Below are positions 1 to 56,677 of a DNA stretch of 56,677 bases, piece by piece (positions within the stretch are counted from its first letter, which is position 1; each line of letters starts with the position of its first letter). A program made the position numbers and the translations under genes. The stretch comes from Anaerolineales bacterium. Its GTDB lineage: Bacteria; Chloroflexota; Anaerolineae; Anaerolineales; UBA11858. The notes under the pieces were generated by a model. That model saw nothing but the letters and a program-made list of their open reading frames with translations, searched no databases and was not told where the DNA came from. The stretch covers positions 1 through 56,677 of the forward strand of contig JADHXE010000002.1 in assembly GCA_016783125.1 (NCBI GenBank), written 5' to 3'.

Positions 1-40
1 CACCCCTATTTCCGGAACTTTTCCGCTCGTTTGAAACACG
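1..40. repeat. Truncated copy (right inner arm + right outer arm) of the nested palindromic terminator-like repeat family
   Basis: nt 1-40 match 45925-45964 at 39/40 positions (cacccYtatttccgg + aacttttccgctcgtttgaaacac); the left half lies outside the window. Confidence 0.8.
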
Positions 41-62
41 CTCATAATAGTTTTATGCGCTC

Positions 63-97
63 ACGCTCGACTTTAAATTTGAAGTCGAGCGTTTTTC
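63..97 (+). terminator. Rho-independent terminator of a gene upstream of the window
   Basis: Perfect 11-bp stem acgctcgactt/aagtcgagcgt (63-73 / 82-92), 8-nt loop, then a T-run (92-96). Confidence 0.75.
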
Positions 98-125
98 ATT
101 TCGGGAACATGATGAAAATCACAAT

Positions 126-187
126 CAGTTGTCTGACAATTGACTTTTGCCCGGTTATTTGCTAAACTAACAATTGTCAGACAACTG
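126..187 (+). promoter_or_regulatory. Sigma-70-like promoter bracketed by two copies of an operator-like palindrome
   Basis: TTGACT (140-145), 17-nt spacer, TAAACT (163-168). cagttgtctgacaattg (126-142) and its exact reverse complement caattgtcagacaactg (171-187) overlap the -35 and the predicted start region. Confidence 0.55.
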
Positions 188-310
188 GCTAAGTTTCTAG
201 ATTTCTCATTCGAATTATCTGCGAAATGACCATGCTCTTTGTTCACAATACGAATATCCTGGTTGCTATGAATGACCACCATCGTGAGATAGCGGGCGGC
301 GGTTTTTTGT

Positions 311-1963
311 TTGCGACGGAGCAGTACTAAAGTGAAACCAAAATACTTGGAAGCGGAAAACGTGAGCATCGCAGCCGGTCGCGATAGAAAAATTGTTTTG
401 TTGTTGCTCATCACGCTCTTCGCTTTTGTGCTTGTGAAAAACGCCTGGGTTGGAGATGATGCCTACATAACGGTAAGGACGATTGAAAACTTCCTCAGCG
501 GCTACGGGCTAACCCACAACATCGCTGAGCGAGTTCAGACATATACCCATCCATTATGGTTGTTTGTGCAGTCCGGTATCTATTTCTTGCTCAACCGCGT
601 TCTGGGAATCTATTTTTGGGCTGAGTTTTATTGTTTGAATGTGTTAATTTCTGTAACCCTTTCAATTCTGGTGATTTATTTACTCGTGGTCAAAAATGCA
701 CGCTCTTTTGGATCGGCCCTTTTGGGAATAACTATTTTGGTCATGTCTAAGGCGTTTGTGGATTACTCAACTTCCGGTTTAGAAAATCCGTTGACGCACT
801 TATTGCTGGTCATATTCATATTGGTATTTCTAGACGGGCAGCGAGAAAATCCTCGGAGAATGTTTTTCTTATCTCTGATCGCAGCGCTGGGGGGACTCAA
901 TCGGCTGGATACATTGCTTTTATATTTGCCAGTTATTGTGTATGCTTTTTGGCAGATGGATGATAAGAGGAAAGCCATCCATCAGATACTCTTAGGGTTT
1001 TTGCCTCTCATACTCTGGGAGTTGTTTTCGCTTTTTTATTATGGATTTTTGTTTCCAAACACTGCCTACTCAAAATTGAATACCGGCATCCCGTCTGGGC
1101 ACTTGGCCCGTCAAGGTATTTATTATTTTCTGAACTCGCTGAGTCTGGACCCAATTACGCTGCTAACGATAGTGTTCTCTTTGGCACTTCCATTCATAAT
1201 AAAACAGCGGCGGCATCTCCCCATCCTGATTGGTGTCTTCTTGTATTTGCTCTATATTGTCAGGATTGGTGGGGATTTCATGTCGGGGCGTTTCTTCGCG
1301 GCGCCCATATTGATAGCCGTGATCTTGTTCACGCGTTACAAGTTCGAAGATGTCAAGGCTTACTTAGCGATTCTGGCGGTTGTTCTGGTCGTCGGCCTCA
1401 CCTCGCCTCGACCACCGATTATAGTTACCGCTCACCCAGTCGAGAAATTCGAGGGTAAACCCAAGATCGATGAAAAGGGTGTTTCCGATGAGCGCTTGTT
1501 TTACTTCAGAACCGCCGGTTTGCTGGTCGATAATCGTTCGCAAGTTTTTCCAGGCTCCAGGTATGCAGGCCGTCAATGGATTTCCATCAAAGATACTCCA
1601 GATGTGGAGATTGCGGGCGCTTTGGGAGATCATGGCTATGTGACCGGCCCGGATGTCCATGTGGTTGATCTCTTCGCGATATCTGACCCTCTGATGGCCA
1701 GATTGCCAACACTGGACCTTGAAGTCTGGCGGATCGGGCATTTTCGGCGCGATATCCCAGAAGGTTACCTGGAAAGCCTGGCCTCAGGTGAGAACGAAAT
1801 CATTGACCCCAATTTGGCTCAATATTATGATAAGCTTAGTATCGTTACACGCGGCGATCTCTTCGAGTGGGATCGACTGGTTGAGATTTGGAATCTCAAT
1901 ACGGGAAAGTATGATTACTTGCTTGATGCTTATATTGCCGAAAGGGGAGCGGTACAATATTGA
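311..1963 (+). CDS. Polytopic membrane protein, GT-C-type glycosyltransferase-like
   Basis: 550-aa ORF with many hydrophobic helices. Acidic loop motif VGDDAYIT just after the first helix, as in GT-C (ArnT/PMT/arabinofuranosyltransferase-type) enzymes. TTG start at 311 is uncertain (in-frame GTG at 332 and 362). Confidence 0.6.
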   Translation: MRRSSTKVKPKYLEAENVSIAAGRDRKIVLLLLITLFAFVLVKNAWVGDDAYITVRTIENFLSGYGLTHNIAERVQTYTHPLWLFVQSGIYFLLNRVLGIYFWAEFYCLNVLISVTLSILVIYLLVVKNARSFGSALLGITILVMSKAFVDYSTSGLENPLTHLLLVIFILVFLDGQRENPRRMFFLSLIAALGGLNRLDTLLLYLPVIVYAFWQMDDKRKAIHQILLGFLPLILWELFSLFYYGFLFPNTAYSKLNTGIPSGHLARQGIYYFLNSLSLDPITLLTIVFSLALPFIIKQRRHLPILIGVFLYLLYIVRIGGDFMSGRFFAAPILIAVILFTRYKFEDVKAYLAILAVVLVVGLTSPRPPIIVTAHPVEKFEGKPKIDEKGVSDERLFYFRTAGLLVDNRSQVFPGSRYAGRQWISIKDTPDVEIAGALGDHGYVTGPDVHVVDLFAISDPLMARLPTLDLEVWRIGHFRRDIPEGYLESLASGENEIIDPNLAQYYDKLSIVTRGDLFEWDRLVEIWNLNTGKYDYLLDAYIAERGAVQY

Positions 1964-2217
1964 CGATGACAGATATGGAATACTCTGAAATTAAAAAAAT
2001 CGTTGATGGCTTGGATCCGGTGGATTGGGTACAGATGCGGCTCTCGGCAAATTTATCTCCAGCAGATAGAGTGTTGGCTGGAGTACGTGCGCAATCATTT
2101 GTAAAATCTGCTTTACGGGGAACTTTTTCATTGCGTTTTCCAGAGATGACCCTCTCTGAACTTAATATGAAAGTTTTGTCATATCTTACGCCAGTGCGCA
2201 TGGGGGGAGATATATGA
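1960..2217 (+). CDS. Small hypothetical protein (85 aa), translationally coupled to the downstream nucleotidyltransferase gene
   Basis: ORF overlaps the previous stop (TTG 1960; in-frame ATG 1966) and overlaps the next gene by ATGA (2214-2217); GGGGAG upstream; no family recognised. Confidence 0.5.
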   Translation: MTMTDMEYSEIKKIVDGLDPVDWVQMRLSANLSPADRVLAGVRAQSFVKSALRGTFSLRFPEMTLSELNMKVLSYLTPVRMGGDI

Positions 2218-2846
2218 GCGAATTGGATTTTTATTTAAAGGTTCTAAAGGCGCTTGATCAAATAGATGCTCCTTACATGATAGTTGGTGCATTTGCGGGC
2301 TATGCATTTGGTCTTACTCGTGTTACTTTGGATATTGACATTCTTGTTGAATTAAGAGAAGAGCATTATGATGTGCTCGCCGAATTATTCCCCTTACCGC
2401 GCTACTATGCGGACCCTGGGATGATGCGTAATTCTACTCAAATGGGCATTATGTTCAATTTGATCGATACAGAAGAAGGGGTAAAGGCTGATTTAGTTCC
2501 CCTCACGAGGGAACCAGAATATCGTATTGCCTTCAACCGGAGGATTCGTCGAATATTCAAAGATGCTTCTGGTGATACCTTCGAGGCAATGTGCGCTCAA
2601 CCAACTGACATCATTATTGGAAAACTCAAAGCTTGGACTGAGGGGCAGTCGAACAAACATCCACAGGATATTTTTAAACTCGTAGTGTTTTATCTAAGTG
2701 GTTTGAGTGATATACCAATTGACATTGACAATGTCACATCTGAGGCTAAAAAAATGGGAGAATCTGCTGCGACACTTTGGCGAGATATTGTTACCCGTGC
2801 TAAAAGAGAGGTCATGCAGCATGAGGAGGAAGCGAAGAATGGCTGA
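2214..2846 (+). CDS. Nucleotidyltransferase-fold protein (Pol-beta/MNT-like superfamily)
   Basis: N-terminal motif IVGAFAGYAFGLTRVTLDIDILV (G-A/S...D-x-D signature of minimal nucleotidyltransferases); lower GC than its neighbours by eye. Confidence 0.6.
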   Translation: MSELDFYLKVLKALDQIDAPYMIVGAFAGYAFGLTRVTLDIDILVELREEHYDVLAELFPLPRYYADPGMMRNSTQMGIMFNLIDTEEGVKADLVPLTREPEYRIAFNRRIRRIFKDASGDTFEAMCAQPTDIIIGKLKAWTEGQSNKHPQDIFKLVVFYLSGLSDIPIDIDNVTSEAKKMGESAATLWRDIVTRAKREVMQHEEEAKNG

Positions 2847-4662
2847 AAAATCCATTGCTGAACGAACTCAAGAATTAGTCAACGTCGCCATGGGGCGCGA
2901 CCCAGCTGATATGGTCATCCAGAACGGACAATGGGTCAGCGTTCAATCCGGCGAAATCATTCCTGACACGGATATTGCCATCAAAGATCAGCGCATTGCC
3001 TATGTTGGCCCTGATGCATCTCATACAATTGGTGACAACACAAAGGTTATCGATGCCGATGGGCGCTATCTCGTCCCTGGGTTATTAGATGCGCATATGC
3101 ATGTTGAGTCTGGCATGGTCACTGTGACGGAGTTTGTGCGGGCTGTGGCCCGGCGCGGCACTACGGGGATGTTCATCGACCCCCATGAACTCGCTAATGT
3201 TTTGGGGCTGAAGGCCGTCAAGTTGATGGTGGATGAAGCCGCCGAGCAGCCCATCCATGTTTGGGTGCAAATGCCTGCGTGTGCGCCTTCTTCTCCAGGC
3301 TTGGAAACCCCCGGTTCCAGCATTAGCGTTGAGAATGTGGCTGAGGCGATGGGATGGGATGGCATTATTGGCCTAGGCGAGATGATGAATTTTCCTGATG
3401 TGATCAACAGCGGCGAAAAAATGCACGCTGAGATGGCTGAGACGCGTGCGGTTGGGAAAGTCATCGGTGGGCATTATGCTTCGCCAGATTTGGGTCTGCC
3501 TTTCCACGGCTATGTGGCTGGCGGCCCCGAAGATGAACACGAAGGCACCCGTAAGGAAGACGCCATCGCCCGCGCACGCCAGGGTATGAAAGTCATGATG
3601 CGATTTGGTTCTGCCTGGCATGATGTTGCCGCCCAGGTGCGGGCTGTCATTGATGATGGGCTTGACCCTCGACATTTCCTCCTTTGCACAGATGATTCTC
3701 ACTCCCAAACGCTGGTCGCGGATGGGCATATGGATCGGGTAGTACGTCACGCAATCGAGCAAGGGCTTGAGCCTATTACCGCTATCCAGATGGCGACCTT
3801 GAATACGTCAGAACACTTTGGGTTGACGCGCGAAATAGGTATGATTGCCCCCGGGCGTTATGCTGATATTTTATTGGTCAGGAACCTCTCTGAATTCCAG
3901 GCCGAGAAAGTCATTGCCAAAGGGCAGGTCATCGCTGAAGGTGGCGAATTGCTGATTGAACTGCCTTCCTTCAAATATCCAGAATGGGCAACCACGTCGG
4001 TGCATCTGGGAAAAGAATTGACTGCCGACGATTTCAAACTTCCTGTCTTCGGTCATCCATCTTCTGTCGTTGCAAACGTCATCGGTGTGATCGAGAACCA
4101 GGCCCCAACCAATCATCTGCGCATAGAGGTGCAGGCCAAAGATGGCGAAGTTGTTTTACCCCCCCTCTGTCCCCCCCGCTTGCGGGGGGGAAGTGAAGGG
4201 GGGGTAGCCAAGATCGCCTTGGTGGAGCGGCACAAGGGCACAGGTGATGTGATCGTGGGCCTGGTGCACGGCTTTGGATTTTCGGAACGCTGCGCGATTG
4301 GTACAACCGTGGCTCATGACAGCCATCACATGATCGTCGTAGGAACAAGCGAAGTCGACATGGCGAGAGCGGCAAACCTGTTAGGGGAGATCCAAGGCGG
4401 CCAGGTGGTCATCAAGGATGGTCAGGTGATTGGCCAGGTCGAGTTGCCCATCGCCGGCTTGATGTCTGATGAGCGCGCTGAAGTTGTTGCTGAGAAAGCC
4501 GCAACTGTGCTGGAAGGTTTCAAGGCTTGCGGCTGCCTGCTCAATAATCCCAATATGCAGCTCAGCTTGTTGGCCCTGGTAGTGATCCCGGAGCTGCGGA
4601 TTTCCGACCTGGGTCTGGTCGATGTAACCAAATTCGAGTTTATACCAGTATTGGAAGAGTAA
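2839..4662 (+). CDS. ade: Adenine deaminase (paralog 1)
   Basis: LVPGLLDAHMHVES metal site, GEMMNFPDV, C-terminal VAHDSHHMIVVG...LPIAGLMS domain. ATG at 2839 chosen because the 2707 extension in the ORF track overlaps the previous gene. Confidence 0.85.
   Translation: MAEKSIAERTQELVNVAMGRDPADMVIQNGQWVSVQSGEIIPDTDIAIKDQRIAYVGPDASHTIGDNTKVIDADGRYLVPGLLDAHMHVESGMVTVTEFVRAVARRGTTGMFIDPHELANVLGLKAVKLMVDEAAEQPIHVWVQMPACAPSSPGLETPGSSISVENVAEAMGWDGIIGLGEMMNFPDVINSGEKMHAEMAETRAVGKVIGGHYASPDLGLPFHGYVAGGPEDEHEGTRKEDAIARARQGMKVMMRFGSAWHDVAAQVRAVIDDGLDPRHFLLCTDDSHSQTLVADGHMDRVVRHAIEQGLEPITAIQMATLNTSEHFGLTREIGMIAPGRYADILLVRNLSEFQAEKVIAKGQVIAEGGELLIELPSFKYPEWATTSVHLGKELTADDFKLPVFGHPSSVVANVIGVIENQAPTNHLRIEVQAKDGEVVLPPLCPPRLRGGSEGGVAKIALVERHKGTGDVIVGLVHGFGFSERCAIGTTVAHDSHHMIVVGTSEVDMARAANLLGEIQGGQVVIKDGQVIGQVELPIAGLMSDERAEVVAEKAATVLEGFKACGCLLNNPNMQLSLLALVVIPELRISDLGLVDVTKFEFIPVLEE
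4157..4206. repeat. GC-rich palindrome inserted in frame inside ade paralog 1
   Basis: ta-C7-tctgt-C7-gcttgc-G7-aagtgaa-G7-ta; encodes LPPLCPPRLRGGSEGGV, where paralog 2 has a shorter unrelated segment. Confidence 0.8.
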
Positions 4663-4689
4663 CAACCTGTGCTGTAATGTACTGATCCG

Positions 4690-5406
4690 ATGACTGATTT
4701 TAGCCGTTCTGAACAACTGCATAACCAACTTGAGGCGATTATCTCCCTGGCCGACGCAGGCCAACGCTTGCCCTCGGAGCCGCGTTTAGCTGAACAATTA
4801 GGTGTATCGCGCGCCACATTGCGCGAAGCCATGCGCACCTTCGAAACGCAGGGCCTGCTCCGCCGCCGTCAGGGCGTGGGGACTTTTGTCGTCCGTCCAA
4901 CTCAGGTGATCGATAGCGGCCTGGAAGTTCTTGAGAGTATCGAAAGCCTGTCTGACAGGATTGGGCTGCCGGTGGCAATGGGCGATTTCCAACTGGTTGA
5001 TTGTGAAGCGGATGAGGTTGTTGCGGAGAAGTTGAAAGTGGAGCCAGGCTCGAAAGTGCAGCGCATCTCGCGTGTCATTATGGCCGATGACCGTCCGGTC
5101 GCCTTTTTAGTTGATACCCTTCGTCTAGGTTTGCTTGTCTCCGAGGAGGTCGGAGATGAGTTTACAGGCTCAGTTTTAGATATTCTGCTAAATCGCGGCG
5201 ATCCCGTCCTGGGGCACTCGCGCTGTGAGATCAATGCTGTTGCCGCCGCCTCTGATGTGGCCCGCGCCCTGGATATCCAACGCGGTGATTCGGTGCTGCG
5301 TTTTGTGTCGCTGCTTTTTAGTAAAGATGGCGAGCCGGTTGATTATTCGTTCAGTTATTTCTTGCCCGGTTATTTCCGGTTTCATGTCGTCAGGAGAGTA
5401 GGTTGA
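4690..5406 (+). CDS. GntR-family transcriptional regulator, HutC/UTRA subfamily
   Basis: N-terminal wHTH LPSEPRLAEQLGVSRATLREAMRTFETQGLLRRRQGVGTFV; about 160-aa UTRA-like C-terminal domain. Confidence 0.85.
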   Translation: MTDFSRSEQLHNQLEAIISLADAGQRLPSEPRLAEQLGVSRATLREAMRTFETQGLLRRRQGVGTFVVRPTQVIDSGLEVLESIESLSDRIGLPVAMGDFQLVDCEADEVVAEKLKVEPGSKVQRISRVIMADDRPVAFLVDTLRLGLLVSEEVGDEFTGSVLDILLNRGDPVLGHSRCEINAVAAASDVARALDIQRGDSVLRFVSLLFSKDGEPVDYSFSYFLPGYFRFHVVRRVG

Positions 5407-5424
5407 CGTTCAGGTGTTACGAAA

Positions 5425-5458
5425 TACGCAATACGGATTACGTTTCACGTATTGCGTA
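5425..5458. repeat. Stem-loop between the gntR-like gene and the first carbamoyltransferase gene
   Basis: tacgcaatacg (5425-5435) pairs perfectly with cgtattgcgta (5448-5458), 12-nt loop; embedded in 8-nt-period low-complexity sequence; no T-run. Confidence 0.6.
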
Positions 5459-5504
5459 AACTGATTACCAATACTAAATTATCATATTTTAAGGAGTAAA
5501 TAAA

Positions 5505-6458
5505 ATGCGTAGTTTTGCAGGTCGTGACATTCTTTCTTTGAAAGACTTTGAGCGTAATGAGTTCTTCCGTGTCTTCGAAATTGCTGAAGAGTTGGAACCT
5601 ATCGCTCGCAATCGCCGCAACACTGATCTTCTGAAAGAGAAGACTCTGGTGACGGCGTTCTATCAACCCAGCACTCGCACCCGTCTGGCACATGAGGCAG
5701 CTATGATCCGTCTTGGCGGCCAGGTGACCGGCTTCGCTGATGCAAAGATGACCCGTGCTGGCGATTTCTACCAAGAGTCCATCAAAGACACCGTCAAAAT
5801 GTTGGAGTTCTATGGTGATGTGATCGTTATGCGGCACTTCCAACAGGGCGCGCCTCACGAAGCTGCCAAATGGGCTTCGGTGCCGATCATTAATGGCGGT
5901 GATGGTTGGGGCGAACACCCCACCCAGATACTGACCGACTTCTACACGGTGATGCGCGAAAAAGGCCGCCTCGATGGCCTCAAGTGGCTGGCTGTCGGCG
6001 ATATGCGCATGCGTACTATGCACTCACTGGCCTATGGTTTGACCCAGTTTGATTGCCCGATCACTTTCGTTTCCCCGGAAGACCAGCGTTTGACGGATGA
6101 AATGAAGGTTGACTTGAAGAATTTCAGCCTTGATTTCAAGGAAGTCGAGCATGTCGAGCAGGCCATCGCGGATGCTGATGTCATCCTGGTCGAGCCGGTT
6201 GTGCAGCCTGATTACACTAAATCCCGTGACGAGCGTGATGGTGATGTCGATCTGACCCCGGCAAACTTCAAGATCACCCGCGATCTGCTTGTCAATAAAG
6301 CCAAATCGGATGCAATCTTGCTGCACTCCCTGCCCCGCATGGACGAGATTCCTCCTGATGTGGACATCACCCGCTGGTCCCGCTACTGGCAAGAAGCCTT
6401 CAATGGCGTTGTCATGCGCATGACGCTGCTGGCGTTGGTTTTGGGGAAGATGGAATAA
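5505..6458 (+). CDS. Aspartate-carbamoyltransferase-like carbamoyltransferase (non-canonical substrate site)
   Basis: STRTR, HPTQ, and ATCase-type C-terminus LHSLPRMDEIPPDVD...LLALVLG. The TRVQKER aspartate-binding segment is replaced by EPVVQPD (alignment by eye); AAGGAG RBS. Confidence 0.7.
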   Translation: MRSFAGRDILSLKDFERNEFFRVFEIAEELEPIARNRRNTDLLKEKTLVTAFYQPSTRTRLAHEAAMIRLGGQVTGFADAKMTRAGDFYQESIKDTVKMLEFYGDVIVMRHFQQGAPHEAAKWASVPIINGGDGWGEHPTQILTDFYTVMREKGRLDGLKWLAVGDMRMRTMHSLAYGLTQFDCPITFVSPEDQRLTDEMKVDLKNFSLDFKEVEHVEQAIADADVILVEPVVQPDYTKSRDERDGDVDLTPANFKITRDLLVNKAKSDAILLHSLPRMDEIPPDVDITRWSRYWQEAFNGVVMRMTLLALVLGKME

Positions 6459-6468
6459 ATCAGGAATC

Positions 6469-6533
6469 AGTAGATTGGTAAATTGGTAACTTGGGAAGAC
6501 CTAATCTACCAATTCCCGATTTGCCAATCTACT
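6469..6533 (+). repeat. Long imperfect hairpin built from the same repeat units that flank the four-helix-bundle gene at 7597-8052 (apparently empty stem)
   Basis: Left arm agtagattggtaaattggtaacttgggaaga pairs with right arm taatctaccaattcccgatttgccaatctact (first 18 positions paired, including 2 G-U). gtagattggtaaattggta (6470-6488) is the exact reverse complement of 8085-8103; cctaatctaccaat occurs at 6500-6513 and 8070-8083. Confidence 0.8.
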
Positions 6534-6552
6534 ATTTTACAGGAGACTAAAA

Positions 6553-7533
6553 ATGCAAAGTGATCTTCGCAATCGTGATTTGATAGGGGATCTCGACTTC
6601 AGCAAAGAAGAAGTCGAAACTATTTTAGACGTGGCCTGGGACCTGAAGCGCAAACGCGCCCTCGGAGAATCCCACGCTTACTTGCGCGATAAAGTGCTGG
6701 CGATGTTGTTCTTCTTCTCCAGCACGCGCACACGCGGTTCTTTCGAGGCGGGTATGGCCCAATTGGGTGGTCATGCTGCTTTTATCGAGAGCCGCACAAC
6801 CCAGATTTCCCACGGCGACACTGAGACAGAAATGGGTGAAATCTTCGGCCGTTATTTCGATGGTATCGCCATCCGCCATGTGGACTGGGGCATTGGTAAT
6901 CGCTATCTCAACCTGGTTGCCAGCGCCTCGCGCGTCCCGGTGCTCAACATGCAGTGCGAAATCTACCATCCGCACCAATGCCTGGCTGACCTGATGACCA
7001 TCATGGAGAAGAAAGGCCGTGATTTACGACGCAAGAAGATGGTCGTATCCTGGGCCTATGCTTCTTCGTACCTGAAACCGATGTCCGTGCCACAGTCGCT
7101 CATTTTACAAATGCCGCGCTTCGGTCTGGACGTGGTTTTGGCACATCCGCCGGAATTCAAGCTGATGCCTGAGATCATGGAACAAGCCGAAGAGCAGGCG
7201 CGTAAAGCCGGCGCAGGTTTCGAAGTCACTGATGATATGGAAGAAGCCTTCAAAGACGCTGACATCATCTACGCAAAGTCCTGGGGCCCCTTGATGACCA
7301 CTCATGATCCCGCAGAAGGCAAGGTTATTCAGGATAAATATCAGAGCTGGATCACCGATCAGCGCAAGATGTCTCTGGCGAAAGAAGACGCCATCTATAT
7401 GCACCCGCTGCCCGCCGACCGTGATGTTGAAGTCACCAGCGAAGTCATGGATGGGCCAAATTCGGTTGTCTTCGATGAGGCCGAAAACCGCATGCATGCT
7501 CAAAAGGCTGTCATGGCGTTGACGATGAGGTAA
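6553..7533 (+). CDS. YgeW-like carbamoyltransferase (OTC/ATC superfamily, catabolic type)
   Basis: SSTRTR, HPHQCLADL, YMHPLPAD, plus segments I recall as YgeW-typical (TQISHGDT; SWAYASSYLKPMSVPQS; EEAFKDADIIYAKSWGP); AGGAG RBS. Confidence 0.7.
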   Translation: MQSDLRNRDLIGDLDFSKEEVETILDVAWDLKRKRALGESHAYLRDKVLAMLFFFSSTRTRGSFEAGMAQLGGHAAFIESRTTQISHGDTETEMGEIFGRYFDGIAIRHVDWGIGNRYLNLVASASRVPVLNMQCEIYHPHQCLADLMTIMEKKGRDLRRKKMVVSWAYASSYLKPMSVPQSLILQMPRFGLDVVLAHPPEFKLMPEIMEQAEEQARKAGAGFEVTDDMEEAFKDADIIYAKSWGPLMTTHDPAEGKVIQDKYQSWITDQRKMSLAKEDAIYMHPLPADRDVEVTSEVMDGPNSVVFDEAENRMHAQKAVMALTMR

Positions 7534-7535
7534 AG

Positions 7536-7591
7536 TTGGGAAACTGGGAAACTGGGAAACTGGTAGATTGGGCATCGGTATTTGGTGGAGG
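7536..7591. repeat. G/T-rich 8-nt-period array forming the left flank of four-helix-bundle cassette 1
   Basis: ttgggaaa ctgggaaa ctgggaaa ctggtaga ttgggcat cggtattt ggtggagg. tggtagattgg (7561-7571) is the exact reverse complement of ccaatctacca at 8079-8089 and 8095-8105. Confidence 0.85.
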
Positions 7592-7596
7592 CAGAT

Positions 7597-8052
7597 GTGA
7601 CAACGAAAGGGCAACGCGGTTTTGAAGATTTGGAATGTTATCAATTGGCATTGCAGGTTTTGAAAGAGGCTTATCGCGTGGCGGATCGTTTGCCTGTTGA
7701 AGAAAAATACAATTTGGCAAACCAAATGCACTGGGCAGCGACCAGTGTGATTTTGAATATCGCAGAAGGGTATGGACGTTTTCACTATTTGGATACTTTG
7801 CGGTTTTATTATATTGCGCGCGGCTCTCTCAATGAAACCTTGAGCGCGTTTATCGTTTGTAAAGAGCTGCAATACACACAAGGCGAAATTCAGCAACAAC
7901 GTGAACTTTGTCACAGCGCGCTGCGTTCGCTAAATGGATATATCCGTTACGTTCGTAAGCAGCAAAAAGGCCACAAAGAATACGGTGACAGCGCAATCCG
8001 AGAAAACCCCGCTCAATACAGTATTGCCACCCAGCCGCTGTTAGATGAATAA
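7597..8052 (+). CDS. Four-helix-bundle protein (23S rRNA intervening-sequence protein / Avd-like family), copy 1
   Basis: FEDLECYQLA...NQMHWAATSVILNIAEGYGRF...IARGSLNETL matches the family pattern. GTG 7597 is preceded by GGAGG; the ORF track starts at TTG 7582. Confidence 0.8.
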   Translation: MTTKGQRGFEDLECYQLALQVLKEAYRVADRLPVEEKYNLANQMHWAATSVILNIAEGYGRFHYLDTLRFYYIARGSLNETLSAFIVCKELQYTQGEIQQQRELCHSALRSLNGYIRYVRKQQKGHKEYGDSAIRENPAQYSIATQPLLDE

Positions 8053-8115
8053 CCACCCATCCACCAGTTCCTAATCTACCAATCTACCAATTTACCAATC
8101 TACCAATTTACCAAA
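8053..8115. repeat. C/A-rich 8-nt-period array forming the right flank of cassette 1
   Basis: ccacccatccaccagttcctaat, then ctaccaat ctaccaat ttaccaat ctaccaat ttaccaaa (8076-8115); complementary to the left array. Confidence 0.85.
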
Positions 8116-8148
8116 ATACTATCCAGCCATTATTAAGGATCTCAATTT

Positions 8149-9114
8149 ATGACCCAGACTCCCCCAAAAAAACTCGCTGTCGTCGCCATTGGTGGTAACT
8201 CACTAATCAAAGATAAAAAACACAGTACGGTCGAAGACCAATACGAGGCTGCCAAAGAGACAACCTATCATATCGCTGACATGATCGAAGCTGGCTGGGA
8301 TGTTGCCATTGGTCATGGCAATGGTCCCCAGGTTGGCTTTATTTTACGCAGGTCGGAGATTGCGGCCAAAGTTGAAGGGATGCATGAAATCCCCCTGGAA
8401 GTTTGCGGGGCTGATAGCCAGGGCGCGATTGGTTATTCCCTGCAACAGACTTTGCAGAACGAGCTTGCCCGGCGTGGTATCCATAAACCTGTCGCCACCG
8501 TTGTTACCCAGGTGGCGGTAGACTCCAATGATCCCGCTTTTCAGGATCCAGCCAAGCCCATCGGCAGCTTTATGGATGAGAGCGAAGCCTCTACCCGTCA
8601 GGCTGATCTCGGATGGAGCGTGGTGGAAGATGCTGGCCGCGGCTGGCGTCGAGTGGTTCCTTCACCTAAGCCGATAGAAGTCATCGAACTTCCCGCGGTG
8701 AAGGCTCTTCTTCAAGCGGGTACTGCGGTGATCACTGTTGGCGGCGGCGGCATCCCCGTTGTGGATACAGGGGATCGTCAATTCGCCGGGGTTGCTGCTG
8801 TGATCGATAAAGATTTCGCCAGCAGTTTGTTAGCCCGAGAGATCGGCGCTGACCTTCTGCTTATCTCGACTGCTGTTGAGAAGGTAGCTTTGAATTTTGG
8901 TAAGCCCGACGAAAAGTGGATTGATAAAATGACTCTTGCTGAAGCCAAGCAATATCTGGCGGAGGGCACTCACTTTGCCAAAGGGTCCATGGCTCCCAAA
9001 ATCGAAGCCATCATCTGGTTCCTGGAGACTGGCGGTAAGCAGGCGCTGATTACAGACCCTGAAAATATCGGACGCGCTTTGCGCGGCGAAACTGGTACTT
9101 GGATCACGCCCTAG
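8149..9114 (+). CDS. arcC: Carbamate kinase
   Basis: KKLAVVAIGGNSL, GHGNGPQVG, length about 320 aa, AAGGA RBS. Confidence 0.9.
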   Translation: MTQTPPKKLAVVAIGGNSLIKDKKHSTVEDQYEAAKETTYHIADMIEAGWDVAIGHGNGPQVGFILRRSEIAAKVEGMHEIPLEVCGADSQGAIGYSLQQTLQNELARRGIHKPVATVVTQVAVDSNDPAFQDPAKPIGSFMDESEASTRQADLGWSVVEDAGRGWRRVVPSPKPIEVIELPAVKALLQAGTAVITVGGGGIPVVDTGDRQFAGVAAVIDKDFASSLLAREIGADLLLISTAVEKVALNFGKPDEKWIDKMTLAEAKQYLAEGTHFAKGSMAPKIEAIIWFLETGGKQALITDPENIGRALRGETGTWITP

Positions 9115-9250
9115 GTTATAATATCTGTATGAGCTTTTTTCAGGCAAGATGACCTGAGAGAGGAGGTGCCAACCCCAAAAAAATATATCCATATCTCAAT
9201 AAGAATATCGTTCATATTTCTATCAAGTGAAATTTCGGAGGAGTTTAATC

Positions 9251-10510
9251 ATGAAGAATAAAGTGTTTTGGCTTTTTAGTATTTTGCTCATCGCGGCGAT
9301 GCTGCTGACCGCTTGTGGCACCACGGAAGAGGCCCCGGCAGCCGAAGAGCCTGCTGCAGAAGAGCCCGCTGCAGAAGAACCTGCAGAAGCAGGTAGCCTG
9401 CAAATCCCAGATGTTAAAGAAGGCAAATTCAATGTTGCAGTAGTGATGCTCAGCAACCATGATGATGGTGGCTGGTCCCAGGCACAATGGGATGGCATCA
9501 ACTATGTTCAGGATAATGTTGATGGTGTTCACACCGCATACATGGAACTGGTAGCAGAAGGTGCCGATTCCGAGCAGGTATTCCGTGCGCTTTCCCGCAA
9601 GGGGTTTGACCTGATCTTCGGTGGTTCATTCGGCTACATGGACTCCATGGAAGTTGTCGCTGAGGAATTCCCCGAAATTGGGTATGTCCACATCAGCGGC
9701 TACAAGTCCAATATGTCCAACTTCGGCAATCTGTTTGGCGCTATGGAAGATATGAAATACCTGGCCGGGATGTTGGCCGGTTCGCGCGCTGAGGCCGATG
9801 GCGCTGACAAAGTCGGTGGAATGGCTACTTTCACGATTCCCGAAGAGTTTCGCCTGTTCAATGCTTATGCTTTAGGGGTTCAGCAGACTTGCCCAGATTG
9901 TTCAGTGGATATCCGCTGGATCAACACCTGGCATGACCCGATTATCGAGCGTGAAGGTGCAGATTCGCTCTTTGACGCCGGTTCCCATGTTGTCATGACT
10001 GGTGCCGACACGCCCGCCGCTGCTTTGGCTGCCGCGGACCGCGAAGGTGTCTATGGCATCAACTACGACTGGATTGGTGGATGCACCATCGATGCATGCC
10101 TGACCGCCCCCTATTGGGTTTGGGGTCCGGTGTTCGCCGAGATCAGCGAAGCAGCCATGAATGGAACTTATGAGTACGGCTGGCACTACTTCGAGGCCTC
10201 CGACGGTGGTTTGGGCCTCTACGGCTTCATGGAAGGTCAAGAGCCTCAGCCTGGTATTGCTGACCTGCCCGAAGAAGATGTCCAATTGGTACGTGACACG
10301 TTGGCTGCGATGTTGGCTGGCGAGTTCACCCGCTTTGATATCTTCAAAGGCCCCATCACCGACAATAAGGGTGATCTGGTTATCGAAGAGGGCAAGAGCT
10401 TTGAGTACAGCGATATCGACCAATTTGCACCTGGAGCACCCGGCTTGGAATGTGAGTACGGTATGTTCTGGTGGAATGAGAACATTAACGCTGAACTTCC
10501 CGATCTCTAG
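9251..10510 (+). CDS. BMP-family (PnrA/Med-like) ABC substrate-binding lipoprotein, probably nucleoside/purine
   Basis: Signal peptide + lipobox LLTACG, (EEPAA)x4 linker encoded by 15-nt tandem repeats, BMP-like body. ATG 9251 follows GGAGGA; the ORF track starts at GTG 9227. Confidence 0.8.
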   Translation: MKNKVFWLFSILLIAAMLLTACGTTEEAPAAEEPAAEEPAAEEPAEAGSLQIPDVKEGKFNVAVVMLSNHDDGGWSQAQWDGINYVQDNVDGVHTAYMELVAEGADSEQVFRALSRKGFDLIFGGSFGYMDSMEVVAEEFPEIGYVHISGYKSNMSNFGNLFGAMEDMKYLAGMLAGSRAEADGADKVGGMATFTIPEEFRLFNAYALGVQQTCPDCSVDIRWINTWHDPIIEREGADSLFDAGSHVVMTGADTPAAALAAADREGVYGINYDWIGGCTIDACLTAPYWVWGPVFAEISEAAMNGTYEYGWHYFEASDGGLGLYGFMEGQEPQPGIADLPEEDVQLVRDTLAAMLAGEFTRFDIFKGPITDNKGDLVIEEGKSFEYSDIDQFAPGAPGLECEYGMFWWNENINAELPDL

Positions 10511-10526
10511 AAATTAGTGTTTCTCA

Positions 10527-10614
10527 GGGTGACCAGAGCATTCTGGTCACCCAACCCTGCGCGAGCGGACGCATTCTAATCGTCCGCTCGCCACCCCAAT
10601 TCCCTTGAATTGGG
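10527..10614 (+). promoter_or_regulatory. Three consecutive stem-loops downstream of the binding-protein gene (attenuator / mRNA-stabiliser candidate)
   Basis: gggtgaccaga-gcat-tctggtcaccc (10527-10552); gcgagcggacg-cattctaat-cgtccgctcgc (10561-10591); cccaattc-cctt-gaattggg (10595-10614); no T-run after any of them. Confidence 0.55.
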
Positions 10615-10749
10615 AAAAAATCAAAAAGACAGTTTTATTTCCGAATAAACGATTGCAAACCGAGTGCGGGAGCACTGGGAATATTCTCTGCAATTCTCTC
10701 TTTTATTTTTTGCTCTCTCTTCTCCTAATCGAAAGCGGTGCTAATAACT

Positions 10750-12306
10750 ATGAATCAAGAGAAATTGTCTACCGAAACCGAGATTGTTGTCCGCATGAGT
10801 GGCGTTAGCAAGCGCTTCCCAGGCGTATTGGCCAATGATCAAGTTGATTTTGATCTCCGCAAGGGTGAAGTCCACGCCCTTCTAGGCGAGAATGGAGCTG
10901 GAAAAAGCACATTAATGAATGTGCTTGCAGGAATGTATCGCGCCGATGGTGGCACGATCACGGTTCATGATCAATTGGTTGATTTTGGTTCTCCACGTGA
11001 AGCCATTGAGGCAGGTATCGGTATGGTTCACCAGCATTTCATGCTGGTGCCATCCCAAAGTGTGACTGAGAATATCCTGCTTGGGTTAGATGAACCTCGA
11101 TTCAGGATGCATTTACCCCAATACAATCGAAAAATCGAGCAGATGGCTGAGCAATATGGGCTTCATGTTGATCCTGCTGCAAGAATCTGGCAGCTGACCG
11201 TGGGAGAGCAGCAGCGAGTTGAAATCCTGAAAATGCTTTATCGTGGGGCGGATGTCCTCATTATGGATGAGCCTACGGCGGTTTTGGCACCTAGTGAAAT
11301 CGATGAGTTGTTCAACACCCTCCGATCTATGACTGCCCAAGGGAAATCGATTGTGTTCATCAGCCATAAATTGCATGAGGTCATGGATATATCAGATCGC
11401 GTAACGGTTTTGCAAAAAGGGGCAGTGACATCATCGGGTGTCCCCACCGCAGATGTAACCCGTGCTGACCTGGCTCGCATGATGGTTGGGCGTGAAGTTG
11501 TTTTTAGAATTGATAAGAAGGATGTGGAAATCGGGGACGTAGTGCTCTCTGTGGAAGGCCTGAAAGCAGATAACGAGAAAGGCTTACCGGCACTGCGTGG
11601 TGTAGATCTAAATGTGCACGCCGGTGAGATTGTTGGTCTAGCCGGGGTGGCTGGAAATGGACAAAGCGAACTGTCCGAGACACTGGCTGGTTTACGAGAA
11701 GCCTTGGATGGGAAGGTGATGGTTCATGGTGAAGACGTTACCAACAAATCGGTGAAATCAGGAATTCGCCAAGGTATCTCTCTAGTTCCAGCTGATCGCA
11801 CCCTTGTTGGGACTGCGCCCAATTTGAGCGTTACGGACAATGTGATCATGAAGAACTATGATCAATCGCCCATTGGACATGGTTGGATGGTCAACTCCAC
11901 CGAAGCGGGTAATTACGCCACTGAGCTAAAAGATGATTACGATATCATGGTTCCGACCATTGATACCTCAGTCAGATTGCTTTCAGGAGGCAATTTGCAG
12001 AAAGTGATCTTGGCGCGAGAAATATCAAGCGATCCAAAATTGATGATTGCAGTTCAGCCAACCCGTGGCCTGGATGTTGGCGCGATTGAAGGTGTCCAAA
12101 AATTGTTACTCGAACAGCGCGAATCTGGGGCTGCGATTCTGTTGATATCGGAAGAATTAGAAGAGCTCTTGTCTTTGAGTGATCGCATCTATGTCATCTA
12201 TGAAGGGGAGATCATGGGCGAAGTTTTAGATGGCGATATCGATAAAATAGGTCAAATGATGACAGGTACTCGATTGGAGCAGATCGATACCCAAGGAGAT
12301 GCATGA
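10750..12306 (+). CDS. ABC transporter ATP-binding protein with duplicated ATPase domains
   Basis: Walker A GENGAGKST and GVAGNGQSE; signatures LTVGEQQRV and LSGGNLQKV; Walker B LIMDEPT. Confidence 0.9.
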   Translation: MNQEKLSTETEIVVRMSGVSKRFPGVLANDQVDFDLRKGEVHALLGENGAGKSTLMNVLAGMYRADGGTITVHDQLVDFGSPREAIEAGIGMVHQHFMLVPSQSVTENILLGLDEPRFRMHLPQYNRKIEQMAEQYGLHVDPAARIWQLTVGEQQRVEILKMLYRGADVLIMDEPTAVLAPSEIDELFNTLRSMTAQGKSIVFISHKLHEVMDISDRVTVLQKGAVTSSGVPTADVTRADLARMMVGREVVFRIDKKDVEIGDVVLSVEGLKADNEKGLPALRGVDLNVHAGEIVGLAGVAGNGQSELSETLAGLREALDGKVMVHGEDVTNKSVKSGIRQGISLVPADRTLVGTAPNLSVTDNVIMKNYDQSPIGHGWMVNSTEAGNYATELKDDYDIMVPTIDTSVRLLSGGNLQKVILAREISSDPKLMIAVQPTRGLDVGAIEGVQKLLLEQRESGAAILLISEELEELLSLSDRIYVIYEGEIMGEVLDGDIDKIGQMMTGTRLEQIDTQGDA

Positions 12307-13441
12307 TATGACGGATACAGACATGAAAAAATCTGCTTCGAGGTTTAAGTTACCGTTCAGTGTGAAGATCGAGCCACGTGTTGACGATCCGCCTAAATGG
12401 TTTTCGCCGATGCTGTCGGTCATCGCGGTGGTTTTTGCATTATTAATCGGTGCCTTGGTGATTTGGTTGGGCGGAGGCGAGCCCTGGAAAGCTTACGCCC
12501 ATATCGCCAGATATTCATTTGGGAGCGTGGGGGTGCTATCAGACACAATGGTGAAGGCCATCCCGTTGATGCTTGTTGGTCTGGCATGTTCATTGGCTTT
12601 CAGGATGAAATTGTGGAATATCGGTGCCGAGGGGCAATTCTACTTGGGCGCCTTTGGAGCCAGCATGATCGTCTTGTTGCCGGTTTTGCCGGAAGATGCG
12701 CCAAAGTGGTTGTTCATCATAACCATGATCATCTCCGGCATGCTCTTTGGCGCCTTATGGGGTTTCATCCCCGGGTTCTTGAAGGCCAAGTATAACGTCA
12801 ATGAGATCATCTCGACATTGATGATGAATTATATTGCCATCGAATGGAACAACTACTTCATTTATGCGGTCTGGTCTGAAGGTGGCTTTCAGATGTCGCG
12901 CATGTTCCAGCGCAATGCCTGGCTGCCGCGCTTTTCCGATCTTGGCAAGACAATCCCCTTCTTTCGAGGTCTAACCACCCATATGGGTTTGCTCTTTGCC
13001 ATCATCGCTGCTGTGATCCTGTGGTGGATTTTAGCCAAAAGCCAGTGGGGCTATGAGATCCGTCTGATCGGCGATAACCCGCGGGCCGCAGAATATGCCG
13101 GCGTTTCGATCAAAAAGAATGTGGTTTTGGTGATGATGCTTTCCGGCGCGCTGGCTGGTTTAGCAGGTATGTCTGAAATCACCGGGGTGGTGCACCGCTT
13201 GCAAGGCGCCATTTCACCTGGATACGGTTATACCGGCATTATCATCGCCTGGCTGGCTAAACTCAACCCTTTGGCGGTGATCCTGGTATCTATCCTATTC
13301 GGTGCCTTGATCCTGGCCGGACGAGAAGTTCAACCCTCGGGCATTCCCACATTGATCCAGGGTGTGATCATAGTTGCTTTGATTGCCAGTGATTACTTCT
13401 TGCGCAATCGGGTTTCCATCACGCGCCGTATGGAGGAGTAG
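12299..13441 (+). CDS. ABC transporter permease (first of two)
   Basis: Polytopic 380-aa ORF overlapping the ATPase stop by 8 nt; typical BMP/ribose-type permease context. Confidence 0.8.
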   Translation: MHDMTDTDMKKSASRFKLPFSVKIEPRVDDPPKWFSPMLSVIAVVFALLIGALVIWLGGGEPWKAYAHIARYSFGSVGVLSDTMVKAIPLMLVGLACSLAFRMKLWNIGAEGQFYLGAFGASMIVLLPVLPEDAPKWLFIITMIISGMLFGALWGFIPGFLKAKYNVNEIISTLMMNYIAIEWNNYFIYAVWSEGGFQMSRMFQRNAWLPRFSDLGKTIPFFRGLTTHMGLLFAIIAAVILWWILAKSQWGYEIRLIGDNPRAAEYAGVSIKKNVVLVMMLSGALAGLAGMSEITGVVHRLQGAISPGYGYTGIIIAWLAKLNPLAVILVSILFGALILAGREVQPSGIPTLIQGVIIVALIASDYFLRNRVSITRRMEE

Positions 13442-13443
13442 AT

Positions 13444-14418
13444 ATGGATTTTATTCTCATTATTCTAGCGTCTGGTGTTGCAACGGGGACAGTATTGCTT
13501 TATGCAACTGTGGGCGAAGCTTTTTCTGAACGATCTGGCATACTCAACTTGGGTGTGGAAGGCATGATGTTGATTGGCGCGATGACAGCCTATAAAGTGT
13601 CTGCCGCCACGAATAACCCCTGGCTGGGTTTGCTTGTCGCTATGTTCGCGGCCGGAGCCATCAGCCAGGTTCATGCTTTTATTACTATTACGCTTCAGTC
13701 AGATCAGGTCGTCAGCGGCCTGGCGCTGAACTTTCTGGCCATTGGCATCAGCCTGGTTTTGGGCGAAGGCCTGACCAGCCTCAGGGATGTCGTGCCATCG
13801 CTGCCTTCGTTTTCGATCCCCGTTTTGGTTCAAATTCCAATCCTGGGCAGAATCTTCTTCACAAACCAGAGTGTTATGGTGTATTTAGGCTTTATCTTTG
13901 TGCCGCTGGCCTGGTATTACATCAATCGCACTCGACCAGGGCTGCACCTGCGCGCTGTTGGAGAGTACCCTGCTGCGGCTGACACCCTTGGTATCGGTGT
14001 TTACTCGCTGCGTTACTTCTATGTATTCGTTGGTGGACTCCTGGCTGGTTTGGGTGGGGCGACAATCAGTTTGTCGATTTCCCCCGGTTGGTTTGGCGCA
14101 CTGACCACTGCCGGTCAAGGTTGGATTGCGATTGGTTTGGTGATCTTTGCCCAGTGGAATCCAGTACGAGCCGCCTTTGGCGCTTATACTTTTGGCGCCT
14201 TGCGTCGCTTGGTTCTGGATATTCAAGGGCCAGCCACATTATTGGGTTTTGCAAATCCATTTTTCTATAATCCACATAACGCCTTCTTCCTCAAGATGAT
14301 ACCTTTTGCCTTTACGATCGTTGTTTTGGTAATTGGTTCACGAGAAGCAAACCGCAAGCGTATTGGGACGCCATCCGCCCTGGGCCTGCCTTATATCCGC
14401 GGCCAGCGCGGTTTATAG
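13444..14418 (+). CDS. ABC transporter permease (second of two)
   Basis: Polytopic 324-aa ORF starting 2 nt after the previous stop. Confidence 0.8.
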   Translation: MDFILIILASGVATGTVLLYATVGEAFSERSGILNLGVEGMMLIGAMTAYKVSAATNNPWLGLLVAMFAAGAISQVHAFITITLQSDQVVSGLALNFLAIGISLVLGEGLTSLRDVVPSLPSFSIPVLVQIPILGRIFFTNQSVMVYLGFIFVPLAWYYINRTRPGLHLRAVGEYPAAADTLGIGVYSLRYFYVFVGGLLAGLGGATISLSISPGWFGALTTAGQGWIAIGLVIFAQWNPVRAAFGAYTFGALRRLVLDIQGPATLLGFANPFFYNPHNAFFLKMIPFAFTIVVLVIGSREANRKRIGTPSALGLPYIRGQRGL

Positions 14419-14449
14419 TTTGTTTTAGCTGTTTTACAGACGGACCAAT

Positions 14450-14506
14450 CCCCGAAAAAAGGGTGCAAGCAGGGGCGCGCTCCTGCCCGCCCCCTTTTTT
14501 TCGGGG
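14450..14506. repeat. Degenerate copy of the palindromic terminator-like repeat
   Basis: ccccgaaaaaaggg...gcagg-loop-cctgc...cccccttttttt-cgggg, between the permease stop and ade paralog 2. Confidence 0.65.
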
Positions 14507-14549
14507 AAATCCGTTCCAAGGCTGAATAGCTACAAAGTAAGTTGATACT

Positions 14550-16310
14550 ATGATCCTGACTTTAGATGAACGACGAAAGCTGATCCAAACTGGATTGGGG
14601 GATAGCCCTCTGGATTTGTTGATCGAAAACGTCCAGGTGGTCAATGTATACACGGGGCGCATCGAACTGGGTGCCATCGGCATTGTAGATGGACGCATCG
14701 TGACACCATATGCCCAAGGATACGACACTGAGCGTGTGGTGGATGGTGGCGGCCGTTTTGCCATGCCGGGCTTTTTTGATACCCATGTGCACATTGATTC
14801 GACCTTGGTTGTCCCGGAGAATTTATCTCACCTAATCGTGCCGCACGGCACGACGGTTATGCTGGCTGATCCTATGGAGATTGCCAACGTAGCCGGTTTA
14901 CCGGGTTTCAAGGCGCTGCTCAAAAACATCAACCAGTTACCCTATCACATCTTTTTGGAAGTCTCTTCGCGCGTACCCACCGCTCCCGGCCTGGAAACCA
15001 CTGGCGGCGAGTTGGATTTGCTAGATGTGCGCGAAATCTTGTGCTGGCCGGAGGCTGTCAGCCTGGGCGAGTTGGACCCCTCAAAAGTTTTGGAAATGCG
15101 TGATGAATATCTTTTGAAAGTCGAAGCAGCTCATACCCTTGGGAAGATTTGCAATGGCCACGCGGTTGGTCGCGTTGGAAAAGAACTGGTGGCTTATGCT
15201 TGCGGCGGTTTATCCGACGATCACGAATGCGTAGATTACGCTGAGGCCCTGACTCGTCTGCAACTGGGTATGGCTGTGTTGATCCGCGAGGGCAGCACCG
15301 AACGTAATTTAGACATGATCCTTAAAGGCATGGTCGCAGATGGATTCTACAATTCACCCCATCTCATGTTCTGTACCGACGATAAGCACCCCGATGAAAT
15401 TCTCGATGAGGGGCATATCGATTTTATGGTCAACCGCGCTATTGAGTTAGGTGTTCCTCCGGTCACGGCCATCCAGATGGCAACCATCAACGCTGCCAAG
15501 CATTTCCGCATCGAGCATATCGTAGGCAGCCTTTCCCCGGCGCGCTGGGCGGATATCATCCTGGCTGAGGATCTCGAGCACATCGTCCCGGGTGATGTTT
15601 ATGTCCGAGGTCAGCATATTGCCAGCGACGGCAAATTGATCGTCACGCTACCTGAGTCAGATTACCCGGATTGGCTTTATCAAACGGTGGATGTCACGCG
15701 CGGCAAACAGGCGAGTGATTTTGTGCTTGAGGTAAAAAGGGATAGCGCCAAGGTCTGGGTGATCGACCTTTACCCTGATCAGATCATTAATGAACAGATT
15801 CAGGCCGAACTACAGGTTGTCAATGGTTCTGTAATGTCAGATGTCTCGCGGGATATCATCAAGCTGGCTGTTGTCGAGCGGTATGGCAAGAATGGCAATA
15901 TCGGCATCACCTTTGTGCGCAGATTTGGCTTACAAAATGGTGCCCTGGCTTCGTCAGTTGCCCATGATCACCACAACATCATCGTTGCAGGTACCAATGA
16001 TGCTGATATGGCAGCCTGTGTACAGGCCATCGAAGAGATGCAAGGGGGATTAGCAATTGCCTCGGGTGGAGAAGTGTTAGGAAAACTCCCATTGCCCATC
16101 GGTGGCTTGATGAGCGAAGAACCCGTTGGCGAAATCATCCAAAATCTAGAAGAGATCAATAATATTTATAAATCTTTAGGCGGCACGCTGCCAGCGCCCT
16201 TCATGACGATTTCGTTCATTGGGTTGCCCACTGTCCCTCAGCTTGGTCTCACGGATATGGGATTGGTGGATGTGCTCGAACATATTCTGATTAGCCCCCT
16301 TGTAGATTGA
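14550..16310 (+). CDS. Adenine-deaminase-family amidohydrolase (paralog 2)
   Basis: FFDTHVHIDS metal site; C-terminal VAHDHHNIIVAG...LPIGGLMS domain collinear with paralog 1. Confidence 0.75.
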   Translation: MILTLDERRKLIQTGLGDSPLDLLIENVQVVNVYTGRIELGAIGIVDGRIVTPYAQGYDTERVVDGGGRFAMPGFFDTHVHIDSTLVVPENLSHLIVPHGTTVMLADPMEIANVAGLPGFKALLKNINQLPYHIFLEVSSRVPTAPGLETTGGELDLLDVREILCWPEAVSLGELDPSKVLEMRDEYLLKVEAAHTLGKICNGHAVGRVGKELVAYACGGLSDDHECVDYAEALTRLQLGMAVLIREGSTERNLDMILKGMVADGFYNSPHLMFCTDDKHPDEILDEGHIDFMVNRAIELGVPPVTAIQMATINAAKHFRIEHIVGSLSPARWADIILAEDLEHIVPGDVYVRGQHIASDGKLIVTLPESDYPDWLYQTVDVTRGKQASDFVLEVKRDSAKVWVIDLYPDQIINEQIQAELQVVNGSVMSDVSRDIIKLAVVERYGKNGNIGITFVRRFGLQNGALASSVAHDHHNIIVAGTNDADMAACVQAIEEMQGGLAIASGGEVLGKLPLPIGGLMSEEPVGEIIQNLEEINNIYKSLGGTLPAPFMTISFIGLPTVPQLGLTDMGLVDVLEHILISPLVD

Positions 16311-16329
16311 AATGGTTGAGGGGGAGGTA

Positions 16330-16384
16330 CCCCGAAAAAGGGTGTGCGTGGGGATCTACGTCCCCACGCACACCCTTTTTCGGG
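16330..16384. terminator. Canonical copy of the palindromic repeat (bidirectional intrinsic-terminator-like)
   Basis: cccgaaaaagggtgtgcgtgggga-tctacg-tccccacgcacaccctttttcggg: perfect 24-nt arms, GC stem flanked by A5 on the left and T5 on the right. Confidence 0.75.
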
Positions 16385-16455
16385 AACTTTCTAGATATGG
16401 CTGAACAATTACTTTGAATGGTTTATTGAGAAGAATCCAGATGGAGTAAATACCT

Positions 16456-17325
16456 ATGCTGGAATTTGATTTTTTGACACCCAACAGACTGGATGAATCG
16501 ACGGCCATCTTAGAAGAGACTGGTGGGTGCATCCTTGCTGGCGGCACCGATCTGATCCCCAAGATGCGCAACGATCTCTTTTTCGCCCCAATTCTTGTGG
16601 ATCTGAGCAATATTGATGAGTTAAGTTTTATCGAAGAAAAAGATGACCAGATCGTTATTGGCGCGCTGACAACCCACCAAGCTATTGCTGAGTCTGCGTT
16701 GTTGAAATCTACCAACCCAGCATTGGTTACTGCGGCAGGGACCGTGGGGTGTGTCCAGACCCGCAATCGGGGTACTTTGGGCGGCAATATCGCCAATGCC
16801 TCCCCGGCGGCGGATAGCGTGCCACCGCTGCTGGTTTACGATGCCCAGATTCGTTTGCTAAACAAGGCTGGCGAGCGCACGATGCCATTGACGGAATTTC
16901 TCGTCGGGCCAGGAATGACAAAGCTGGAGTCTGGCGAATTGATCCACAGTGTATCGTTTTCCCAATTGCAGGGCGCTTGGGGGGGTGCTTTCCAGAAGTT
17001 GGGGGTGCGCAATGGCATGGCGATTGCGGTGGTCAGTGTTGCAGCCGCGATTGTGTTAGATGCGTCCGGGAAAGTCTCGGATACCAGACTGGCCTTAGGG
17101 TCTGTGGCCTCAACGGTTGTACGCAGCCCAAAGGCTGAATCGGCGCTTATCGGGCACGAACCAACTCCAGAGGTCGTCAGCCGGGCCGCTGAAGCCTGCG
17201 CGGAGGACATATCCCCGATCAGCGATGTGCGCTCGACAGCGGAGTATCGTAGACACGCAGCCATCGTTTTGGCTCGTCGAGTTCTTGAACAGGCCGCAGC
17301 CGAAGCTAGAGGGAGATTGGTGTGA
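16456..17325 (+). CDS. Molybdenum-hydroxylase FAD-binding subunit (XdhB/CoxM-like)
   Basis: LAGGTDLIPKMR FAD motif; 289 aa; GTGA overlap with the next gene. Confidence 0.85.
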   Translation: MLEFDFLTPNRLDESTAILEETGGCILAGGTDLIPKMRNDLFFAPILVDLSNIDELSFIEEKDDQIVIGALTTHQAIAESALLKSTNPALVTAAGTVGCVQTRNRGTLGGNIANASPAADSVPPLLVYDAQIRLLNKAGERTMPLTEFLVGPGMTKLESGELIHSVSFSQLQGAWGGAFQKLGVRNGMAIAVVSVAAAIVLDASGKVSDTRLALGSVASTVVRSPKAESALIGHEPTPEVVSRAAEACAEDISPISDVRSTAEYRRHAAIVLARRVLEQAAAEARGRLV

Positions 17326-17801
17326 AATCGATCCAGGCAACTTTTGAAATCAATGGGCACGAGGTCACTCTTAGCAGCGCGCCCAATCGCACCCTGCTGG
17401 AAGTGTTGCGCCAAGACCTGGGCTTGACCGGTGCCAAGGACGCCTGCGGTGGTGAGGGGGAATGCGGCGCTTGCACGGTGATCATGGATGGCAAAGCGGT
17501 AAACTCGTGTCTGGTGTTTATTGGGCAGGTTCAAGGCTGCTCGATTGAGACAATTGAGGGATTATCAGGTAATGGTGATCTGCATCCCTTACAGCGGGCA
17601 TTTGTAGAAGTGGGCGCAGTTCAGTGTGGTTACTGCACCCCAGGTGTAATCATGGCTTCCAAAGCTTTACTGAATGAAAACCCTCACCCAAGCGATGAAG
17701 ATATCCGTGAGGGCTTGTCCGGCAATCTCTGCCGATGCACTGGCTATGTCAAGATCGTCGATGCCGTGCGCATTGCTGCAGAGCAGCAACCGAGGAGATG
17801 A
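17322..17801 (+). CDS. Molybdenum-hydroxylase [2Fe-2S] small subunit (CoxS-like)
   Basis: CGGEGECGACTV and CGYCTPG...CRCTGY cluster motifs. Confidence 0.9.
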   Translation: MKSIQATFEINGHEVTLSSAPNRTLLEVLRQDLGLTGAKDACGGEGECGACTVIMDGKAVNSCLVFIGQVQGCSIETIEGLSGNGDLHPLQRAFVEVGAVQCGYCTPGVIMASKALLNENPHPSDEDIREGLSGNLCRCTGYVKIVDAVRIAAEQQPRR

Positions 17802-17804
17802 GCC

Positions 17805-20057
17805 ATGACTGAGGAAACCCTGACGCTTGGCAAATCAGAACTGCGCAAAGATGCCTGGGATAAAGTGACCGGCGCGGCCCAATACGTCGCGGATATTCCC
17901 CTGACCGATCTTTGCCATGCTGTCATTGTGCGTTCGCCGCTTCATTATGGGCGAATCTTGGGTATAAATAAAAGTGCAGCCCAAAATATTCCAGGCGTAT
18001 TGCGCGTGCTGGCTGCTGAAGATATCCCAGGGAATAAGATCTTTGGTCCCCTTCTACAGGACCAACCCTCCCTGGCGATTGACATCGTTCGACATCTTGG
18101 CGAACCAGTCGCCATCGTAATTGCGGATAATCTGGAAACTGCCCGCATGGCCAGTGAATTGGTAAAGGTTGAGTATGAACCCCTTGAGCCGGTTTTCGAC
18201 CCTGGGCAATCCCTGAAGCCTGGGGGGCCTCGGCTGCACCCAGAAGGCAATCTGGCCGCCCAGTTTGATATCCAGGATGGCGATATCGAGGCCGGATTTG
18301 CTGAAGCGGATGTGGTTCTTGAAAATACTTTCTCTGTGCCGCGCATATCACCGGCCTATATGGAGCCTGAAAACTCGCTGGCGCGCTGGAACGAGGATGG
18401 TTTGATTACTGTTTGGGTAAGTTCCCAGCATCCCTTTACCGACCAGGTTTTCATTGCTGATGCATTAGATTTACCGGTCGAGAAGGTGCAGGTAAAAAGT
18501 GCCGTCATAGGCGGCGCTTTTGGCGGCAAAGAAGACTCAAGCCTGGCGATCCTGGCTGCGCTGAGCGCCTGGGCAGTGAGGGGCGCTGTACGTATTGTCA
18601 ATACTCGGAATGAATCCTTCCTGGCGCATCCTAAGCGGCACCCAGCCCTGATCAAGATGAAGCTTGGAGCCAAGCGAGATGGCACACTCGTCGCGTTGCG
18701 AGCCATGTCCCACATGGACACGGGGGCTTATGCCTCTTACGGGCCTGCGGTGGGTATTATTTTCACCGAAACCTTGGCAGGATCGTATCGCATTCCGAAT
18801 GTACACTTCGAGACTTTTGTTGCTTATACCAATAGCCCATTATCAGGCGCGATGCGCGGCTTTGGCAGCCCTCAATCCCACTTTGCGCTTGAAAGTATGT
18901 TGGATATGCTGGCTGCGGAATTAGATATGCATCCCCTTGCCCTGAGGCGAAAAAATATGCTTCGCCCGGGCGATAAAATGTTTACCGGAGTTGTGGTAAA
19001 CGACACTGCAAACAGTTTGCCGATCTGCCTGGATCAGGCCGAAGCTATCATCAAACGTTTCTCACAAATAGAGCCTGCCCCAGGTAAAACCGTTGGGGTT
19101 GGTATGGCCCTGGCCGCCCAATCTATGGGATTGGGGGCCAAAGTCCCCGATGATTCGACCCACCGCCTTGAGTGGAGTCCAGATGGTGATGTGTATGTGC
19201 ATCTCGGCTCGCCAGATATGGGCCAGGGGTTGGCGATGGCTGCTGAACAGGTTACTGCTGAAGCGCTGGGTTTGCCGTATGAAGTTGTGAAAACCATCCC
19301 GCTGGATACCCTGACCTCGCCCAACGGGAACGTGACCTGCGCCTCGCGCATGACTTATATGGTCGGCAATGCCTTGATAGACGCTGCTGACCGCCTGATT
19401 CAGCAGTTGTTGGATGAGGCTGCCAGGATGATGAATTTCCCTCGAGAGCAATTATCCTATCAGGTGGGGAGAGTTGTCTGCCCCGATGGTCAAAAAGTCG
19501 ATGCGGCAGAAATTGCCAGCCGGGTGGCTGATGATGGCCGCACGCTCCAGTGTGAGTCAACTTTTAGCTTTCCTTATCCCGAAGAAACTACGCCACAGCA
19601 TTTGCCGATTGGCATGCCCCACGTGATATTTTGTTTTGGCGCTCAAATTGTTCGCGTAGAAGTCGATCCTGAGATTGGAAATGTTGATGTTACCCATTTG
19701 GTGGCCATCCATGATGTGGGCAGAGTAATCAGTAAGCCGGCTGTGGAGGGCCAGATCGAAGGCGCCGTAGCTACTGGCCTGGGTTATGCGCTCTACGAGG
19801 AGATGCCTCTCAAAGAGCATCAGCAGTGGGTGGATAGTTTTACTGAATATTTGATCCCCACAACCAAAGATGTGCCCTTGAATTATGAAATCATAATCCT
19901 TGAGGTTCCCGAAGCCAGCGGTCCCTATGGCGCTAAGGGCATCGGAGAAATTCCCCTCGTCCCCACTGCGCCTGCCGTAGCGAACGCTGTATACGATGCG
20001 GTTGGCGTGCGGGTGAAATCATTGCCTCTCACGCCTGAAAAATTGATCAAAATATAG
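17805..20057 (+). CDS. Molybdopterin-binding large subunit, xanthine dehydrogenase/aldehyde oxidase family
   Basis: GGAFGGKE, AMRGFGSPQ, KGIGEIPL motifs; 750 aa. Confidence 0.85.
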   Translation: MTEETLTLGKSELRKDAWDKVTGAAQYVADIPLTDLCHAVIVRSPLHYGRILGINKSAAQNIPGVLRVLAAEDIPGNKIFGPLLQDQPSLAIDIVRHLGEPVAIVIADNLETARMASELVKVEYEPLEPVFDPGQSLKPGGPRLHPEGNLAAQFDIQDGDIEAGFAEADVVLENTFSVPRISPAYMEPENSLARWNEDGLITVWVSSQHPFTDQVFIADALDLPVEKVQVKSAVIGGAFGGKEDSSLAILAALSAWAVRGAVRIVNTRNESFLAHPKRHPALIKMKLGAKRDGTLVALRAMSHMDTGAYASYGPAVGIIFTETLAGSYRIPNVHFETFVAYTNSPLSGAMRGFGSPQSHFALESMLDMLAAELDMHPLALRRKNMLRPGDKMFTGVVVNDTANSLPICLDQAEAIIKRFSQIEPAPGKTVGVGMALAAQSMGLGAKVPDDSTHRLEWSPDGDVYVHLGSPDMGQGLAMAAEQVTAEALGLPYEVVKTIPLDTLTSPNGNVTCASRMTYMVGNALIDAADRLIQQLLDEAARMMNFPREQLSYQVGRVVCPDGQKVDAAEIASRVADDGRTLQCESTFSFPYPEETTPQHLPIGMPHVIFCFGAQIVRVEVDPEIGNVDVTHLVAIHDVGRVISKPAVEGQIEGAVATGLGYALYEEMPLKEHQQWVDSFTEYLIPTTKDVPLNYEIIILEVPEASGPYGAKGIGEIPLVPTAPAVANAVYDAVGVRVKSLPLTPEKLIKI

Positions 20058-20070
20058 GAGCACAAACTGC

Positions 20071-21333
20071 ATGAGTAAATTTATTGGTTATCGATGTTCC
20101 GTATGCGAAACAGAATACGGGACTGATGAAGTAACATATACATGCCCGAAAGATGGCGGAAACCTTGATGTAATCTTGGATTATGAGGCTATCAAAAAAT
20201 TATCTGTGGATGATCTGATCTTGAAGGATGAGCCATCTCTGTGGCGTTACCTGCCCCTATTACCTGTCCCTGACCCCGGTGGAAAAGCGACCACCCTTCG
20301 GGCTGCTGGCTGGACCCCTGTGTTTTCCCCTGCTCCCCTGGCGGAGAAACTCGGCCTGCGCCATCTCTACATCAAAGATGAGAGCGGCAATCCCACTGCT
20401 TCGTTCAAAGACCGTGCCAGTGCTGTGCTGATGGCCCGCGCCCGCGAAATTGACGCTGAAATCGTAGTGACCGCCTCCACCGGCAATGCTGGAGCAGCTC
20501 TGGCAGGCATGGCCGCGGCCGTAGGACACAAAGCAGTCATCTTTGCCCCTAAGACCGCACCACCCGCCAAAATCGCCCAACTGCAAATCTTCGGCGCCAA
20601 AGTTTTGCTGGTAGATGGCAATTATGACGCCGCCTTCGATCTCTCTGTACAGGCCTCCCAAGAATTTGGCTGGTACTGTCGCAATACGGGCTATAACCCT
20701 TTTACTGCTGAAGGCAAGAAGACCGCCGCGTTTGAGATTTGGGAACAAGTGATTAGAGATCAGATATTAGATATTAGAGATTCAATACCCAATATCCAAT
20801 ACCCTCTATCAATCTTCGTTTCAGTGGGCGACGGCAATATCATTTCAGGTATCCACAAAGGTTTCAAGGACCTGCTCGAACTTGGCCTGATCGAAAGTAT
20901 GCCGCGTATCTTCGGCGTGCAGTCAACCGAGTCCTCTGCGATAGCTAATGCCTTCAATGCTGGCACTGAGGAGATCAAACCTGTCAGCGCCACCACCCGC
21001 GCCGACAGCATCTCTGTGGATATGCCCCGAGATGGCCTGCGCGCCTTGCGAGCTGCCACCCAAACCGGCGGGGCTTATATAACCGTCCCCGATGATGAGA
21101 TCATTGCTGCTATCGCTGAGCTGGGCAAAGTTGGTATCTTTGCCGAACCGGCTGGCGCAACCTCCTACGCCGGATTAGTCAAAGCAGTCAACGATGGCTT
21201 GATCGGTCCGGATGATCCCGTGGTTGTGATGAACACTGGCAGCGGACTCAAAGATGTCAAAGCCGCCATGCAGGCTGCGGGCGAAGCCCCAATCATCGAG
21301 CCAACTCTGGAGGCCGTAAGGCGCTTGTTGTAA
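20071..21333 (+). CDS. Threonine-synthase-family PLP enzyme with N-terminal zinc ribbon
   Basis: CSVC...CPKDGG ribbon and PTASFKDRAS lysine motif; starts 13 nt after the molybdoenzyme gene, so probably co-transcribed. Confidence 0.7.
   Translation: MSKFIGYRCSVCETEYGTDEVTYTCPKDGGNLDVILDYEAIKKLSVDDLILKDEPSLWRYLPLLPVPDPGGKATTLRAAGWTPVFSPAPLAEKLGLRHLYIKDESGNPTASFKDRASAVLMARAREIDAEIVVTASTGNAGAALAGMAAAVGHKAVIFAPKTAPPAKIAQLQIFGAKVLLVDGNYDAAFDLSVQASQEFGWYCRNTGYNPFTAEGKKTAAFEIWEQVIRDQILDIRDSIPNIQYPLSIFVSVGDGNIISGIHKGFKDLLELGLIESMPRIFGVQSTESSAIANAFNAGTEEIKPVSATTRADSISVDMPRDGLRALRAATQTGGAYITVPDDEIIAAIAELGKVGIFAEPAGATSYAGLVKAVNDGLIGPDDPVVVMNTGSGLKDVKAAMQAAGEAPIIEPTLEAVRRLL
20751..20814. repeat. AT-rich low-complexity quasi-palindrome inserted in frame in the ThrC-like gene
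   Basis: gattagagatcagatattagatattagagatt / caatacccaatatccaataccctctatcaatc. Encodes IRDQILDIRDSIPNIQY between the conserved EQ and the PxxxxVxVGxGN segments, where canonical threonine synthases have about 4-5 residues. Confidence 0.65.
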
Positions 21334-21350
21334 CATCGGTTGTAGTATCT

Positions 21351-21616
21351 ACCACGAAGGACACAAAGAAACACTAAGAAAGAACAAAAAACTGTAGTTG
21401 TCAACATAACCTTATACACTTGTCATTCTGAACGGAGCGCAGCGGAGTGAAGAATCCCTGAATCTAAACATCGAATGTACCTGTGCAGGTGGAAAACCAA
21501 ACCGCGTTGTGGGGATTCCTCACTTCGTTCGGAATGACAACTTGAGTGGTAGTTCGAGCCACTCTTGGCTAATACAGACAGATCAAAAACCTTCGTGAAC
21601 CTTAGTGTTCTTAGCG
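21351..21616. repeat. Nested inverted repeats filling a 300-bp intergenic region
   Basis: Outer arrays of degenerate 8-9-nt units (cacgaagg/acacaaag/aacactaag at 21351-21385 versus ccttcgtg/cttagtgtt at 21590-21616). Inner arms ttgtcattctgaacg...agtgaagaatccc (21420-21458) versus ggggattcctcacttcgttcggaatgacaa (21511-21540). Confidence 0.7.
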
Positions 21617-21634
21617 TTTTGATTTTGGTTTTTT

Positions 21635-22735
21635 ATGGATCAGCAAAGAGTATGGAGTAAAGAATCACGCTATCTTGCCTTGGTGGGCTTGATCGTAATC
21701 CTGGTTGGTCTGGTCTGGTATTTCAGAGCTGTGATCAACCCGGTTGCCATTGCGGCCATCCTGGCCTATTTGCTCTATCCTGTCGTCAGATTCTTATCTG
21801 TCCGCACTCGCCTCTCCCACCGTGCAGCGGTGGTGATTGTGTATATATTAGCTCTGGTTCTCATGGTGTCGACACCAGTGATCATTGTGCCCACAGCTGT
21901 AAATCAGATCCGCATATTATCTCAAAATCTAGAATCCTTGATTACCCATTACGGGGAGTTGCTTGATACAACAGCTCATTTCATGAATTGGACGTTTACC
22001 TGGGGAGAGTTTCTTCCGGAAATCCCTGTCATATCAACGGATATGTTCACTCCTTTTGCGGAGAGCGCTTTCGCTATCGTGGGATTTTTGACCAAGAACT
22101 TCATGTGGGTGTTGGTCATCCTGGTAAGTTTTTATTACTTTTTGCAAGATGGACATCGCCTGGGGGAAACCATTGTACGCCTGGCTCCAGAGTCGCATCG
22201 CGAGGATGTGCGTCAAATCCTCACCCGTCTGAGTTATATCTGGTCTGATTATATGCGCAGCCAACTGGCTTTTATGTTTGCTGTTGGTTTGATGGACTCT
22301 GTGGCCTGGTTGGCGATAGGATTGCCCGGCGCTATATTTCTGGGACTCTTCACCGGGCTGACCAGCTTTGTCCATGAGATTGGCGCTGTCGTATCTGGCG
22401 TGCTGTCTGTTTTGGTGGCGTTGCTGGAAGGTTCCAACTTCCTCGATATGTCGAAATTCTGGTTTGCGGTGGTGGTGTTCATTCTTTATATGATCCTTAC
22501 CGGTATAAAAAATATCTGGCTGCGTCCCATCATCGTCGGACGAACGGTTCATGTTCATCCCGGCATTGTTTTCGTGGTTGTTATTGGGGCTTTGGTATTC
22601 CATGGCGCTTTGGCGGCATTTTTGGCAGTGCCAGCGCTGTTGACATTCTGGGAGATTGGCAAGTATCTGCGTCGCCGGGCGCTTGGATTGCCTCCATTCC
22701 CTGATGAAATAGAAGAAAACCCCGAAGAAAGGTAG
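21635..22735 (+). CDS. AI-2E (PerM/UPF0118) family membrane transporter
   Basis: 366-aa polytopic protein with the family's typical topology and C-terminal hydrophilic tail. Confidence 0.7.
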   Translation: MDQQRVWSKESRYLALVGLIVILVGLVWYFRAVINPVAIAAILAYLLYPVVRFLSVRTRLSHRAAVVIVYILALVLMVSTPVIIVPTAVNQIRILSQNLESLITHYGELLDTTAHFMNWTFTWGEFLPEIPVISTDMFTPFAESAFAIVGFLTKNFMWVLVILVSFYYFLQDGHRLGETIVRLAPESHREDVRQILTRLSYIWSDYMRSQLAFMFAVGLMDSVAWLAIGLPGAIFLGLFTGLTSFVHEIGAVVSGVLSVLVALLEGSNFLDMSKFWFAVVVFILYMILTGIKNIWLRPIIVGRTVHVHPGIVFVVVIGALVFHGALAAFLAVPALLTFWEIGKYLRRRALGLPPFPDEIEENPEER

Positions 22736-22754
22736 CTCTCATAGCGAGGAATTC

Positions 22755-22810
22755 CGAAAAAATGGGTGTGCGTGGGGGGCGTACACCCCCCACGCACACC
22801 CATTTTTTCG
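22755..22810. terminator. Copy of the palindromic terminator-like repeat
   Basis: cgaaaaaatgggtgtgcgtgggggg-cgtaca-ccccccacgcacacccattttttcg, 20 nt after the stop codon. Confidence 0.75.
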
Positions 22811-22851
22811 ATCTCTCAGTCTGAGGCCGAATGGTACGAAGAAAGTAGAAA

Positions 22852-23790
22852 ATGATGACGCCAGCTTATACAATTATTGCTCCCATATTTAACGAAGTTG
22901 AGAATATTCCCGAGTTGTACCGGCGCATATGTGAAGTGATGGATAACGCCGATAAGCCCTGGGAATTAGTGATGGTCGATGATGGCTCCACGGATGGCTC
23001 CGCTGATCTGATCCGAGAGTTGGCTGCTGCCGATCAGCGCGTGCGGCCGGTGATCTTCGCCCGCAATTTTGGACACCAGATCGCGGTCACCGCCGGTTTG
23101 GATTACAGCCGCGGCGAAGCCGTTGTGATCATCGATGCTGATTTACAAGATCCCCCCGAAGTGATCCTGGAGATGATCGCCAAATGGCGTCAGGGATATG
23201 AAGTCGTTTATGCAGTTCGTTCCGAGCGGGAGGGGGAGACCTGGTTCAAGGAGTTCACCGCTTCCCTGTTTTATCGCCTGATCTATCGCATCACCGATGT
23301 GGATATCCCGCTCGATACCGGCGATTTCCGCCTCTTGGATCGCAAGGTGGTCGATGTGATGGGCCAGATGCGCGAACGGCATCGTTTCTTGCGAGGCATG
23401 TCCGTTTGGGTGGGATTCAAGCAGACTGGTGTGGAGTACAAACGCGCTGCCCGTTTTGCCGGTGAAACCAAATACCCCTTAAAGAAAATGCTCAAGTTCG
23501 CCACCGATGCTATCACCAGCTTTTCATATTTCCCATTGCAGATGGCCATGTATTTGGGCTTTATTTCTGCGGGGATAAGCATCCTTGTTATCCCTGTGGT
23601 TATCGCCATGCGCCTGGCAGGTTCACAGGCTTTCTTTGGGCAGGCTTCAACATTGATCGCGGTCCTCTTCCTGGGGGGAGTCCAGTTAATATCCCTGGGC
23701 ATCCTGGGTGAATATGTTGGCCGTCTGTACGACGAGGCCAAAGGGCGGCCGCTCTATATCGTTAGCGAAGCGCCCTCCGGTGACAATTGA
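22852..23790 (+). CDS. GT2 polyprenyl-phosphate glycosyltransferase (GtrB/ArnC/DPM1-like)
   Basis: VMVDDGSTDGS, DADLQDPPE, two C-terminal transmembrane helices. Confidence 0.85.
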   Translation: MMTPAYTIIAPIFNEVENIPELYRRICEVMDNADKPWELVMVDDGSTDGSADLIRELAAADQRVRPVIFARNFGHQIAVTAGLDYSRGEAVVIIDADLQDPPEVILEMIAKWRQGYEVVYAVRSEREGETWFKEFTASLFYRLIYRITDVDIPLDTGDFRLLDRKVVDVMGQMRERHRFLRGMSVWVGFKQTGVEYKRAARFAGETKYPLKKMLKFATDAITSFSYFPLQMAMYLGFISAGISILVIPVVIAMRLAGSQAFFGQASTLIAVLFLGGVQLISLGILGEYVGRLYDEAKGRPLYIVSEAPSGDN

Positions 23791-23793
23791 ACC

Positions 23794-24012
23794 CAGGGCA
23801 ATCGCATATGGATTGTTAGCTCCGATCTCGGCGACTGAAAGTCGCAGCAACAGTTGCGAAACCTGCCTGGCCGGAGGCCCGCAAGGCGCGCAGGTTGAAT
23901 TCCAGTCGCCGAAGGGCGACTTCGCAAATGTTGGTGCAGTTCCGCCTATGGCGTGCGCCCCTACGGGGCAACTGCCGCATTATCTATAAAGTGTCTAAAT
24001 GCGATTGCCCTG
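23794..24012. mobile_element. 219-bp MITE-like non-autonomous element with perfect TIRs and a target-site duplication
   Basis: TIRs cagggcaatcgcat (23794-23807) / atgcgattgccctg (23999-24012). 10-bp direct repeat caattgaacc on both sides (23784-23793, which contains the GT2 stop codon, and 24013-24022). GC-rich core with many short hairpins and no credible ORF. Confidence 0.8.
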
Positions 24013-24053
24013 CAATTGAACCTTTTCCTCTAGCCTCCTCTCGCAGCCCGCGA

Positions 24054-24076
24054 TATAATCAAGTTGTCTGACAACT
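24054..24076 (+). promoter_or_regulatory. -10 box followed by the same operator-like palindrome as at 126-187
   Basis: TATAAT (24054-24059), then agttgtctgacaact (24062-24076), 48 nt upstream of the ATG at 24124. Confidence 0.55.
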
Positions 24077-24123
24077 GAGATTTTTACTTTTTTATTAGTC
24101 TAAATTACCTCGGAGAGTCCCCT

Positions 24124-25590
24124 ATGTACACGATTGATTTGACTGTTTTGGAAGACCGTCTTGCGCGATCTGTAGAGCGTGCTCGAGATCGGGATATTAT
24201 CATCCCAACCTTTGCGCAGATGAAAGATCCGGCGTTGATCCCGGATAAGTTCAAAGAAGAACTGGCTTCGATAGGCCTTTGGGATGTGCATCCCCGTAAC
24301 TTATTTCGCATCACCTGGCATAACGAACCGAAGGCCAGCGGCGGCGGATTCGGGGATGTGAATTATTTGGAGCTGCCCTCCAGCCTGACGGGTGTGCCTG
24401 CCCGAATCATTGTTCTGGTTGGCAAGTGGTTCCCCACTGGATCCCATAAGGTGGGTGCCGCCTTCGGGTGTCTCGCACCACGCCTGGTTACAGGTCAGTT
24501 CGACCCCACCACCCAAAAGGCAGTCTGGCCTTCCACGGGTAATTATTGCCGCGGTGGAGCCTACGACTCGGCCCTATTAGCCTGTGAGTCCATTGCTATC
24601 CTCCCCGAAGAGATGAGCCAGGAGCGTTTTGATTGGTTGGCCAATATTGCAGGTGAAACCATCAAAACTCCCGGAAGCGAATCCAATGTAAAAGAGATTT
24701 TCGATAAATGCTGGGAACTGCGCGCCACCGGTGAAGATCTGATGATCTTCAACCAGTTCGAGGAGTTCGGCAACTATCTATGGCATTATGAGATTACTGG
24801 TCATGCCATGGAAGAAGTGCTAAAGGAAGTTCTGGGGCCGAGAGACAAATACCGCGGTCTGGCCTCGGCCACCGGCTCAGCAGGGACGATTGCCAGTGGG
24901 GATTATTTGAAACAGATCTTCCCAGGCAGCAAAGTCATCGCCAGCGAAGCGCTTCAATGTCCCACGCTGCTCGAGAATGGCTACGGCGCTCACCGAATCG
25001 AGGGTATCGGCGATAAGCACGTGCCCTGGATACACAACTCCAAGAATACCGATATGCTGGTTGCCATTGACGATAATGCAGTTATCAACCTTGCTCGCTT
25101 GTTCAATGAGCCTGTAGGTCGTGAATACCTGGTCAAACAGGGCGTGCCCGAAGGTATTGTAAGCCAACTTGACTTGCTTGGTTTCTCTGGTATCTCTAAT
25201 GTGCTTTCGGCGATCAAAGCTGCCAAGTACTACGAAATGGGCGAAGAGGATATTATGCTCACGGTATTGACCGACTCGATGGATCTCTACCAGAGCCGTC
25301 TGACAGAAATGCATGATGAGTACGGCGAATATTCGGAGATCGATGCCGCCGCTGATTTTGCCCGTTGGCTGCAAGGCGAGTCAACCGATAACCTGCTCGA
25401 ACTGCGCTATGAAGACCGCCGCCGCGTGCATCAACTCAAGTACTTCACCTGGGTCGAGCAGCAGGGCCGCACCTATGATGAGATCCAGGAGCAGTGGTAC
25501 GGACGCGATTACTGGACCGACTTCCAGAAGCAGGTCCCAGAGATGGATGAACTGATCGAGAAATTCAACGAGAAGGTTGGCTTGATCTAG
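24124..25590 (+). CDS. Long fold-type-II (Trp-synthase-beta-like) PLP-dependent enzyme, function unknown
   Basis: Lysine motif KWFPTGSHKVGAA, STGNYCRGGAY, later glycine-rich SATGSAGT; 488 aa with N- and C-terminal extensions; GGAGAG RBS. Confidence 0.55.
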   Translation: MYTIDLTVLEDRLARSVERARDRDIIIPTFAQMKDPALIPDKFKEELASIGLWDVHPRNLFRITWHNEPKASGGGFGDVNYLELPSSLTGVPARIIVLVGKWFPTGSHKVGAAFGCLAPRLVTGQFDPTTQKAVWPSTGNYCRGGAYDSALLACESIAILPEEMSQERFDWLANIAGETIKTPGSESNVKEIFDKCWELRATGEDLMIFNQFEEFGNYLWHYEITGHAMEEVLKEVLGPRDKYRGLASATGSAGTIASGDYLKQIFPGSKVIASEALQCPTLLENGYGAHRIEGIGDKHVPWIHNSKNTDMLVAIDDNAVINLARLFNEPVGREYLVKQGVPEGIVSQLDLLGFSGISNVLSAIKAAKYYEMGEEDIMLTVLTDSMDLYQSRLTEMHDEYGEYSEIDAAADFARWLQGESTDNLLELRYEDRRRVHQLKYFTWVEQQGRTYDEIQEQWYGRDYWTDFQKQVPEMDELIEKFNEKVGLI

Positions 25591-25679
25591 GAGCTATTGA
25601 AAGCTTATTCAAAATCGAGTATCCTGATGTTACACCTGAAAGGGTGTCATCAGGATACTTTTAGTTACAGGGGTGTGCT

Positions 25680-26339
25680 ATGCACTTACCGGATCCGACT
25701 TCCTTGATTTTGGTCACGTTCATCCCCTCTCAGCGTGACCTGGAGATGGCGCGTGTTTTGGGGTGGTACCGCATTCCGCTAGCCACCGCGCCCAAAGTTG
25801 TGGCTGTGGATTACCTGGCTTTTTACCAACCGGCTTCTTTTGGTGAGCATAAATGGTGTATTGAATATGTTGCGCCTGTGCGCGGTCATGAGCTGACTAC
25901 AAGAGCTGAATTGTTGCGTGACGAATCTGATCATCCTAGAGCTGGTGAGGAGTACTTCAAGATTCAGCTTGACCCACTGATTGCACTCCCGCAACCCATA
26001 AAGGCTGAACGCTGGAAGCGAGTCACGTTTCTCTATACAACCGGGGAATACCTGCTTCGAGCAGAAACGATCAACGATCTGGTCGTTCACTCTGAAGAGC
26101 GCAAGCTGCTCTGGCGTGCCCTGCGTGAGCGCGTGAACCAGGAGCAGACGTATGAAGTGCCGGATGTTGATATGCCGCCTGAGGTGTTAGCGATGTTGTT
26201 GGGGATAAAGGAGCTTGGGGAGGGGTATGGGGCAAAGGAGCCAGAAGAGCCAGATGTGACAGAAGAACCAGATGTACCAAATGAACCAGAAGAGCCAGAA
26301 AAACCAGATGAGCCAGAACCGGGCAATATTTTGATGTGA
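25680..26339 (+). CDS. Conserved-looking hypothetical protein with a repeat-encoded acidic EP-rich tail
   Basis: Body has motifs LGWYRIPL, YLAFYQ, HPRAGEEYFKIQL. The last roughly 34 aa (EPEEPDVTEEPDVPNEPEEPEKPDEPEPG) are encoded by the 9-nt array at 26238-26318. Confidence 0.55.
   Translation: MHLPDPTSLILVTFIPSQRDLEMARVLGWYRIPLATAPKVVAVDYLAFYQPASFGEHKWCIEYVAPVRGHELTTRAELLRDESDHPRAGEEYFKIQLDPLIALPQPIKAERWKRVTFLYTTGEYLLRAETINDLVVHSEERKLLWRALRERVNQEQTYEVPDVDMPPEVLAMLLGIKELGEGYGAKEPEEPDVTEEPDVPNEPEEPEKPDEPEPGNILM
26238..26318. repeat. 9-nt-period array (9 units) forming the left flank of four-helix-bundle cassette 2
   Basis: gagccagaa gagccagat gtgacagaa gaaccagat gtaccaaat gaaccagaa gagccagaa aaaccagat gagccagaa. 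Confidence 0.85.
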
Positions 26340-26352
26340 GGAGGGTAGGATT

Positions 26353-26727
26353 ATGAAGGATCGTGGCGATAAAGGATTTCGTAAGCTGAATGTTTGGAAA
26401 CGTGCTCACGAGTTGACTTTGCTGGTTTATAAGCATTCGGAGAGTATCCCTAAACGTGAGATGTTTGGATTGACTTCTCAAATTCGCCGTGCATCTGCAT
26501 CTGTTCCGGCAAACATTGCTGAAGGTTATGCTCTTGGAAGCAGTGCTCAATTTTTGCGTCATCTGCGTATTGCCCAAGGTTCTCTGGCTGAAGAAGAATA
26601 CTTTCTGATCTTGGCTTTTGATCTGGATTATCTTTCTCAGGATGAATATGATGAGGCCGAATCTCTACGTGCTGAAGTTGGCTTCTTGCTCTCTCGTCTG
26701 ATTAAATCCGTGGAAAATAAGAAGTAG
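26353..26727 (+). CDS. Four-helix-bundle protein (23S rRNA intervening-sequence protein / Avd-like family), copy 2
   Basis: KLNVWKRAHELTLLVYK...TSQIRRASASVPANIAEGY...IAQGSLAEEEY; same family pattern as 7597-8052. Confidence 0.8.
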   Translation: MKDRGDKGFRKLNVWKRAHELTLLVYKHSESIPKREMFGLTSQIRRASASVPANIAEGYALGSSAQFLRHLRIAQGSLAEEEYFLILAFDLDYLSQDEYDEAESLRAEVGFLLSRLIKSVENKK

Positions 26728-26772
26728 CTTTTGGCTCCTCTGGTTCCTTTGATCCCTATGATCCCTTATATC
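26728..26772. repeat. Complementary 9-nt-period array forming the right flank of cassette 2
   Basis: cttttggct cctctggtt cctttgatc cctatgatc ccttatatc. The reverse complement of 26728-26746 (gaaccagaggagccaaaag) matches gaaccagaagagccagaaa at 26283-26301 at 16/19. Confidence 0.8.
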
Positions 26773-26787
26773 ATTTTGGAGTAAACC

Positions 26788-28209
26788 ATGTCAACAACAA
26801 CCCTCATAAAATCCGGAACCCTGATTACTGCCTCCGAAACCTTCACCGCTGATATTCTTGTTCAAGGGGAGAAGATCGCCGCTATTGGTCAAGAGTTGGA
26901 TGTTCAAGATGCAGAGATCATCGATGCTTCCGGCAAGTTGATCATGCCTGGCGGCATTGACCCTCACGTCCACCTGGCTTTACCGATGTTCGATACGATC
27001 TCATCCGATGATCACTATACCGGTCACAAGGCCGCCGCTTTTGGGGGAACAACAACCGCGCTGGATTTCGTTGTGCAGGAGCCGCAAGGCTTTGCTCATT
27101 CGGTGGATATTTGGCGGCGTAAGGCTGAGATAGCCGCCATAGACTACGGCTTTCATATGAACCTGACTCACTTTGATGAACAGGTAGGACGCGAAATTCC
27201 CTCTCTTGTGGAGATGGGGATCACTACGTTGAAGGTCTTTACCGCCTACAATGGTCGCTTGCGCCTGCCGGATGGCGACATCTTTCAGGCGATGCGCATA
27301 GCCAAAGATCATGGCATGTTGACCATGCTGCACGCCGAAAATGGGGATGTGATCGATGTGCTGGTTGAAGAAACCCTGGCCGCAGGGCACACTACTCCAG
27401 AATGGCACGCCCGCACAAGACCTGCCTGGGGAGCGGTAGAGGCTGCTTTACGCGGTTTCGCCCTCGCTGCGGAGACGGGCGCGCCGTTATACCTTGTCCA
27501 TATGAACGTGGCTGGCGAAGTGGATATGCTGCATTACGCCCGCCAACGCGGCATCAAGGTGATGGGGGAAACCTGCTCTCAATACCTGTTCTTCACTGAA
27601 GATCATCTGCGCCGCGCAGATGGCGCCAAGTGGATCTGTTCCCCGCCAATGCGCACCGAGGCTGATAATGCCCGGCTGTGGGATGGCATTGCGGATGGTA
27701 CGATCCAGGTGATGGGCACGGATCACTGTCCGTTCTTCTTCGACGGCACGAAACCAATTCTTTATGAAGAGGAGGAAATCGCCATCCCTGGTAAGGAGCT
27801 TGGCGCTCAGGATTTCACTAAAATTCCCAATGGTTTGCCAGGTATCCAGGATCGTATGCCAATCTTGTGGACTGAAGGTGTCGTCAAGGGGCGCATTACC
27901 CCGAATCAATTCGTAGCTATGATGAGCACGAACCCAGCCAAGATATTTGGGCTATATCCCCGAAAGGGCGCGCTCCTCCCAGGTTCTGATGCTGATATTG
28001 TCATCTGGGATCCCGAACGGGTTGTAGACTATGGGGTAGCGATGTCTCATCAGCGCACGGATTACAGTCTGTATGAGGGCTGGGAGTTGAAGGGGTATCC
28101 TGAGAAGGTTTATTTACGCGGAGAATTGATCATCGATGGGGAAGAATGGCTTGGCGCGCCGGGTAAGGGGATGTATTTGCACCGAACCCCGAATGCCGAA
28201 ATTCTGTAG
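26788..28209 (+). CDS. Dihydropyrimidinase / D-hydantoinase-type cyclic amidohydrolase
   Basis: GGIDPHVHL, LHAENGD, GTDHCPF motifs; 473 aa. Confidence 0.85.
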   Translation: MSTTTLIKSGTLITASETFTADILVQGEKIAAIGQELDVQDAEIIDASGKLIMPGGIDPHVHLALPMFDTISSDDHYTGHKAAAFGGTTTALDFVVQEPQGFAHSVDIWRRKAEIAAIDYGFHMNLTHFDEQVGREIPSLVEMGITTLKVFTAYNGRLRLPDGDIFQAMRIAKDHGMLTMLHAENGDVIDVLVEETLAAGHTTPEWHARTRPAWGAVEAALRGFALAAETGAPLYLVHMNVAGEVDMLHYARQRGIKVMGETCSQYLFFTEDHLRRADGAKWICSPPMRTEADNARLWDGIADGTIQVMGTDHCPFFFDGTKPILYEEEEIAIPGKELGAQDFTKIPNGLPGIQDRMPILWTEGVVKGRITPNQFVAMMSTNPAKIFGLYPRKGALLPGSDADIVIWDPERVVDYGVAMSHQRTDYSLYEGWELKGYPEKVYLRGELIIDGEEWLGAPGKGMYLHRTPNAEIL

Positions 28210-28230
28210 TAGGAATTTACTGTTCTGTGG

Positions 28231-28259
28231 TACAATGTAGTTACATTTGTGACTACATT
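28231..28259 (+). promoter_or_regulatory. Candidate promoter/operator of the phd-vapC module
   Basis: TACAAT (28231-28236) overlapping the inverted repeat aatgtagt (28234-28241) / actacatt (28252-28259). Confidence 0.45.
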
Positions 28260-28276
28260 AGTTCTAGAGGTTGGTT

Positions 28277-28555
28277 ATGCCAGATATCGGTATCCGTGAA
28301 TTAAAAGCTCGTGCATCGGAGATTGTTCGAACGGTGCGGGAGAAACGCGCCCGTTATGTCGTAACTCATCGAGGCCGTCCAGTGGCGATTCTTATGCCGC
28401 TGGAAAGCACCGAGGCTCCTGCTCCCGCGCACACGATTCAAAATGAAAACTCTGGGTCAGCCTGGGAAGAGTTGAAAAGATTGGGTGAAGAAATCGGAAG
28501 AGAATGGCAATCAGAAAAAAGTGCTGTTGAAATTCTCTCGGAAACGAGGCGGTGA
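28277..28555 (+). CDS. Phd/YefM-type antitoxin
   Basis: MPDIGIRELKARASEIVRTV...VVTHRGRPVAILMP pattern; GAGG RBS before ATG 28277. Confidence 0.8.
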   Translation: MPDIGIRELKARASEIVRTVREKRARYVVTHRGRPVAILMPLESTEAPAPAHTIQNENSGSAWEELKRLGEEIGREWQSEKSAVEILSETRR

Positions 28556-28564
28556 GGTAGTTCT

Positions 28565-29002
28565 ATGGCAAGTACTCATACTGTCGATGCCAGTGTTTTC
28601 TTGAATGCCTTCAATCCGTATGAGGCTGGTCATGAAATCAGCAATCAGTTCTTGGCTCTGTTGCAAGAGAACGCCATGCCTATTATTGTACCAACCCTGC
28701 TCTTATCGGAAGTCGCTGCTGCAATAAGCCGCGGTCGAGGTGAGGCGCAATTGGCCAGAGATTTCGCAGCCACCTTAGCGGAATTACCCCACATGATCTG
28801 GATACCCCTGGATATGACTCTATCCCAGCAAGCAGTTGACATTGCTGCAAATTATCGTTTACGAGGCAGCGATGCAGTCTATGCAGCGACTGCTGCACGT
28901 TTTGGATGTGATTTAGTCACCTTAGATCAGGAGCAGTGCCAACGTGTCGCTGATGTTTTACCAGCGAAGTATCCAGCCGATGCTTTGAATGAGCTAACCT
29001 GA
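28565..29002 (+). CDS. vapC: PIN-domain VapC toxin
   Basis: Acidic PIN residues in VDASV, LSEV, SDAVYAA, TLD; follows the antitoxin gene by 9 nt. Confidence 0.8.
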   Translation: MASTHTVDASVFLNAFNPYEAGHEISNQFLALLQENAMPIIVPTLLLSEVAAAISRGRGEAQLARDFAATLAELPHMIWIPLDMTLSQQAVDIAANYRLRGSDAVYAATAARFGCDLVTLDQEQCQRVADVLPAKYPADALNELT

Positions 29003-29096
29003 TCTTTAGAATTTTCCACTTGAATTTGGTAAAATCGGTATACAGCAATTAATGGATGCGTTTCAAATGAGGTAAAAAGTGACCGTATTGCCTACC

Positions 29097-29207
29097 TTGA
29101 CAATGTCACATTCGCGGAAAGCTCCGAAATTTGGGGGTACGAGCGGGGTTCCACCCCGCTCGTACCCCCAAATTTCGAGTTTCTTGCTTGAAATGTGACA
29201 TTGTCAA
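29097..29207. repeat. Composite nested palindrome (variant core + outer arms)
   Basis: Outer ttgacaatgtcacatt (29097-29112) / aatgtgacattgtcaa (29192-29207). Inner tccgaaatttgggggtacgagcgggg-ttcca-ccccgctcgtacccccaaatttcgag (29123-29179). Confidence 0.85.
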
Positions 29208-29303
29208 ACTACGGTATATTTCGTAAGTCTTCCCGAATACGCAATACACAAGGACATCTTCAACCGAAACGAAACACACCCGAAATAAATAAGGAGTCGC
29301 ATA

Positions 29304-29729
29304 ATGACGGAAGATAATCAAAAACCCCTATACTTCACCCCGGATCCTAAGATCGGCTTTACTGCTGAACGCCGCGAGGATGGCGGCATGAATTTGATCT
29401 TCACGGATATCACGCACGAGACTTTAGGACATTGGCACAAATTTGCGGAGGAGCACCTGATTGGCTCTGACCGACTTGTGCGCAATCTTTACGACTTGCG
29501 CAAGGTTGAAAGGCTCTCTGATGAGGCCATTCAAATGGCGATTGAATTGAACAATGATCCTTCCACACGCAACATCCGGCTGGCGGCAGTCGTCGCGAAC
29601 GATGCAGTGCGTTCGGCCATGCAAAAAATCTTCGACAACACCCCTGGCGGCGGGGTGCGCATGGGTATCTTTGAAGATAGAGAAGAAGCCGAAGCCTGGC
29701 TAAATCGTCCTATCGAGCAAATGGTTTAA
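29304..29729 (+). CDS. Hypothetical protein (possibly SpoIIAA/STAS-like fold)
   Basis: 141-aa ORF with a strong AAGGAG RBS. The C-terminal pattern RLAAVVAN...GIFEDREEAEAWL resembles STAS/SpoIIAA-like DUF proteins; weak call. Confidence 0.4.
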   Translation: MTEDNQKPLYFTPDPKIGFTAERREDGGMNLIFTDITHETLGHWHKFAEEHLIGSDRLVRNLYDLRKVERLSDEAIQMAIELNNDPSTRNIRLAAVVANDAVRSAMQKIFDNTPGGGVRMGIFEDREEAEAWLNRPIEQMV

Positions 29730-29861
29730 GTTCATAAAACTGGGATGCCCGCACATCGCAGACATTTTTTATATCCAAAATGTTAAAGGAATGACCCGCG
29801 TGGCGCGCGGCGGATGCCATTGTGAGGCGGTATAATCCTTAGTGGATTGTTGGAGGTAATG

Positions 29862-30089
29862 ATGGTAAAGAATTATAAAATCATCGTTGAAAAATACCCT
29901 GATAACTACGTGGCATATCCTTTAGGTCTTAAAGGTGTGGTAGTAGGGCAGGGTGATACTTATGAAGAAGCCCTGGCAGACGTGAAATCAGCTATAAAGT
30001 TTCATATTGAGACGTTTGGGCAGGATGTTTTTGAGGCTGATAAACTCGTGTTAGATGCCTTTGTTGCTGAAGCTGGGGTTATTATTTAA
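29862..30089 (+). CDS. hicB: HicB-family antitoxin
   Basis: YKIIVEKYPDNYVAYPLGLKGVVVGQGDTYEEALADVKSAIKFHIE; GGAGG RBS; TATAAT at 29831-29836. Confidence 0.8.
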   Translation: MVKNYKIIVEKYPDNYVAYPLGLKGVVVGQGDTYEEALADVKSAIKFHIETFGQDVFEADKLVLDAFVAEAGVII

Positions 30090-30328
30090 TGCCAAAATTC
30101 CCTGTTGACGCACCCATAAAACGCGTCATCAAATCTTTTAAACAGCTTGGTTTCCGGATCGTGCGAGCGGGTAATCATATTTCGATGATGCGTGAGAACT
30201 CAGATGGGTCCCGTACTCCGTTGACCATGCCAAATCATTCTCGCATCAAAGGCTCAACACTTCGAACCATCCTTTCTCAGGCAGGTATTTCGAGGGATGA
30301 TTTCCTGAAAGTTTACGAAGATACCTGA
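30089..30328 (+). CDS. hicA: HicA-family mRNA interferase toxin
   Basis: IKSFKQLGFRIVRAGNHISM...MPNHSRIKGSTLRTILSQAGIS; the ATG overlaps the hicB stop (TAATG). Confidence 0.8.
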   Translation: MPKFPVDAPIKRVIKSFKQLGFRIVRAGNHISMMRENSDGSRTPLTMPNHSRIKGSTLRTILSQAGISRDDFLKVYEDT

Positions 30329-30343
30329 TTCGAATATAACTGC

Positions 30344-30467
30344 TTCGACAATGTCAGCTTAGCGAGAAAATCAGAAATTGGGGTGTGCGGGCAGGGTGTA
30401 CACCCCGCCCGCACACCCCAATTTCTGAGTAATTTTTCCTTCGGTAGTGCAACTTGACATTGTCGAA
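30344..30467. repeat. Composite nested palindrome, same subfamily as 29097-29207
   Basis: Outer ttcgacaatgtcag (30344-30357) / cttgacattgtcgaa (30453-30467). Inner tcagaaattggggtgtgcgggcaggg-tgtaca-ccccgcccgcacaccccaatttctga (30371-30428). Confidence 0.85.
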
Positions 30468-30490
30468 CTACTCAGGCTAAAGGCGAGACG

Positions 30491-30527
30491 CCCCGAAAAA
30501 GGGTGTGCAGTTGCATAGTGCTATAAT
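30491..30527 (+). promoter_or_regulatory. Solo left half of the palindromic repeat fused to an extended -10 promoter for acnA
   Basis: ccccgaaaaagggtgtgc (30491-30508) with no right arm; TGcTATAAT at 30519-30527, 31 nt upstream of the acnA ATG. Confidence 0.5.
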
Positions 30528-30558
30528 TCCCACCGCAAATCTGAACAGAGGAGATTTT

Positions 30559-33267
30559 ATGATGGCACAAGATTATTTTGGAGCCCGTGGTTGGTTGTCT
30601 ACTTCCCATGGGCGCTATGTGATTTACCGGTTGGATAAATTAGAAAAAGCAGGCCTCACGAAACTGGATCGTTTGCCCTTTTCGATCCGCGTGATGTTAG
30701 AGTCTGTCTTGCGGCAGTGTGACGAGCGGGCAATCACCAGGCAAGATGTAGAAAACTTAGCAGGTTGGACACCACAGGCTGACAAACGCCCTGTGTTGCC
30801 TTTCCGTCCGGGCCGCGTGGTCATGCAAGATTTTACTGGTGTGCCCGCCGTGGTTGACCTGGCTGCTATGCGGTCGGCGATGGCCCGCTTGGGTGGCGAC
30901 CCCAAGAAGATCAATCCGCTGGTCAATGTAGATTTGGTCATCGATCACTCTGTTCAGGTGGATTTCTTTGCTGACTCCGATTCCTTGCGTAGAAATGCTG
31001 AACTTGAATTCCAGCGCAATCGTGAACGGTATGAGTTCCTGCACTGGGGGCAAAAAGCCTTCGATAATTTCCGGGTGGTGCCGCCAGCCACGGGCATCAT
31101 TCATCAGGTCAACCTGGAATATCTTGCCGATGTGGTCTTGAAAAAAGAAATTGATGGTGAGCGGATTGCTTTCCCCGATACACTCGTGGGCACAGACTCG
31201 CACACAACCATGATTAATGGCTTGGGGGTTGTTGGATGGGGGGTTGGCGGCATCGAAGCTGAAGCGGCTATCCTCGGCCAGCAAATCGATATGCTGACTC
31301 CAGATGTGATCGGTTTTAAATTATTTGGCAAGATGCAGGATGGCATCACCGCCACCGATCTGGTGCTGCTCATTGTGCAGATGCTGCGTGAGAAGGGCGT
31401 GGTCGGCAAGTTCGTGGAATTCTACGGCCCGGGGCTGGATGTGCTCTCCCTGCCTGACCGGGCGACCATTGCCAACATGGCCCCAGAGTATGGCGCAACC
31501 ATGGGCTTCTTCCCTGTAGACGATGAAACCCTGCGTTATCTGCGCCTGACAGGCCGCTCAGATGAGGTTATCGAACGCGTGGAGATGTATCTCAAAGAGC
31601 AGCGTCTTTTCCGTACTCCAGACACTCCTGACCCGCAATATACAGATACCCTGGAACTGGAACTTGGATCCGTTGAACCCAATCTGGCTGGTCCAACGCT
31701 GCCGCACCATCGTGTCGCGCTGAAAGATATGAAAGCTGCTTTCCAGGCCGCCCTGAGAAAACCTGTGGCCGAGCGCGGTTTTGCCCTGGACGAAGAAGCG
31801 GTTGAAACCAAAATCTCCATTGGCACAAATGGCTCCACAGAAGAGATGGGCCATGGCGCGGTAGTGATCGCCGCGATCACTTCTTGTACGAATACATCCA
31901 ATCCCTCGGTGATGATTGGAGCTGGTTTGGTAGCTAAGAAGGCGGTTGAGCTAGGATTGGAAGTCAAACCCTATGTCAAAACCAGCCTGGCCCCAGGTTC
32001 CCGGGTGGTAACAGAATACCTGAGTCAATCGAAATTATTAGAGCCGTTGGCCAGGTTGGGTTTCAATGTGGTGGGGTATGGCTGCACCACTTGCATTGGT
32101 AACTCTGGACCGCTGTCCAGTGAGATCGTGCGCGGCATCAACGAAGCGGATCTCGTCGCCGCAGCAGTACTCTCTGGAAACCGCAACTTCGAGGGACGTA
32201 TCAGCCCGCATGTGCGCGCCAATTACCTGGCTTCCCCGCCGTTGGTGGTGGCCTATGCCCTGGCCGGCACAGTAGACATCGACCTGAACGCTGATCCCTT
32301 GGGAAGTGATAAAGATGGTCAGCCTGTGTACTTGCGAGATATCTGGCCCAGTTCCGATGACATTCTGGACACCATCGCCAGCAATGTCACCCCCGAGATG
32401 TTCAAACGTCAATATGCCGACGTTTTCGATGGCAATGAGATCTGGAATAAGATCGAGGCTGGCGGCGGTGATGTCTATTCCTGGGATGAAGATTCAACCT
32501 ACATTCAAGAGCCGCCATTCTTTGTCGATCTGACACCCGAAGTCCCCGATATAGAGGAGATCAAGGGTGCGCGTGTTTTAGCCCTGCTTGGAGATTCGAT
32601 CACCACAGATCATATCTCCCCAGCAGGGGCGATCCCCCCCGATGGCCCAGCCGGTCAGTATCTGATTGGAAGGAATGTGAAAGCGCGCGACTTCAACTCC
32701 TTTGGTTCTCGTAGAGGTAACGACCGCGTGATGACCCGGGGCACTTTTGGCAATATCCGTCTGAAGAACCAGCTTGTGCCCGGGACCGAGGGAAGTTACA
32801 CAGTCCACATGCCCGGCGGTGAGCAGATGAGCATCTTCAAGACTTCGAAGAAGTATCAAGAAGCTGGGACTCCGTTGGTTGTCCTCGCAGGCAAACAATA
32901 TGGCACCGGCTCCAGCCGCGACTGGGCCGCCAAAGGGACTCTGCTTTTAGGGGTCAAGGCGGTGATTGCTGAATCCTACGAGCGTATCCATCGTTCAAAT
33001 CTGGTTGGGATGGGTGTGCTGCCGCTGCAATTCAAGGAAGGTCAAAGCGCTGATCGTTTAGCTCTCACCGGCCAGGAAGCTTTCGATATCCTGGGCTTGA
33101 ACAACGATATCAAACACCAGAGCGAAGTCACTGTGCGAGCGACCAAAGAAGATGGCTCTGCCGTCGAATTCCAGGTTGATGTGCGTCTGGATACCGCCAT
33201 CGAGGTGGAATACTATCGCAATGGAGGCATCCTGCACACAGTCCTGCGCAATATGCTTACAGAATAA
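30559..33267 (+). CDS. acnA: Aconitate hydratase A
   Basis: [38 protein letters not shown]; about 900 aa; GAGGAG RBS before ATG 30559. Confidence 0.95.
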
Positions 33268-33289
33268 ATACCAAATGGCGAAGAACCAG

Positions 33290-33335
33290 AAAAACAGGTA
33301 TGCGTGGCCGCGGACACACATACCTGTTTTATTTT
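33290..33335 (+). terminator. acnA intrinsic terminator, a diverged member of the palindromic family
   Basis: aaaaa-caggtatgcgtgg-ccgcgg-acacacatacctg-ttttatttt (1 mismatch in the stem); same A-run / stem / T-run layout and the tgcgtgg core. Confidence 0.75.
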
Positions 33336-33406
33336 GTGAAGCAGAATACCCCTATTCTTACATCCTTCTAACACTTTTGCGGTAAAACTTTAATAGTTTG
33401 TACATG

Positions 33407-33451
33407 AACCAGGAATTTGGGAAACCGAAGGTTGTTCCTGCATTCCTGGTT
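33407..33451. promoter_or_regulatory. Inverted repeat upstream of htpG (operator or 5'-UTR structure candidate)
   Basis: aaccaggaat (33407-33416) / attcctggtt (33442-33451), perfect 10-mers 25 nt apart, about 30 nt upstream of the htpG ATG. Confidence 0.4.
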
Positions 33452-33483
33452 TCCTAATAAAAATGCACTCTCAGGAGGAAGTA

Positions 33484-35343
33484 ATGGCTGAAAACAAACC
33501 CATCGCCTTCAAAGCCGAAATCAAACAACTGCTTGATATTCTCATCCACTCTCTCTATACAGACCGCGAAATATTCCTGCGCGAGCTGATCTCGAACGCC
33601 TCAGACGCCCTCACCCAGATGGATTTCGTGATGCTTACGGACCGTAGTGTGCTTGATCCTGATGTGGAATTGGCCATCTGTTTGAGCGTCGATGAAGATG
33701 AAAAAATCATCACCATCAGCGACACTGGCGTTGGGATGACCCGTGATGAGCTGACCACAAACCTGGGCACGATTGCACAGTCTGGCGCCCAAGCTTTCCT
33801 GAATGCGACCGATGAGGGAGTAGACCAACAGCAGCTCGCTGATGTTATCGGGCAGTTTGGGGTTGGCTTTTACTCTGTATTCATGGTAGCCGAGTGGGTG
33901 CGGGTGACTTCACGTTCCTTTAAGCCCCGTGCCAAAACCGCCACCTGGTACGCCACCGGGGAAGATACTTTCACAGTCGAGGCTGCTGAAAAAGAGCATC
34001 GCGGCACAACTATCGAGATCAAACTCAAAGAAGATACCGAAGAGTTCGCCAACGAAAGCCGCCTGCGAGATATCATCAAAAAGCACTCTGATTATGTGCG
34101 TTTCCCCATCTACGTTGGAGACGCAGAAGAGCAGACCAACCGCCAGACAGCCATCTGGCGACAGGCCCCGCGTGAGGTAGAAAACGGTGAATACAACGAA
34201 TTCTACAAGCACCTCACCCTGGATTTCGAAGACCCTATCACCCGCGTTCATTTTGTAGCTGACGCTCCCCTGCGCATCTTCTCTCTGCTCTATATCCCAA
34301 CCAACCCCGAGCGCAATATGTTCTCCCTGCGCAAGGAGGATGGTCTCAAGCTCTATGCCCGCAAGGTACTCATTCAGGAATATACCACCGACCTGCTGCC
34401 GCCCTATTTCCGCTTCATTCAGGGTGTCGTCGACTCTGAAGACCTGCCGCTCAATGTCTCCCGCGAGACCGTCCAGGCCACGGCCTTGATGGGGCGCATC
34501 AAGAAGATACTTACCGGCCAGGTCACCAAGCAGCTTACGACCATGGCTGAGAAAGAACCTGAAAAGTACGCCCAGTTCTGGCAGGCCTTCAGCCCCTTCA
34601 TCAAGGAGGGTATTGCTTCCGAGCAGTCTAATCGTGAGAGCCTTTACCCCTTTGTGCGCTTCCACACCACCGTTCACCCCGAGAGTTGGGTTTCGCTCAA
34701 GGATTACGTGGAACGCATGAAAACCGACCAGGATAAGATTTACTATATCCTCGGCGACGATGACCGATCCGTGGCTCGCAGCCCGCACCTGGATTACTTC
34801 CGTAAGCATGGTTATGAAGTGATTACATTGACCGATCCCATGGATTCATTCATGCTGTTGGGATTGCGTGAGTTTGGGGATTACCAGCTTCAGAACGTGG
34901 CTGCGCCAGATCTGGAACTCCCAGTTGCTGAGGGAACCCCTGGGGAGGAACCTGCCCCCGAGGCGCTTCCCGAAAAAGATTTCAAAAAACTGGTCGAATG
35001 CTTCAAAGAGCAATTAGGCGAACGCATCACGGATGTGCGCGCCAGTGATCGCCTCTCCGACTCCGTCGCCCGCCTGGTTGATCCAGAAGGTTCCATGGAT
35101 CAGGAGATGCAGCGCGTCTATCGTCTCATGGATCGTGATTATGAAGTACCCAAAAAGGTGCTGGAACTCAACCCCAGCCATCCCATGTTGACTCGCTTGA
35201 GCGCGCTGCCCGCTGACGAGAAGTTGAGCACCGCTGTCATCGAACAAATCTACGAGAGCGCCCTGCTCATCGAAGGCTTGCACCCCGACCCGGCTGGTAT
35301 GCTGCCGCGCATCCAGGCGCTGATGGAAGCAGCCCTACGTTAA
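33484..35343 (+). CDS. htpG: Hsp90-family chaperone HtpG
   Basis: LISNASDAL, IGQFGVGFYS; AGGAGGA RBS before ATG 33484. Confidence 0.95.
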   Translation: MAENKPIAFKAEIKQLLDILIHSLYTDREIFLRELISNASDALTQMDFVMLTDRSVLDPDVELAICLSVDEDEKIITISDTGVGMTRDELTTNLGTIAQSGAQAFLNATDEGVDQQQLADVIGQFGVGFYSVFMVAEWVRVTSRSFKPRAKTATWYATGEDTFTVEAAEKEHRGTTIEIKLKEDTEEFANESRLRDIIKKHSDYVRFPIYVGDAEEQTNRQTAIWRQAPREVENGEYNEFYKHLTLDFEDPITRVHFVADAPLRIFSLLYIPTNPERNMFSLRKEDGLKLYARKVLIQEYTTDLLPPYFRFIQGVVDSEDLPLNVSRETVQATALMGRIKKILTGQVTKQLTTMAEKEPEKYAQFWQAFSPFIKEGIASEQSNRESLYPFVRFHTTVHPESWVSLKDYVERMKTDQDKIYYILGDDDRSVARSPHLDYFRKHGYEVITLTDPMDSFMLLGLREFGDYQLQNVAAPDLELPVAEGTPGEEPAPEALPEKDFKKLVECFKEQLGERITDVRASDRLSDSVARLVDPEGSMDQEMQRVYRLMDRDYEVPKKVLELNPSHPMLTRLSALPADEKLSTAVIEQIYESALLIEGLHPDPAGMLPRIQALMEAALR

Positions 35344-35392
35344 ATCAATAACCCGGTTCCTTCGCCCAACGGGCGGAACCGGGTTATTGATT
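35343..35392. terminator. htpG terminator hairpin
   Basis: Perfect 18-bp arms aatcaataacccggttcc / ggaaccgggttattgatt; GC core with A/T-rich base (bidirectional-terminator-like). Confidence 0.7.
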
Positions 35393-35473
35393 TCCCATCC
35401 CTTTCATTTCCATTAAAGATCTAATTCGAGCAAGTTATTATGCTAAAATGAATAGGTTAAATCTAGTTAGACA

Positions 35474-35603
35474 GTAACTGCTCAACCATCGAGAGAAAGT
35501 TCCCGAAAAAGGGTGTGCGTGGGGGACGCGCTTTGCGTGCCTTTGGCAGTCCCCCACGCACACCCTTTTTTCGGGGTATCTCTCACTTGGGCTGAGTAGT
35601 TAC
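35474..35603. repeat. Composite nested palindrome with its own pair of outer arms
   Basis: Inner cccgaaaaagggtgtgcgtggggga (35502-35526) / tcccccacgcacaccctttttt-cgggg (35550-35576). Outer gtaactgctcaaccatcgagagaaag versus tatctctcacttgggctgagtagttac (about 20/28 complementary). Confidence 0.8.
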
Positions 35604-35621
35604 GTTAGGTAGTTACGTTAG
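35596..35621. repeat. Perfect tandem duplication of a 13-mer
   Basis: gtagttacgttag x2 (35596-35608, 35609-35621), overlapping the end of the composite palindrome. Confidence 0.9.
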
Positions 35622-35675
35622 ATGTATGTTCTAGCTGATATTCGCAAAAGGGAATGTTAAGTTTTGGGAAAAGTT

Positions 35676-38600
35676 ATGGCAACCGATATCCACGAATTAT
35701 TATCTCAACTCGACAGTGCAAACGTTTCAGAAGAGAAGATCGATCTCCTAATTTCATTGAGCGAGAAGTTATTGCATAGCGATCCAAAGCGTGCTCTTCA
35801 ATACAGCCAACAAGCCTATGAAATCGCCACCACTGGCGAATTTGCTGACCAGCTTACTACCAAGGCTGGAGCAACCTGTTGTTTACAGATGGGGAAAGCC
35901 AATTTAATACTGGGAAATTATGCTCTGGCCCACTCACAGGTTGCGGAAGCTCTGGCATTAGCTGAGGAGTTGCAGGCCAAAGCTGAGATCATTCAATGCC
36001 TTCAAGCACTTAGTGATGTCTACAAAAAACAGGGGGACTACCAATCCGCGTTGAGCCATTTTGAAACAATGTCTGCATTAAAAGAAGAACTCTTCAACGA
36101 AAAATCTGCCCAGCGTCTCGCAAATTTGACCACCCTCTATGATGTAGAAACGGCTCGTAAAGAGTCTCAGGCTTACCAAATCAAAAGCCAAGAATTGGAG
36201 CAATTGGTCGATGAGCGAACAGCCGAAATTCAAGCTGATGTCCAGGCACGGAAGGAAGTAGAAGATGGTCTGGCGCGCAAAGCGGAGGAATTTGCCCGAT
36301 CCAATAACCTTACTCTTTCCTTGAGTAAAGTTGCAGCAAATTTGCAGGCTATGACAGATCCCGATCAAGTCTTTGCGACTTTGGGAGATGAACTCAAGCA
36401 AATCGGGCTTACTTGTTTTATTGGCCTCTTTGAGTCTCCTGATGTGTTAACCGTCAAATACACATCGATTGAGTCGAAGGCCCTATCGATAGCCGAAAAA
36501 ATTACCGGTATACCCATGCTTGGATATCTCATACCGTCTAACCGGGCGCCTGAAGGGCTTTCCGAACAGGGGCAAGGTATCGTCGCCAACGCGGTTGAAG
36601 TTGCGCACAAAGGATTTTCAACCATTCCCCGCGCAGTTTTAGCGGGCATACTTAAGTTAGTGGGAGTTACACCCGATATGCCGGTTGCCTACGTGCCGAT
36701 GGCAAGTAGGGAAAATCGAATCGGGATGCTGATTGTATGGGGTCTTGATATTCAAGAAACGGATTATCCAGCATTGGAAGTTTTCGCGGCCCAGGCTGCG
36801 GCTGCCATCGAACAGGCCCGCTTATTCAATGAAGCAAAACAGCGCGACCACGAGCTGCGTGCGCTGTATGATCTGGCCGTCGAACTTGATAAAGCCACCG
36901 AACTGCATGATCTGGCGGACATTGTGACCAAAGCCGCCGCAGAGACCTTCGGCGCTACCCATGCCCTCTTTGCCGAATCCGATTCTCGGGACGGAACCGT
37001 ACACGGCATTGCCCCCGCTTTTGGCATAGATGATGAAACTGCGCAGGCATTTGGCTATCAAGTTACCGAAGATCTGTTTGCTATGTGGGATATTGATCAG
37101 CAACCCTCACTTTTCATCACCGATCTTGAGCAGCTCCCCGCGCCGCTGCGCATGCTGGCGAAAAATTTGGCTGTGAACAGCGTGATCGCGGCTCGCATCT
37201 GGGCAGACGATCAATCCTTTGGCATCATTTTCCTCGGGCATCACCGCCCGGATTATTTCAGCGCCGCTGATGCCCAAAGCCTGGAGCCTTTTGGGCAACT
37301 GGCGGCCCTGGCGTTAGCGCGCATCCGCCAATTTGCTTCCGAGCGCGCTGCCCGCCAGCAGGCCGAGACTTTGCAAACAACCGCCACCGCGCTGACCGGT
37401 ACGCTCAATCTGGATGAGACCCTGGCGCTGATCCTGGAACAATTGAAGCGGGTGATTGAATACGACAGCGCATCGCTGATGCTGGTGGAAGGTGAAACGC
37501 TGGAGATCGTTGCTCGTTGGGGCTTGCGCTGCTCGGGCGCCGCGCTCGAAGCACTCCCGCTCGCAAAGCTCCCCCATATCCATAAGATGTTGACCACCCG
37601 CCAATCATCAATCATTGCCAACACCCATACCGATCCTCATTGGGTGACTTTCCCCGGAGGCGAGTATATCCGCTGTTGGCTGGGAGTCCCGCTGATAGTG
37701 GGGGAGCGGGTCTTAGGCCTGCTCAATCTGGATAAAGAGCAGCCTGGATTCTATACCGCTGGACATACCCGGCTTGCTGAAACCTTCGCTGCCCAGGCCG
37801 CTGCAGCCATCGGGCAGGCGCGCTTGTTCGCCACCCTGCAAGATTCCGAAGCTCGCTACCGCACGCTCTTCAACGGCGTACCGGTGGGCCTCTACCGCTC
37901 TACCCCTGAAGGGAGGCTTCTGGATGTCAACCAGGCCATGGTGGATATCTTCAGCTATCCGGACAAAGAGACGATGTTGTCGACCAGAACCGCCGATCTT
38001 TATGTGGACGAGGCCGACCAACGCAGATGGCAGCAGATAATGGAAGAAAACGGCACCGTGACCGGGTTCGAGGTGTTATGCCGCCGCAGTGATGGCAGCA
38101 CCTTTTGGGAACTGGACTCAGCCGTGGCCGTGCATGACGATGATGGGTGTATTCTTCATTATGAAGGCAGCGTCCAGGATATCACCGAGGACAAGAGAGC
38201 GGCGAAAGCACTCCAGGAAAGCAACCAAAGATATGCTGCCTTATATAATCATTCTAATGATGCTGTTTTCATCCTAGGTTTAGATGGCGTTCACCTGGAT
38301 GCCAACCAGCGCGCTGTTGAAATGCTGGGATATGAATTGGAAGAATTGATCGGCATGTCAGTTGAGCAGACCGTTGCTCCCCAGGAATATCCTGACTCTC
38401 TGGGTAAATTGGAAGACCTGCTGTCGGGACAAAGGCTGCCAATCTATGAGCGCTTATTTCGCCGGAAAGATGGCTCGCTGATACCAGTAGAAATCAATGC
38501 AACGCTGGTGAATGATGACCAGGGACAACCACGCTATATTCAGAGTACCGTGCGCGACATCACCGAACGCAAGCAACAGGAAGCGACTCGCCAACGCTAT

Positions 38601-41600
38601 GCATTTATCGCCAATACTTCCAGAGACTTAATGAGCCTGATCGATGAAAGCTATACTTACAAAACTGTGAACCAGGCCTATTGCCGGGCATTGGGCGAAA
38701 AACAAGCCGAGATTATCGGAAAAAGTGTGGCCGATATATGGGGGGAAGATCGTTTTGTCGATGAGATCAAAGAACGCCTCGACCGCTGTTTTGCGGGTCA
38801 GGAAATCGACGAACAACTCTGGCTGGAATACCCTACCCTGGGAAAGCGATATATAGAAGTCAATTATTACCCATTCCAAAGGAGTGAAGATAGTCCTATC
38901 CAGGCTGTGGTGATTACCCGCGACATCACCGAACGCAAGAAAGCTGAAGATGAGATCCAAAAGCTAAACAAAGAACTGGAGGATCGTGTCAAGCAGCGCA
39001 CCGCGGAACTGGCGGAAAGTGAAGCTCGTTTCCGATCTGTAGTCGAAGACCAGAATGAATTCATCGGTCGATGGAAGCCGGACGGAACCCTTACCTTCGT
39101 GAACGAACGATATGCAGGATTATTCAAGAAGCCCGCGGAGGAACTGCTCAATCACAATTTCTTCCCATTGATTTCCAAAAAAGCTCAAAATTTAATCGAA
39201 AAGAGGATCAAATCTCTTTCTCCCAATCAACCTGTTGTAACCACAGAAAACTACAGCGCCAGTACAGACAGAAAAGGCAAATGGTATCAGTGGACTGAAC
39301 GGGGAATTTTCGATGAAGAGGGGCACCTGATAGAGATTCAATCCGTGGGCAGGGATATCACTGAACGGAAAGTAGCAGAGGAAGCGCTCAAACGAAGTGA
39401 GGAAAAATTCCGTGCCATTGTGAGCGATCAAACCGAATTCCTGGTCCGTTTTCTACCGGATACGACGCGCACCTTTGTTAACGAGAGTTACTGCCGCCAA
39501 CTGGGCAAACCAGAGGACGAATTAATCGGTACCAGGATTATCGACGAACTCCTAGAGACAGAACAGCACAGGTTCAGAGAAAAATTGGCATCCCTAACGT
39601 CTACGGACCCCGTTGCCACTGATGAATACTATAAAATCGAATCTGACGGTAAAAGAATTTGGGAAACTTGGACGGATCGCGGCATATTCAACGAGAAGGG
39701 GGAGCTGGTAGAAATTCAGGCTGTAGGCTGGGATATTACCCAAAAGAAACAAAACGAGCAGGAAATGCTGCTGCAAAATGCTGCCCTGGAAGCTGCTGCC
39801 AATGCCATTGTCATCACTGAGACTGACGGTACGATCGCTTGGGTGAACCCGGCCTTTACCCGTCTGACCGGTTACACGCTGGAAGAAGCTGTGGGGAATA
39901 ATCCCAGGGTGCTCAACTCAGGCCAGCACGATGAAGATTTCTTCAGGGATTTATGGGGTACCATCAAGTCCGGGCAAGTTTGGCAGGGAGAGGTGGTCAA
40001 TCGACGCAAAGATGGCAATCTGTATTCCGAGGAGATGACCATCACCCCGGTGCTAGACAAGACTGGCGCGATCCTCCATTTCATTGCTGTCAAACAAGAC
40101 ATCACCGAGCGCAAGAAGACCGAGGAGACGCTCGTCGAAGCTGAGGAACGTAGTCGCTTGCTGCTCGAATCCGCCGGGGAAGGCATTTTTGGGGTTGACC
40201 GTGAAGGAAGACTGATTTTCATCAACCCCTCGGCGACGAACATGCTTGGTTATGAACCGGAGGAGATGAATGGCGCACTGATGCACGAGATGATTCATCA
40301 CAGTTATGGGGATGGACGTCCCAACCCAGTTGAGCAGTGTCCCATGTGCAAGGCGTACACGAATGGCCAACGGTGTGAGGTTGACGACGAGGTGCTGTGG
40401 CGCAAAGACGGTACAAACTTCAGCGTATACTACACTAGCACCCCGATCCAGAAGGATAGAGAGCTTATCGGCGCGGTCATTACGTTCAGGGATATTACCA
40501 AACGCAAGAAAGCTGAAGTAGAACTTGAAAAAGCCAAAGCTGCTGCCGAAACTGCCAACCAGGCCAAAAGTGAATTCCTGGCCAATATGTCCCATGAGAT
40601 CCGCACCCCGATGAACGCTATCCTCGGGTACGCTCAACTCATGCAGCGCGACCCTGCCCTGACACCAGGCCAGGGCCAGTCGCTCGAAATCATCCATCAC
40701 AGCGGTGAGCATTTATTAGGCCTGATCAACGATATCCTGGAAATTTCTAAGATCGAAGCGGGGCGCGTCGATTTGCAATTGGAAGCCTCCGACCTGTATG
40801 CCTTACTGTCCGATCTAGAAGTCATGTTTCGCTTGCGAACAAAAAACAAAGAGCTTCAATTGTCCATCGAGCAGAGCAGTGAGCTACCGCGTTATCTCCA
40901 GATGGATGTGGGCAAAGTACGCCAGGTGTTGATCAATCTCCTTGGCAACGCCGTCAAATTCACCGAGCAAGGGGGGATCATCTTACGAATCTGGCATGAA
41001 CCCAATTCAGACGAAACCATGCGGGTCATCATGGAAGTTATCGATACTGGTATTGGGATAGCATCCCAAGAGCTTGACCGGGTGTTCGAGCAGTTTGAAC
41101 AGACCCACAGCGGCAAACAGAGCGGCGGAACCGGGCTGGGGATGACCATCAGCCGTCAATTCGCCCGCATGATGGGCGGGGATGTGACCCTAATTCACAG
41201 TGAAGTTGGCCTGGGCAGCACATTCCGGTTTGAATTCGAAGCCGCCCTATGCGCCGCAGCCGAACCGGAGACTGAATCCGGCCCATCGAAAAAAGTGCAG
41301 CACCTCCTCCCGGGGGGTACACCAGCGCGCATCTTAGTGGTCGAAGATAGTGACGTTAATCGCAATCTTCTGATTAGCGTCCTCACGCAGGTGGGTTTCG
41401 AGACCTTGGCTGCCCGGGATGGCCTGGAAGCCATTGCGGCATTCGAACAATGGGAGCCAGATCTTATCCTCATGGATATCCGCATGCCCAACCTGAACGG
41501 GCTGGAAGCCACACGCCAAATCAAGGAGACCCCCCGCGGAAAGGACACACCCATTTTCCTGGTCACAGCCAGCGCATTGCAAGATGAGCGCGCCGAGGAT

Positions 41601-41942
41601 ATGCAGATTTCCCAGGCTGACGGATTAGTGCGCAAGCCTTACCAGGTTGAAGAGATCTTCGAAATTATTCGGTTGGCTATCGGAAGCGAATATCATTATG
41701 AAGATGATGACGAGTTGCCCGCGACCTCTGAAACGGGGCAACTTAGACCTGAGTCCCTGCTGGCTTTCAGCGCTGAAACCCGCGCGGCGATGCGCGCCGC
41801 CCTTGAAGCGGGAGATATGAATCAACTGCGGGAACATATCGACCGGGTCCGTGCACAGGCGCCTGATCTCGCCCAGACTTTAATAGGCCTGGTGGATCGC
41901 TATGATTATGATCAACTAACGCAACTGCTGAATGGAGCGTAA
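35676..41942 (+). CDS. Giant hybrid sensor histidine kinase (TPR-like N-terminus, GAF x2-3, about 8 PAS/PAC, HisKA-HATPase, receiver, C-terminal helical tail)
   Basis: Repeated PAS-end motif DITERKxxE at least 8 times, H-box SHEIRTPMNAILGY, G-box GTGLGMTISRQF, receiver LMDIRMPNLNG; ATG 35676 (the track starts at TTG 35664). Confidence 0.9.
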   Translation: MATDIHELLSQLDSANVSEEKIDLLISLSEKLLHSDPKRALQYSQQAYEIATTGEFADQLTTKAGATCCLQMGKANLILGNYALAHSQVAEALALAEELQAKAEIIQCLQALSDVYKKQGDYQSALSHFETMSALKEELFNEKSAQRLANLTTLYDVETARKESQAYQIKSQELEQLVDERTAEIQADVQARKEVEDGLARKAEEFARSNNLTLSLSKVAANLQAMTDPDQVFATLGDELKQIGLTCFIGLFESPDVLTVKYTSIESKALSIAEKITGIPMLGYLIPSNRAPEGLSEQGQGIVANAVEVAHKGFSTIPRAVLAGILKLVGVTPDMPVAYVPMASRENRIGMLIVWGLDIQETDYPALEVFAAQAAAAIEQARLFNEAKQRDHELRALYDLAVELDKATELHDLADIVTKAAAETFGATHALFAESDSRDGTVHGIAPAFGIDDETAQAFGYQVTEDLFAMWDIDQQPSLFITDLEQLPAPLRMLAKNLAVNSVIAARIWADDQSFGIIFLGHHRPDYFSAADAQSLEPFGQLAALALARIRQFASERAARQQAETLQTTATALTGTLNLDETLALILEQLKRVIEYDSASLMLVEGETLEIVARWGLRCSGAALEALPLAKLPHIHKMLTTRQSSIIANTHTDPHWVTFPGGEYIRCWLGVPLIVGERVLGLLNLDKEQPGFYTAGHTRLAETFAAQAAAAIGQARLFATLQDSEARYRTLFNGVPVGLYRSTPEGRLLDVNQAMVDIFSYPDKETMLSTRTADLYVDEADQRRWQQIMEENGTVTGFEVLCRRSDGSTFWELDSAVAVHDDDGCILHYEGSVQDITEDKRAAKALQESNQRYAALYNHSNDAVFILGLDGVHLDANQRAVEMLGYELEELIGMSVEQTVAPQEYPDSLGKLEDLLSGQRLPIYERLFRRKDGSLIPVEINATLVNDDQGQPRYIQSTVRDITERKQQEATRQRYAFIANTSRDLMSLIDESYTYKTVNQAYCRALGEKQAEIIGKSVADIWGEDRFVDEIKERLDRCFAGQEIDEQLWLEYPTLGKRYIEVNYYPFQRSEDSPIQAVVITRDITERKKAEDEIQKLNKELEDRVKQRTAELAESEARFRSVVEDQNEFIGRWKPDGTLTFVNERYAGLFKKPAEELLNHNFFPLISKKAQNLIEKRIKSLSPNQPVVTTENYSASTDRKGKWYQWTERGIFDEEGHLIEIQSVGRDITERKVAEEALKRSEEKFRAIVSDQTEFLVRFLPDTTRTFVNESYCRQLGKPEDELIGTRIIDELLETEQHRFREKLASLTSTDPVATDEYYKIESDGKRIWETWTDRGIFNEKGELVEIQAVGWDITQKKQNEQEMLLQNAALEAAANAIVITETDGTIAWVNPAFTRLTGYTLEEAVGNNPRVLNSGQHDEDFFRDLWGTIKSGQVWQGEVVNRRKDGNLYSEEMTITPVLDKTGAILHFIAVKQDITERKKTEETLVEAEERSRLLLESAGEGIFGVDREGRLIFINPSATNMLGYEPEEMNGALMHEMIHHSYGDGRPNPVEQCPMCKAYTNGQRCEVDDEVLWRKDGTNFSVYYTSTPIQKDRELIGAVITFRDITKRKKAEVELEKAKAAAETANQAKSEFLANMSHEIRTPMNAILGYAQLMQRDPALTPGQGQSLEIIHHSGEHLLGLINDILEISKIEAGRVDLQLEASDLYALLSDLEVMFRLRTKNKELQLSIEQSSELPRYLQMDVGKVRQVLINLLGNAVKFTEQGGIILRIWHEPNSDETMRVIMEVIDTGIGIASQELDRVFEQFEQTHSGKQSGGTGLGMTISRQFARMMGGDVTLIHSEVGLGSTFRFEFEAALCAAAEPETESGPSKKVQHLLPGGTPARILVVEDSDVNRNLLISVLTQVGFETLAARDGLEAIAAFEQWEPDLILMDIRMPNLNGLEATRQIKETPRGKDTPIFLVTASALQDERAEDMQISQADGLVRKPYQVEEIFEIIRLAIGSEYHYEDDDELPATSETGQLRPESLLAFSAETRAAMRAALEAGDMNQLREHIDRVRAQAPDLAQTLIGLVDRYDYDQLTQLLNGA

Positions 41943-41944
41943 TA

Positions 41945-43036
41945 ATGATGAACAAAAATAACCAGGCCAATATCATGGTGGTCGATGATATCCCTGAAAA
42001 CTTGAGATTACTAGAAAGCATGTTGCGTAAACAAAACTATCGAGTTTTGTCTTTTCCCCGGGGCAATTTGGCGCTCCAGGCAGCCCAGAAAATTCCCCCG
42101 GACTTGATCTTGCTCGATATCAATATGCCAGAAATGGACGGTTACGAAGTTTGCAGGCAGTTAAAGCTAGACCCACACCTGAGCCAAATCCCCGTCATCT
42201 TCCTCAGCGCTCTGAATGAGGCGAGTGATAAAGTCAGAGCCTTCAATACCGGAGGGGTCGATTACATCACTAAGCCCTTTCAATTTGAGGAAGTCCAGGC
42301 CCGGGTCGAGACCCATTTGCAACTGCGCAGTTTGCAAATGGCCTTGGAGCAAACTAATCTGCGTTTAGAAGAAAAGGTGCAGGAACAAGTCAAAGAGATC
42401 GCTGATTCTCAGATGGCCACCATCTTCGCACTGGCCAAATTGGCTGAGTCTCGGGATGATGATACCGGAAAGCATATCGACCGGGTGCAAGTTTTCTGCC
42501 GCCTGCTGACTGATGAATTGAGTCAGACGACCAAATATCAAACCCAGATCACACCCAAGTATTACGAAAATATTTATCACGCCTCTCCCCTGCACGATAT
42601 TGGCAAAGTGGGTATCGAGGATGGGATTCTGCTCAAACCTGGCAAATTGACCCTAGAAGAATTTGAGATGATGAAAACACATACTGTGATCGGTGCCCAA
42701 ACTCTGGAAGCTGTTAGCGATCGCTACCCTCGCAATGGATTCATCAACATGGGAATTGAAATTGCCCGATCCCATCATGAAAAATGGAGTGGTAGCGGTT
42801 ATCCCGATGGCCTGGCGGGAGAACAAATCCCCTTAGCCGCCCGGATCATGGCCGTTGTTGATGTTTACGATGCCCTTAGGACGAAACGGGTTTACAAACC
42901 CGCTTTCCCGCATGAGAAAGCATTTGAAATCATCACCGAAGACAGCGGTTCGCATTTCGATCCAGAGGTGGTAGCTGCCTTCGAGAAACGGGAAGGACAA
43001 TTTCATGAGTTGAGCCTAAAAATGTCCGATCCCTAG
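41945..43036 (+). CDS. Response regulator with HD-GYP c-di-GMP phosphodiesterase domain
   Basis: Receiver LLDINMPEMDG; HD-GYP HHEKWSGSGYPDGL; starts 2 nt after the kinase stop. Confidence 0.9.
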   Translation: MMNKNNQANIMVVDDIPENLRLLESMLRKQNYRVLSFPRGNLALQAAQKIPPDLILLDINMPEMDGYEVCRQLKLDPHLSQIPVIFLSALNEASDKVRAFNTGGVDYITKPFQFEEVQARVETHLQLRSLQMALEQTNLRLEEKVQEQVKEIADSQMATIFALAKLAESRDDDTGKHIDRVQVFCRLLTDELSQTTKYQTQITPKYYENIYHASPLHDIGKVGIEDGILLKPGKLTLEEFEMMKTHTVIGAQTLEAVSDRYPRNGFINMGIEIARSHHEKWSGSGYPDGLAGEQIPLAARIMAVVDVYDALRTKRVYKPAFPHEKAFEIITEDSGSHFDPEVVAAFEKREGQFHELSLKMSDP

Positions 43037-43052
43037 AATAGAGTTATTCCTG

Positions 43053-43198
43053 AATAGACGAAGTGAGAAATGGGACACGGATAACGGACGCTTTGCGCGA
43101 CGTTGGCGAACACGGACATACTCCTTGCTTTTAGTTTTCAATCCGTGAAAATCTGTGTCGCCATAGGCGCGCCTGCGGTGTCCGTGTACAAATTTTCC
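43053..43198. repeat. Long (about 146-bp) imperfect palindrome of CACGGA/TCCGTG-type units
   Basis: aatagacgaagtgagaaatgggacacgga... versus ...tccgtgtacaaattttccttctgttatt; inner cacggataacggacgc...ggcgaacacggac versus gtgtcgcc...gcggtgtccgtg. Confidence 0.7.
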
Positions 43199-43217
43199 TT
43201 CTGTTATTGGGGAATAA

Positions 43218-43295
43218 GTCTATTATATCCAGGAGCAGTCTGGGACACATTTCGACCCGGATGTGGTGGAGAAGTTTATGCGCATGATCGGTTGA
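43218..43295 (+). pseudogene. Orphan 3' remnant of an HD-GYP/HD-domain gene
   Basis: The frame gives VYYIQEQSGTHFDPDVVEKFMRMIG-stop, parallel to ...IITEDSGSHFDPEVVAAF of the intact gene 41945-43036. It is preceded by an in-frame stop and the palindrome, with no start or N-terminal part. Confidence 0.6.
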
Positions 43296-43313
43296 GCGAT
43301 ATGGGGGTTCTGC

Positions 43314-44585
43314 TTAAATTGTTCTGGACTGAGTGACTTTATCAGGGATGGTTTTTGCTCTCAGGGCTTGACTCACAAACCATAAAGCGCCCAGGACACC
43401 GATGAGGCCCCCGCCATACCAGATGGCCTGGGGGCTGATCTGATCATTGAGAACGCCTCCCACCACCGGCCCAATTCCAGTGGCCACGCCCCAGGTCAGC
43501 GCGAAAACACTCATATAACGACCGCGCATGTCCGCGGGCGCCAGATCAGCCACATAAGTTGTCGCTGTGGGCACCAGCACCAACTCTCCAAAAGTGATCA
43601 CGACCATGCTGCCCCAGAAATCCCAAAAACCATCCCCCAGGGCGATGCTGCCAACACCGAATCCATAGATCAAAGCCCCAAGGGAGAGCATCCACAAAGG
43701 CGCTTTGCGTTTTGTGATGCGCGTGATATATAGTTGCAAGAGCACAACCATTAGGGCATTGGTCATGGGGATGAAACCATATTGACTTTCAATGAGATTG
43801 AAATTCTCTTTACCATAAACAGCCAGCAATACCCACACAATCGAAGTGCTGATTTGCGTTAGCGTAAAAGCGCCGATAAAAACCAGGAATGCTCGATCTT
43901 GGATGATGTGCTGAAAACCAGCTCTTTCTGGAGGGGTGGTGATATCCCCTTGGAAAGCGTTCTTGTCAAGAGTCTCGGGGAGAAATATAGCGATCACCAA
44001 ACCAAAAGATACCAGACCGATCATGGCAGCGATGAAGGCAATATCATAAGATGTGGCAGCGACAAAACCCCCGATCGCTGGGCCTACGGCTATGCCGACA
44101 TTTTTACTCAACCTGGAGAGGGCGTAAGCATCAGCCCGTTTACCCTGGGGGATGAGATCGGCTATCATGGCATCAGCCCCTACCCGAAAGAGGGGGTTTG
44201 CCAGGCCGCGGATGGACATCAGAATGACAAAAGAAATCAATGTGTTGGCATAGATCATGCCCAGGTAGGAAAGCCCGGTTACGAGTAAGCCTACAACCAT
44301 AGCGCCTTTGCGCCCAACCCGATCTGTAATTGGGCCAGCAATGAAGGTTGCCGCGAGGCCTGCCGTAGCGTTGACTGTCATCAGGCTGGCGGTCGCTGTC
44401 ATGGGAAGGTCCAGGCTCGCGCTGACATAGATCATCAGATAGGGCCAGATCATACTGACGCCTGCAAAACTGATCAGCATGCCCCAGAACAAGAGCCAGA
44501 ATTCTTTCGGATATTGAGCGATATTCAGGCGGAATAATTTTTGCATTGTGTCTACCGATGAATGAAAACCTGAGCATTTTACCAT
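43314..44585 (-). CDS. MFS transporter
   Basis: About 12 hydrophobic helices, DRVGRKG loop motif; alternative start at M14 (44546). Confidence 0.85.
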   Translation of the reverse strand: MVKCSGFHSSVDTMQKLFRLNIAQYPKEFWLLFWGMLISFAGVSMIWPYLMIYVSASLDLPMTATASLMTVNATAGLAATFIAGPITDRVGRKGAMVVGLLVTGLSYLGMIYANTLISFVILMSIRGLANPLFRVGADAMIADLIPQGKRADAYALSRLSKNVGIAVGPAIGGFVAATSYDIAFIAAMIGLVSFGLVIAIFLPETLDKNAFQGDITTPPERAGFQHIIQDRAFLVFIGAFTLTQISTSIVWVLLAVYGKENFNLIESQYGFIPMTNALMVVLLQLYITRITKRKAPLWMLSLGALIYGFGVGSIALGDGFWDFWGSMVVITFGELVLVPTATTYVADLAPADMRGRYMSVFALTWGVATGIGPVVGGVLNDQISPQAIWYGGGLIGVLGALWFVSQALRAKTIPDKVTQSRTI

Positions 44586-44636
44586 TGTATGGTCGGTCTC
44601 AGGTATAATTACCGCTCGCAGCTTTCAGCGATCTCG

Positions 44637-45005
44637 TCTTAGTGCTTACCGCCAAGACGCAAAGAACGCGAAGGAAAGGAATTTTTCCAGATTATGTAAT
44701 GGTCAACGGGATGATAGCCAGCCGCAGACTTCCGCACCCCGGCTAGGAATCGCCGCCCCATGAATGGGGCTTGTGGGCCATGTGACGTTCGAAAAAGCCC
44801 GATTTTGCTAGCCCGGAGATTGATCTCCGGGTGGACTCGTATCTACTTTTAATGTTAAACCCTAGTGTCGTGTCAAGCGTAATTTAGTCGTTCGTAGTTG
44901 GACACGAGAGTGTCCGTTTCGGGCGCAGGCGAACTCTCGTTCGCTACTACAAACTATCAATATATGCTTGACTGGATACTAGCGCTCTTGGCGTCTTTGC
45001 GGTGG
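44637..45005. repeat. Array-bounded structured intergenic element
   Basis: Left array tcttagtg...gccaagacgcaaagaacgcgaagg (44637-44679) versus right gcgctcttggcgtctttgcggtgg (44982-45005). Core hairpins gcccca-tgaa-tggggc (44755-44770), cccggagat-tg-atctccggg (44812-44831), gacac-gaga-gtgtc (44901-44914), gcgaac-tctc-gttcgc (44929-44944). Confidence 0.65.
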
Positions 45006-45077
45006 AATTTCACAGAAAAGCATTTCGATGCGATTACCTTGTTCATAACGAATATCAAATCAGAAGAGTAAATAATT

Positions 45078-45848
45078 ATGACTCACATATTAGTAACTAA
45101 TGACGACGGCGTCACCGCTCCCGGCTTGCTGGCTTTGGCATTAGAGATGCAGCAGCTTGGTGAAGTGACCATTCTAGCCCCTGACCGCAACTGGTCAGCT
45201 TCGGGGCATGTCAAGACCATGCACCGTCCGCTGCGGGTCAAAGAAGTGCAGCTCGAGGGCGGTATGACTGCTTTGGCCAGTGACGGCGCGCCATCCGATT
45301 GTGTCGCGCTGGCTCAGTTGGGTTTAGTAGAGAAAAAGATCGATGTGGTCGTTTCGGGGATCAACCCCAATGCCAATATCGGGCATGATGTGACTTACTC
45401 AGGCACGGTCACGGCGGCGATGGAGGCTGTGATTGGGGGAATCCCAGGTGTGGCGGTCTCGTTGGATTCTCCCGATAACCATCTGGGCGTTTTAGATTAT
45501 GGTCCGGCAGCGCGTTTTGCGCGCAAGATAGTAAAGACATTACTGAGACAGGGTTTCCCCGAAAAAACGGTCATCAATATCAATGTGCCTTATTTGCCTG
45601 AAGATGAAATCGTTGGCTGCCAGGTCACTCGCCAGGGTTTGCGCGTCTACCGCGATCAATTGGACCGCCGAGAAGATCCCCGCGGCAAGCCATATTACTG
45701 GATCGGTGGGGAGGCCCCGACGGGTGTGCGCAAGGATGGGACTGATTTTGGGGCTTTAAAGGCTGGGTATGTGTCAATTACACCTTTGCAACTGGATTTG
45801 ACTTCCTACAAGAATCTGGAAACGTTCCGAGAGGTGCAATGGGAATAA
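45078..45848 (+). CDS. surE: 5'/3'-nucleotidase SurE
   Basis: ILVTNDDG N-terminus, GINPNANIG, 256 aa. Confidence 0.9.
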   Translation: MTHILVTNDDGVTAPGLLALALEMQQLGEVTILAPDRNWSASGHVKTMHRPLRVKEVQLEGGMTALASDGAPSDCVALAQLGLVEKKIDVVVSGINPNANIGHDVTYSGTVTAAMEAVIGGIPGVAVSLDSPDNHLGVLDYGPAARFARKIVKTLLRQGFPEKTVININVPYLPEDEIVGCQVTRQGLRVYRDQLDRREDPRGKPYYWIGGEAPTGVRKDGTDFGALKAGYVSITPLQLDLTSYKNLETFREVQWE

Positions 45849-45850
45849 TG

Positions 45851-45972
45851 AATAGGGTGCGTTTCATTCCAGTGGAAGTAAACCCGGAAATAGGGGTGTG
45901 CGGGGGGTCGCAAAGCGCCCCCGCACACCCTTATTTCCGGAACTTTTCCGCTCGTTTGAAACACACCCTAAT
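45851..45972. repeat. Composite nested palindrome (same subfamily as the truncated copy at 1-40)
   Basis: Inner ccggaaataggggtgtgcgggggg-tcgcaaagcg-cccccgcacacccttatttccgg (45884-45940). Outer aatagggtgcgtttca (45851-45866) versus tgaaacacaccctaat (45957-45972), 14/16 complementary. Confidence 0.85.
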
Positions 45973-46020
45973 GAATATTATCGATTCGGGTGTATTTTAT
46001 TTGATAGTCTTGAGATGTTG

Positions 46021-46299
46021 TCAATCTTTACTTTGGACAGGAATTACGTAGGTTTTTGGCATTTTAGCGATGAAGGGACAAGCCGCCATTCCTGAACAAG
46101 AATCGCCGCAACTGCCAGAAAAACATTCGATTGACGCTGAAGCTAACTCTGCATCATCGTCCCGCAAGTGCCCTTTTTGTGCCAAATAAGTCAACATGCC
46201 TTCTAGCGAGCTGGAATCGATATCCAGTTTGCGGCTGAGGTCGTTGAGAAGAATCGTGCCATGGCTGTTTTTTATTTCTACCAACAATTGTTTCAACAT
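46021..46299 (-). CDS. feoC: FeoC-like small winged-helix protein with C-terminal Cys cluster
   Basis: LLNDLSRKLDIDSSSLEGMLTYLAQKGHL plus CFSGSCGDSCSGMAACP; directly downstream of feoB. Confidence 0.6.
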   Translation of the reverse strand: MLKQLLVEIKNSHGTILLNDLSRKLDIDSSSLEGMLTYLAQKGHLRDDDAELASASIECFSGSCGDSCSGMAACPFIAKMPKTYVIPVQSKD

Positions 46300-46308
46300 T
46301 TTTCACAG

Positions 46309-48060
46309 CTATCCTAATCCAAGCAGCACCCCGCCTTGAAAGACCACGAAAGCCATTAGCCAGGCCAGGCCAAACTGCCCGATGATGCTGACCCACATCC
46401 ATTTAGCACCCAATTCCTGGCGTTCAGCAGCGATAGCCACCATACAGGGGGTGTAGATCAAGACGAAGACCATGAAAGCCATCGAAGCTAAGGCGCCATG
46501 TCCGCCGCTGGATTCTTCAAAGCCGTCCCGCACGGCCTGCATCAGGGCAGTCGGCTCATTTTCCTCTTCTCCTTCAAAGAGGTTGACCCCAACAATCAGC
46601 GGTATGGATTTGATCGTATCGCCCGTCGCGCCGACAAAGGAGGTGATGATCTCCCCAACATCTTCAAAGAAGGTGGTCGCGTCCGCGTCCGCTTCCGCGT
46701 CGGCTTCTTTCACCGCGTAGACTTGTGCCATTGTGCTGACGACAACTTCTTTGGCGACAAAGCCGGTCACCAGCGCGCTGCTGGCTTCCCAGCTATTAAA
46801 TCCCAGCGGAGCCAAGACAGGGGCGATTGCCTCGTTCGCGGTGGCAAAGGCGCTGTTGCTGACATCAATCTCTGCAAAACTGCCGCTCCCATTGACAGGG
46901 ATTGCCATTAGGACCCACAGGAGGATACTGGTCGCCATGATGATCGTCCACGCTTTGCGGACAAAGGCGCTGGTGCGCTCCCACATGTGGAACCAGATGC
47001 CGCGCAAGGTTGGCAGGCGATAGGGGGGCAATTCCATCACAAAGGTAGATTGCTCTTTCCCTTTGAAAAGGGTGTTTTTGAGAATGATGCCCAAGACGAT
47101 CGCGGTGAGAATGCCGAGCAGGTATAAGCCAAAGACAACGCCGCTCTCGTTTTCGGGGAAAAAGATCGCCGCAAAGAGGACGTAAACTGGAAGCCGCGCA
47201 CCACAGCTCATAAAGGGAACCAGGAGTCCAGTCAAAATGCGATCCTTTTCATTCTCCAGGGTACGGGTGGCGTAAAGGGCGGGGACCGTGCATCCAAAGC
47301 CGACCAACATCGGCAGGAAGCTCTTCCCGTGCAGTCCCAACGCGTGCATCAAACGATCCATCACAAAGGCGGCGCGTGCCATGTAGCCAGAGTCTTCCAA
47401 AAGAGCGAGGGCGAGATAGAGGAACATCATCACCGGGACGAAAACCAGCACTCCGCCTACGCCGGCGACGATGCCGTCCACGAAGAGGCTCTCGACCCAA
47501 CTTCCGCCCAAGCCAAGCACGCCGAGAATGGCGACAATCCAGTTGGTGATGGGACCGCCGATAACGCCATCCACCCAATCGAGAAAAGGCGCAGAGACAT
47601 CGGCAGTGAGTTTGAAAACGATCCACATCGCGAGCAAGAAAATCGGGATGCCCAGCAAGCGATGGGTCACGATGCGATCCACTTTATCGGATGAAGTCAG
47701 GCGGTCGGGATTTGTGCGTTTGACTGTCTCGCGCACCAGGCCGTTGATCCAGCCGTAGCGATGGTCGGCGATGACCACATCCACGTCATCTCCATAAACT
47801 TCTTCGAGATGGGCGATGCTTTTCTCTGCGGCGGAGAGAATATCTGTGCCGCCCTCGAGTACCTTTAGGCGTATTTTGATATCGCTATCGCCTTCCAGTA
47901 ATTTGATTGCCAGCCAGCGTGAGGGATATTGACTCTCAATATGCGCGTGACGGCTGATCTCTTCTTGCAATTTGACGATTTCATTCTCAACTTCACGGCC
48001 ATAATCAATTGAGAAGCCTTCCCGTTGTGTGTAGGCACGTTTATGTTGATGGATTTTCAT
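46309..48060 (-). CDS. feoB: Ferrous iron transporter FeoB, helical + membrane part (split gene)
   Basis: Begins at the helical S-domain and continues through the FeoB membrane domain; ATGA overlap with the G-domain ORF. Confidence 0.85.
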
Positions 48061-48563
48061 GCGATTTTTTCCTCCGCAAGCGCGATGATGGTTTTGGTCA
48101 ATTGGTCAATCCCCTCGCCTTTGCTCGCGGCTGTTCTGACCACCGGGGACTCTAAGCCCTCGCTCAACATCGTCTGGTCAATCTTCAAGCCGCGCGAATC
48201 GGCCACATCTGCCATATTGAGTGCCACAATCACAGGGACGCCCAACTCCAAAACCTGCACGGTCAGGTAGAGATTGCGCTCAAGATTGGCGGCGTCTACC
48301 ACTGTCACGACCATATCGGGTTTTTCATTGATGATGTAATCACGAGCAATCACTTCTTCGGGTGAAAATGCGGTCAGGCTATAAGTGCCGGGTAAGTCAA
48401 CGACTTCGATTTCATACTCGCCGCTTTTGAATTTGCCTTCCTTTTTCTCGACCGTTTTCCCGGGCCAGTTCCCCACATGCTGGCGGGAGCCGGTTAGGGC
48501 GTTAAAAATTGTGCTTTTGCCAGCGTTCGGGTTACCGGCAAGCGCTACGCGTAACTCTTTCAC
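48057..48563 (-). CDS. feoB: FeoB G-domain as a separate ORF
   Basis: G1 [10 protein letters not shown]3 DLPGTYS, G4 NMAD; GTG start preceded by AAGGAG. Confidence 0.85.
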
Positions 48564-48634
48564 TTTTATTCTCCTTCGATATTTGCTTGATTGCCATTAC
48601 GCCCATCCAGTTAACGCGGGGGTGTGCGGATTGC

Positions 48635-49282
48635 TTATGGATTCTTAAGGCCAGTTTCAAGTTTATTACGTACTTCTCTCTTTACTCGCGCGGCGAGGAT
48701 TTCATCATGACCGCGTATGAATTTATCTACCGCTACAGGATCATGAACAACGAGCTCTCGGAGTGCCCAAGATAGGGCTTTTACAACCATATCATCACGA
48801 TCTTTTATGAGCATCTCGCATATGCTTAGGGTATTTTTAACATCTCCTCTACCACCATGTGATCTCATATTCAAGGCTACTGTACTTACAAGCGCTGCAC
48901 GCCTCCACCATCGATCTGGTGACTTTGCCCAATCTCGAATTGTATCTCCAGAAATTATTCCATCTCGCCATGCAGGCCCTGATATTGTCCGGGAGAAGCT
49001 ATCAACTGATGACCAGCTATTCATTCCTTGCCCTAGTTCTTCAATCTTTTCCCTATCCAAAGAATAAAATGCATCCGCATGATCTTGAATAAGTTCATAT
49101 ACAATCCACCGATGCCTCCCTGTTTTAAGAATCGACCGTGCTACTTCCAAGACATATGATGCATCTTCAGCACTTAGCTTCTTGGAATGTTCACGACGCA
49201 ACTTTCTCATCGGTACTGTTTTCATTTCAGGAAGGGATTCGAGTTCATTGATGCATAGTGCTGCAAATTCAACTGGCTGCAT
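48635..49282 (-). CDS. DNA alkylation repair enzyme-like HEAT-repeat protein (AlkD-like family)
   Basis: PDRWWRRAALVSTVALN and VVKALSWALRELV patterns; visibly lower GC than its neighbours. Confidence 0.6.
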   Translation of the reverse strand: MQPVEFAALCINELESLPEMKTVPMRKLRREHSKKLSAEDASYVLEVARSILKTGRHRWIVYELIQDHADAFYSLDREKIEELGQGMNSWSSVDSFSRTISGPAWRDGIISGDTIRDWAKSPDRWWRRAALVSTVALNMRSHGGRGDVKNTLSICEMLIKDRDDMVVKALSWALRELVVHDPVAVDKFIRGHDEILAARVKREVRNKLETGLKNP

Positions 49283-49340
49283 AGTACTTTCTCCCTATCG
49301 TATCTGATTTCAAATTTATTCCTTTAGGACTTACGCAGTC

Positions 49341-49430
49341 GCCCCCCTGGCCCCCAACCCTTCGATAAACTCAGGACAAACCTTGGGGGGAATCCCTTCT
49401 GCTCCCCCCAGAATTGGGGGCCGGGAGGGC
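49341..49430. repeat. G/C-run palindromic element overlapping the 3' end of the methyltransferase gene
   Basis: gcccccctggcccccaa (49341-49357) versus ttgggggccgggagggc (49414-49430), 15/17 complementary; inner ttggggggaatccc...tccccccagaa. Encodes the terminal KALPAPNSGGSRRDSPQGLS of the methyltransferase. Confidence 0.7.
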
Positions 49431-50090
49431 TTTCTCCACGATTTGCTCTGCACTTGCGTAAGTTTTACCTTTCAAGAGTATTCCAGCTCCAAGCAGAATA
49501 TGACGTTCATCTTTTATTTCGATTCCTGATTTTATTAGTAATGCTTCAAAGTCAGATTTGACAAATTCTGGGAAGTACTTGGTTTCATGAGCTTTCATAA
49601 GGTGATAAACCAAAAAACTACCAACTTTGTTCTTGGGCAAAGAATAATCAACAATCACTATGTTCCCTTCTGGTTTAGTGACTCTGACCATTTCTTCTAC
49701 CGCTTTTTCTCTAATAGTCAAGGGCATATCGTGTAAAGCCAGAGAAATGCTAGAAATATCAAAGTAACTATCCTCGAACGGGAGATCTGTGGCATCAGCA
49801 ACCTCGAATCTCAGATTTTTATATTCGTTCAGTCTCTTCGCAACTTCTATCATATCCTCGGACAGATCAACTCCCACAACATCATAGCCCTTTTTTGCAA
49901 ATGCAAATGCCAGCCCTCCTGTCCCGGTTGCAACATCAAGTATTCTTGAACCGGTTCTTACGTCAGAGAAATCCACGACTTTATCCCTAAATCTTGAAGA
50001 AGGGATATCCACCAGGAAATGATAAAATCGAGATTCTTTTCTAAACCATTCTTTTATGTATGAGTAATATTCATCATCCATTATTTTCAT
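49371..50090 (-). CDS. Class I SAM-dependent methyltransferase
   Basis: Motif I ILDVATGTGGLAFAFA; ATGA overlap with the upstream feoA; low GC by eye. Confidence 0.8.
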   Translation of the reverse strand: MKIMDDEYYSYIKEWFRKESRFYHFLVDIPSSRFRDKVVDFSDVRTGSRILDVATGTGGLAFAFAKKGYDVVGVDLSEDMIEVAKRLNEYKNLRFEVADATDLPFEDSYFDISSISLALHDMPLTIREKAVEEMVRVTKPEGNIVIVDYSLPKNKVGSFLVYHLMKAHETKYFPEFVKSDFEALLIKSGIEIKDERHILLGAGILLKGKTYASAEQIVEKALPAPNSGGSRRDSPQGLS

Positions 50091-50329
50091 CCAATAGCGT
50101 CGAGCGGCCTAACCATCACTTTATGCGCCATGCCGCGCCCCAAGGCAATACGCGAATCGCGCACAGAGATTAAAAGAGGTCCGCCGGCATCCTGAACAAC
50201 GCTCAACTCAACGCCCGGCGTCAGCCCCAGCGTGGTCAGGCGGTGAGTCAGCTTTTCGCCGCCATTGATGCTTTCCAGGCGAACTTGCTCGCCAATAGCA
50301 GCCATAGCCAGAGGAAACGTTTTCGACAT
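50087..50329 (-). CDS. feoA: FeoA-family small protein (copy 2)
   Basis: 80-aa SH3-like FeoA pattern (LTTLGLTPGVELSVV). Confidence 0.8.
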   Translation of the reverse strand: MSKTFPLAMAAIGEQVRLESINGGEKLTHRLTTLGLTPGVELSVVQDAGGPLLISVRDSRIALGRGMAHKVMVRPLDAIG

Positions 50330-50571
50330 TATTCCTCCTGCCCCTGCGGCTCGACCAGAATCTCGCTGGCTTCCGTCTTACGCAGCGAAAGGTGATAGCC
50401 CTTGATCACAAAATCAATTGGGTCTCCCAAAGGCGCCACCCTCTTCACCAAAATTGTCTCCCCCTTCACCAGCCCCATCGCCAGAAACCGCTGACGGGCA
50501 GCCCCCTTAAAGTTCATTTTGGCAATCACGCCCCTTTCGCCAACTTGCAAATTGCTCAATGGTACCGACAT
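50329..50571 (-). CDS. feoA: FeoA-family small protein (copy 1)
   Basis: RFLAMGLVKGETILVKRVAPLGDPI; start moved to M7 (50571), which has an AAGGAG RBS. Confidence 0.8.
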   Translation of the reverse strand: MSVPLSNLQVGERGVIAKMNFKGAARQRFLAMGLVKGETILVKRVAPLGDPIDFVIKGYHLSLRKTEASEILVEPQGQEE

Positions 50572-50585
50572 AAAACTCTCCTTTC

Positions 50586-51317
50586 TCAAGATGATGACTG
50601 AGCGGGTTCAGGCCGCCCAACACTGATTGCAGATGTCATTTCTGCGGACAGATGTACCCGCCGATCATGACTCTCCACTAAAAAATCGCCTCCGCTGCCG
50701 ATCGCGAGAACACGCACGCGGACCCCAGGCTTGATGCCCTCATTTGACAGAAAACCGGTCGTCAACGCATCCGCGTTAATCCGCATCACCTGAGCGGATT
50801 CGCCAATCTGCAAACCGCTCAACGGCATCCCATCGAAAAGCGCCAGGCCATCCCCCTCAAGCTGAGGAATGGGATCTCCGTGATAGCAAACCGTCGGATG
50901 CCCCAAAAAAGCCGAAAGCCGGTCAGCGACATCATCCGTGGTGATATGCTCCATGCGGCAGGATAGAGTATCGGCTTCATCGAGCGGCATGTTTAAGTAC
51001 TTGACCAGGAAAACTTCCCACAAGCGCCGGTAGCGCACGATTCGTACTACGAACTGCTTGCCCGAAGGCGTAAATTCGACTCCTTTGTAGGGATAATAAT
51101 TGACCAACCCATCATCAGCCATTTTTTTGACCATCTGATTGACGGATACTGGCAACACCGATAACGCCTCGGCCAGAATAGAGAGGGGCACAGGGCTATC
51201 GTTGCCCGTTTCCTGCAACTTGGCGATGGTTACCAAATACATTTGTTCGTTTTCGCTAATTGAATGATTGTTAGTGTTCGTCATAAGAAAACCGCCAGAA
51301 AGTTTATGGTTAGCCAT
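50586..51317 (-). CDS. DtxR/MntR-family metal-dependent repressor with C-terminal FeoA-like domain
   Basis: N-terminal wHTH (EQMYLVTIAKL...LSVLPVSVNQMVKKM), dimerisation/metal domain, C-terminal SH3-like domain; start ambiguous (M1 or M12). Confidence 0.8.
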   Translation of the reverse strand: MANHKLSGGFLMTNTNNHSISENEQMYLVTIAKLQETGNDSPVPLSILAEALSVLPVSVNQMVKKMADDGLVNYYPYKGVEFTPSGKQFVVRIVRYRRLWEVFLVKYLNMPLDEADTLSCRMEHITTDDVADRLSAFLGHPTVCYHGDPIPQLEGDGLALFDGMPLSGLQIGESAQVMRINADALTTGFLSNEGIKPGVRVRVLAIGSGGDFLVESHDRRVHLSAEMTSAISVGRPEPAQSSS

Positions 51318-51450
51318 AATATATCAAAAATATGAGCAGTTTATAAATGATATAGGTCATTAGATATTGATGACATTGTGCAGAAAAAGATAAAACCCCG
51401 CCAGGTTCAGATTGGTGGGGTTTCTGTGGAAATGCGTGGAACTAAGGGAA

Positions 51451-51933
51451 CTAGAAAAAGGTGTGGGCTAAAATTCCGGCCAATACCGGTACAACCAACC
51501 CTAACCCCCAGCGGATGGCCGCAAAGCGCCAGCCCATAAAGGGCAGCTCGAAGGTGATGGTCAGCAGGGCCTGGGTGGCCCAACTGGTGACCAGGGTGAC
51601 CGCGGGTCCCAATCCAGCGCCAGCGCTGTAGAGCACGGCGATGAGCGGGAATACCACATAAGGACCGCCGGGCAGCAACATGCCGATGCCCTCGGCTAGA
51701 AACAACCCTTTCCAGCCAGAGTCAGGCCCAATCCATGCCTGGACAAGCTCAGTGGGGGAAAGCACATTGACATACCCCACGATGACGAAAGCCACCACTA
51801 AAAGGGCGGCATTGCGCTTGGTTGTAATCCAGGCCATCCTGACGCCTTTTTGCAGGCTATCATCCCGACGGCTCCAGGCGTAGATAAGTAAGGCCGCCGC
51901 GATGATCCACAGGGAAATGGTAGCGGTGGTCAA
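51451..51933 (-). CDS. Small polytopic membrane protein, permease-like (paralog B of a pair)
   Basis: Shares W-x-G-x2-SGW-K/R-G...PGGPYV...GAGLG with the upstream ORF; ATGA-type overlap. Confidence 0.55.
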   Translation of the reverse strand: MTTATISLWIIAAALLIYAWSRRDDSLQKGVRMAWITTKRNAALLVVAFVIVGYVNVLSPTELVQAWIGPDSGWKGLFLAEGIGMLLPGGPYVVFPLIAVLYSAGAGLGPAVTLVTSWATQALLTITFELPFMGWRFAAIRWGLGLVVPVLAGILAHTFF

Positions 51934-52547
51934 TGATATTCCTTTGAGACTCCGGAAGTTTCCGTTCCATCATTTTGCTTGGATGTCTCTGCTAAAACTT
52001 CCGGAGTCTTGTTTATTGCCTTACGGATTTTGTCGATTGTTTTACCAAAGAGAGCTTCAGCCGCAAACCCTAGTATTGGGGGAATAACCAGGGTTATGAG
52101 AAAGCGAATAATTGTAATCCGAGGCCCCAACAGGGCAATTTCAACAGGTATGCGCGAGATGGACCATAAGTTTTTGGCAGTCACAAAGGCTATCAATGTG
52201 CCTAACCCGGCCCCAGTTTGCAATAGCGCCGCAGCGATGGGGTAGTACACATAAGGCCCGCCTGGAATCAGCGCGCCGCCCAGGCAGGCTAAAGCAATCC
52301 CCCGCCAACCAGATTCTGAGCCTAACCAACGGTTGACAGTTTCTTCTGTCACCAAAGCTTGAATCAGGCCCGCGGTTAGAAAAGCGGCAATTAGTAGAGG
52401 AATGACGCGCAGTAGAAATGATCCGCCGCTGAGTAATCCGTCGAGGGCCAACTCGGGACCGTCCTGACGCCAGGCGACTAAAGCCAGGGCGAGTGCCACT
52501 AACGCTAGGGCGAAAGGTGTGTAATCGAGTTTGCGTTTCTTGATCAT
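51930..52547 (-). CDS. Small polytopic membrane protein, permease-like (paralog A of a pair)
   Basis: Same conserved core as 51451-51933 plus a hydrophilic C-terminal tail. Confidence 0.55.
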   Translation of the reverse strand: MIKKRKLDYTPFALALVALALALVAWRQDGPELALDGLLSGGSFLLRVIPLLIAAFLTAGLIQALVTEETVNRWLGSESGWRGIALACLGGALIPGGPYVYYPIAAALLQTGAGLGTLIAFVTAKNLWSISRIPVEIALLGPRITIIRFLITLVIPPILGFAAEALFGKTIDKIRKAINKTPEVLAETSKQNDGTETSGVSKEYH

Positions 52548-52604
52548 TTTTGTGTAGACAGCAGACTTCAGTCTCCCGTCTTCTGTCTTCCGTCTCCGGT
52601 CTCT

Positions 52605-53870
52605 CTACGGTGTTATATGCTCAAAACGCCAGTTGGCGCCATCATTGGTAGCGGGCGAGGATGTGCCGACGATCTGAAACCAGGTGTTGCCTGGCCTGAG
52701 CGGAAAGCGGCTGCCATCGGGATAGGTCAGGGCAATTAGCTCCTCGGCGCTGGCCCTGGCCCAGCTAACCTCGTAGGCGCGCCCATCCCGGAAGAGATAA
52801 GCCTTGCCGTAGCCAATAAGCTTGATCTCCCACATCTCTGGGGAGCGCGAGAAGTAGCTGTGGGCGGCGAGTAGAACGATTACGTTATCAGCCCTAATCG
52901 GTTCTCCAGTCAGTCTGTCGGTGAGGATTTCGTATGCTTCGCCGCTGCCCCCGGTATGATCGTCCAAGGTGTCTTGGTAGCGCACATACTGCCCGTAAGC
53001 CGGATCGTAATCCCAGCGATTGTAGAAGCTCTGGCTGTAGCGGATGGTGACGCTGTTTCCGGCGGCGAATCCTTCGGGCGGGGCGGCCTGGAAGAATAAG
53101 CCATCCAGGTATTGGCGCGAATTATCAATGCGTTTTTCGGTAAAGTGTTCGCTCAGCACAGCTGTGTCGGCGATCAGGTGGTTGTGGCCGTTGGGATCGG
53201 TGCGGCAGAGCGGATAAGCTGTTGTTGGGGGGCAGGGCGCATCTGAGATGGAGATAAAGCGTTTGCCAAACCCGGTATTGAATATGCGCCAGAGCACGCG
53301 GGCGTCGGCGCTGCCGTAGGCGAAGAAGGATTTGTACATGCGGATGATGTGTTCATCAGCGAAACGCGCCGAGCGGATCGGGCCAACCATATCTGCATCT
53401 TGCCCGTAAAAGATGGCGTTGAAGCGCGTGCGCCCGACTTCCTGGTAATATTCATAGACGTGGTCAGCAAAGGAGAGTCCCCACTGCGGGCGAATGCCGC
53501 GCGGCCCATTGGAGATTTTGACCGCGATGGGCCGTCGATCTAACAGGCCAGGGGAAGCTGCGGGCAGGCCGGTGAGGGGATTGATGTCCTCGGGGAATCT
53601 GATGGGGCCATACCCCTCAGCAGGATAATTATCAAGCGGGCTGGGTGTGGCCGTGGCCGTTGGGGTCGGCTCATCTGTTGGTGTTGGGGTGGGAGGCTCT
53701 GTGGATGTTGCCGTCGGTGGCACCTCTGTGGGGGCAGCAGTATCCGTGGGGGTAACTGTATCCTCTGCAACGGCGACGGGAGTCCCCGTTGGGGATGGGG
53801 TTAGCGCTTGGGTGCAGGCGCCCAGCATAAAGACCAGGATAAACAAGATTATCGGGATCCGTTTTTTCAT
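52605..53870 (-). CDS. DUF3048-family lipoprotein (copy 2)
   Basis: Lipobox MLGAC after M16, P/T-rich linker, RPIAVKISN...RPQWGLSFADHVYEYY...GPIRSARF core. Confidence 0.75.
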   Translation of the reverse strand: MKKRIPIILFILVFMLGACTQALTPSPTGTPVAVAEDTVTPTDTAAPTEVPPTATSTEPPTPTPTDEPTPTATATPSPLDNYPAEGYGPIRFPEDINPLTGLPAASPGLLDRRPIAVKISNGPRGIRPQWGLSFADHVYEYYQEVGRTRFNAIFYGQDADMVGPIRSARFADEHIIRMYKSFFAYGSADARVLWRIFNTGFGKRFISISDAPCPPTTAYPLCRTDPNGHNHLIADTAVLSEHFTEKRIDNSRQYLDGLFFQAAPPEGFAAGNSVTIRYSQSFYNRWDYDPAYGQYVRYQDTLDDHTGGSGEAYEILTDRLTGEPIRADNVIVLLAAHSYFSRSPEMWEIKLIGYGKAYLFRDGRAYEVSWARASAEELIALTYPDGSRFPLRPGNTWFQIVGTSSPATNDGANWRFEHITP

Positions 53871-53886
53871 CGTAATTATCCGCAAT

Positions 53887-55167
53887 TTAATTCTCTGGAT
53901 CTGGGGGGCGGGCAAAATCGAAAACCCAGGTCTGGTCGATTTGATTGATTTCAGAAGTTCTATTGATCACCTGGAAGAAAGTGACGCCAGGCTTTAGAGG
54001 GAAATTTCTGCCATCGGAGCTAAGGATGACAAGGGGTTTGTGCTCATCGTATCGGTGCCAGCGCGCTCGATAGGCTTTGTTATCGCGAAAGACATAGGCA
54101 TCGCCGCTGCCGGTGAGATCGATGCTGAATACCTCGGTATCGGAGGATTTGTGATAGAAATCATGCGGCACCATAAGGATGATCAAGTTTGCAGCAGTGA
54201 TGGGTTGCCCGGTGAGCGCGTCCGTGTGTAAGGTGTACTTGGCGCTGACCCCATCGACGTTATCCACACTGCCTTGATAACGGATGTATTGTTCGGCGTT
54301 TGGATCGTAAATCCAATGGGCGTAGTTGGCGTAGGAGTAGTTGACGTAGACATCATCAGTCTCGCTGTAATCTCGCCCGCTGACCGATGAGAAGAAGTTG
54401 CCGGAAAGATCCCGGCGGCTGTCGTCGAGGCCGCGATTGCGGATCAACTGGTGTACCTGGCTGGTATTGCCAAATAAATTGTTATAGGTTGGCATGCTCT
54501 CATCGCGGCACAGGGGCGGACAAAACTGTTCGACAACGAAATAACCGGTATCTAACTCTTTCTCCTCGTAGTAATCAAAAGTGCGTTTGTCTGCGCCGTT
54601 GAAGACGAAGATGGCGTTGTACATGTTGATGAGATGTTCGTCGAAGACGCGCCCAGATCGAAGCGGTCCGAAGCGGGTGACATCATTGCCGTAGAAAACG
54701 GCCACAAAACGAGTCAGACCCCATTCGAGGTAGTATTCGTAAATCTGGTCAGCCAAAGAGATGCCGGATTGCGGCCGCACGGCGTGAGGGTAATTGGGTA
54801 TTTTTGCAATGATAGGCCGTCGTTCCAGCAGGGCCGGGTTGGGGACGGGCAGACCGGTGAGCGGGTTGATGTGATCGGGGATATTATCTGGCCCGATGCG
54901 GATGAATGAGTCGATGGATTCTGATGGAGTTGCGCTGGGCCAGGGCGTTCGGGTGGGTCTTGGTGTTGGCGAAGCAGAGACTGTGTCCAAAACCACTGGA
55001 GCATCAGCTGCGGAGGCGCTTATTGGGCTGGGTGTGGGGGTGAGTTGGATATCCGTTTCGCTAGATGTGCCTGAGGCAGGATCGTTGGAAAGGGATTGGT
55101 CGCTTAGCGTACAGGCTGTCAAGAAGCTGATCAGGATCAGTAAAGGGATCAATCGTGTGCTGCGCAT
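53887..55167 (-). CDS. DUF3048-family lipoprotein (copy 1)
   Basis: Lipobox LTAC after M18, S/T/P-rich linker, RPIIAKIPN...RPQSGISLADQIYEYY...GPLRSGRVF core. Confidence 0.75.
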   Translation of the reverse strand: MRSTRLIPLLILISFLTACTLSDQSLSNDPASGTSSETDIQLTPTPSPISASAADAPVVLDTVSASPTPRPTRTPWPSATPSESIDSFIRIGPDNIPDHINPLTGLPVPNPALLERRPIIAKIPNYPHAVRPQSGISLADQIYEYYLEWGLTRFVAVFYGNDVTRFGPLRSGRVFDEHLINMYNAIFVFNGADKRTFDYYEEKELDTGYFVVEQFCPPLCRDESMPTYNNLFGNTSQVHQLIRNRGLDDSRRDLSGNFFSSVSGRDYSETDDVYVNYSYANYAHWIYDPNAEQYIRYQGSVDNVDGVSAKYTLHTDALTGQPITAANLIILMVPHDFYHKSSDTEVFSIDLTGSGDAYVFRDNKAYRARWHRYDEHKPLVILSSDGRNFPLKPGVTFFQVINRTSEINQIDQTWVFDFARPPDPEN

Positions 55168-55293
55168 GGTGATGTGGATGGTTGTTTTGTTTCGCATTGA
55201 GTTGCTATCATACCGCACTTGGATAGGCTTGCCAAATTAGACTTTGGCGCAACTACCTGATAGAGAAAGGTTGAAAGTTGCAAGGAGTTTTTT

Positions 55294-55479
55294 ACCACCA
55301 AGGCTCATGCGGAGCACGCCGTTGGCGAGACACAAAGGAAAGCAAATTAAATTCCGCTCAGTAGCCCGTCTTAGGGTGTCATTTTGTAACTCGTGAGTGG
55401 GGGCATATCGGTTTGTCGCTAAGAATCGACACAGTAAGAAAACATTCTTATCCTTCGTGCCTTTGTGTCTTAGTGGTGG
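55294..55479. repeat. Inverted arrays of the CACNAAGG / CCTTNGTG unit family
   Basis: accacca...acacaaagg (55294-55338) versus ccttcgtgcctttgtgtcttagtggtgg (55452-55479); the same unit family as at 21351-21616. Confidence 0.6.
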
Positions 55480-55629
55480 AAAAAGAGAGTGCAAATTTTG
55501 GGCCAGATAACTCCACATTTCAGTACTTCACGATTCTTGTTCGTAGTATTCAGCAATTGCCAGAGGCACGCCTGCGTACGAACCCAAACTGTGATCTACT
55601 GAATTTGATTAGTTCGGTATAATCAGGCC

Positions 55630-56466
55630 ATGGTTTCTATGCAAAAACTGCTCCAATCGCCCGCCGTTCGGAAAATTCCCTGGCAGAAAATCAGCTACCT
55701 GGTTGCCGGAAGCTTTTTGATTGCCTGGCTGCTCAACACCCCCGAGGGTTTATTGGGCAAGGCCGATGCCATCGGCTACGCGGTGTGTCATCGCATCGAT
55801 TTACGTTCGTTCCATCTCGGCGAGCGGCAATTCTCTCTGTGCGCCCGCTGTACGGGACAGTATCTAGGCGCCGTGCTGGGTTTTGTCTATCAGTTGGCGA
55901 TGGGCCGTCGCCGGGCTGGGCGGCCTCCCTGGGGCGTGCTGGCTGTGCTGGGGGCTTTGGTGCTGGTCTGGGCGGTTGATGGCTTTAACTCATTCTTGCA
56001 CTTGCGGCCCGAACTGTTTTCTCGTTATTACATCTATGACCCCGACAACACTTACCGGGTGTTGACTGGTACCGGTTTGGGGCTGGGACTAAGCGTGATG
56101 CTTTTACCTGCCTTTCACCAGACCGTGTGGAGGAGATGGAATTCCAAACCTGCTTTGAGTGGGTTCGCCTCATTGGGCGGGATGCTTGCCCTTGGACTCA
56201 TCCTGGCTTTCCTGGCGTTGACCGAAAACCCGCTGATCCTGTATCCTTTGGCCTTGGCCAGCACGGCAGGGGTCTTGGTGATCTTGACGCTGGTCTACAC
56301 CATGGTCTGGGTGATGCTCTTCAGGTTGGAGAACCGCTTCGACTCGCTAAAGGAGCTGGCCTTCCCCCTTGTGGCAGGCTTTACCACGGCTCTAGCCCAA
56401 ATCGCTCTGCTTGATTTTTTGCGCTATCTGCTCACCGGCACCTGGGATGGATTCCATTTTGGGTGA
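55630..56466 (+). CDS. DUF2085-family membrane protein
   Basis: CHRI...CARCTGQYLG motif and several transmembrane helices. TATAAT at 55617-55622 lies only 7 nt before the ATG, so the transcript may be leaderless. Confidence 0.7.
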   Translation: MVSMQKLLQSPAVRKIPWQKISYLVAGSFLIAWLLNTPEGLLGKADAIGYAVCHRIDLRSFHLGERQFSLCARCTGQYLGAVLGFVYQLAMGRRRAGRPPWGVLAVLGALVLVWAVDGFNSFLHLRPELFSRYYIYDPDNTYRVLTGTGLGLGLSVMLLPAFHQTVWRRWNSKPALSGFASLGGMLALGLILAFLALTENPLILYPLALASTAGVLVILTLVYTMVWVMLFRLENRFDSLKELAFPLVAGFTTALAQIALLDFLRYLLTGTWDGFHFG

Positions 56467-56492
56467 TGGGTGAGTATAAAAGGAGTAATGCC

Positions 56493-56677
56493 ATGGACAT
56501 ATTCACCGCTTTCGGTCTCTCAGCCAGCGCAGGTTTGAATGCCTATATCCCCTTGCTGGTAGTTGCCTTCACGGCGCGCTTCACCGATTGGATCGAACTT
56601 GGATCGCCCTGGAGCACCCTGGAAAGCTGGTGGGTGATCGGCGTTCTGATTGTGCTATCCCTGGTCGAATTCTTCGC
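56493..56677 (+). CDS. DUF4126-like membrane protein, 5' partial (runs off the window)
   Basis: My own translation: MDIFTAFGLSASAGLNAYIPLLVVAFTARF...; AAAGGAG RBS; not in the ORF track because no stop is reached. Confidence 0.6.
   Translation, partial: MDIFTAFGLSASAGLNAYIPLLVVAFTARFTDWIELGSPWSTLESWWVIGVLIVLSLVEFF

Follow-up and report, generated by a model that had tools for sequence, protein, structure and literature searches.

A related system, described recently, is the anaerobic uric acid and purine breakdown of E. coli and Clostridium, in which YgeW and YqeA yield ATP from 2,3-diureidopropanoate (bioRxiv 10.1101/2025.04.24.650524, 10.1101/2025.05.19.654654). In E. coli, the lower half of this reductive urate pathway is made up of HyuA, YgeW together with YqeA, YgeY, and YgeX. 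The window analysed here, a stretch of 56,677 nucleotides from an uncultured Anaerolineae (Chloroflexota) bacterium of marine or estuarine metagenomes, carries what looks like a new version of this breakdown, where two carbamoyltransferases and a carbamate kinase could double the ATP harvest. Judging from the sequence, it is rather likely that the region is a real purine-catabolic cluster of several co-directional units, and that its core corresponds in Chloroflexota to the lower part of the 2,8-dioxopurine (reductive) urate pathway. The original prediction of a ygeW-type purine/ureide cluster, related to that of E. coli but differently composed and with the ATP-yielding logic of carbamoyltransferase plus carbamate kinase, is supported by the features of the carbamoyltransferases, by synteny, and by marker genes in the neighbourhood. 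All the genes it listed were found as intact open reading frames on the plus strand, with the same coordinates, and on the same strand there are also two ORFs for small four-helix-bundle proteins (7597–8052 and 26353–26727), an AI-2E-family transporter (21635–22735), a GT2 polyprenyl-phosphate glycosyltransferase-like gene (22852–23790), and an ORF of 219 aa (25680–26339).

The first carbamoyltransferase, CT1 (5505–6458), is ATCase-like overall; it passes TIGR00670 (246.5 vs 236.95), falls under the cut-off of NF002032 (216.6 vs 263), and shares 35.5% identity with PyrB of E. coli. In the alignment it retains the carbamoyl-phosphate site as well as STRTR, HPTQ, R105, and R167, yet the site for the second substrate is altered, with K84 changed to Y and TR(I/V)QKER to EPVVQPDY..KSRDER. 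The replaced residues K84, R229, and Q231 bind aspartate in all characterised ATCases that were aligned. Because their loss is conserved in 69 orthologues, with replacement residues that vary little or not at all, CT1 is, by its sequence, not a canonical PyrB. The second enzyme, CT2 (6553–7533), scores under every family cut-off and belongs to a YgeW/AOTC-like ('KSW') group, being 34% identical to YgeW (e-58) and 30% to ArgI. It has KSWGP in place of the SMG loop, HPLPA in place of HCLP, and a Glu at the position of K302 in AOTC, while sharing with AOTC a Glu equivalent to E92. CT2 lies outside the canonical (SMG/HCLP) OTC clade, and a rough neighbour-joining tree groups it with YgeW and YgeY-linked relatives. 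The carbamate kinase, CK (8149–9114; TIGR00746 380 vs 358), is 53% identical to E. coli YqeA.

These genes could also be read as an anabolic module, with CT1 as PyrB, CT2 as an (acetyl)ornithine carbamoyltransferase, and CK as a Pyrococcus-style carbamoyl-phosphate synthetase, next to two PLP enzymes that would make threonine and cysteine as housekeeping synthases and stay nearby through synteny. The best solved-structure matches are the Pyrococcus ATCase and OTCase, CT1 and the ThrC-like PLP enzyme each pass their models by a few bits, CT2 and AOTC have the E92-equivalent Glu in common, CT1 and CT2 are 72–96% identical across orders, above FolD, and the other PLP enzyme can stand alone in some genomes. 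We nevertheless hold this to be very improbable, given the missing aspartate-binding residues of CT1, the absence from CT2 of the SMG loop, HCLP, and AOTC K302 together with its scores under all cut-offs, and the resemblance of CK to YqeA, a catabolic enzyme. Furthermore, a HutC-type regulator and an importer belong to the unit, and the flanks are catabolic (deaminases, YgeY, SsnA, XDH) and do not consist of pyr or arg genes.

A comparison with 80 related species genomes (individual loci, here and in other relatives, carry labels of the form L0xx) showed the core gene order again in 80 of 80, with GntR-CT1-CT2-CK in 65–80 of them, and this recurrence places the gene order above chance level. 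The conserved core consists of the HutC/GntR regulator (4690–5406; NCBIfam HutC/PhnF-type matches, and on the identical contig Pfam GntR and a UTRA effector domain), CT1, CT2, and CK, followed by the ThrC-like and a CBS/OASS-like PLP enzyme. The regulator is found directly 5' of CT1 in 65 loci and CK directly 3' of CT2 in 73. The ThrC-like gene is present in 41 of the 80 loci and the CBS/OASS-like gene adjoins the core in 24; both are contiguous with it even in deep-branching loci, the former at about 50% identity. Frequent neighbours of the core are a Bmp ABC importer (40–45 loci) and Ade1, an adenine-deaminase-family amidohydrolase, whose orthologue stands 5' of GntR in about 40 loci, usually behind an 8-oxoguanine deaminase. 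The D-hydantoinase comes further downstream, in the relatives mostly outside the fetched flank. By contrast with these neighbours, the second deaminase paralogue, Ade2, and the three-subunit XDH are an accessory insert: Ade2 orthologues (at least 50% identity) occur in only 6 of the 80 loci, usually with XDH, and close XDH orthologues are limited to a few. In the proposed 25-kb supercluster, the core neighbourhood is conserved, being retained across at least 80 species genomes; the supercluster as a whole is a mosaic with Ade2 and XDH as the inserted part. CT2 is 83–95% identical in the 80 species genomes, and CT1 and CT2 are better conserved than their neighbours, even FolD (median 84–85% vs 65%), a level that is unusual for catabolic enzymes and counts against the reductive urate reading.

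The block is not one operon; two long gaps and hairpins with A/T tracts split it into several co-directional units. Very strong ones are located at 14449–14507, 16331–16384, and 22755–22810; strong hairpins lie on both sides of Ade2, and two more are 3' of the gene for the Bmp binding protein.

Of the two fold-type-II PLP enzymes, the ThrC-like one (20071–21333) scores 174 vs 167 for TIGR00260 and stays under the cut-off of NF006050 (252 vs 303). It has an N-terminal Cys4 zinc ribbon and the PLP lysine motif NPTASFKDR, and is a candidate for the YgeX-type step. The other, of 488 aa (PLP488, 24124–25590), has weak PALP/CysK matches, N- and C-terminal extensions, and the lysine motif PTGSHK. It had been labelled TrpB-like, but it fits CBS/OASS instead, and its AF2 model (pLDDT 66) matches CBS/OASS folds. 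In some genomes PLP488 also stands alone at a distance from the operon, and there are two PLP enzymes where one would suffice; both observations count against the reductive urate reading. Between the two genes, the GT2 gene (PgfS/ArnC-like matches) is kept in 19–22 Anaerolineales loci and is absent from the deep-branching ones. Its conservation inside the array is left unexplained by the preferred reading, and a role in the pathway is doubtful for it and for the AI-2E transporter (Pfam AI-2E 161 bits).

In the reductive urate reading, the D-hydantoinase/dihydropyrimidinase (26788–28209; TIGR02033 510 vs 393), which is 38% identical to E. coli HyuA, would convert 5-ureidomethylhydantoin or 5-ureidodihydrouracil to 2,3-diureidopropionate. 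CT2, as the YgeW-like enzyme, would then phosphorolyse the 3-ureido group, and CT1, an ATCase paralogue with a rebuilt beta-carboxylate pocket, the 2-ureido group, each giving carbamoyl phosphate that CK could turn into ATP. Chloroflexota would thus have their own form of the "lower" ygeW/yqeA pathway, in which both ureido groups may be phosphorolysed, with up to 2 ATP per purine as compared to 1 in E. coli, whose YgeY splits one of them hydrolytically. One or both PLP enzymes would finally break 2,3-diaminopropionate down to pyruvate and ammonia. The predicted lack of an M20 peptidase was confirmed, as tblastn found no homologue anywhere in the 56.7 kb, nor any of SsnA, YgfK, YgeX, or YgeY, and no candidate dearomatising reductase was seen within the window. 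The absence of SsnA, the reductase, YgeY, and YgeX counts against the preferred reading, in which the ring-dearomatising reductase and the ring-opening hydrolase SsnA would have to be encoded outside the window, as in related Anaerolineae.

The entry module in the window would consist of the importer, the two deaminases, and the accessory XDH. The Bmp/PnrA-type importer (9251–14418; Pfam Bmp 128 bits, NCBIfam ATPase and permease matches, and gene calls of the identical contig) comprises a binding protein (9251–10510), an ATPase (10750–12306), and two permeases (12308–13441 and 13444–14418). Ade1 (2839–4662, 607 aa) carries the HxH metal motif and scores 484 bits for TIGR01178 and Ade2 (14550–16310) 489, the cut-off being 472.5; they are 33% identical. 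The XDH-family molybdoenzyme (16456–20057) has FAD (16456–17325), 2Fe-2S (17322–17801), and Mo (17805–20057) subunits. It fits the pucD and XdhA/B/C models best, with every score under the cut-off, and its Mo subunit shares 32% identity with XdhA and 27% with XdhD. This XdhA-like, three-subunit enzyme differs from the fused XdhD/selenium-dependent type that makes 2,8-dioxopurine, which counts against the reductive urate reading. Together with the two deaminases it would suit a Clostridium-type oxidative/hydrolytic fermentation, from xanthine by 4-ureido-5-imidazolecarboxylate and 4-aminoimidazole to formiminoglycine, in which a carbamoyltransferase, and not a hydrolase, phosphorolyses the 4-ureido group. 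Ring-opening amidohydrolases are available, FolD is found upstream in 11 related loci, and the rebuilt pocket of CT1 could in principle accept the ureido-imidazole carboxylate. Such a route seems scarcely plausible, however; neither the window nor the recurrent neighbours include genes for formiminotransferase, cyclodeaminase, decarboxylase, or glycine reductase, and two carbamoyltransferases, two fold-type-II PLP enzymes, and the YgeY and SsnA neighbours would be left without a role.

The genes beside the operon in the relatives make the link to the ygeW system stronger than the original prediction could know. Specific to the 2,8-dioxopurine pathway, and hence markers of it, are YgeY, SsnA, an XDH of the selenium-dependent type, and 8-oxoguanine deaminase. 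A bona fide YgeY lies between GntR and CT1 in 9 loci (TIGR03526 452 vs 321.5), SsnA is immediately 5' of the operon in L078 (NF005540 515 vs 444), a selenium-dependent XDH (TIGR03311 933 vs 830) and an NpdG F420 reductase are beside it in L064 and L082, and an 8-oxoguanine deaminase in 38 loci (NF006055 687 vs 532). In L094, a homologue of this deaminase adjoins SsnA and a luciferase-like oxidoreductase. More distant relatives of CT2, in independent lineages, sit in two further arrays; one (L088) has, in this order, XDH, a PLP488-like enzyme (57%), YgeY (52% to E. coli), a CT2-like enzyme (54%), and CK, and the other (L090) YgeY followed by CT2-like (44%) and ThrC-like (37%) enzymes. In Anaerolineae SsnA and an XdhD-like enzyme are also present at separate loci. 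Since CT1 and YgeY occur together in 9 loci, CT1 is not a simple replacement of YgeY, which counts against that part of the preferred reading.

These markers also bear on whether CT1, CT2, and CK harvest ATP from another ureido compound, with the purine genes as mere neighbours or feeders. Candidates would be allantoin, allantoate, or oxalurate, pyrimidine-derived N-carbamoyl-beta-alanine or N-carbamoyl-aspartate, and imported N-carbamoyl amino acids. The hydantoinase family also takes dihydropyrimidines and many hydantoins, purine bases are not the exclusive cargo of Bmp transporters, CT1 is derived from ATCase, Ade2 and XDH are accessory, and the window is without dearomatising reductase or SsnA. 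Such a substrate is unlikely, as the relatives' markers point to 2,8-dioxopurine, the hydantoinase scores as a D-hydantoinase and not as an allantoinase (510 vs 248 bits), and CT1 no longer has the residues that N-carbamoyl-aspartate would require. Allantoate amidohydrolase, ureidoglycolate dehydrogenase, and dihydropyrimidine dehydrogenase are absent from the window and from the recurrent families of the 80 loci.

The ORF at 25680–26339 and the four-helix-bundle ORF after it gave no family matches in profile searches. The former is kept between PLP488 and the hydantoinase in four loci (L013, L027, L056, L068), and in three of these (L013, L056, L068) the hydantoinase was seen 3' of PLP488. 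The other four-helix-bundle ORF, at 7597–8052 (23S rRNA IVS/Avd-like, TIGR02436 90 bits), is inserted between CT2 and CK and probably stands outside the pathway; its placement varies among the relatives, and it is flanked by tandem arrays of an octamer.

The original prediction of a purine/ureide gene set on one strand at about 2.8–28.2 kb was borne out by the profile searches, which recovered all the named classes in an uninterrupted series of ORFs on the + strand. The putative adenine deaminases Ade1 (2839–4662, +) and Ade2 (14550–16310, +), two paralogues, pass the equivalog cut-off of TIGR01178 (472.5 bits) narrowly, with 484 and 489 bits, and carry HxH motifs of the DAHMH/DTHVH type. A regulator with NCBIfam matches of the HutC/PhnF type (HutC/GntR; 4690–5406, +) is followed by two carbamoyltransferases, the ATCase-like CT1 (5505–6458, +) and the OTC/AOTC/YgeW-like CT2 (6553–7533, +), and by carbamate kinase (CK; 8149–9114, +). 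Window proteins were compared with E. coli K-12 proteins fetched for the purpose, and CK, which passes TIGR00746 (380 vs 358), is 53% identical to YqeA. The remaining members are a Bmp-type ABC importer (9251–14418, +; Pfam Bmp 128 bits), a three-subunit enzyme of the xanthine dehydrogenase (XDH) family (16456–20057, +), a ThrC-like PLP enzyme (20071–21333, +), the 488-residue PLP enzyme PLP488 (24124–25590, +) and a D-hydantoinase (26788–28209, +), which exceeds the HyuA-type cut-off TIGR02033 (510 vs 393) and aligns with HyuA along 469 aa at 38% identity. Several intervening genes had been passed over: two four-helix-bundle ORFs, an AI-2E transporter, the glycosyltransferase-like gene GT2 and a 219-aa ORF (25680–26339), which has no Pfam, NCBIfam or PHROG match and a single-sequence AF2 model with a pLDDT of 36. 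Metagenome contigs carry a protein identical to CT2, marine, estuarine and aquatic metagenomes contain near-identical DNA, and the CT2 homologues of 88–97% identity all belong to Anaerolineae/Chloroflexota MAGs. Only one small metatranscriptome shares sequence words with CT2, and it gave three short contigs along 2800–21400 that carry no information on co-expression.

The 25-kb stretch is made up of several co-directional units and is not a single operon. Perfect hairpins with 25-bp stems, flanked by A and T tracts, lie at 16331–16384 (-57 kcal/mol) and 22755–22810 (-51.5 kcal/mol), with z of about -11, and a variant of them is found at 14449–14507. The binding-protein gene of the importer is followed by two strong hairpins, and there are gaps of 300 nt before the AI-2E gene and 333 nt before PLP488. 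The hairpins belong to a family with long perfect A-tract/T-tract arms (CCGAAAAAGGGTGTGCGTGGGG..CCCCACGCACACCCTTTTTCGG) and free energies of -39 to -57 kcal/mol, also present at 35503–35573 and about 45886–45907. Members sit at the edges of modules that vary between relatives (Ade2, XDH, AI-2E), and they resemble bidirectional terminators or REP-like elements. A generic promoter and terminator scan missed these long hairpins and gave counts no greater than those of shuffles. A 10-bp inverted repeat in the gntR/CT1 spacer (5426–5457), enriched in the window, was considered as an operator and rejected, as it is not conserved in 68 of 69 relatives; since it also folds as a hairpin, it is likely to be a terminator or stem-loop. 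The two small four-helix-bundle ORFs (7597–8052 and 26353–26727; similar to 23S rRNA IVS proteins and DGR Avd) occupy intergenic spaces and are flanked by octamer tandem arrays at 6470–6494, 7537–7563, 8073–8114 and 26746–26766. In relatives they are seen in other intergenic slots of the operon, CT1/CT2 or CT2/CK, as if they were mobile.

CT1 has 35.5% identity with E. coli PyrB and matches Pyrococcus abyssi 1ML4 with an E of 1e-67. It shares with both the fold, the length, STRTR, HPTQ, R105, R167 and H(P/S)LPR, and its carbamoyl-phosphate site (STRTR, R105, and H134 and Q137 of HPTQ) is kept and invariant in the orthologues. The aspartate site is different: among the binding residues K84, R167, R229 and Q231, only R167, the ligand of the alpha-carboxylate, is retained. 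K84 in the 80s loop is a Tyr, in the motif GDFYQES where ATCases have xKGES, and in place of TR(I/V)QKER, which holds R229 and Q231 and was found in five characterised ATCases (E. coli, Pyrococcus, Methanocaldococcus, Arabidopsis and human), CT1 has EPVVQPDY..KSRDER. The replacement motifs are invariant or nearly so across 69 orthologues. CT1 is only 10 bits over the cut-off of TIGR00670 (246.5 vs 236.95) and is under that of NF002032 (216.6 vs 263), and it also differs from PyrB in having neither PyrI nor a pyr gene context. Because three of the binding residues are replaced and the HMM scores are marginal, it appears that CT1 is an ATCase-derived paralogue which would be unable to bind aspartate in the canonical way.

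CT2 is the closest YgeW homologue in the window, with 34% identity to YgeW (e-58) and 30% to ArgI, but it is 70 residues shorter than the E. coli protein and falls below every curated cut-off. This holds for the YgeW models (TIGR03316 186 vs 500, NF005538 194 vs 453), for OTC as represented by ArgF/ArgI (TIGR00658 248 vs 281) and for AOTC (NF003384 254.6 vs 288). The ornithine loop DxxxSMG is replaced by KSWGP, and HCLPA by HPLPA. With Xanthomonas AOTC 3KZC and the knotted YgeW/AOTC/SOTC group, CT2 shares the (Y)AKSWG motif, the VDW segment and a Glu equivalent to E92; it differs in the absence of the extended 80s-loop insertion, in HPLP rather than HCLP, in its catabolic context and in a Glu at the position of K302, a residue essential in AOTC. 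The nearest full-length relatives of CT2, one representative per 50% cluster, score higher against YgeW than against ArgI, and a rough neighbour-joining tree, a topology free of support values, places CT2 with YgeW and the YgeY-linked enzymes of two more distant loci (L088 and L090), apart from the SMG/HCLP OTC clade. The distant relative P0136 (41%) has an unrelated gene context, and P0135 and P0137 are on short contigs. These results thus put both CT1 and CT2 outside the canonical anabolic PyrB and ArgF clades, the point on which the original prediction most depended.

Modules of a carbamoyltransferase and carbamate kinase are known from the arginine deiminase (cOTC), agmatine deiminase (PTC) and oxalurate (oxamate carbamoyltransferase) pathways, where phosphorolysis of a ureido compound gives carbamoyl phosphate for substrate-level phosphorylation. 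The window has the same energy logic, but it holds no deiminase and has two different carbamoyltransferases in one operon, and neither CT1 nor CT2 matches the cut-offs or motifs of OTC or PTC.

To follow the neighbourhood in relatives, we scanned one genome per GTDB species, which turned up a close CT2 relative in at least 525 genomes, and the best 80 of these (83–95% identical) were taken with 10-kb flanks and all window proteins were mapped on them. The consensus order of the 80 loci is [FolD] - 8-oxoguanine deaminase - Ade1 - GntR - [YgeY] - CT1 - CT2 - CK - [Bmp ABC] - [Ade2 + XDH] - ThrC-like - [GT2] - PLP488 - 219-aa ORF - hydantoinase. CK is present in 73 loci, CT1 in 69–70, GntR in 65, the importer in 40–45, the ThrC-like gene in 41, Ade1 in about 40 and PLP488 in 24, a number limited by the flank length. 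Close orthologues of Ade2 and the window XDH occur in only a handful of the 80 loci; the region is therefore a conserved core with lineage-specific inserts. In the deep-branching loci L063, L064, L076–L078 and L082 the ThrC-like protein is only about 50% identical and GntR-CT1-CT2-CK-ThrC-like-PLP488 are still contiguous, which argues for functional linkage over inherited synteny. The GT2 gene (22852–23790), PgfS/ArnC-like of the polyprenyl-phosphate type and with transmembrane helices at the C-terminal end of its product, keeps its place between the ThrC-like gene and PLP488 in about 20 Anaerolineales loci and is missing in the deep-branching ones.

CT1 and CT2 are better conserved across species than every neighbouring gene, with a median identity among the orthologous loci (L006–L085) of 84–85% as compared to 69% for carbamate kinase, 69% for Ade1 and 65% for the housekeeping FolD. 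One possibility is that they are constrained as part of a multi-enzyme complex that channels carbamoyl phosphate. Such striking conservation would also suit an anabolic module of pyrB, argF' and carbamate kinase, as would the best matches to Pyrococcus, but the substrate residues are missing in CT1 and CT2, a HutC regulator is present and the neighbours are catabolic, and we consider this explanation highly improbable.

Comparison of the window with the reductive urate pathway of E. coli showed which parts are absent. As predicted, there is no M20 peptidase: tblastn of the 56.7-kb window found no homologue of YgeY, nor of SsnA, YgfK or 8-oxoguanine deaminase, and no close homologue of YgeX. 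A dearomatising reductase family was likewise not found among the window ORFs by profile searches. The best match of YgeX was the ThrC-like protein, with 27% identity over 173 aa and a score of 55 vs 276 for NF006058. This protein has an N-terminal Cys4 ribbon and a PLP lysine motif, and its best solved relatives are threonine synthases; it passes TIGR00260 narrowly (174 vs 167) and is below NF006050 (252 vs 303), and its gene context is the carbamoyltransferase operon or YgeY, and not hom/thrB. PLP488 has a PTGSHK lysine motif, weak PALP/CysK matches and a distant similarity to CysK and CBS, and its AlphaFold model (pLDDT 66) matches generic CBS/OASS folds, which yields no substrate clue. Both are fold type II enzymes, a group that catalyses beta-elimination and beta-replacement on 3-substituted alanines, and neither is a diaminopropionate ammonia-lyase of the YgeX type. 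ThrC-like and TrpB-like PLP enzymes had been named in the original prediction where an ammonia-lyase would be expected; the ThrC-like label stands, and the TrpB-like one gives way to CBS/OASS. The assignment of PLP488 is weaker than that of the ThrC-like protein, because in some genomes PLP488 also occurs away from the operon. The ThrC-like gene contains tandem heptamers (GATTAGA x4.6 and CAATACC x3.1; 20751–20804) that encode a surface loop at about aa 227–245, the length of which is hypervariable in Anaerolineales orthologues and which is missing in deep-branching ones.

All three subunits of the window XDH miss the xanthine dehydrogenase equivalog cut-offs (PucCDE/XdhABC), with scores of 563 vs 784 for pucD, 475 vs 780 for XdhA, 211 vs 310 for XdhB and 172.5 vs 217 for XdhC, and by sequence the enzyme is best described as a member of the XDH family. 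Its Mo subunit shares more identity with XdhA (32%) than with XdhD (27%). The XdhD-type urate dehydroxylase, selenium-dependent and with fused Fe-S and Mo parts, is not present in the window, where the XDH has three subunits and is nearer XdhA. A comparison of the active site with those of E. coli XdhA and XdhD gave no substrate discrimination.

Several of the missing parts were found in relatives. Clustering of the ORFs of the 80 loci that matched nothing in the window gave two recurrent families, a bona fide 8-oxoguanine deaminase (NF006055 687 vs 532) in 38 loci and a bona fide YgeY hydrolase (TIGR03526 452 vs 321.5) in nine, where it separates GntR from CT1. Directly upstream of GntR-CT1-CT2-CK-ThrC-like-PLP488, L078 has a true SsnA (NF005540 515 vs 444) and a reductive-dehalogenase-like Fe-S protein. 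Downstream of the operon, both L064 and L082 carry NpdG, an F420 reductase that uses NADPH (211 vs 150), and an XDH of the selenium-dependent kind (TIGR03311 933 vs 830). The more distant and independent locus L088 has the order XDH - PLP488-like (57%) - YgeY (52% to E. coli) - CT2-like (54%) - CK, and L090 has YgeY - CT2-like (44%) - ThrC-like (37%). SsnA also occurs widely elsewhere in Anaerolineae, next to an XdhD-like selenium-dependent XDH in one case (L096) and to an 8-oxoguanine-deaminase homologue and a luciferase-like oxidoreductase in another (L094). It is conceivable that the CT1-CT2-CK core acts on a different ureide substrate, but that would leave the YgeY, SsnA and selenium-dependent XDH neighbours unaccounted for, and we regard it as unlikely. 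The clostridial ureido-imidazole route of purine degradation is most improbable, as its downstream genes were found neither in the window nor among the recurrent neighbours. The marker genes seen in the relatives are those of the reductive urate pathway.

That anaerobic purine route, also called the 2,8-dioxopurine pathway, was elucidated and reconstituted as recently as 2025, in gut Proteobacteria and Firmicutes alone. It employs in turn XdhD, YgfK, SsnA, HyuA, YgeW/YqeA, YgeY and YgeX, it leads to pyruvate with ureidomethylhydantoin, 2,3-diureidopropionate and 2,3-diaminopropionate as intermediates, and YgeW together with YqeA forms ATP (bioRxiv 10.1101/2025.05.19.654654, 10.1101/2025.04.24.650524). 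Which ureido group is cleaved by YgeW and which by YgeY is a point of disagreement between the two preprints, one of which reports that in Chloroflexota SsnA clusters a luciferase-family F420 enzyme replaces YgfK. The NpdG and luciferase-like neighbours in our relatives fit this type of reductase. Two further proteins could possibly be alternative reductases. One is the 399-aa protein of L078 (6887–8086), which has the reductive-dehalogenase-like Fe-S domain and is flanked by SsnA and GntR. The other, a 454-aa FAD-oxidoreductase-like protein, is flanked by 8-oxoguanine deaminase and GntR in L013 (5528–6892), L027 and L035, three loci where Ade1 is missing. Our literature search found the two preprints and later reviews, but no description of a Chloroflexota or Anaerolineae variant with two carbamoyltransferases.

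With the E. coli ygeW-ygeX-ygeY-hyuA-yqeA and xdhD-ygfM-ygfK-ssnA region, the window shares proteins related to HyuA, YqeA and YgeW, a fold-type-II PLP enzyme in the slot of YgeX, and an XDH-family enzyme and purine deaminases nearby; YgeY, SsnA and the selenium-dependent XDH are shared only by relatives, beside the orthologous operon. Unlike E. coli, the window lacks YgeY, YgeX, SsnA and YgfK, has a second, ATCase-derived carbamoyltransferase, and has ThrC-like and CBS/OASS-like PLP enzymes instead of a diaminopropionate ammonia-lyase. The regulator is of the HutC/GntR type as compared to the sigma-54 type YgeV, and uptake is by a Bmp ABC importer as compared to NCS2 permeases. The variants of Clostridioides difficile and Clostridium sporogenes (UacX, UacY; DOPDH) are similar in that the pathway is modular: across phyla, different enzymes serve for ureido cleavage and for ring reduction. 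In C. difficile a hydrolase replaces YgeW and YqeA and the ATP is lost, whereas the Anaerolineae arrangement is the opposite, with a carbamoyltransferase added.

The gene identities, the conserved linkage and the altered CT1 site are observations; for the substrates and the order of the steps we infer the following from the sequences. Purine bases or nucleosides would be taken up by the Bmp importer, and adenine-type bases would be deaminated by Ade1 and Ade2 and, in relatives, 8-oxoguanine by its deaminase. XDH-family enzymes would adjust the oxidation pattern, a reductase and SsnA encoded elsewhere would dearomatise and open the pyrimidine ring, and the hydantoinase would produce 2,3-diureidopropionate. 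CT2 as the omega-ureido type, which YgeW is in the scheme of Liu et al., and CT1 as the alpha-N-carbamoyl type, its beta-carboxylate pocket presumably rebuilt for an amino or ureido-methyl side chain, may then give two carbamoyl phosphates, and thereby up to 2 ATP through carbamate kinase. A PLP enzyme would turn the diaminopropionate into pyruvate and ammonia. YgeY stands directly before CT2 in the outgroup lineages, together with CT1 in nine Anaerolineae loci, and most loci have only CT1, a pattern that is compatible with, though no proof of, a takeover of the hydrolytic step by CT1. It is possible, if less likely than not, that CT1 has a new, ATCase-derived specificity for 2-ureido-3-aminopropionate or 2,3-diureidopropionate, and that with CT2 and CK both ureido groups would be turned into ATP.

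Judging by this locus, the purine pathway of environmental Chloroflexota may be built in another way, with an extra ATCase-derived carbamoyltransferase and PLP enzymes other than YgeX. If the proposal for CT1 is true, the substrate-level yield of the 2,8-dioxopurine pathway would be doubled, and the Chloroflexota version may conserve twice the energy. It would also imply that nucleobase fermentation is core energy metabolism in this clade, because the operon occurs in hundreds of species and CT1 and CT2 are better conserved than a housekeeping gene. As carbamoyltransferases of the alpha-N type and the omega type would then be neighbours, the locus would be a natural experiment on the ureido groups of YgeW and YgeY and could help to resolve the disagreement. 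Candidate substrates are offered for three widespread orphan families (CT1, CT2 and PLP488), and nucleic-acid necromass is a possible source of ATP for the Anaerolineae, which are abundant and poorly cultivated in sediments and digesters.

It was also possible to observe other features in the window. At 1960–2846 an 85-aa ORF precedes one of 210 aa, which bears a minimal nucleotidyltransferase-like G-x10-D-x-D motif and has a stop that overlaps the start of Ade1. The pair occupies the site that 8-oxoguanine deaminase has in most relatives, and it could be toxin-antitoxin-like. A Phd-family antitoxin and a PIN-domain toxin lie directly 3' of the hydantoinase (28271–29002), and the segment 35664–43036 encodes a hybrid histidine kinase of 2092 aa, which contains TPR, GAF and numerous PAS domains, and after it an HD-domain response regulator. 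FeoB is split on the - strand (46309–48563) into an ORF for the G domain (48563–48057) and one for the membrane part (48060–46309), which overlap by 4 nt, and a DtxR-FeoA fusion regulator is located nearby at 50586–51317.

Follow-up and report, generated by a model that had tools for sequence, protein, structure and literature searches.

The four-helix-bundle gene at 7597–8052 probably lies in a mobile, selfish cassette of the ORF-bearing 23S rRNA intervening-sequence type, inserted in the spacer between two co-transcribed protein genes. The element includes the arrays of short repeats that flank the gene: their sequence varies together with the protein lineage, and they accompany the protein from one genomic site to another. 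The cassette has been gained and lost at orthologous junctions of close relatives. Solo hairpins, including the GGTAGATT-family hairpin at 6469–6533, look like mainly gene-less derivatives of such cassettes. The features concerned are located in the 56,677-nucleotide stretch of Anaerolineales DNA analysed here (the window) and are as follows:

5505–6458, + strand: aspartate carbamoyltransferase-like gene, first of a conserved three-gene block (Pfam OTCace_N and OTCace; TIGR00670 above cut-off)
6469–6533, + strand: solo, gene-less hairpin of GGTAGATT-family 8-nt units (5' arm 6469–6497, 3' arm 6500–6533)
6553–7533, + strand: carbamoyltransferase of the ornithine/aspartate carbamoyltransferase family (Pfam, NCBIfam)
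7534–7596, + strand: 5' arm of cassette 1, G-rich 8-nt units (Tandem Repeats Finder; inverted-repeat pairs I1, I2 and I9)
7597–8052, + strand: four-helix-bundle gene, 151 aa, GTG start (PF05635/TIGR02436)
8053–8115, + strand: 3' arm of cassette 1, C-rich, complementary to the 5' arm (Tandem Repeats Finder, inverted repeats, co-fold)
8149–9114, + strand: carbamate kinase gene (NF009007 and TIGR00746 above cut-offs)
26238–26318, + strand: 5' arm of the second cassette, 9-nt in-frame array (GAGCCAGAA) (Tandem Repeats Finder)
26353–26727, + strand: second four-helix-bundle gene, 124 aa (PF05635, E = 1e-34; TIGR02436, E = 3e-33)
26728–26775, + strand: 3' arm of the second cassette (CTTTTGGCTCCTCTGGTTCC...), complementary to the 9-nt array (sequence, co-fold)

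The 151-aa protein matched Pfam PF05635 (23S rRNA intervening-sequence protein; E = 1.4e-25), NCBIfam TIGR02436 (E = 8.7e-26) and PDB entry 2GSC (E = 7e-12). The AlphaFold2 model was all-helical and of low confidence (pLDDT 48.6, from a shallow alignment of 27 sequences), and the structural assignment is made in its place by sequence homology to 2GSC. There were 939 homologues; the best came from Anaerolineae/Chloroflexota and were 66–76% identical. The dN/dS of the gene was ≈ 0.09–0.11 against loci L001 and L003. Pfam and NCBIfam detected the four-helix-bundle domain only, with no transposase, nuclease or recombinase domain in the cassette protein, and PADLOC gave no match. No Rfam family reached its gathering score anywhere in the window, from which rRNA is absent. 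The carbamoyltransferase gene upstream had been called YgeW-like. This name did not hold, since the YgeW models of NCBIfam score lower than the best-matching ornithine and N-acetylornithine carbamoyltransferase models and far below cut-off. The gene has 80 orthologues of 83–94% identity.

All array and repeat coordinates of the original prediction match the sequence. Tandem Repeats Finder identified 8-nt arrays at 6470–6494, 7536–7572 and 8073–8114. The 5' arm of cassette 1 consists of three copies of GGGAAACT, one GGTAGATT and degenerate units, and ends up in the Shine–Dalgarno sequence GGAGG (7587–7591); the 3' arm consists of CCACCCATCCACC followed by 5.2 copies of AATCTACC. A 36-nt arm pair (7536–7571 and 8079–8114) was 81% complementary. 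Within it, tggtagattgg at 7561–7571 is the reverse complement of ccaatctacca at 8079–8089 and 8095–8105. The base of the cassette carries ggtgg (7584–7588) and ccacc (8053–8057). Co-folding of the arms gave −46.6 kcal/mol with 38 intermolecular pairs (z = −4.9); here the GGTGGAGG stretch was paired with the CCACC.. immediately 3' of the stop codon. The predicted stem is interrupted by many internal loops, its longest helix being ≈ 11 bp.

The solo hairpin occupies most of the spacer between the aspartate carbamoyltransferase-like and carbamoyltransferase genes. Its arms (21 nt, 86% complementary) fold with a minimum free energy of −32 kcal/mol (z = −5.45, window 6455–6550). It shares its units with the 3' array of the cassette: gtagattggtaaattggta (6470–6488) is the reverse complement of 8085–8103, a 19-nt match, and the 14-nt cctaatctaccaat occurs directly at both 6500–6513 and 8070–8083. 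With up to three mismatches allowed, the pattern TACCAATYTACCAAT occurred 15 times versus 2.3 expected, and 13 of these occurrences were in the solo hairpin, the cassette 5' array or the 3' array.

The second cassette spans 26238–26775. Its gene was found blind, among the high-scoring "control" genes of the flank test described below. The encoded protein is only 29% identical to the first. The 9-nt array doubles as coding sequence and specifies the acidic tail of the upstream ORF 25680–26339. Co-folding of this arm with 26728–26790 yielded −50 kcal/mol and 24 bp (z = −3.1).

An intervening-sequence-like cassette within an mRNA operon had been proposed from the first locus, and complementary flanks on other copies of the family had been set as the test. 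Both were borne out. Using a local complementarity score, we obtained a median of 19.5 for the flanks of 78 homologues versus 7.5 for those of 340 control genes (p = 1.8e-30), and 79% of the homologues were above the 95th percentile of the controls. The top-scoring "controls" turned out to be further PF05635 genes and GxxExxY genes. This score replaced RNAduplex energies of 120-nt flanks, which gave a weak contrast (medians −60 versus −46) because G+C content dominates them. The same architecture surrounds PF05635 genes in several bacterial phyla. Ordinary low complexity, which had been named as the opposing outcome, does not describe the arrays: they are strongly tied to the gene family, and 63 of the 89 complementary array pairs spaced 150–2500 nt apart enclose a four-helix-bundle gene. 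In all, 152 arrays were found beside four-helix-bundle genes and 83 in solo hairpins.

Between co-directional neighbours, 59 cassettes were in the sense orientation and none in antisense, and the G-rich arm always came first. Because the cassettes are always sense between co-directional genes, their expression probably relies on read-through transcription from the host operon; a promoter and terminator scan gave no signal above chance. Protein identity correlated with arm k-mer similarity (Mantel r = 0.44, equalled in 0 of 999 permutations), and co-resident cassettes with divergent proteins had unrelated arms. In the GTAGACAC clade the inner boundary, from the last unit into the Shine–Dalgarno sequence, was similar across sites as judged by eye. 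The cassette proteins are under purifying selection (median dN/dS 0.09). Two candidate reasons for the unit sequence, a YAGAY or GTAG core and stop codons in all three frames, each failed for some unit types.

Comparison of orthologous loci showed that the carbamoyltransferase–carbamate kinase junction varies among close relatives. Among 73 orthologous operons, 50 had a tight junction of 0–25 nt without a hairpin, 19 had a solo hairpin and four carried a four-helix-bundle gene. The proteins that fill this junction are 71%, 51%, 47% and ≈ 30% identical to that of the window, whereas the identity of the host carbamoyltransferase stays at 83–86%. One orthologous pair, L155 (filled) and L137 (solo hairpin), has the same arms, near-identical host flanks and 95% carbamoyltransferase identity. 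The solo hairpin of L108 retains "aaggaggcaggtgtg", the ribosome-binding site and GTG start of the lost gene, and truncated ORFs are retained in the solo hairpins of L096, L108 and L126. Such remnants show that deletion yields some of the solo hairpins. For 34 of 70 cassettes, the nearest protein relative was at a different genomic site. Presence and absence at orthologous junctions, different cassette lineages at one junction and relocated nearest relatives thus support the proposed mobility, on an evolutionary time scale. An identical-protein look-up found the window's cassette on 10 contigs, always at one site and with 100% identical flanks; there is accordingly no sign of recent movement, nor any strain variation in array copy number among these copies.

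These comparisons modify the original picture of 7534–8115 and 6469–6533 as a filled and an empty site. The upstream hairpin is indeed of the same unit family, but truly empty junctions are the tight, hairpin-free ones (50 of 73). In relatives the upstream junction is tight, carries another hairpin or holds a four-helix-bundle gene (L092, L137 and L157). It can thus be a site for such genes, but those found there are of a different lineage with different arms. No target-site duplication was visible when filled, solo and tight junctions were compared, the junctions being too diverged or too short to exclude one of 2–4 bp.

That the stem might be an RNA processing site was also part of the original prediction. 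Here the long-range stem would be mainly an RNase III site: the polycistronic mRNA would be cut on both sides of the four-helix-bundle cistron, the cassette mRNA excised as in rRNA, and the stability of the flanking cistrons set. The enclosure of the ORF by complementary arms, the strictly sense orientation within operons and the near-perfect stems of 30–40 bp in the solo hairpins of relatives are consistent with such a role. Moreover, the homologous Coxiella intervening sequence is excised by RNase III in the middle of its terminal stem, and by analogy RNase III processing of the cassette stem is plausible. Selection for an RNA stem on the sense strand should show in two measures, and both were null. 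There was no excess of G:U pairs over A:C mismatches (108 versus 134, p = 0.11), and the folding energies of sense and antisense strands were equal for solo hairpins and cassette arms alike. Position-specific co-evolution of the arms was not seen either: within a clade, own arms scored 17.5 and cross-cassette arms 16.0 (p = 0.12). Since own arms pair no better than those of other cassettes, the "stem" is generic to the unit type. The stem of cassette 1 is imperfect, as described above, and a cut there would leave the downstream host cistron uncoupled and probably less stable. Processing would also leave gain and loss, relocation and protein–arm covariation unexplained. So far this part of the prediction lacks support, and we consider processing a possible but doubtful main role of the stem.

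If instead the hairpins came first, the periodic hairpins would be independent miniature mobile elements and the four-helix-bundle genes separate mobile genes that home into their loops, as at the tips of rRNA helices; 6469–6533 would then be an unfilled target. Many solo hairpins do lie far from any four-helix-bundle gene (in L090, a 6-kb stretch has three with the same unit type), L155 and L137 differ in loop content only, and rRNA intervening sequences are located in hairpin loops. Nesting of one hairpin in another was also seen, which provides circumstantial evidence, and no other kind, for the earlier suggestion that the gene targets hairpin loops. Against this order of events, some solo hairpins arise by deletion, different sites of one clade seem to share the arm-to-Shine–Dalgarno boundary, arm type goes with the protein lineage even inside one genome, and the majority of orthologous junctions are free of hairpins. 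We regard it as unlikely. A functional accessory gene of the carbamoyl-phosphate operon (e.g. a regulator or chaperone), with arrays of ordinary low complexity, would fit the position inside the operon, the sense orientation, the purifying selection and the presence of a four-helix-bundle gene at the same junction in 19 genome loci. This explanation is largely refuted: the gene is missing in 69 of 73 close orthologous operons, the occupants of the junction come from unrelated four-helix-bundle lineages, the same cassettes are found in unrelated operons, and the arrays go with the gene family. Least credible of all is an Avd accessory protein of a diversity-generating retroelement. The fold is common to PF05635 and Avd, and the second gene of the window weakly matches the retroelement Avd model (E = 1.8e-7; 31 bits versus a cut-off of 80), but the first gene does not match it, and the genes annotated next to both cassettes serve metabolism, regulation and transport and include no reverse transcriptase.

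We therefore return to the mobile cassette as the preferred reading. The element consists of a 5' G-rich array of ≈ 8-nt units, a Shine–Dalgarno sequence, the PF05635 ORF and a complementary 3' C-rich array. In the transcript the two arrays may pair and close the cassette into a stem-loop, which would bring the host stop codon beside the ribosome-binding site of the next gene and mask the cassette's own Shine–Dalgarno sequence. With the stem paired, the insert would do little harm, as is the case for the stem in rRNA, and RNase III may cut it, by analogy with rRNA. The link between arm type and protein lineage makes it probable that the four-helix-bundle protein recognises the unit of its own arrays; simple co-inheritance could also produce this covariation. 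The homologous four-helix-bundle fold of Avd belongs to a cofactor that binds nucleic acid and reverse transcriptase, which suggests by analogy that the cassette protein, though without a reverse transcriptase among the neighbouring genes, binds nucleic acid.

The closest relatives of the cassette are the 23S rRNA intervening sequences of Leptospira, Coxiella and Xanthomonas, which encode the same protein family (S23p/PF05635). In both, terminal inverted repeats close a loop that contains the ORF, a purine-rich 5' region carries short tandem repeats (GACAGAT in three to four copies in Coxiella, variable in number), the insertion is in sense within a transcribed host unit, and the distribution is sporadic. 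In Coxiella, tandem heptamers precede the ORF, the 28-bp terminal stem is cut by RNase III, and the 5' cut falls where the first heptamer repeat begins (PMC4990558). The host of the cassette is, however, a polycistronic mRNA spacer and not helix 25 or 45 of rRNA; strong purifying selection acts on its protein, in contrast to the decaying ORF of Coxiella; and RNase III excision, shown for the rRNA intervening sequences, would extend to the cassette by analogy only. Genes of this family have been noted in the literature inside cas operons and in rRNA insertions of CPR bacteria. Cassettes outside rRNA that carry inverted periodic arrays did not appear in the literature searched.

REPtrons (RAYT genes with inverted REPs, and solo REPs/REPINs) likewise have a small gene bracketed by an inverted short repeat that is also frequent alone as intergenic hairpins, a repeat type specific to the gene lineage, and expression that is probably by read-through (PMC3733652). 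RAYT is an HUH tyrosine transposase, whereas no catalytic motif is known in the four-helix-bundle protein, and Pfam and NCBIfam gave no Y1 transposase match. The cassette repeats are tandem arrays of 7–9-nt units and not single palindromes, and the cassettes, unlike REPtrons, are multi-copy and inside operons. With transposon/MITE pairs the cassettes share terminal inverted repeats common to coding and non-coding copies, insertion polymorphism and relocation, but they have no recognisable transposase or recombinase. The Correia/NEMIS elements of Neisseria and the enterobacterial ERIC elements are MITEs that become part of mRNAs and are cleaved there by RNase III. They are intergenic or intercistronic inverted repeats that form long hairpins in host transcripts and show presence/absence polymorphism; they encode no protein and descend from transposons that have canonical transposases. 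The cassettes, unlike these, have a coding "parent" that encodes only a four-helix-bundle or GxxExxY protein. The cyanobacterial STRR heptamer arrays resemble the cassette arrays as short tandem arrays of 7–8 nt in intergenic DNA; to our knowledge, no report describes STRRs that bracket a specific gene family as a pair of inverted arrays.

Tentatively, PF05635 genes and, in parallel, GxxExxY PD-(D/E)XK genes may define a large class of autonomous "hairpin cassettes" without a canonical transposase. The protein would recognise its own 7–9-nt unit and drive sense insertion of arm, gene and arm into intercistronic spacers, hairpin loops and rRNA helices, possibly via an RNA or hairpin-DNA intermediate, and the periodic hairpins would be miniature derivatives. 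If this is true, the classical rRNA intervening sequences would be only the visible tip of the class. The element type is now seen in ordinary operons across phyla, with testable rules. An anecdote thus becomes a tractable system, with the prediction that the protein binds the short repeat and with natural filled and solo pairs available for mobility and RNase III assays. Their cassette nature may explain the presence of these genes in cas and other operons, and some of the short-period tandem arrays and hairpins between cistrons in genomes of Chloroflexota and Bacteroidota may also be due to cassettes.

The sequence at cassette 1 matched the original description on re-checking. ORF 7597–8052 has a GTG start with GGAGG 5 bases upstream and is a member of PF05635/TIGR02436 (Pfam, NCBIfam); its product is a homologue of XCC0516 (PDB 2GSC), a pentameric four-helix-bundle protein. 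The gene upstream of it had been called YgeW-like, but NCBIfam placed it closer to ornithine/N-acetylornithine carbamoyltransferases than to YgeW.

Genes around cassette 1
2707–12306: adenine deaminase, GntR regulator, two carbamoyltransferases, carbamate kinase and parts of a Bmp-family ABC transporter (Pfam/NCBIfam)
6553–7533: carbamoyltransferase gene (ornithine/aspartate-carbamoyltransferase family), 5′ neighbour of ORF 7597–8052
8149–9114: carbamate kinase gene, 3′ neighbour of ORF 7597–8052

In cassette 1 the left spacer is built of repeated G-rich 8-nt units, to which the C-rich units repeated in the right spacer are complementary. When the two arms were co-folded, 38 pairs formed between them (−46.6 kcal/mol, z = −4.9), and the helix at the cassette base covered the Shine–Dalgarno sequence. 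In the spacer preceding the carbamoyltransferase gene, units of the same kind fold into a hairpin (−32 kcal/mol, z = −5.45). Matches to the unit pattern number 15, where 2.3 are expected, and nearly all of them lie in the two arms and this upstream hairpin.

Species-representative genomes were scanned with the cassette 1 protein and yielded 80 loci, from a total of more than 569 relatives. In the 110 nt to either side, the array–gene–array layout was seen at almost every homologue. The unit sequence differs by clade, while complementarity between both arms is kept.

Array units by clade
Close Anaerolineae relatives: 5′ unit GGTAGATT, 3′ unit AATCTACC
More distant Anaerolineales: 5′ unit GTAGACAC, 3′ unit GTGTCTAC
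Bacteroidota, Chlorobiota, Ignavibacteria and others: GGTTAA-type, GGTAAT-type and GAAAATAG-type units

Flanks of 150 nt from 78 homologues had a median local complementarity score of 19.5, compared with 7.5 for those of 340 other ORFs of the same loci (p = 1.8e-30). The complementary flanks expected at other family copies were present, 79% of the homologues scoring above the control 95th percentile. Top-scoring "controls" turned out to be additional PF05635 genes, among them the second cassette of the window (26353–26727), and two GxxExxY PD-(D/E)XK genes (TIGR04256). Short-period arrays in 1.14 Mb flanked a four-helix-bundle gene in 152 of 361 cases and were solo hairpins, without a gene, in 83; complementary array pairs 150–2500 nt apart enclosed such a gene in 63 of 89 cases. 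Inverted arrays characterise the gene family as a whole rather than the window locus.

The GxxExxY genes (TIGR04256/PF13366; L055:2005–2409 and L042:2123–2527, loci of relatives) have complementary arms of their own, CCACAGAGAACACAGAG... and ...CTCTGTGG, and thus represent a second, unrelated small-protein family with the same cassette architecture.

Second cassette and large ORFs of the window
26238–26775: second PF05635 cassette; ORF 26353–26727, 124 aa, 29% identical to the first
17805–20057 and 26788–28209: large ORFs

The 5′ arm of the second cassette is a 9-nt in-frame array that doubles as the acidic EPE-rich tail of ORF 25680–26339, and the cassette is followed by a 473-aa ORF. Both cassettes fall within stretches 2707–12306 and 17805–28209.

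Scanning metagenomes with the carbamoyltransferase gave 80 operons (83–94% identity) with a constant gene order: aspartate-carbamoyltransferase-like, carbamoyltransferase, carbamate kinase. Loci with and without the gene were found at the carbamoyltransferase–carbamate kinase junction, where cassette 1 sits: 50 of 73 were tight (0–25 nt), 19 held a solo hairpin (32–225 nt) of many different unit types and 4 held a four-helix-bundle gene. The four encoded proteins are 71%, 51%, 47% and ~30% identical to that of cassette 1. The nearest carbamoyltransferase relatives of three filled operons (window, L096 and L135) are tight here; that of the fourth, L155, is the solo-hairpin operon L137. In L155 and L137 the host flanks are nearly the same, both sets of arms are AGC(G/A)AGAGC and the carbamoyltransferases are 95% identical; at their junction the array begins inside the host gene's final codons and stop (ATG AGC TAG AGC...). 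The upstream junction, site of the window's solo hairpin, was short (≤36 nt) in 25 of 68 operons and 54–226 nt long, mostly with hairpins, in 36. L092, L137 and L157 have full-length four-helix-bundle genes there, and L096, L108 and L126 truncated remnants. The downstream solo hairpin of L108 retains 'aaggaggcaggtgtg', the ribosome-binding site and GTG start of a GTAGACAC-clade gene.

Between co-directional neighbours, 59 cassettes were sense and none antisense. Arm order was G-rich before C-rich in 77 cassettes and the reverse in none; since this order is identical on both strands, it belongs to the element itself and does not reflect gene direction. The unit period is 7–9 nt, most commonly 8. 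Arm type tracks the protein (Mantel r = 0.44, reached by 0 of 999 permutations), and the arms are unrelated between co-resident cassettes whose proteins diverge. Purifying selection acts on the ORFs (median dN/dS 0.09), and for 34 of 70 cassettes the closest relative of the protein is found at another genomic site. Taken together, these features show that the element is an arm–gene–arm unit that relocates over evolutionary time.

Are the arms maintained as an RNA stem or as a DNA repeat? G:U versus A:C mismatches (108 versus 134) gave no signature of a selected sense-strand RNA stem. Sense and antisense folds were equally stable for 50 solo hairpins (−37.0 versus −36.2 kcal/mol) and 96 cassettes (−48.2 versus −48.0 kcal/mol), and the two arms of one cassette paired no better than arms combined across cassettes within a clade. 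The feature being kept is thus the unit motif, inverted between the two sides, and arm complementarity is its consequence. A working RNA stem is still compatible with these results, because Watson–Crick pairs are strand-symmetric and the stems of many solo hairpins are near-perfect over 30–40 bp. RNase III may cut the stem, by analogy with the Coxiella 23S intervening sequence, in which RNase III cuts a 28-bp terminal stem and tandem GACAGAT heptamers, variable in number, precede the S23p ORF (PMC4990558).

Other repeats were also found in the window and in L090, a locus of a relative.

Other repeats
14450–14505, 16331–16384, 22755–22810, 29125–29177, 30371–30428, 35506–35570 and 45884–45940 (variant, 33291–33330): near-perfect ~50-bp palindromes, CGAAAAAGGGTGTGCGTGGGG / CCCCACGCACACCCTTTTTCG
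20751–20804: two abutting 7-nt arrays, GATTAGA ×4.6 and CAATACC ×3.1, in frame in ORF 20071–21333 (420 aa)
35474–35603 and 44862–44982: long imperfect intergenic inverted repeats
L090:200–430, 2755–2945, 3895–3995 and 4985–5165: four intercistronic hairpins within ~5 kb

The palindromes look like REP elements or bidirectional terminators; a copy of this palindrome also lies within a decayed cassette of L096, and one in the window is enclosed by the inverted repeat 35474–35603, which is followed by a 13-nt direct repeat (35596–35621). The arrays at 20751–20804 may be an array fragment taken up into a coding region. Three of the four L090 hairpins consist of CACAGATT / CGCAGATT units, and in two a nested hairpin of different units sits within the loop (MFE as low as −107.6 kcal/mol).

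With rRNA intervening sequences the cassette shares the protein family and the stem–loop architecture, but those sit in rRNA; as there is no rRNA here, the window cassette lacks their defining location. REPtrons and solo REPs, and likewise transposons and MITEs, form pairs similar to that of cassette and solo hairpin, although the cassette has no recognisable transposase. A diversity-generating retroelement was rejected on the domain annotation of the cassette proteins and neighbouring genes. In earlier papers such genes were recorded within cas operons and, in CPR bacteria, in rRNA insertions; a full-text literature search turned up no account of the inverted arrays of periodic units, of the sense-only rule or of solo hairpins as derivatives.

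We propose a selfish intervening-sequence-type cassette that would be carried along by host operon transcription. The inverted arrays would be its terminal repeats at the DNA level and, in the transcript, could pair to close the insert into a stem–loop, which would hold the flanking cistrons near each other and mask the cassette's own Shine–Dalgarno sequence. The four-helix-bundle protein is homologous to Avd, which binds nucleic acid, and probably binds its cognate unit, as the covariation of arm type with protein suggests. Hairpin loops may be preferred landing sites, as originally suggested; the nested hairpins and the L155/L137 pair are compatible with this. Our data show that the element persists only in sense-transcribed positions and that it leaves gene-less hairpins behind.
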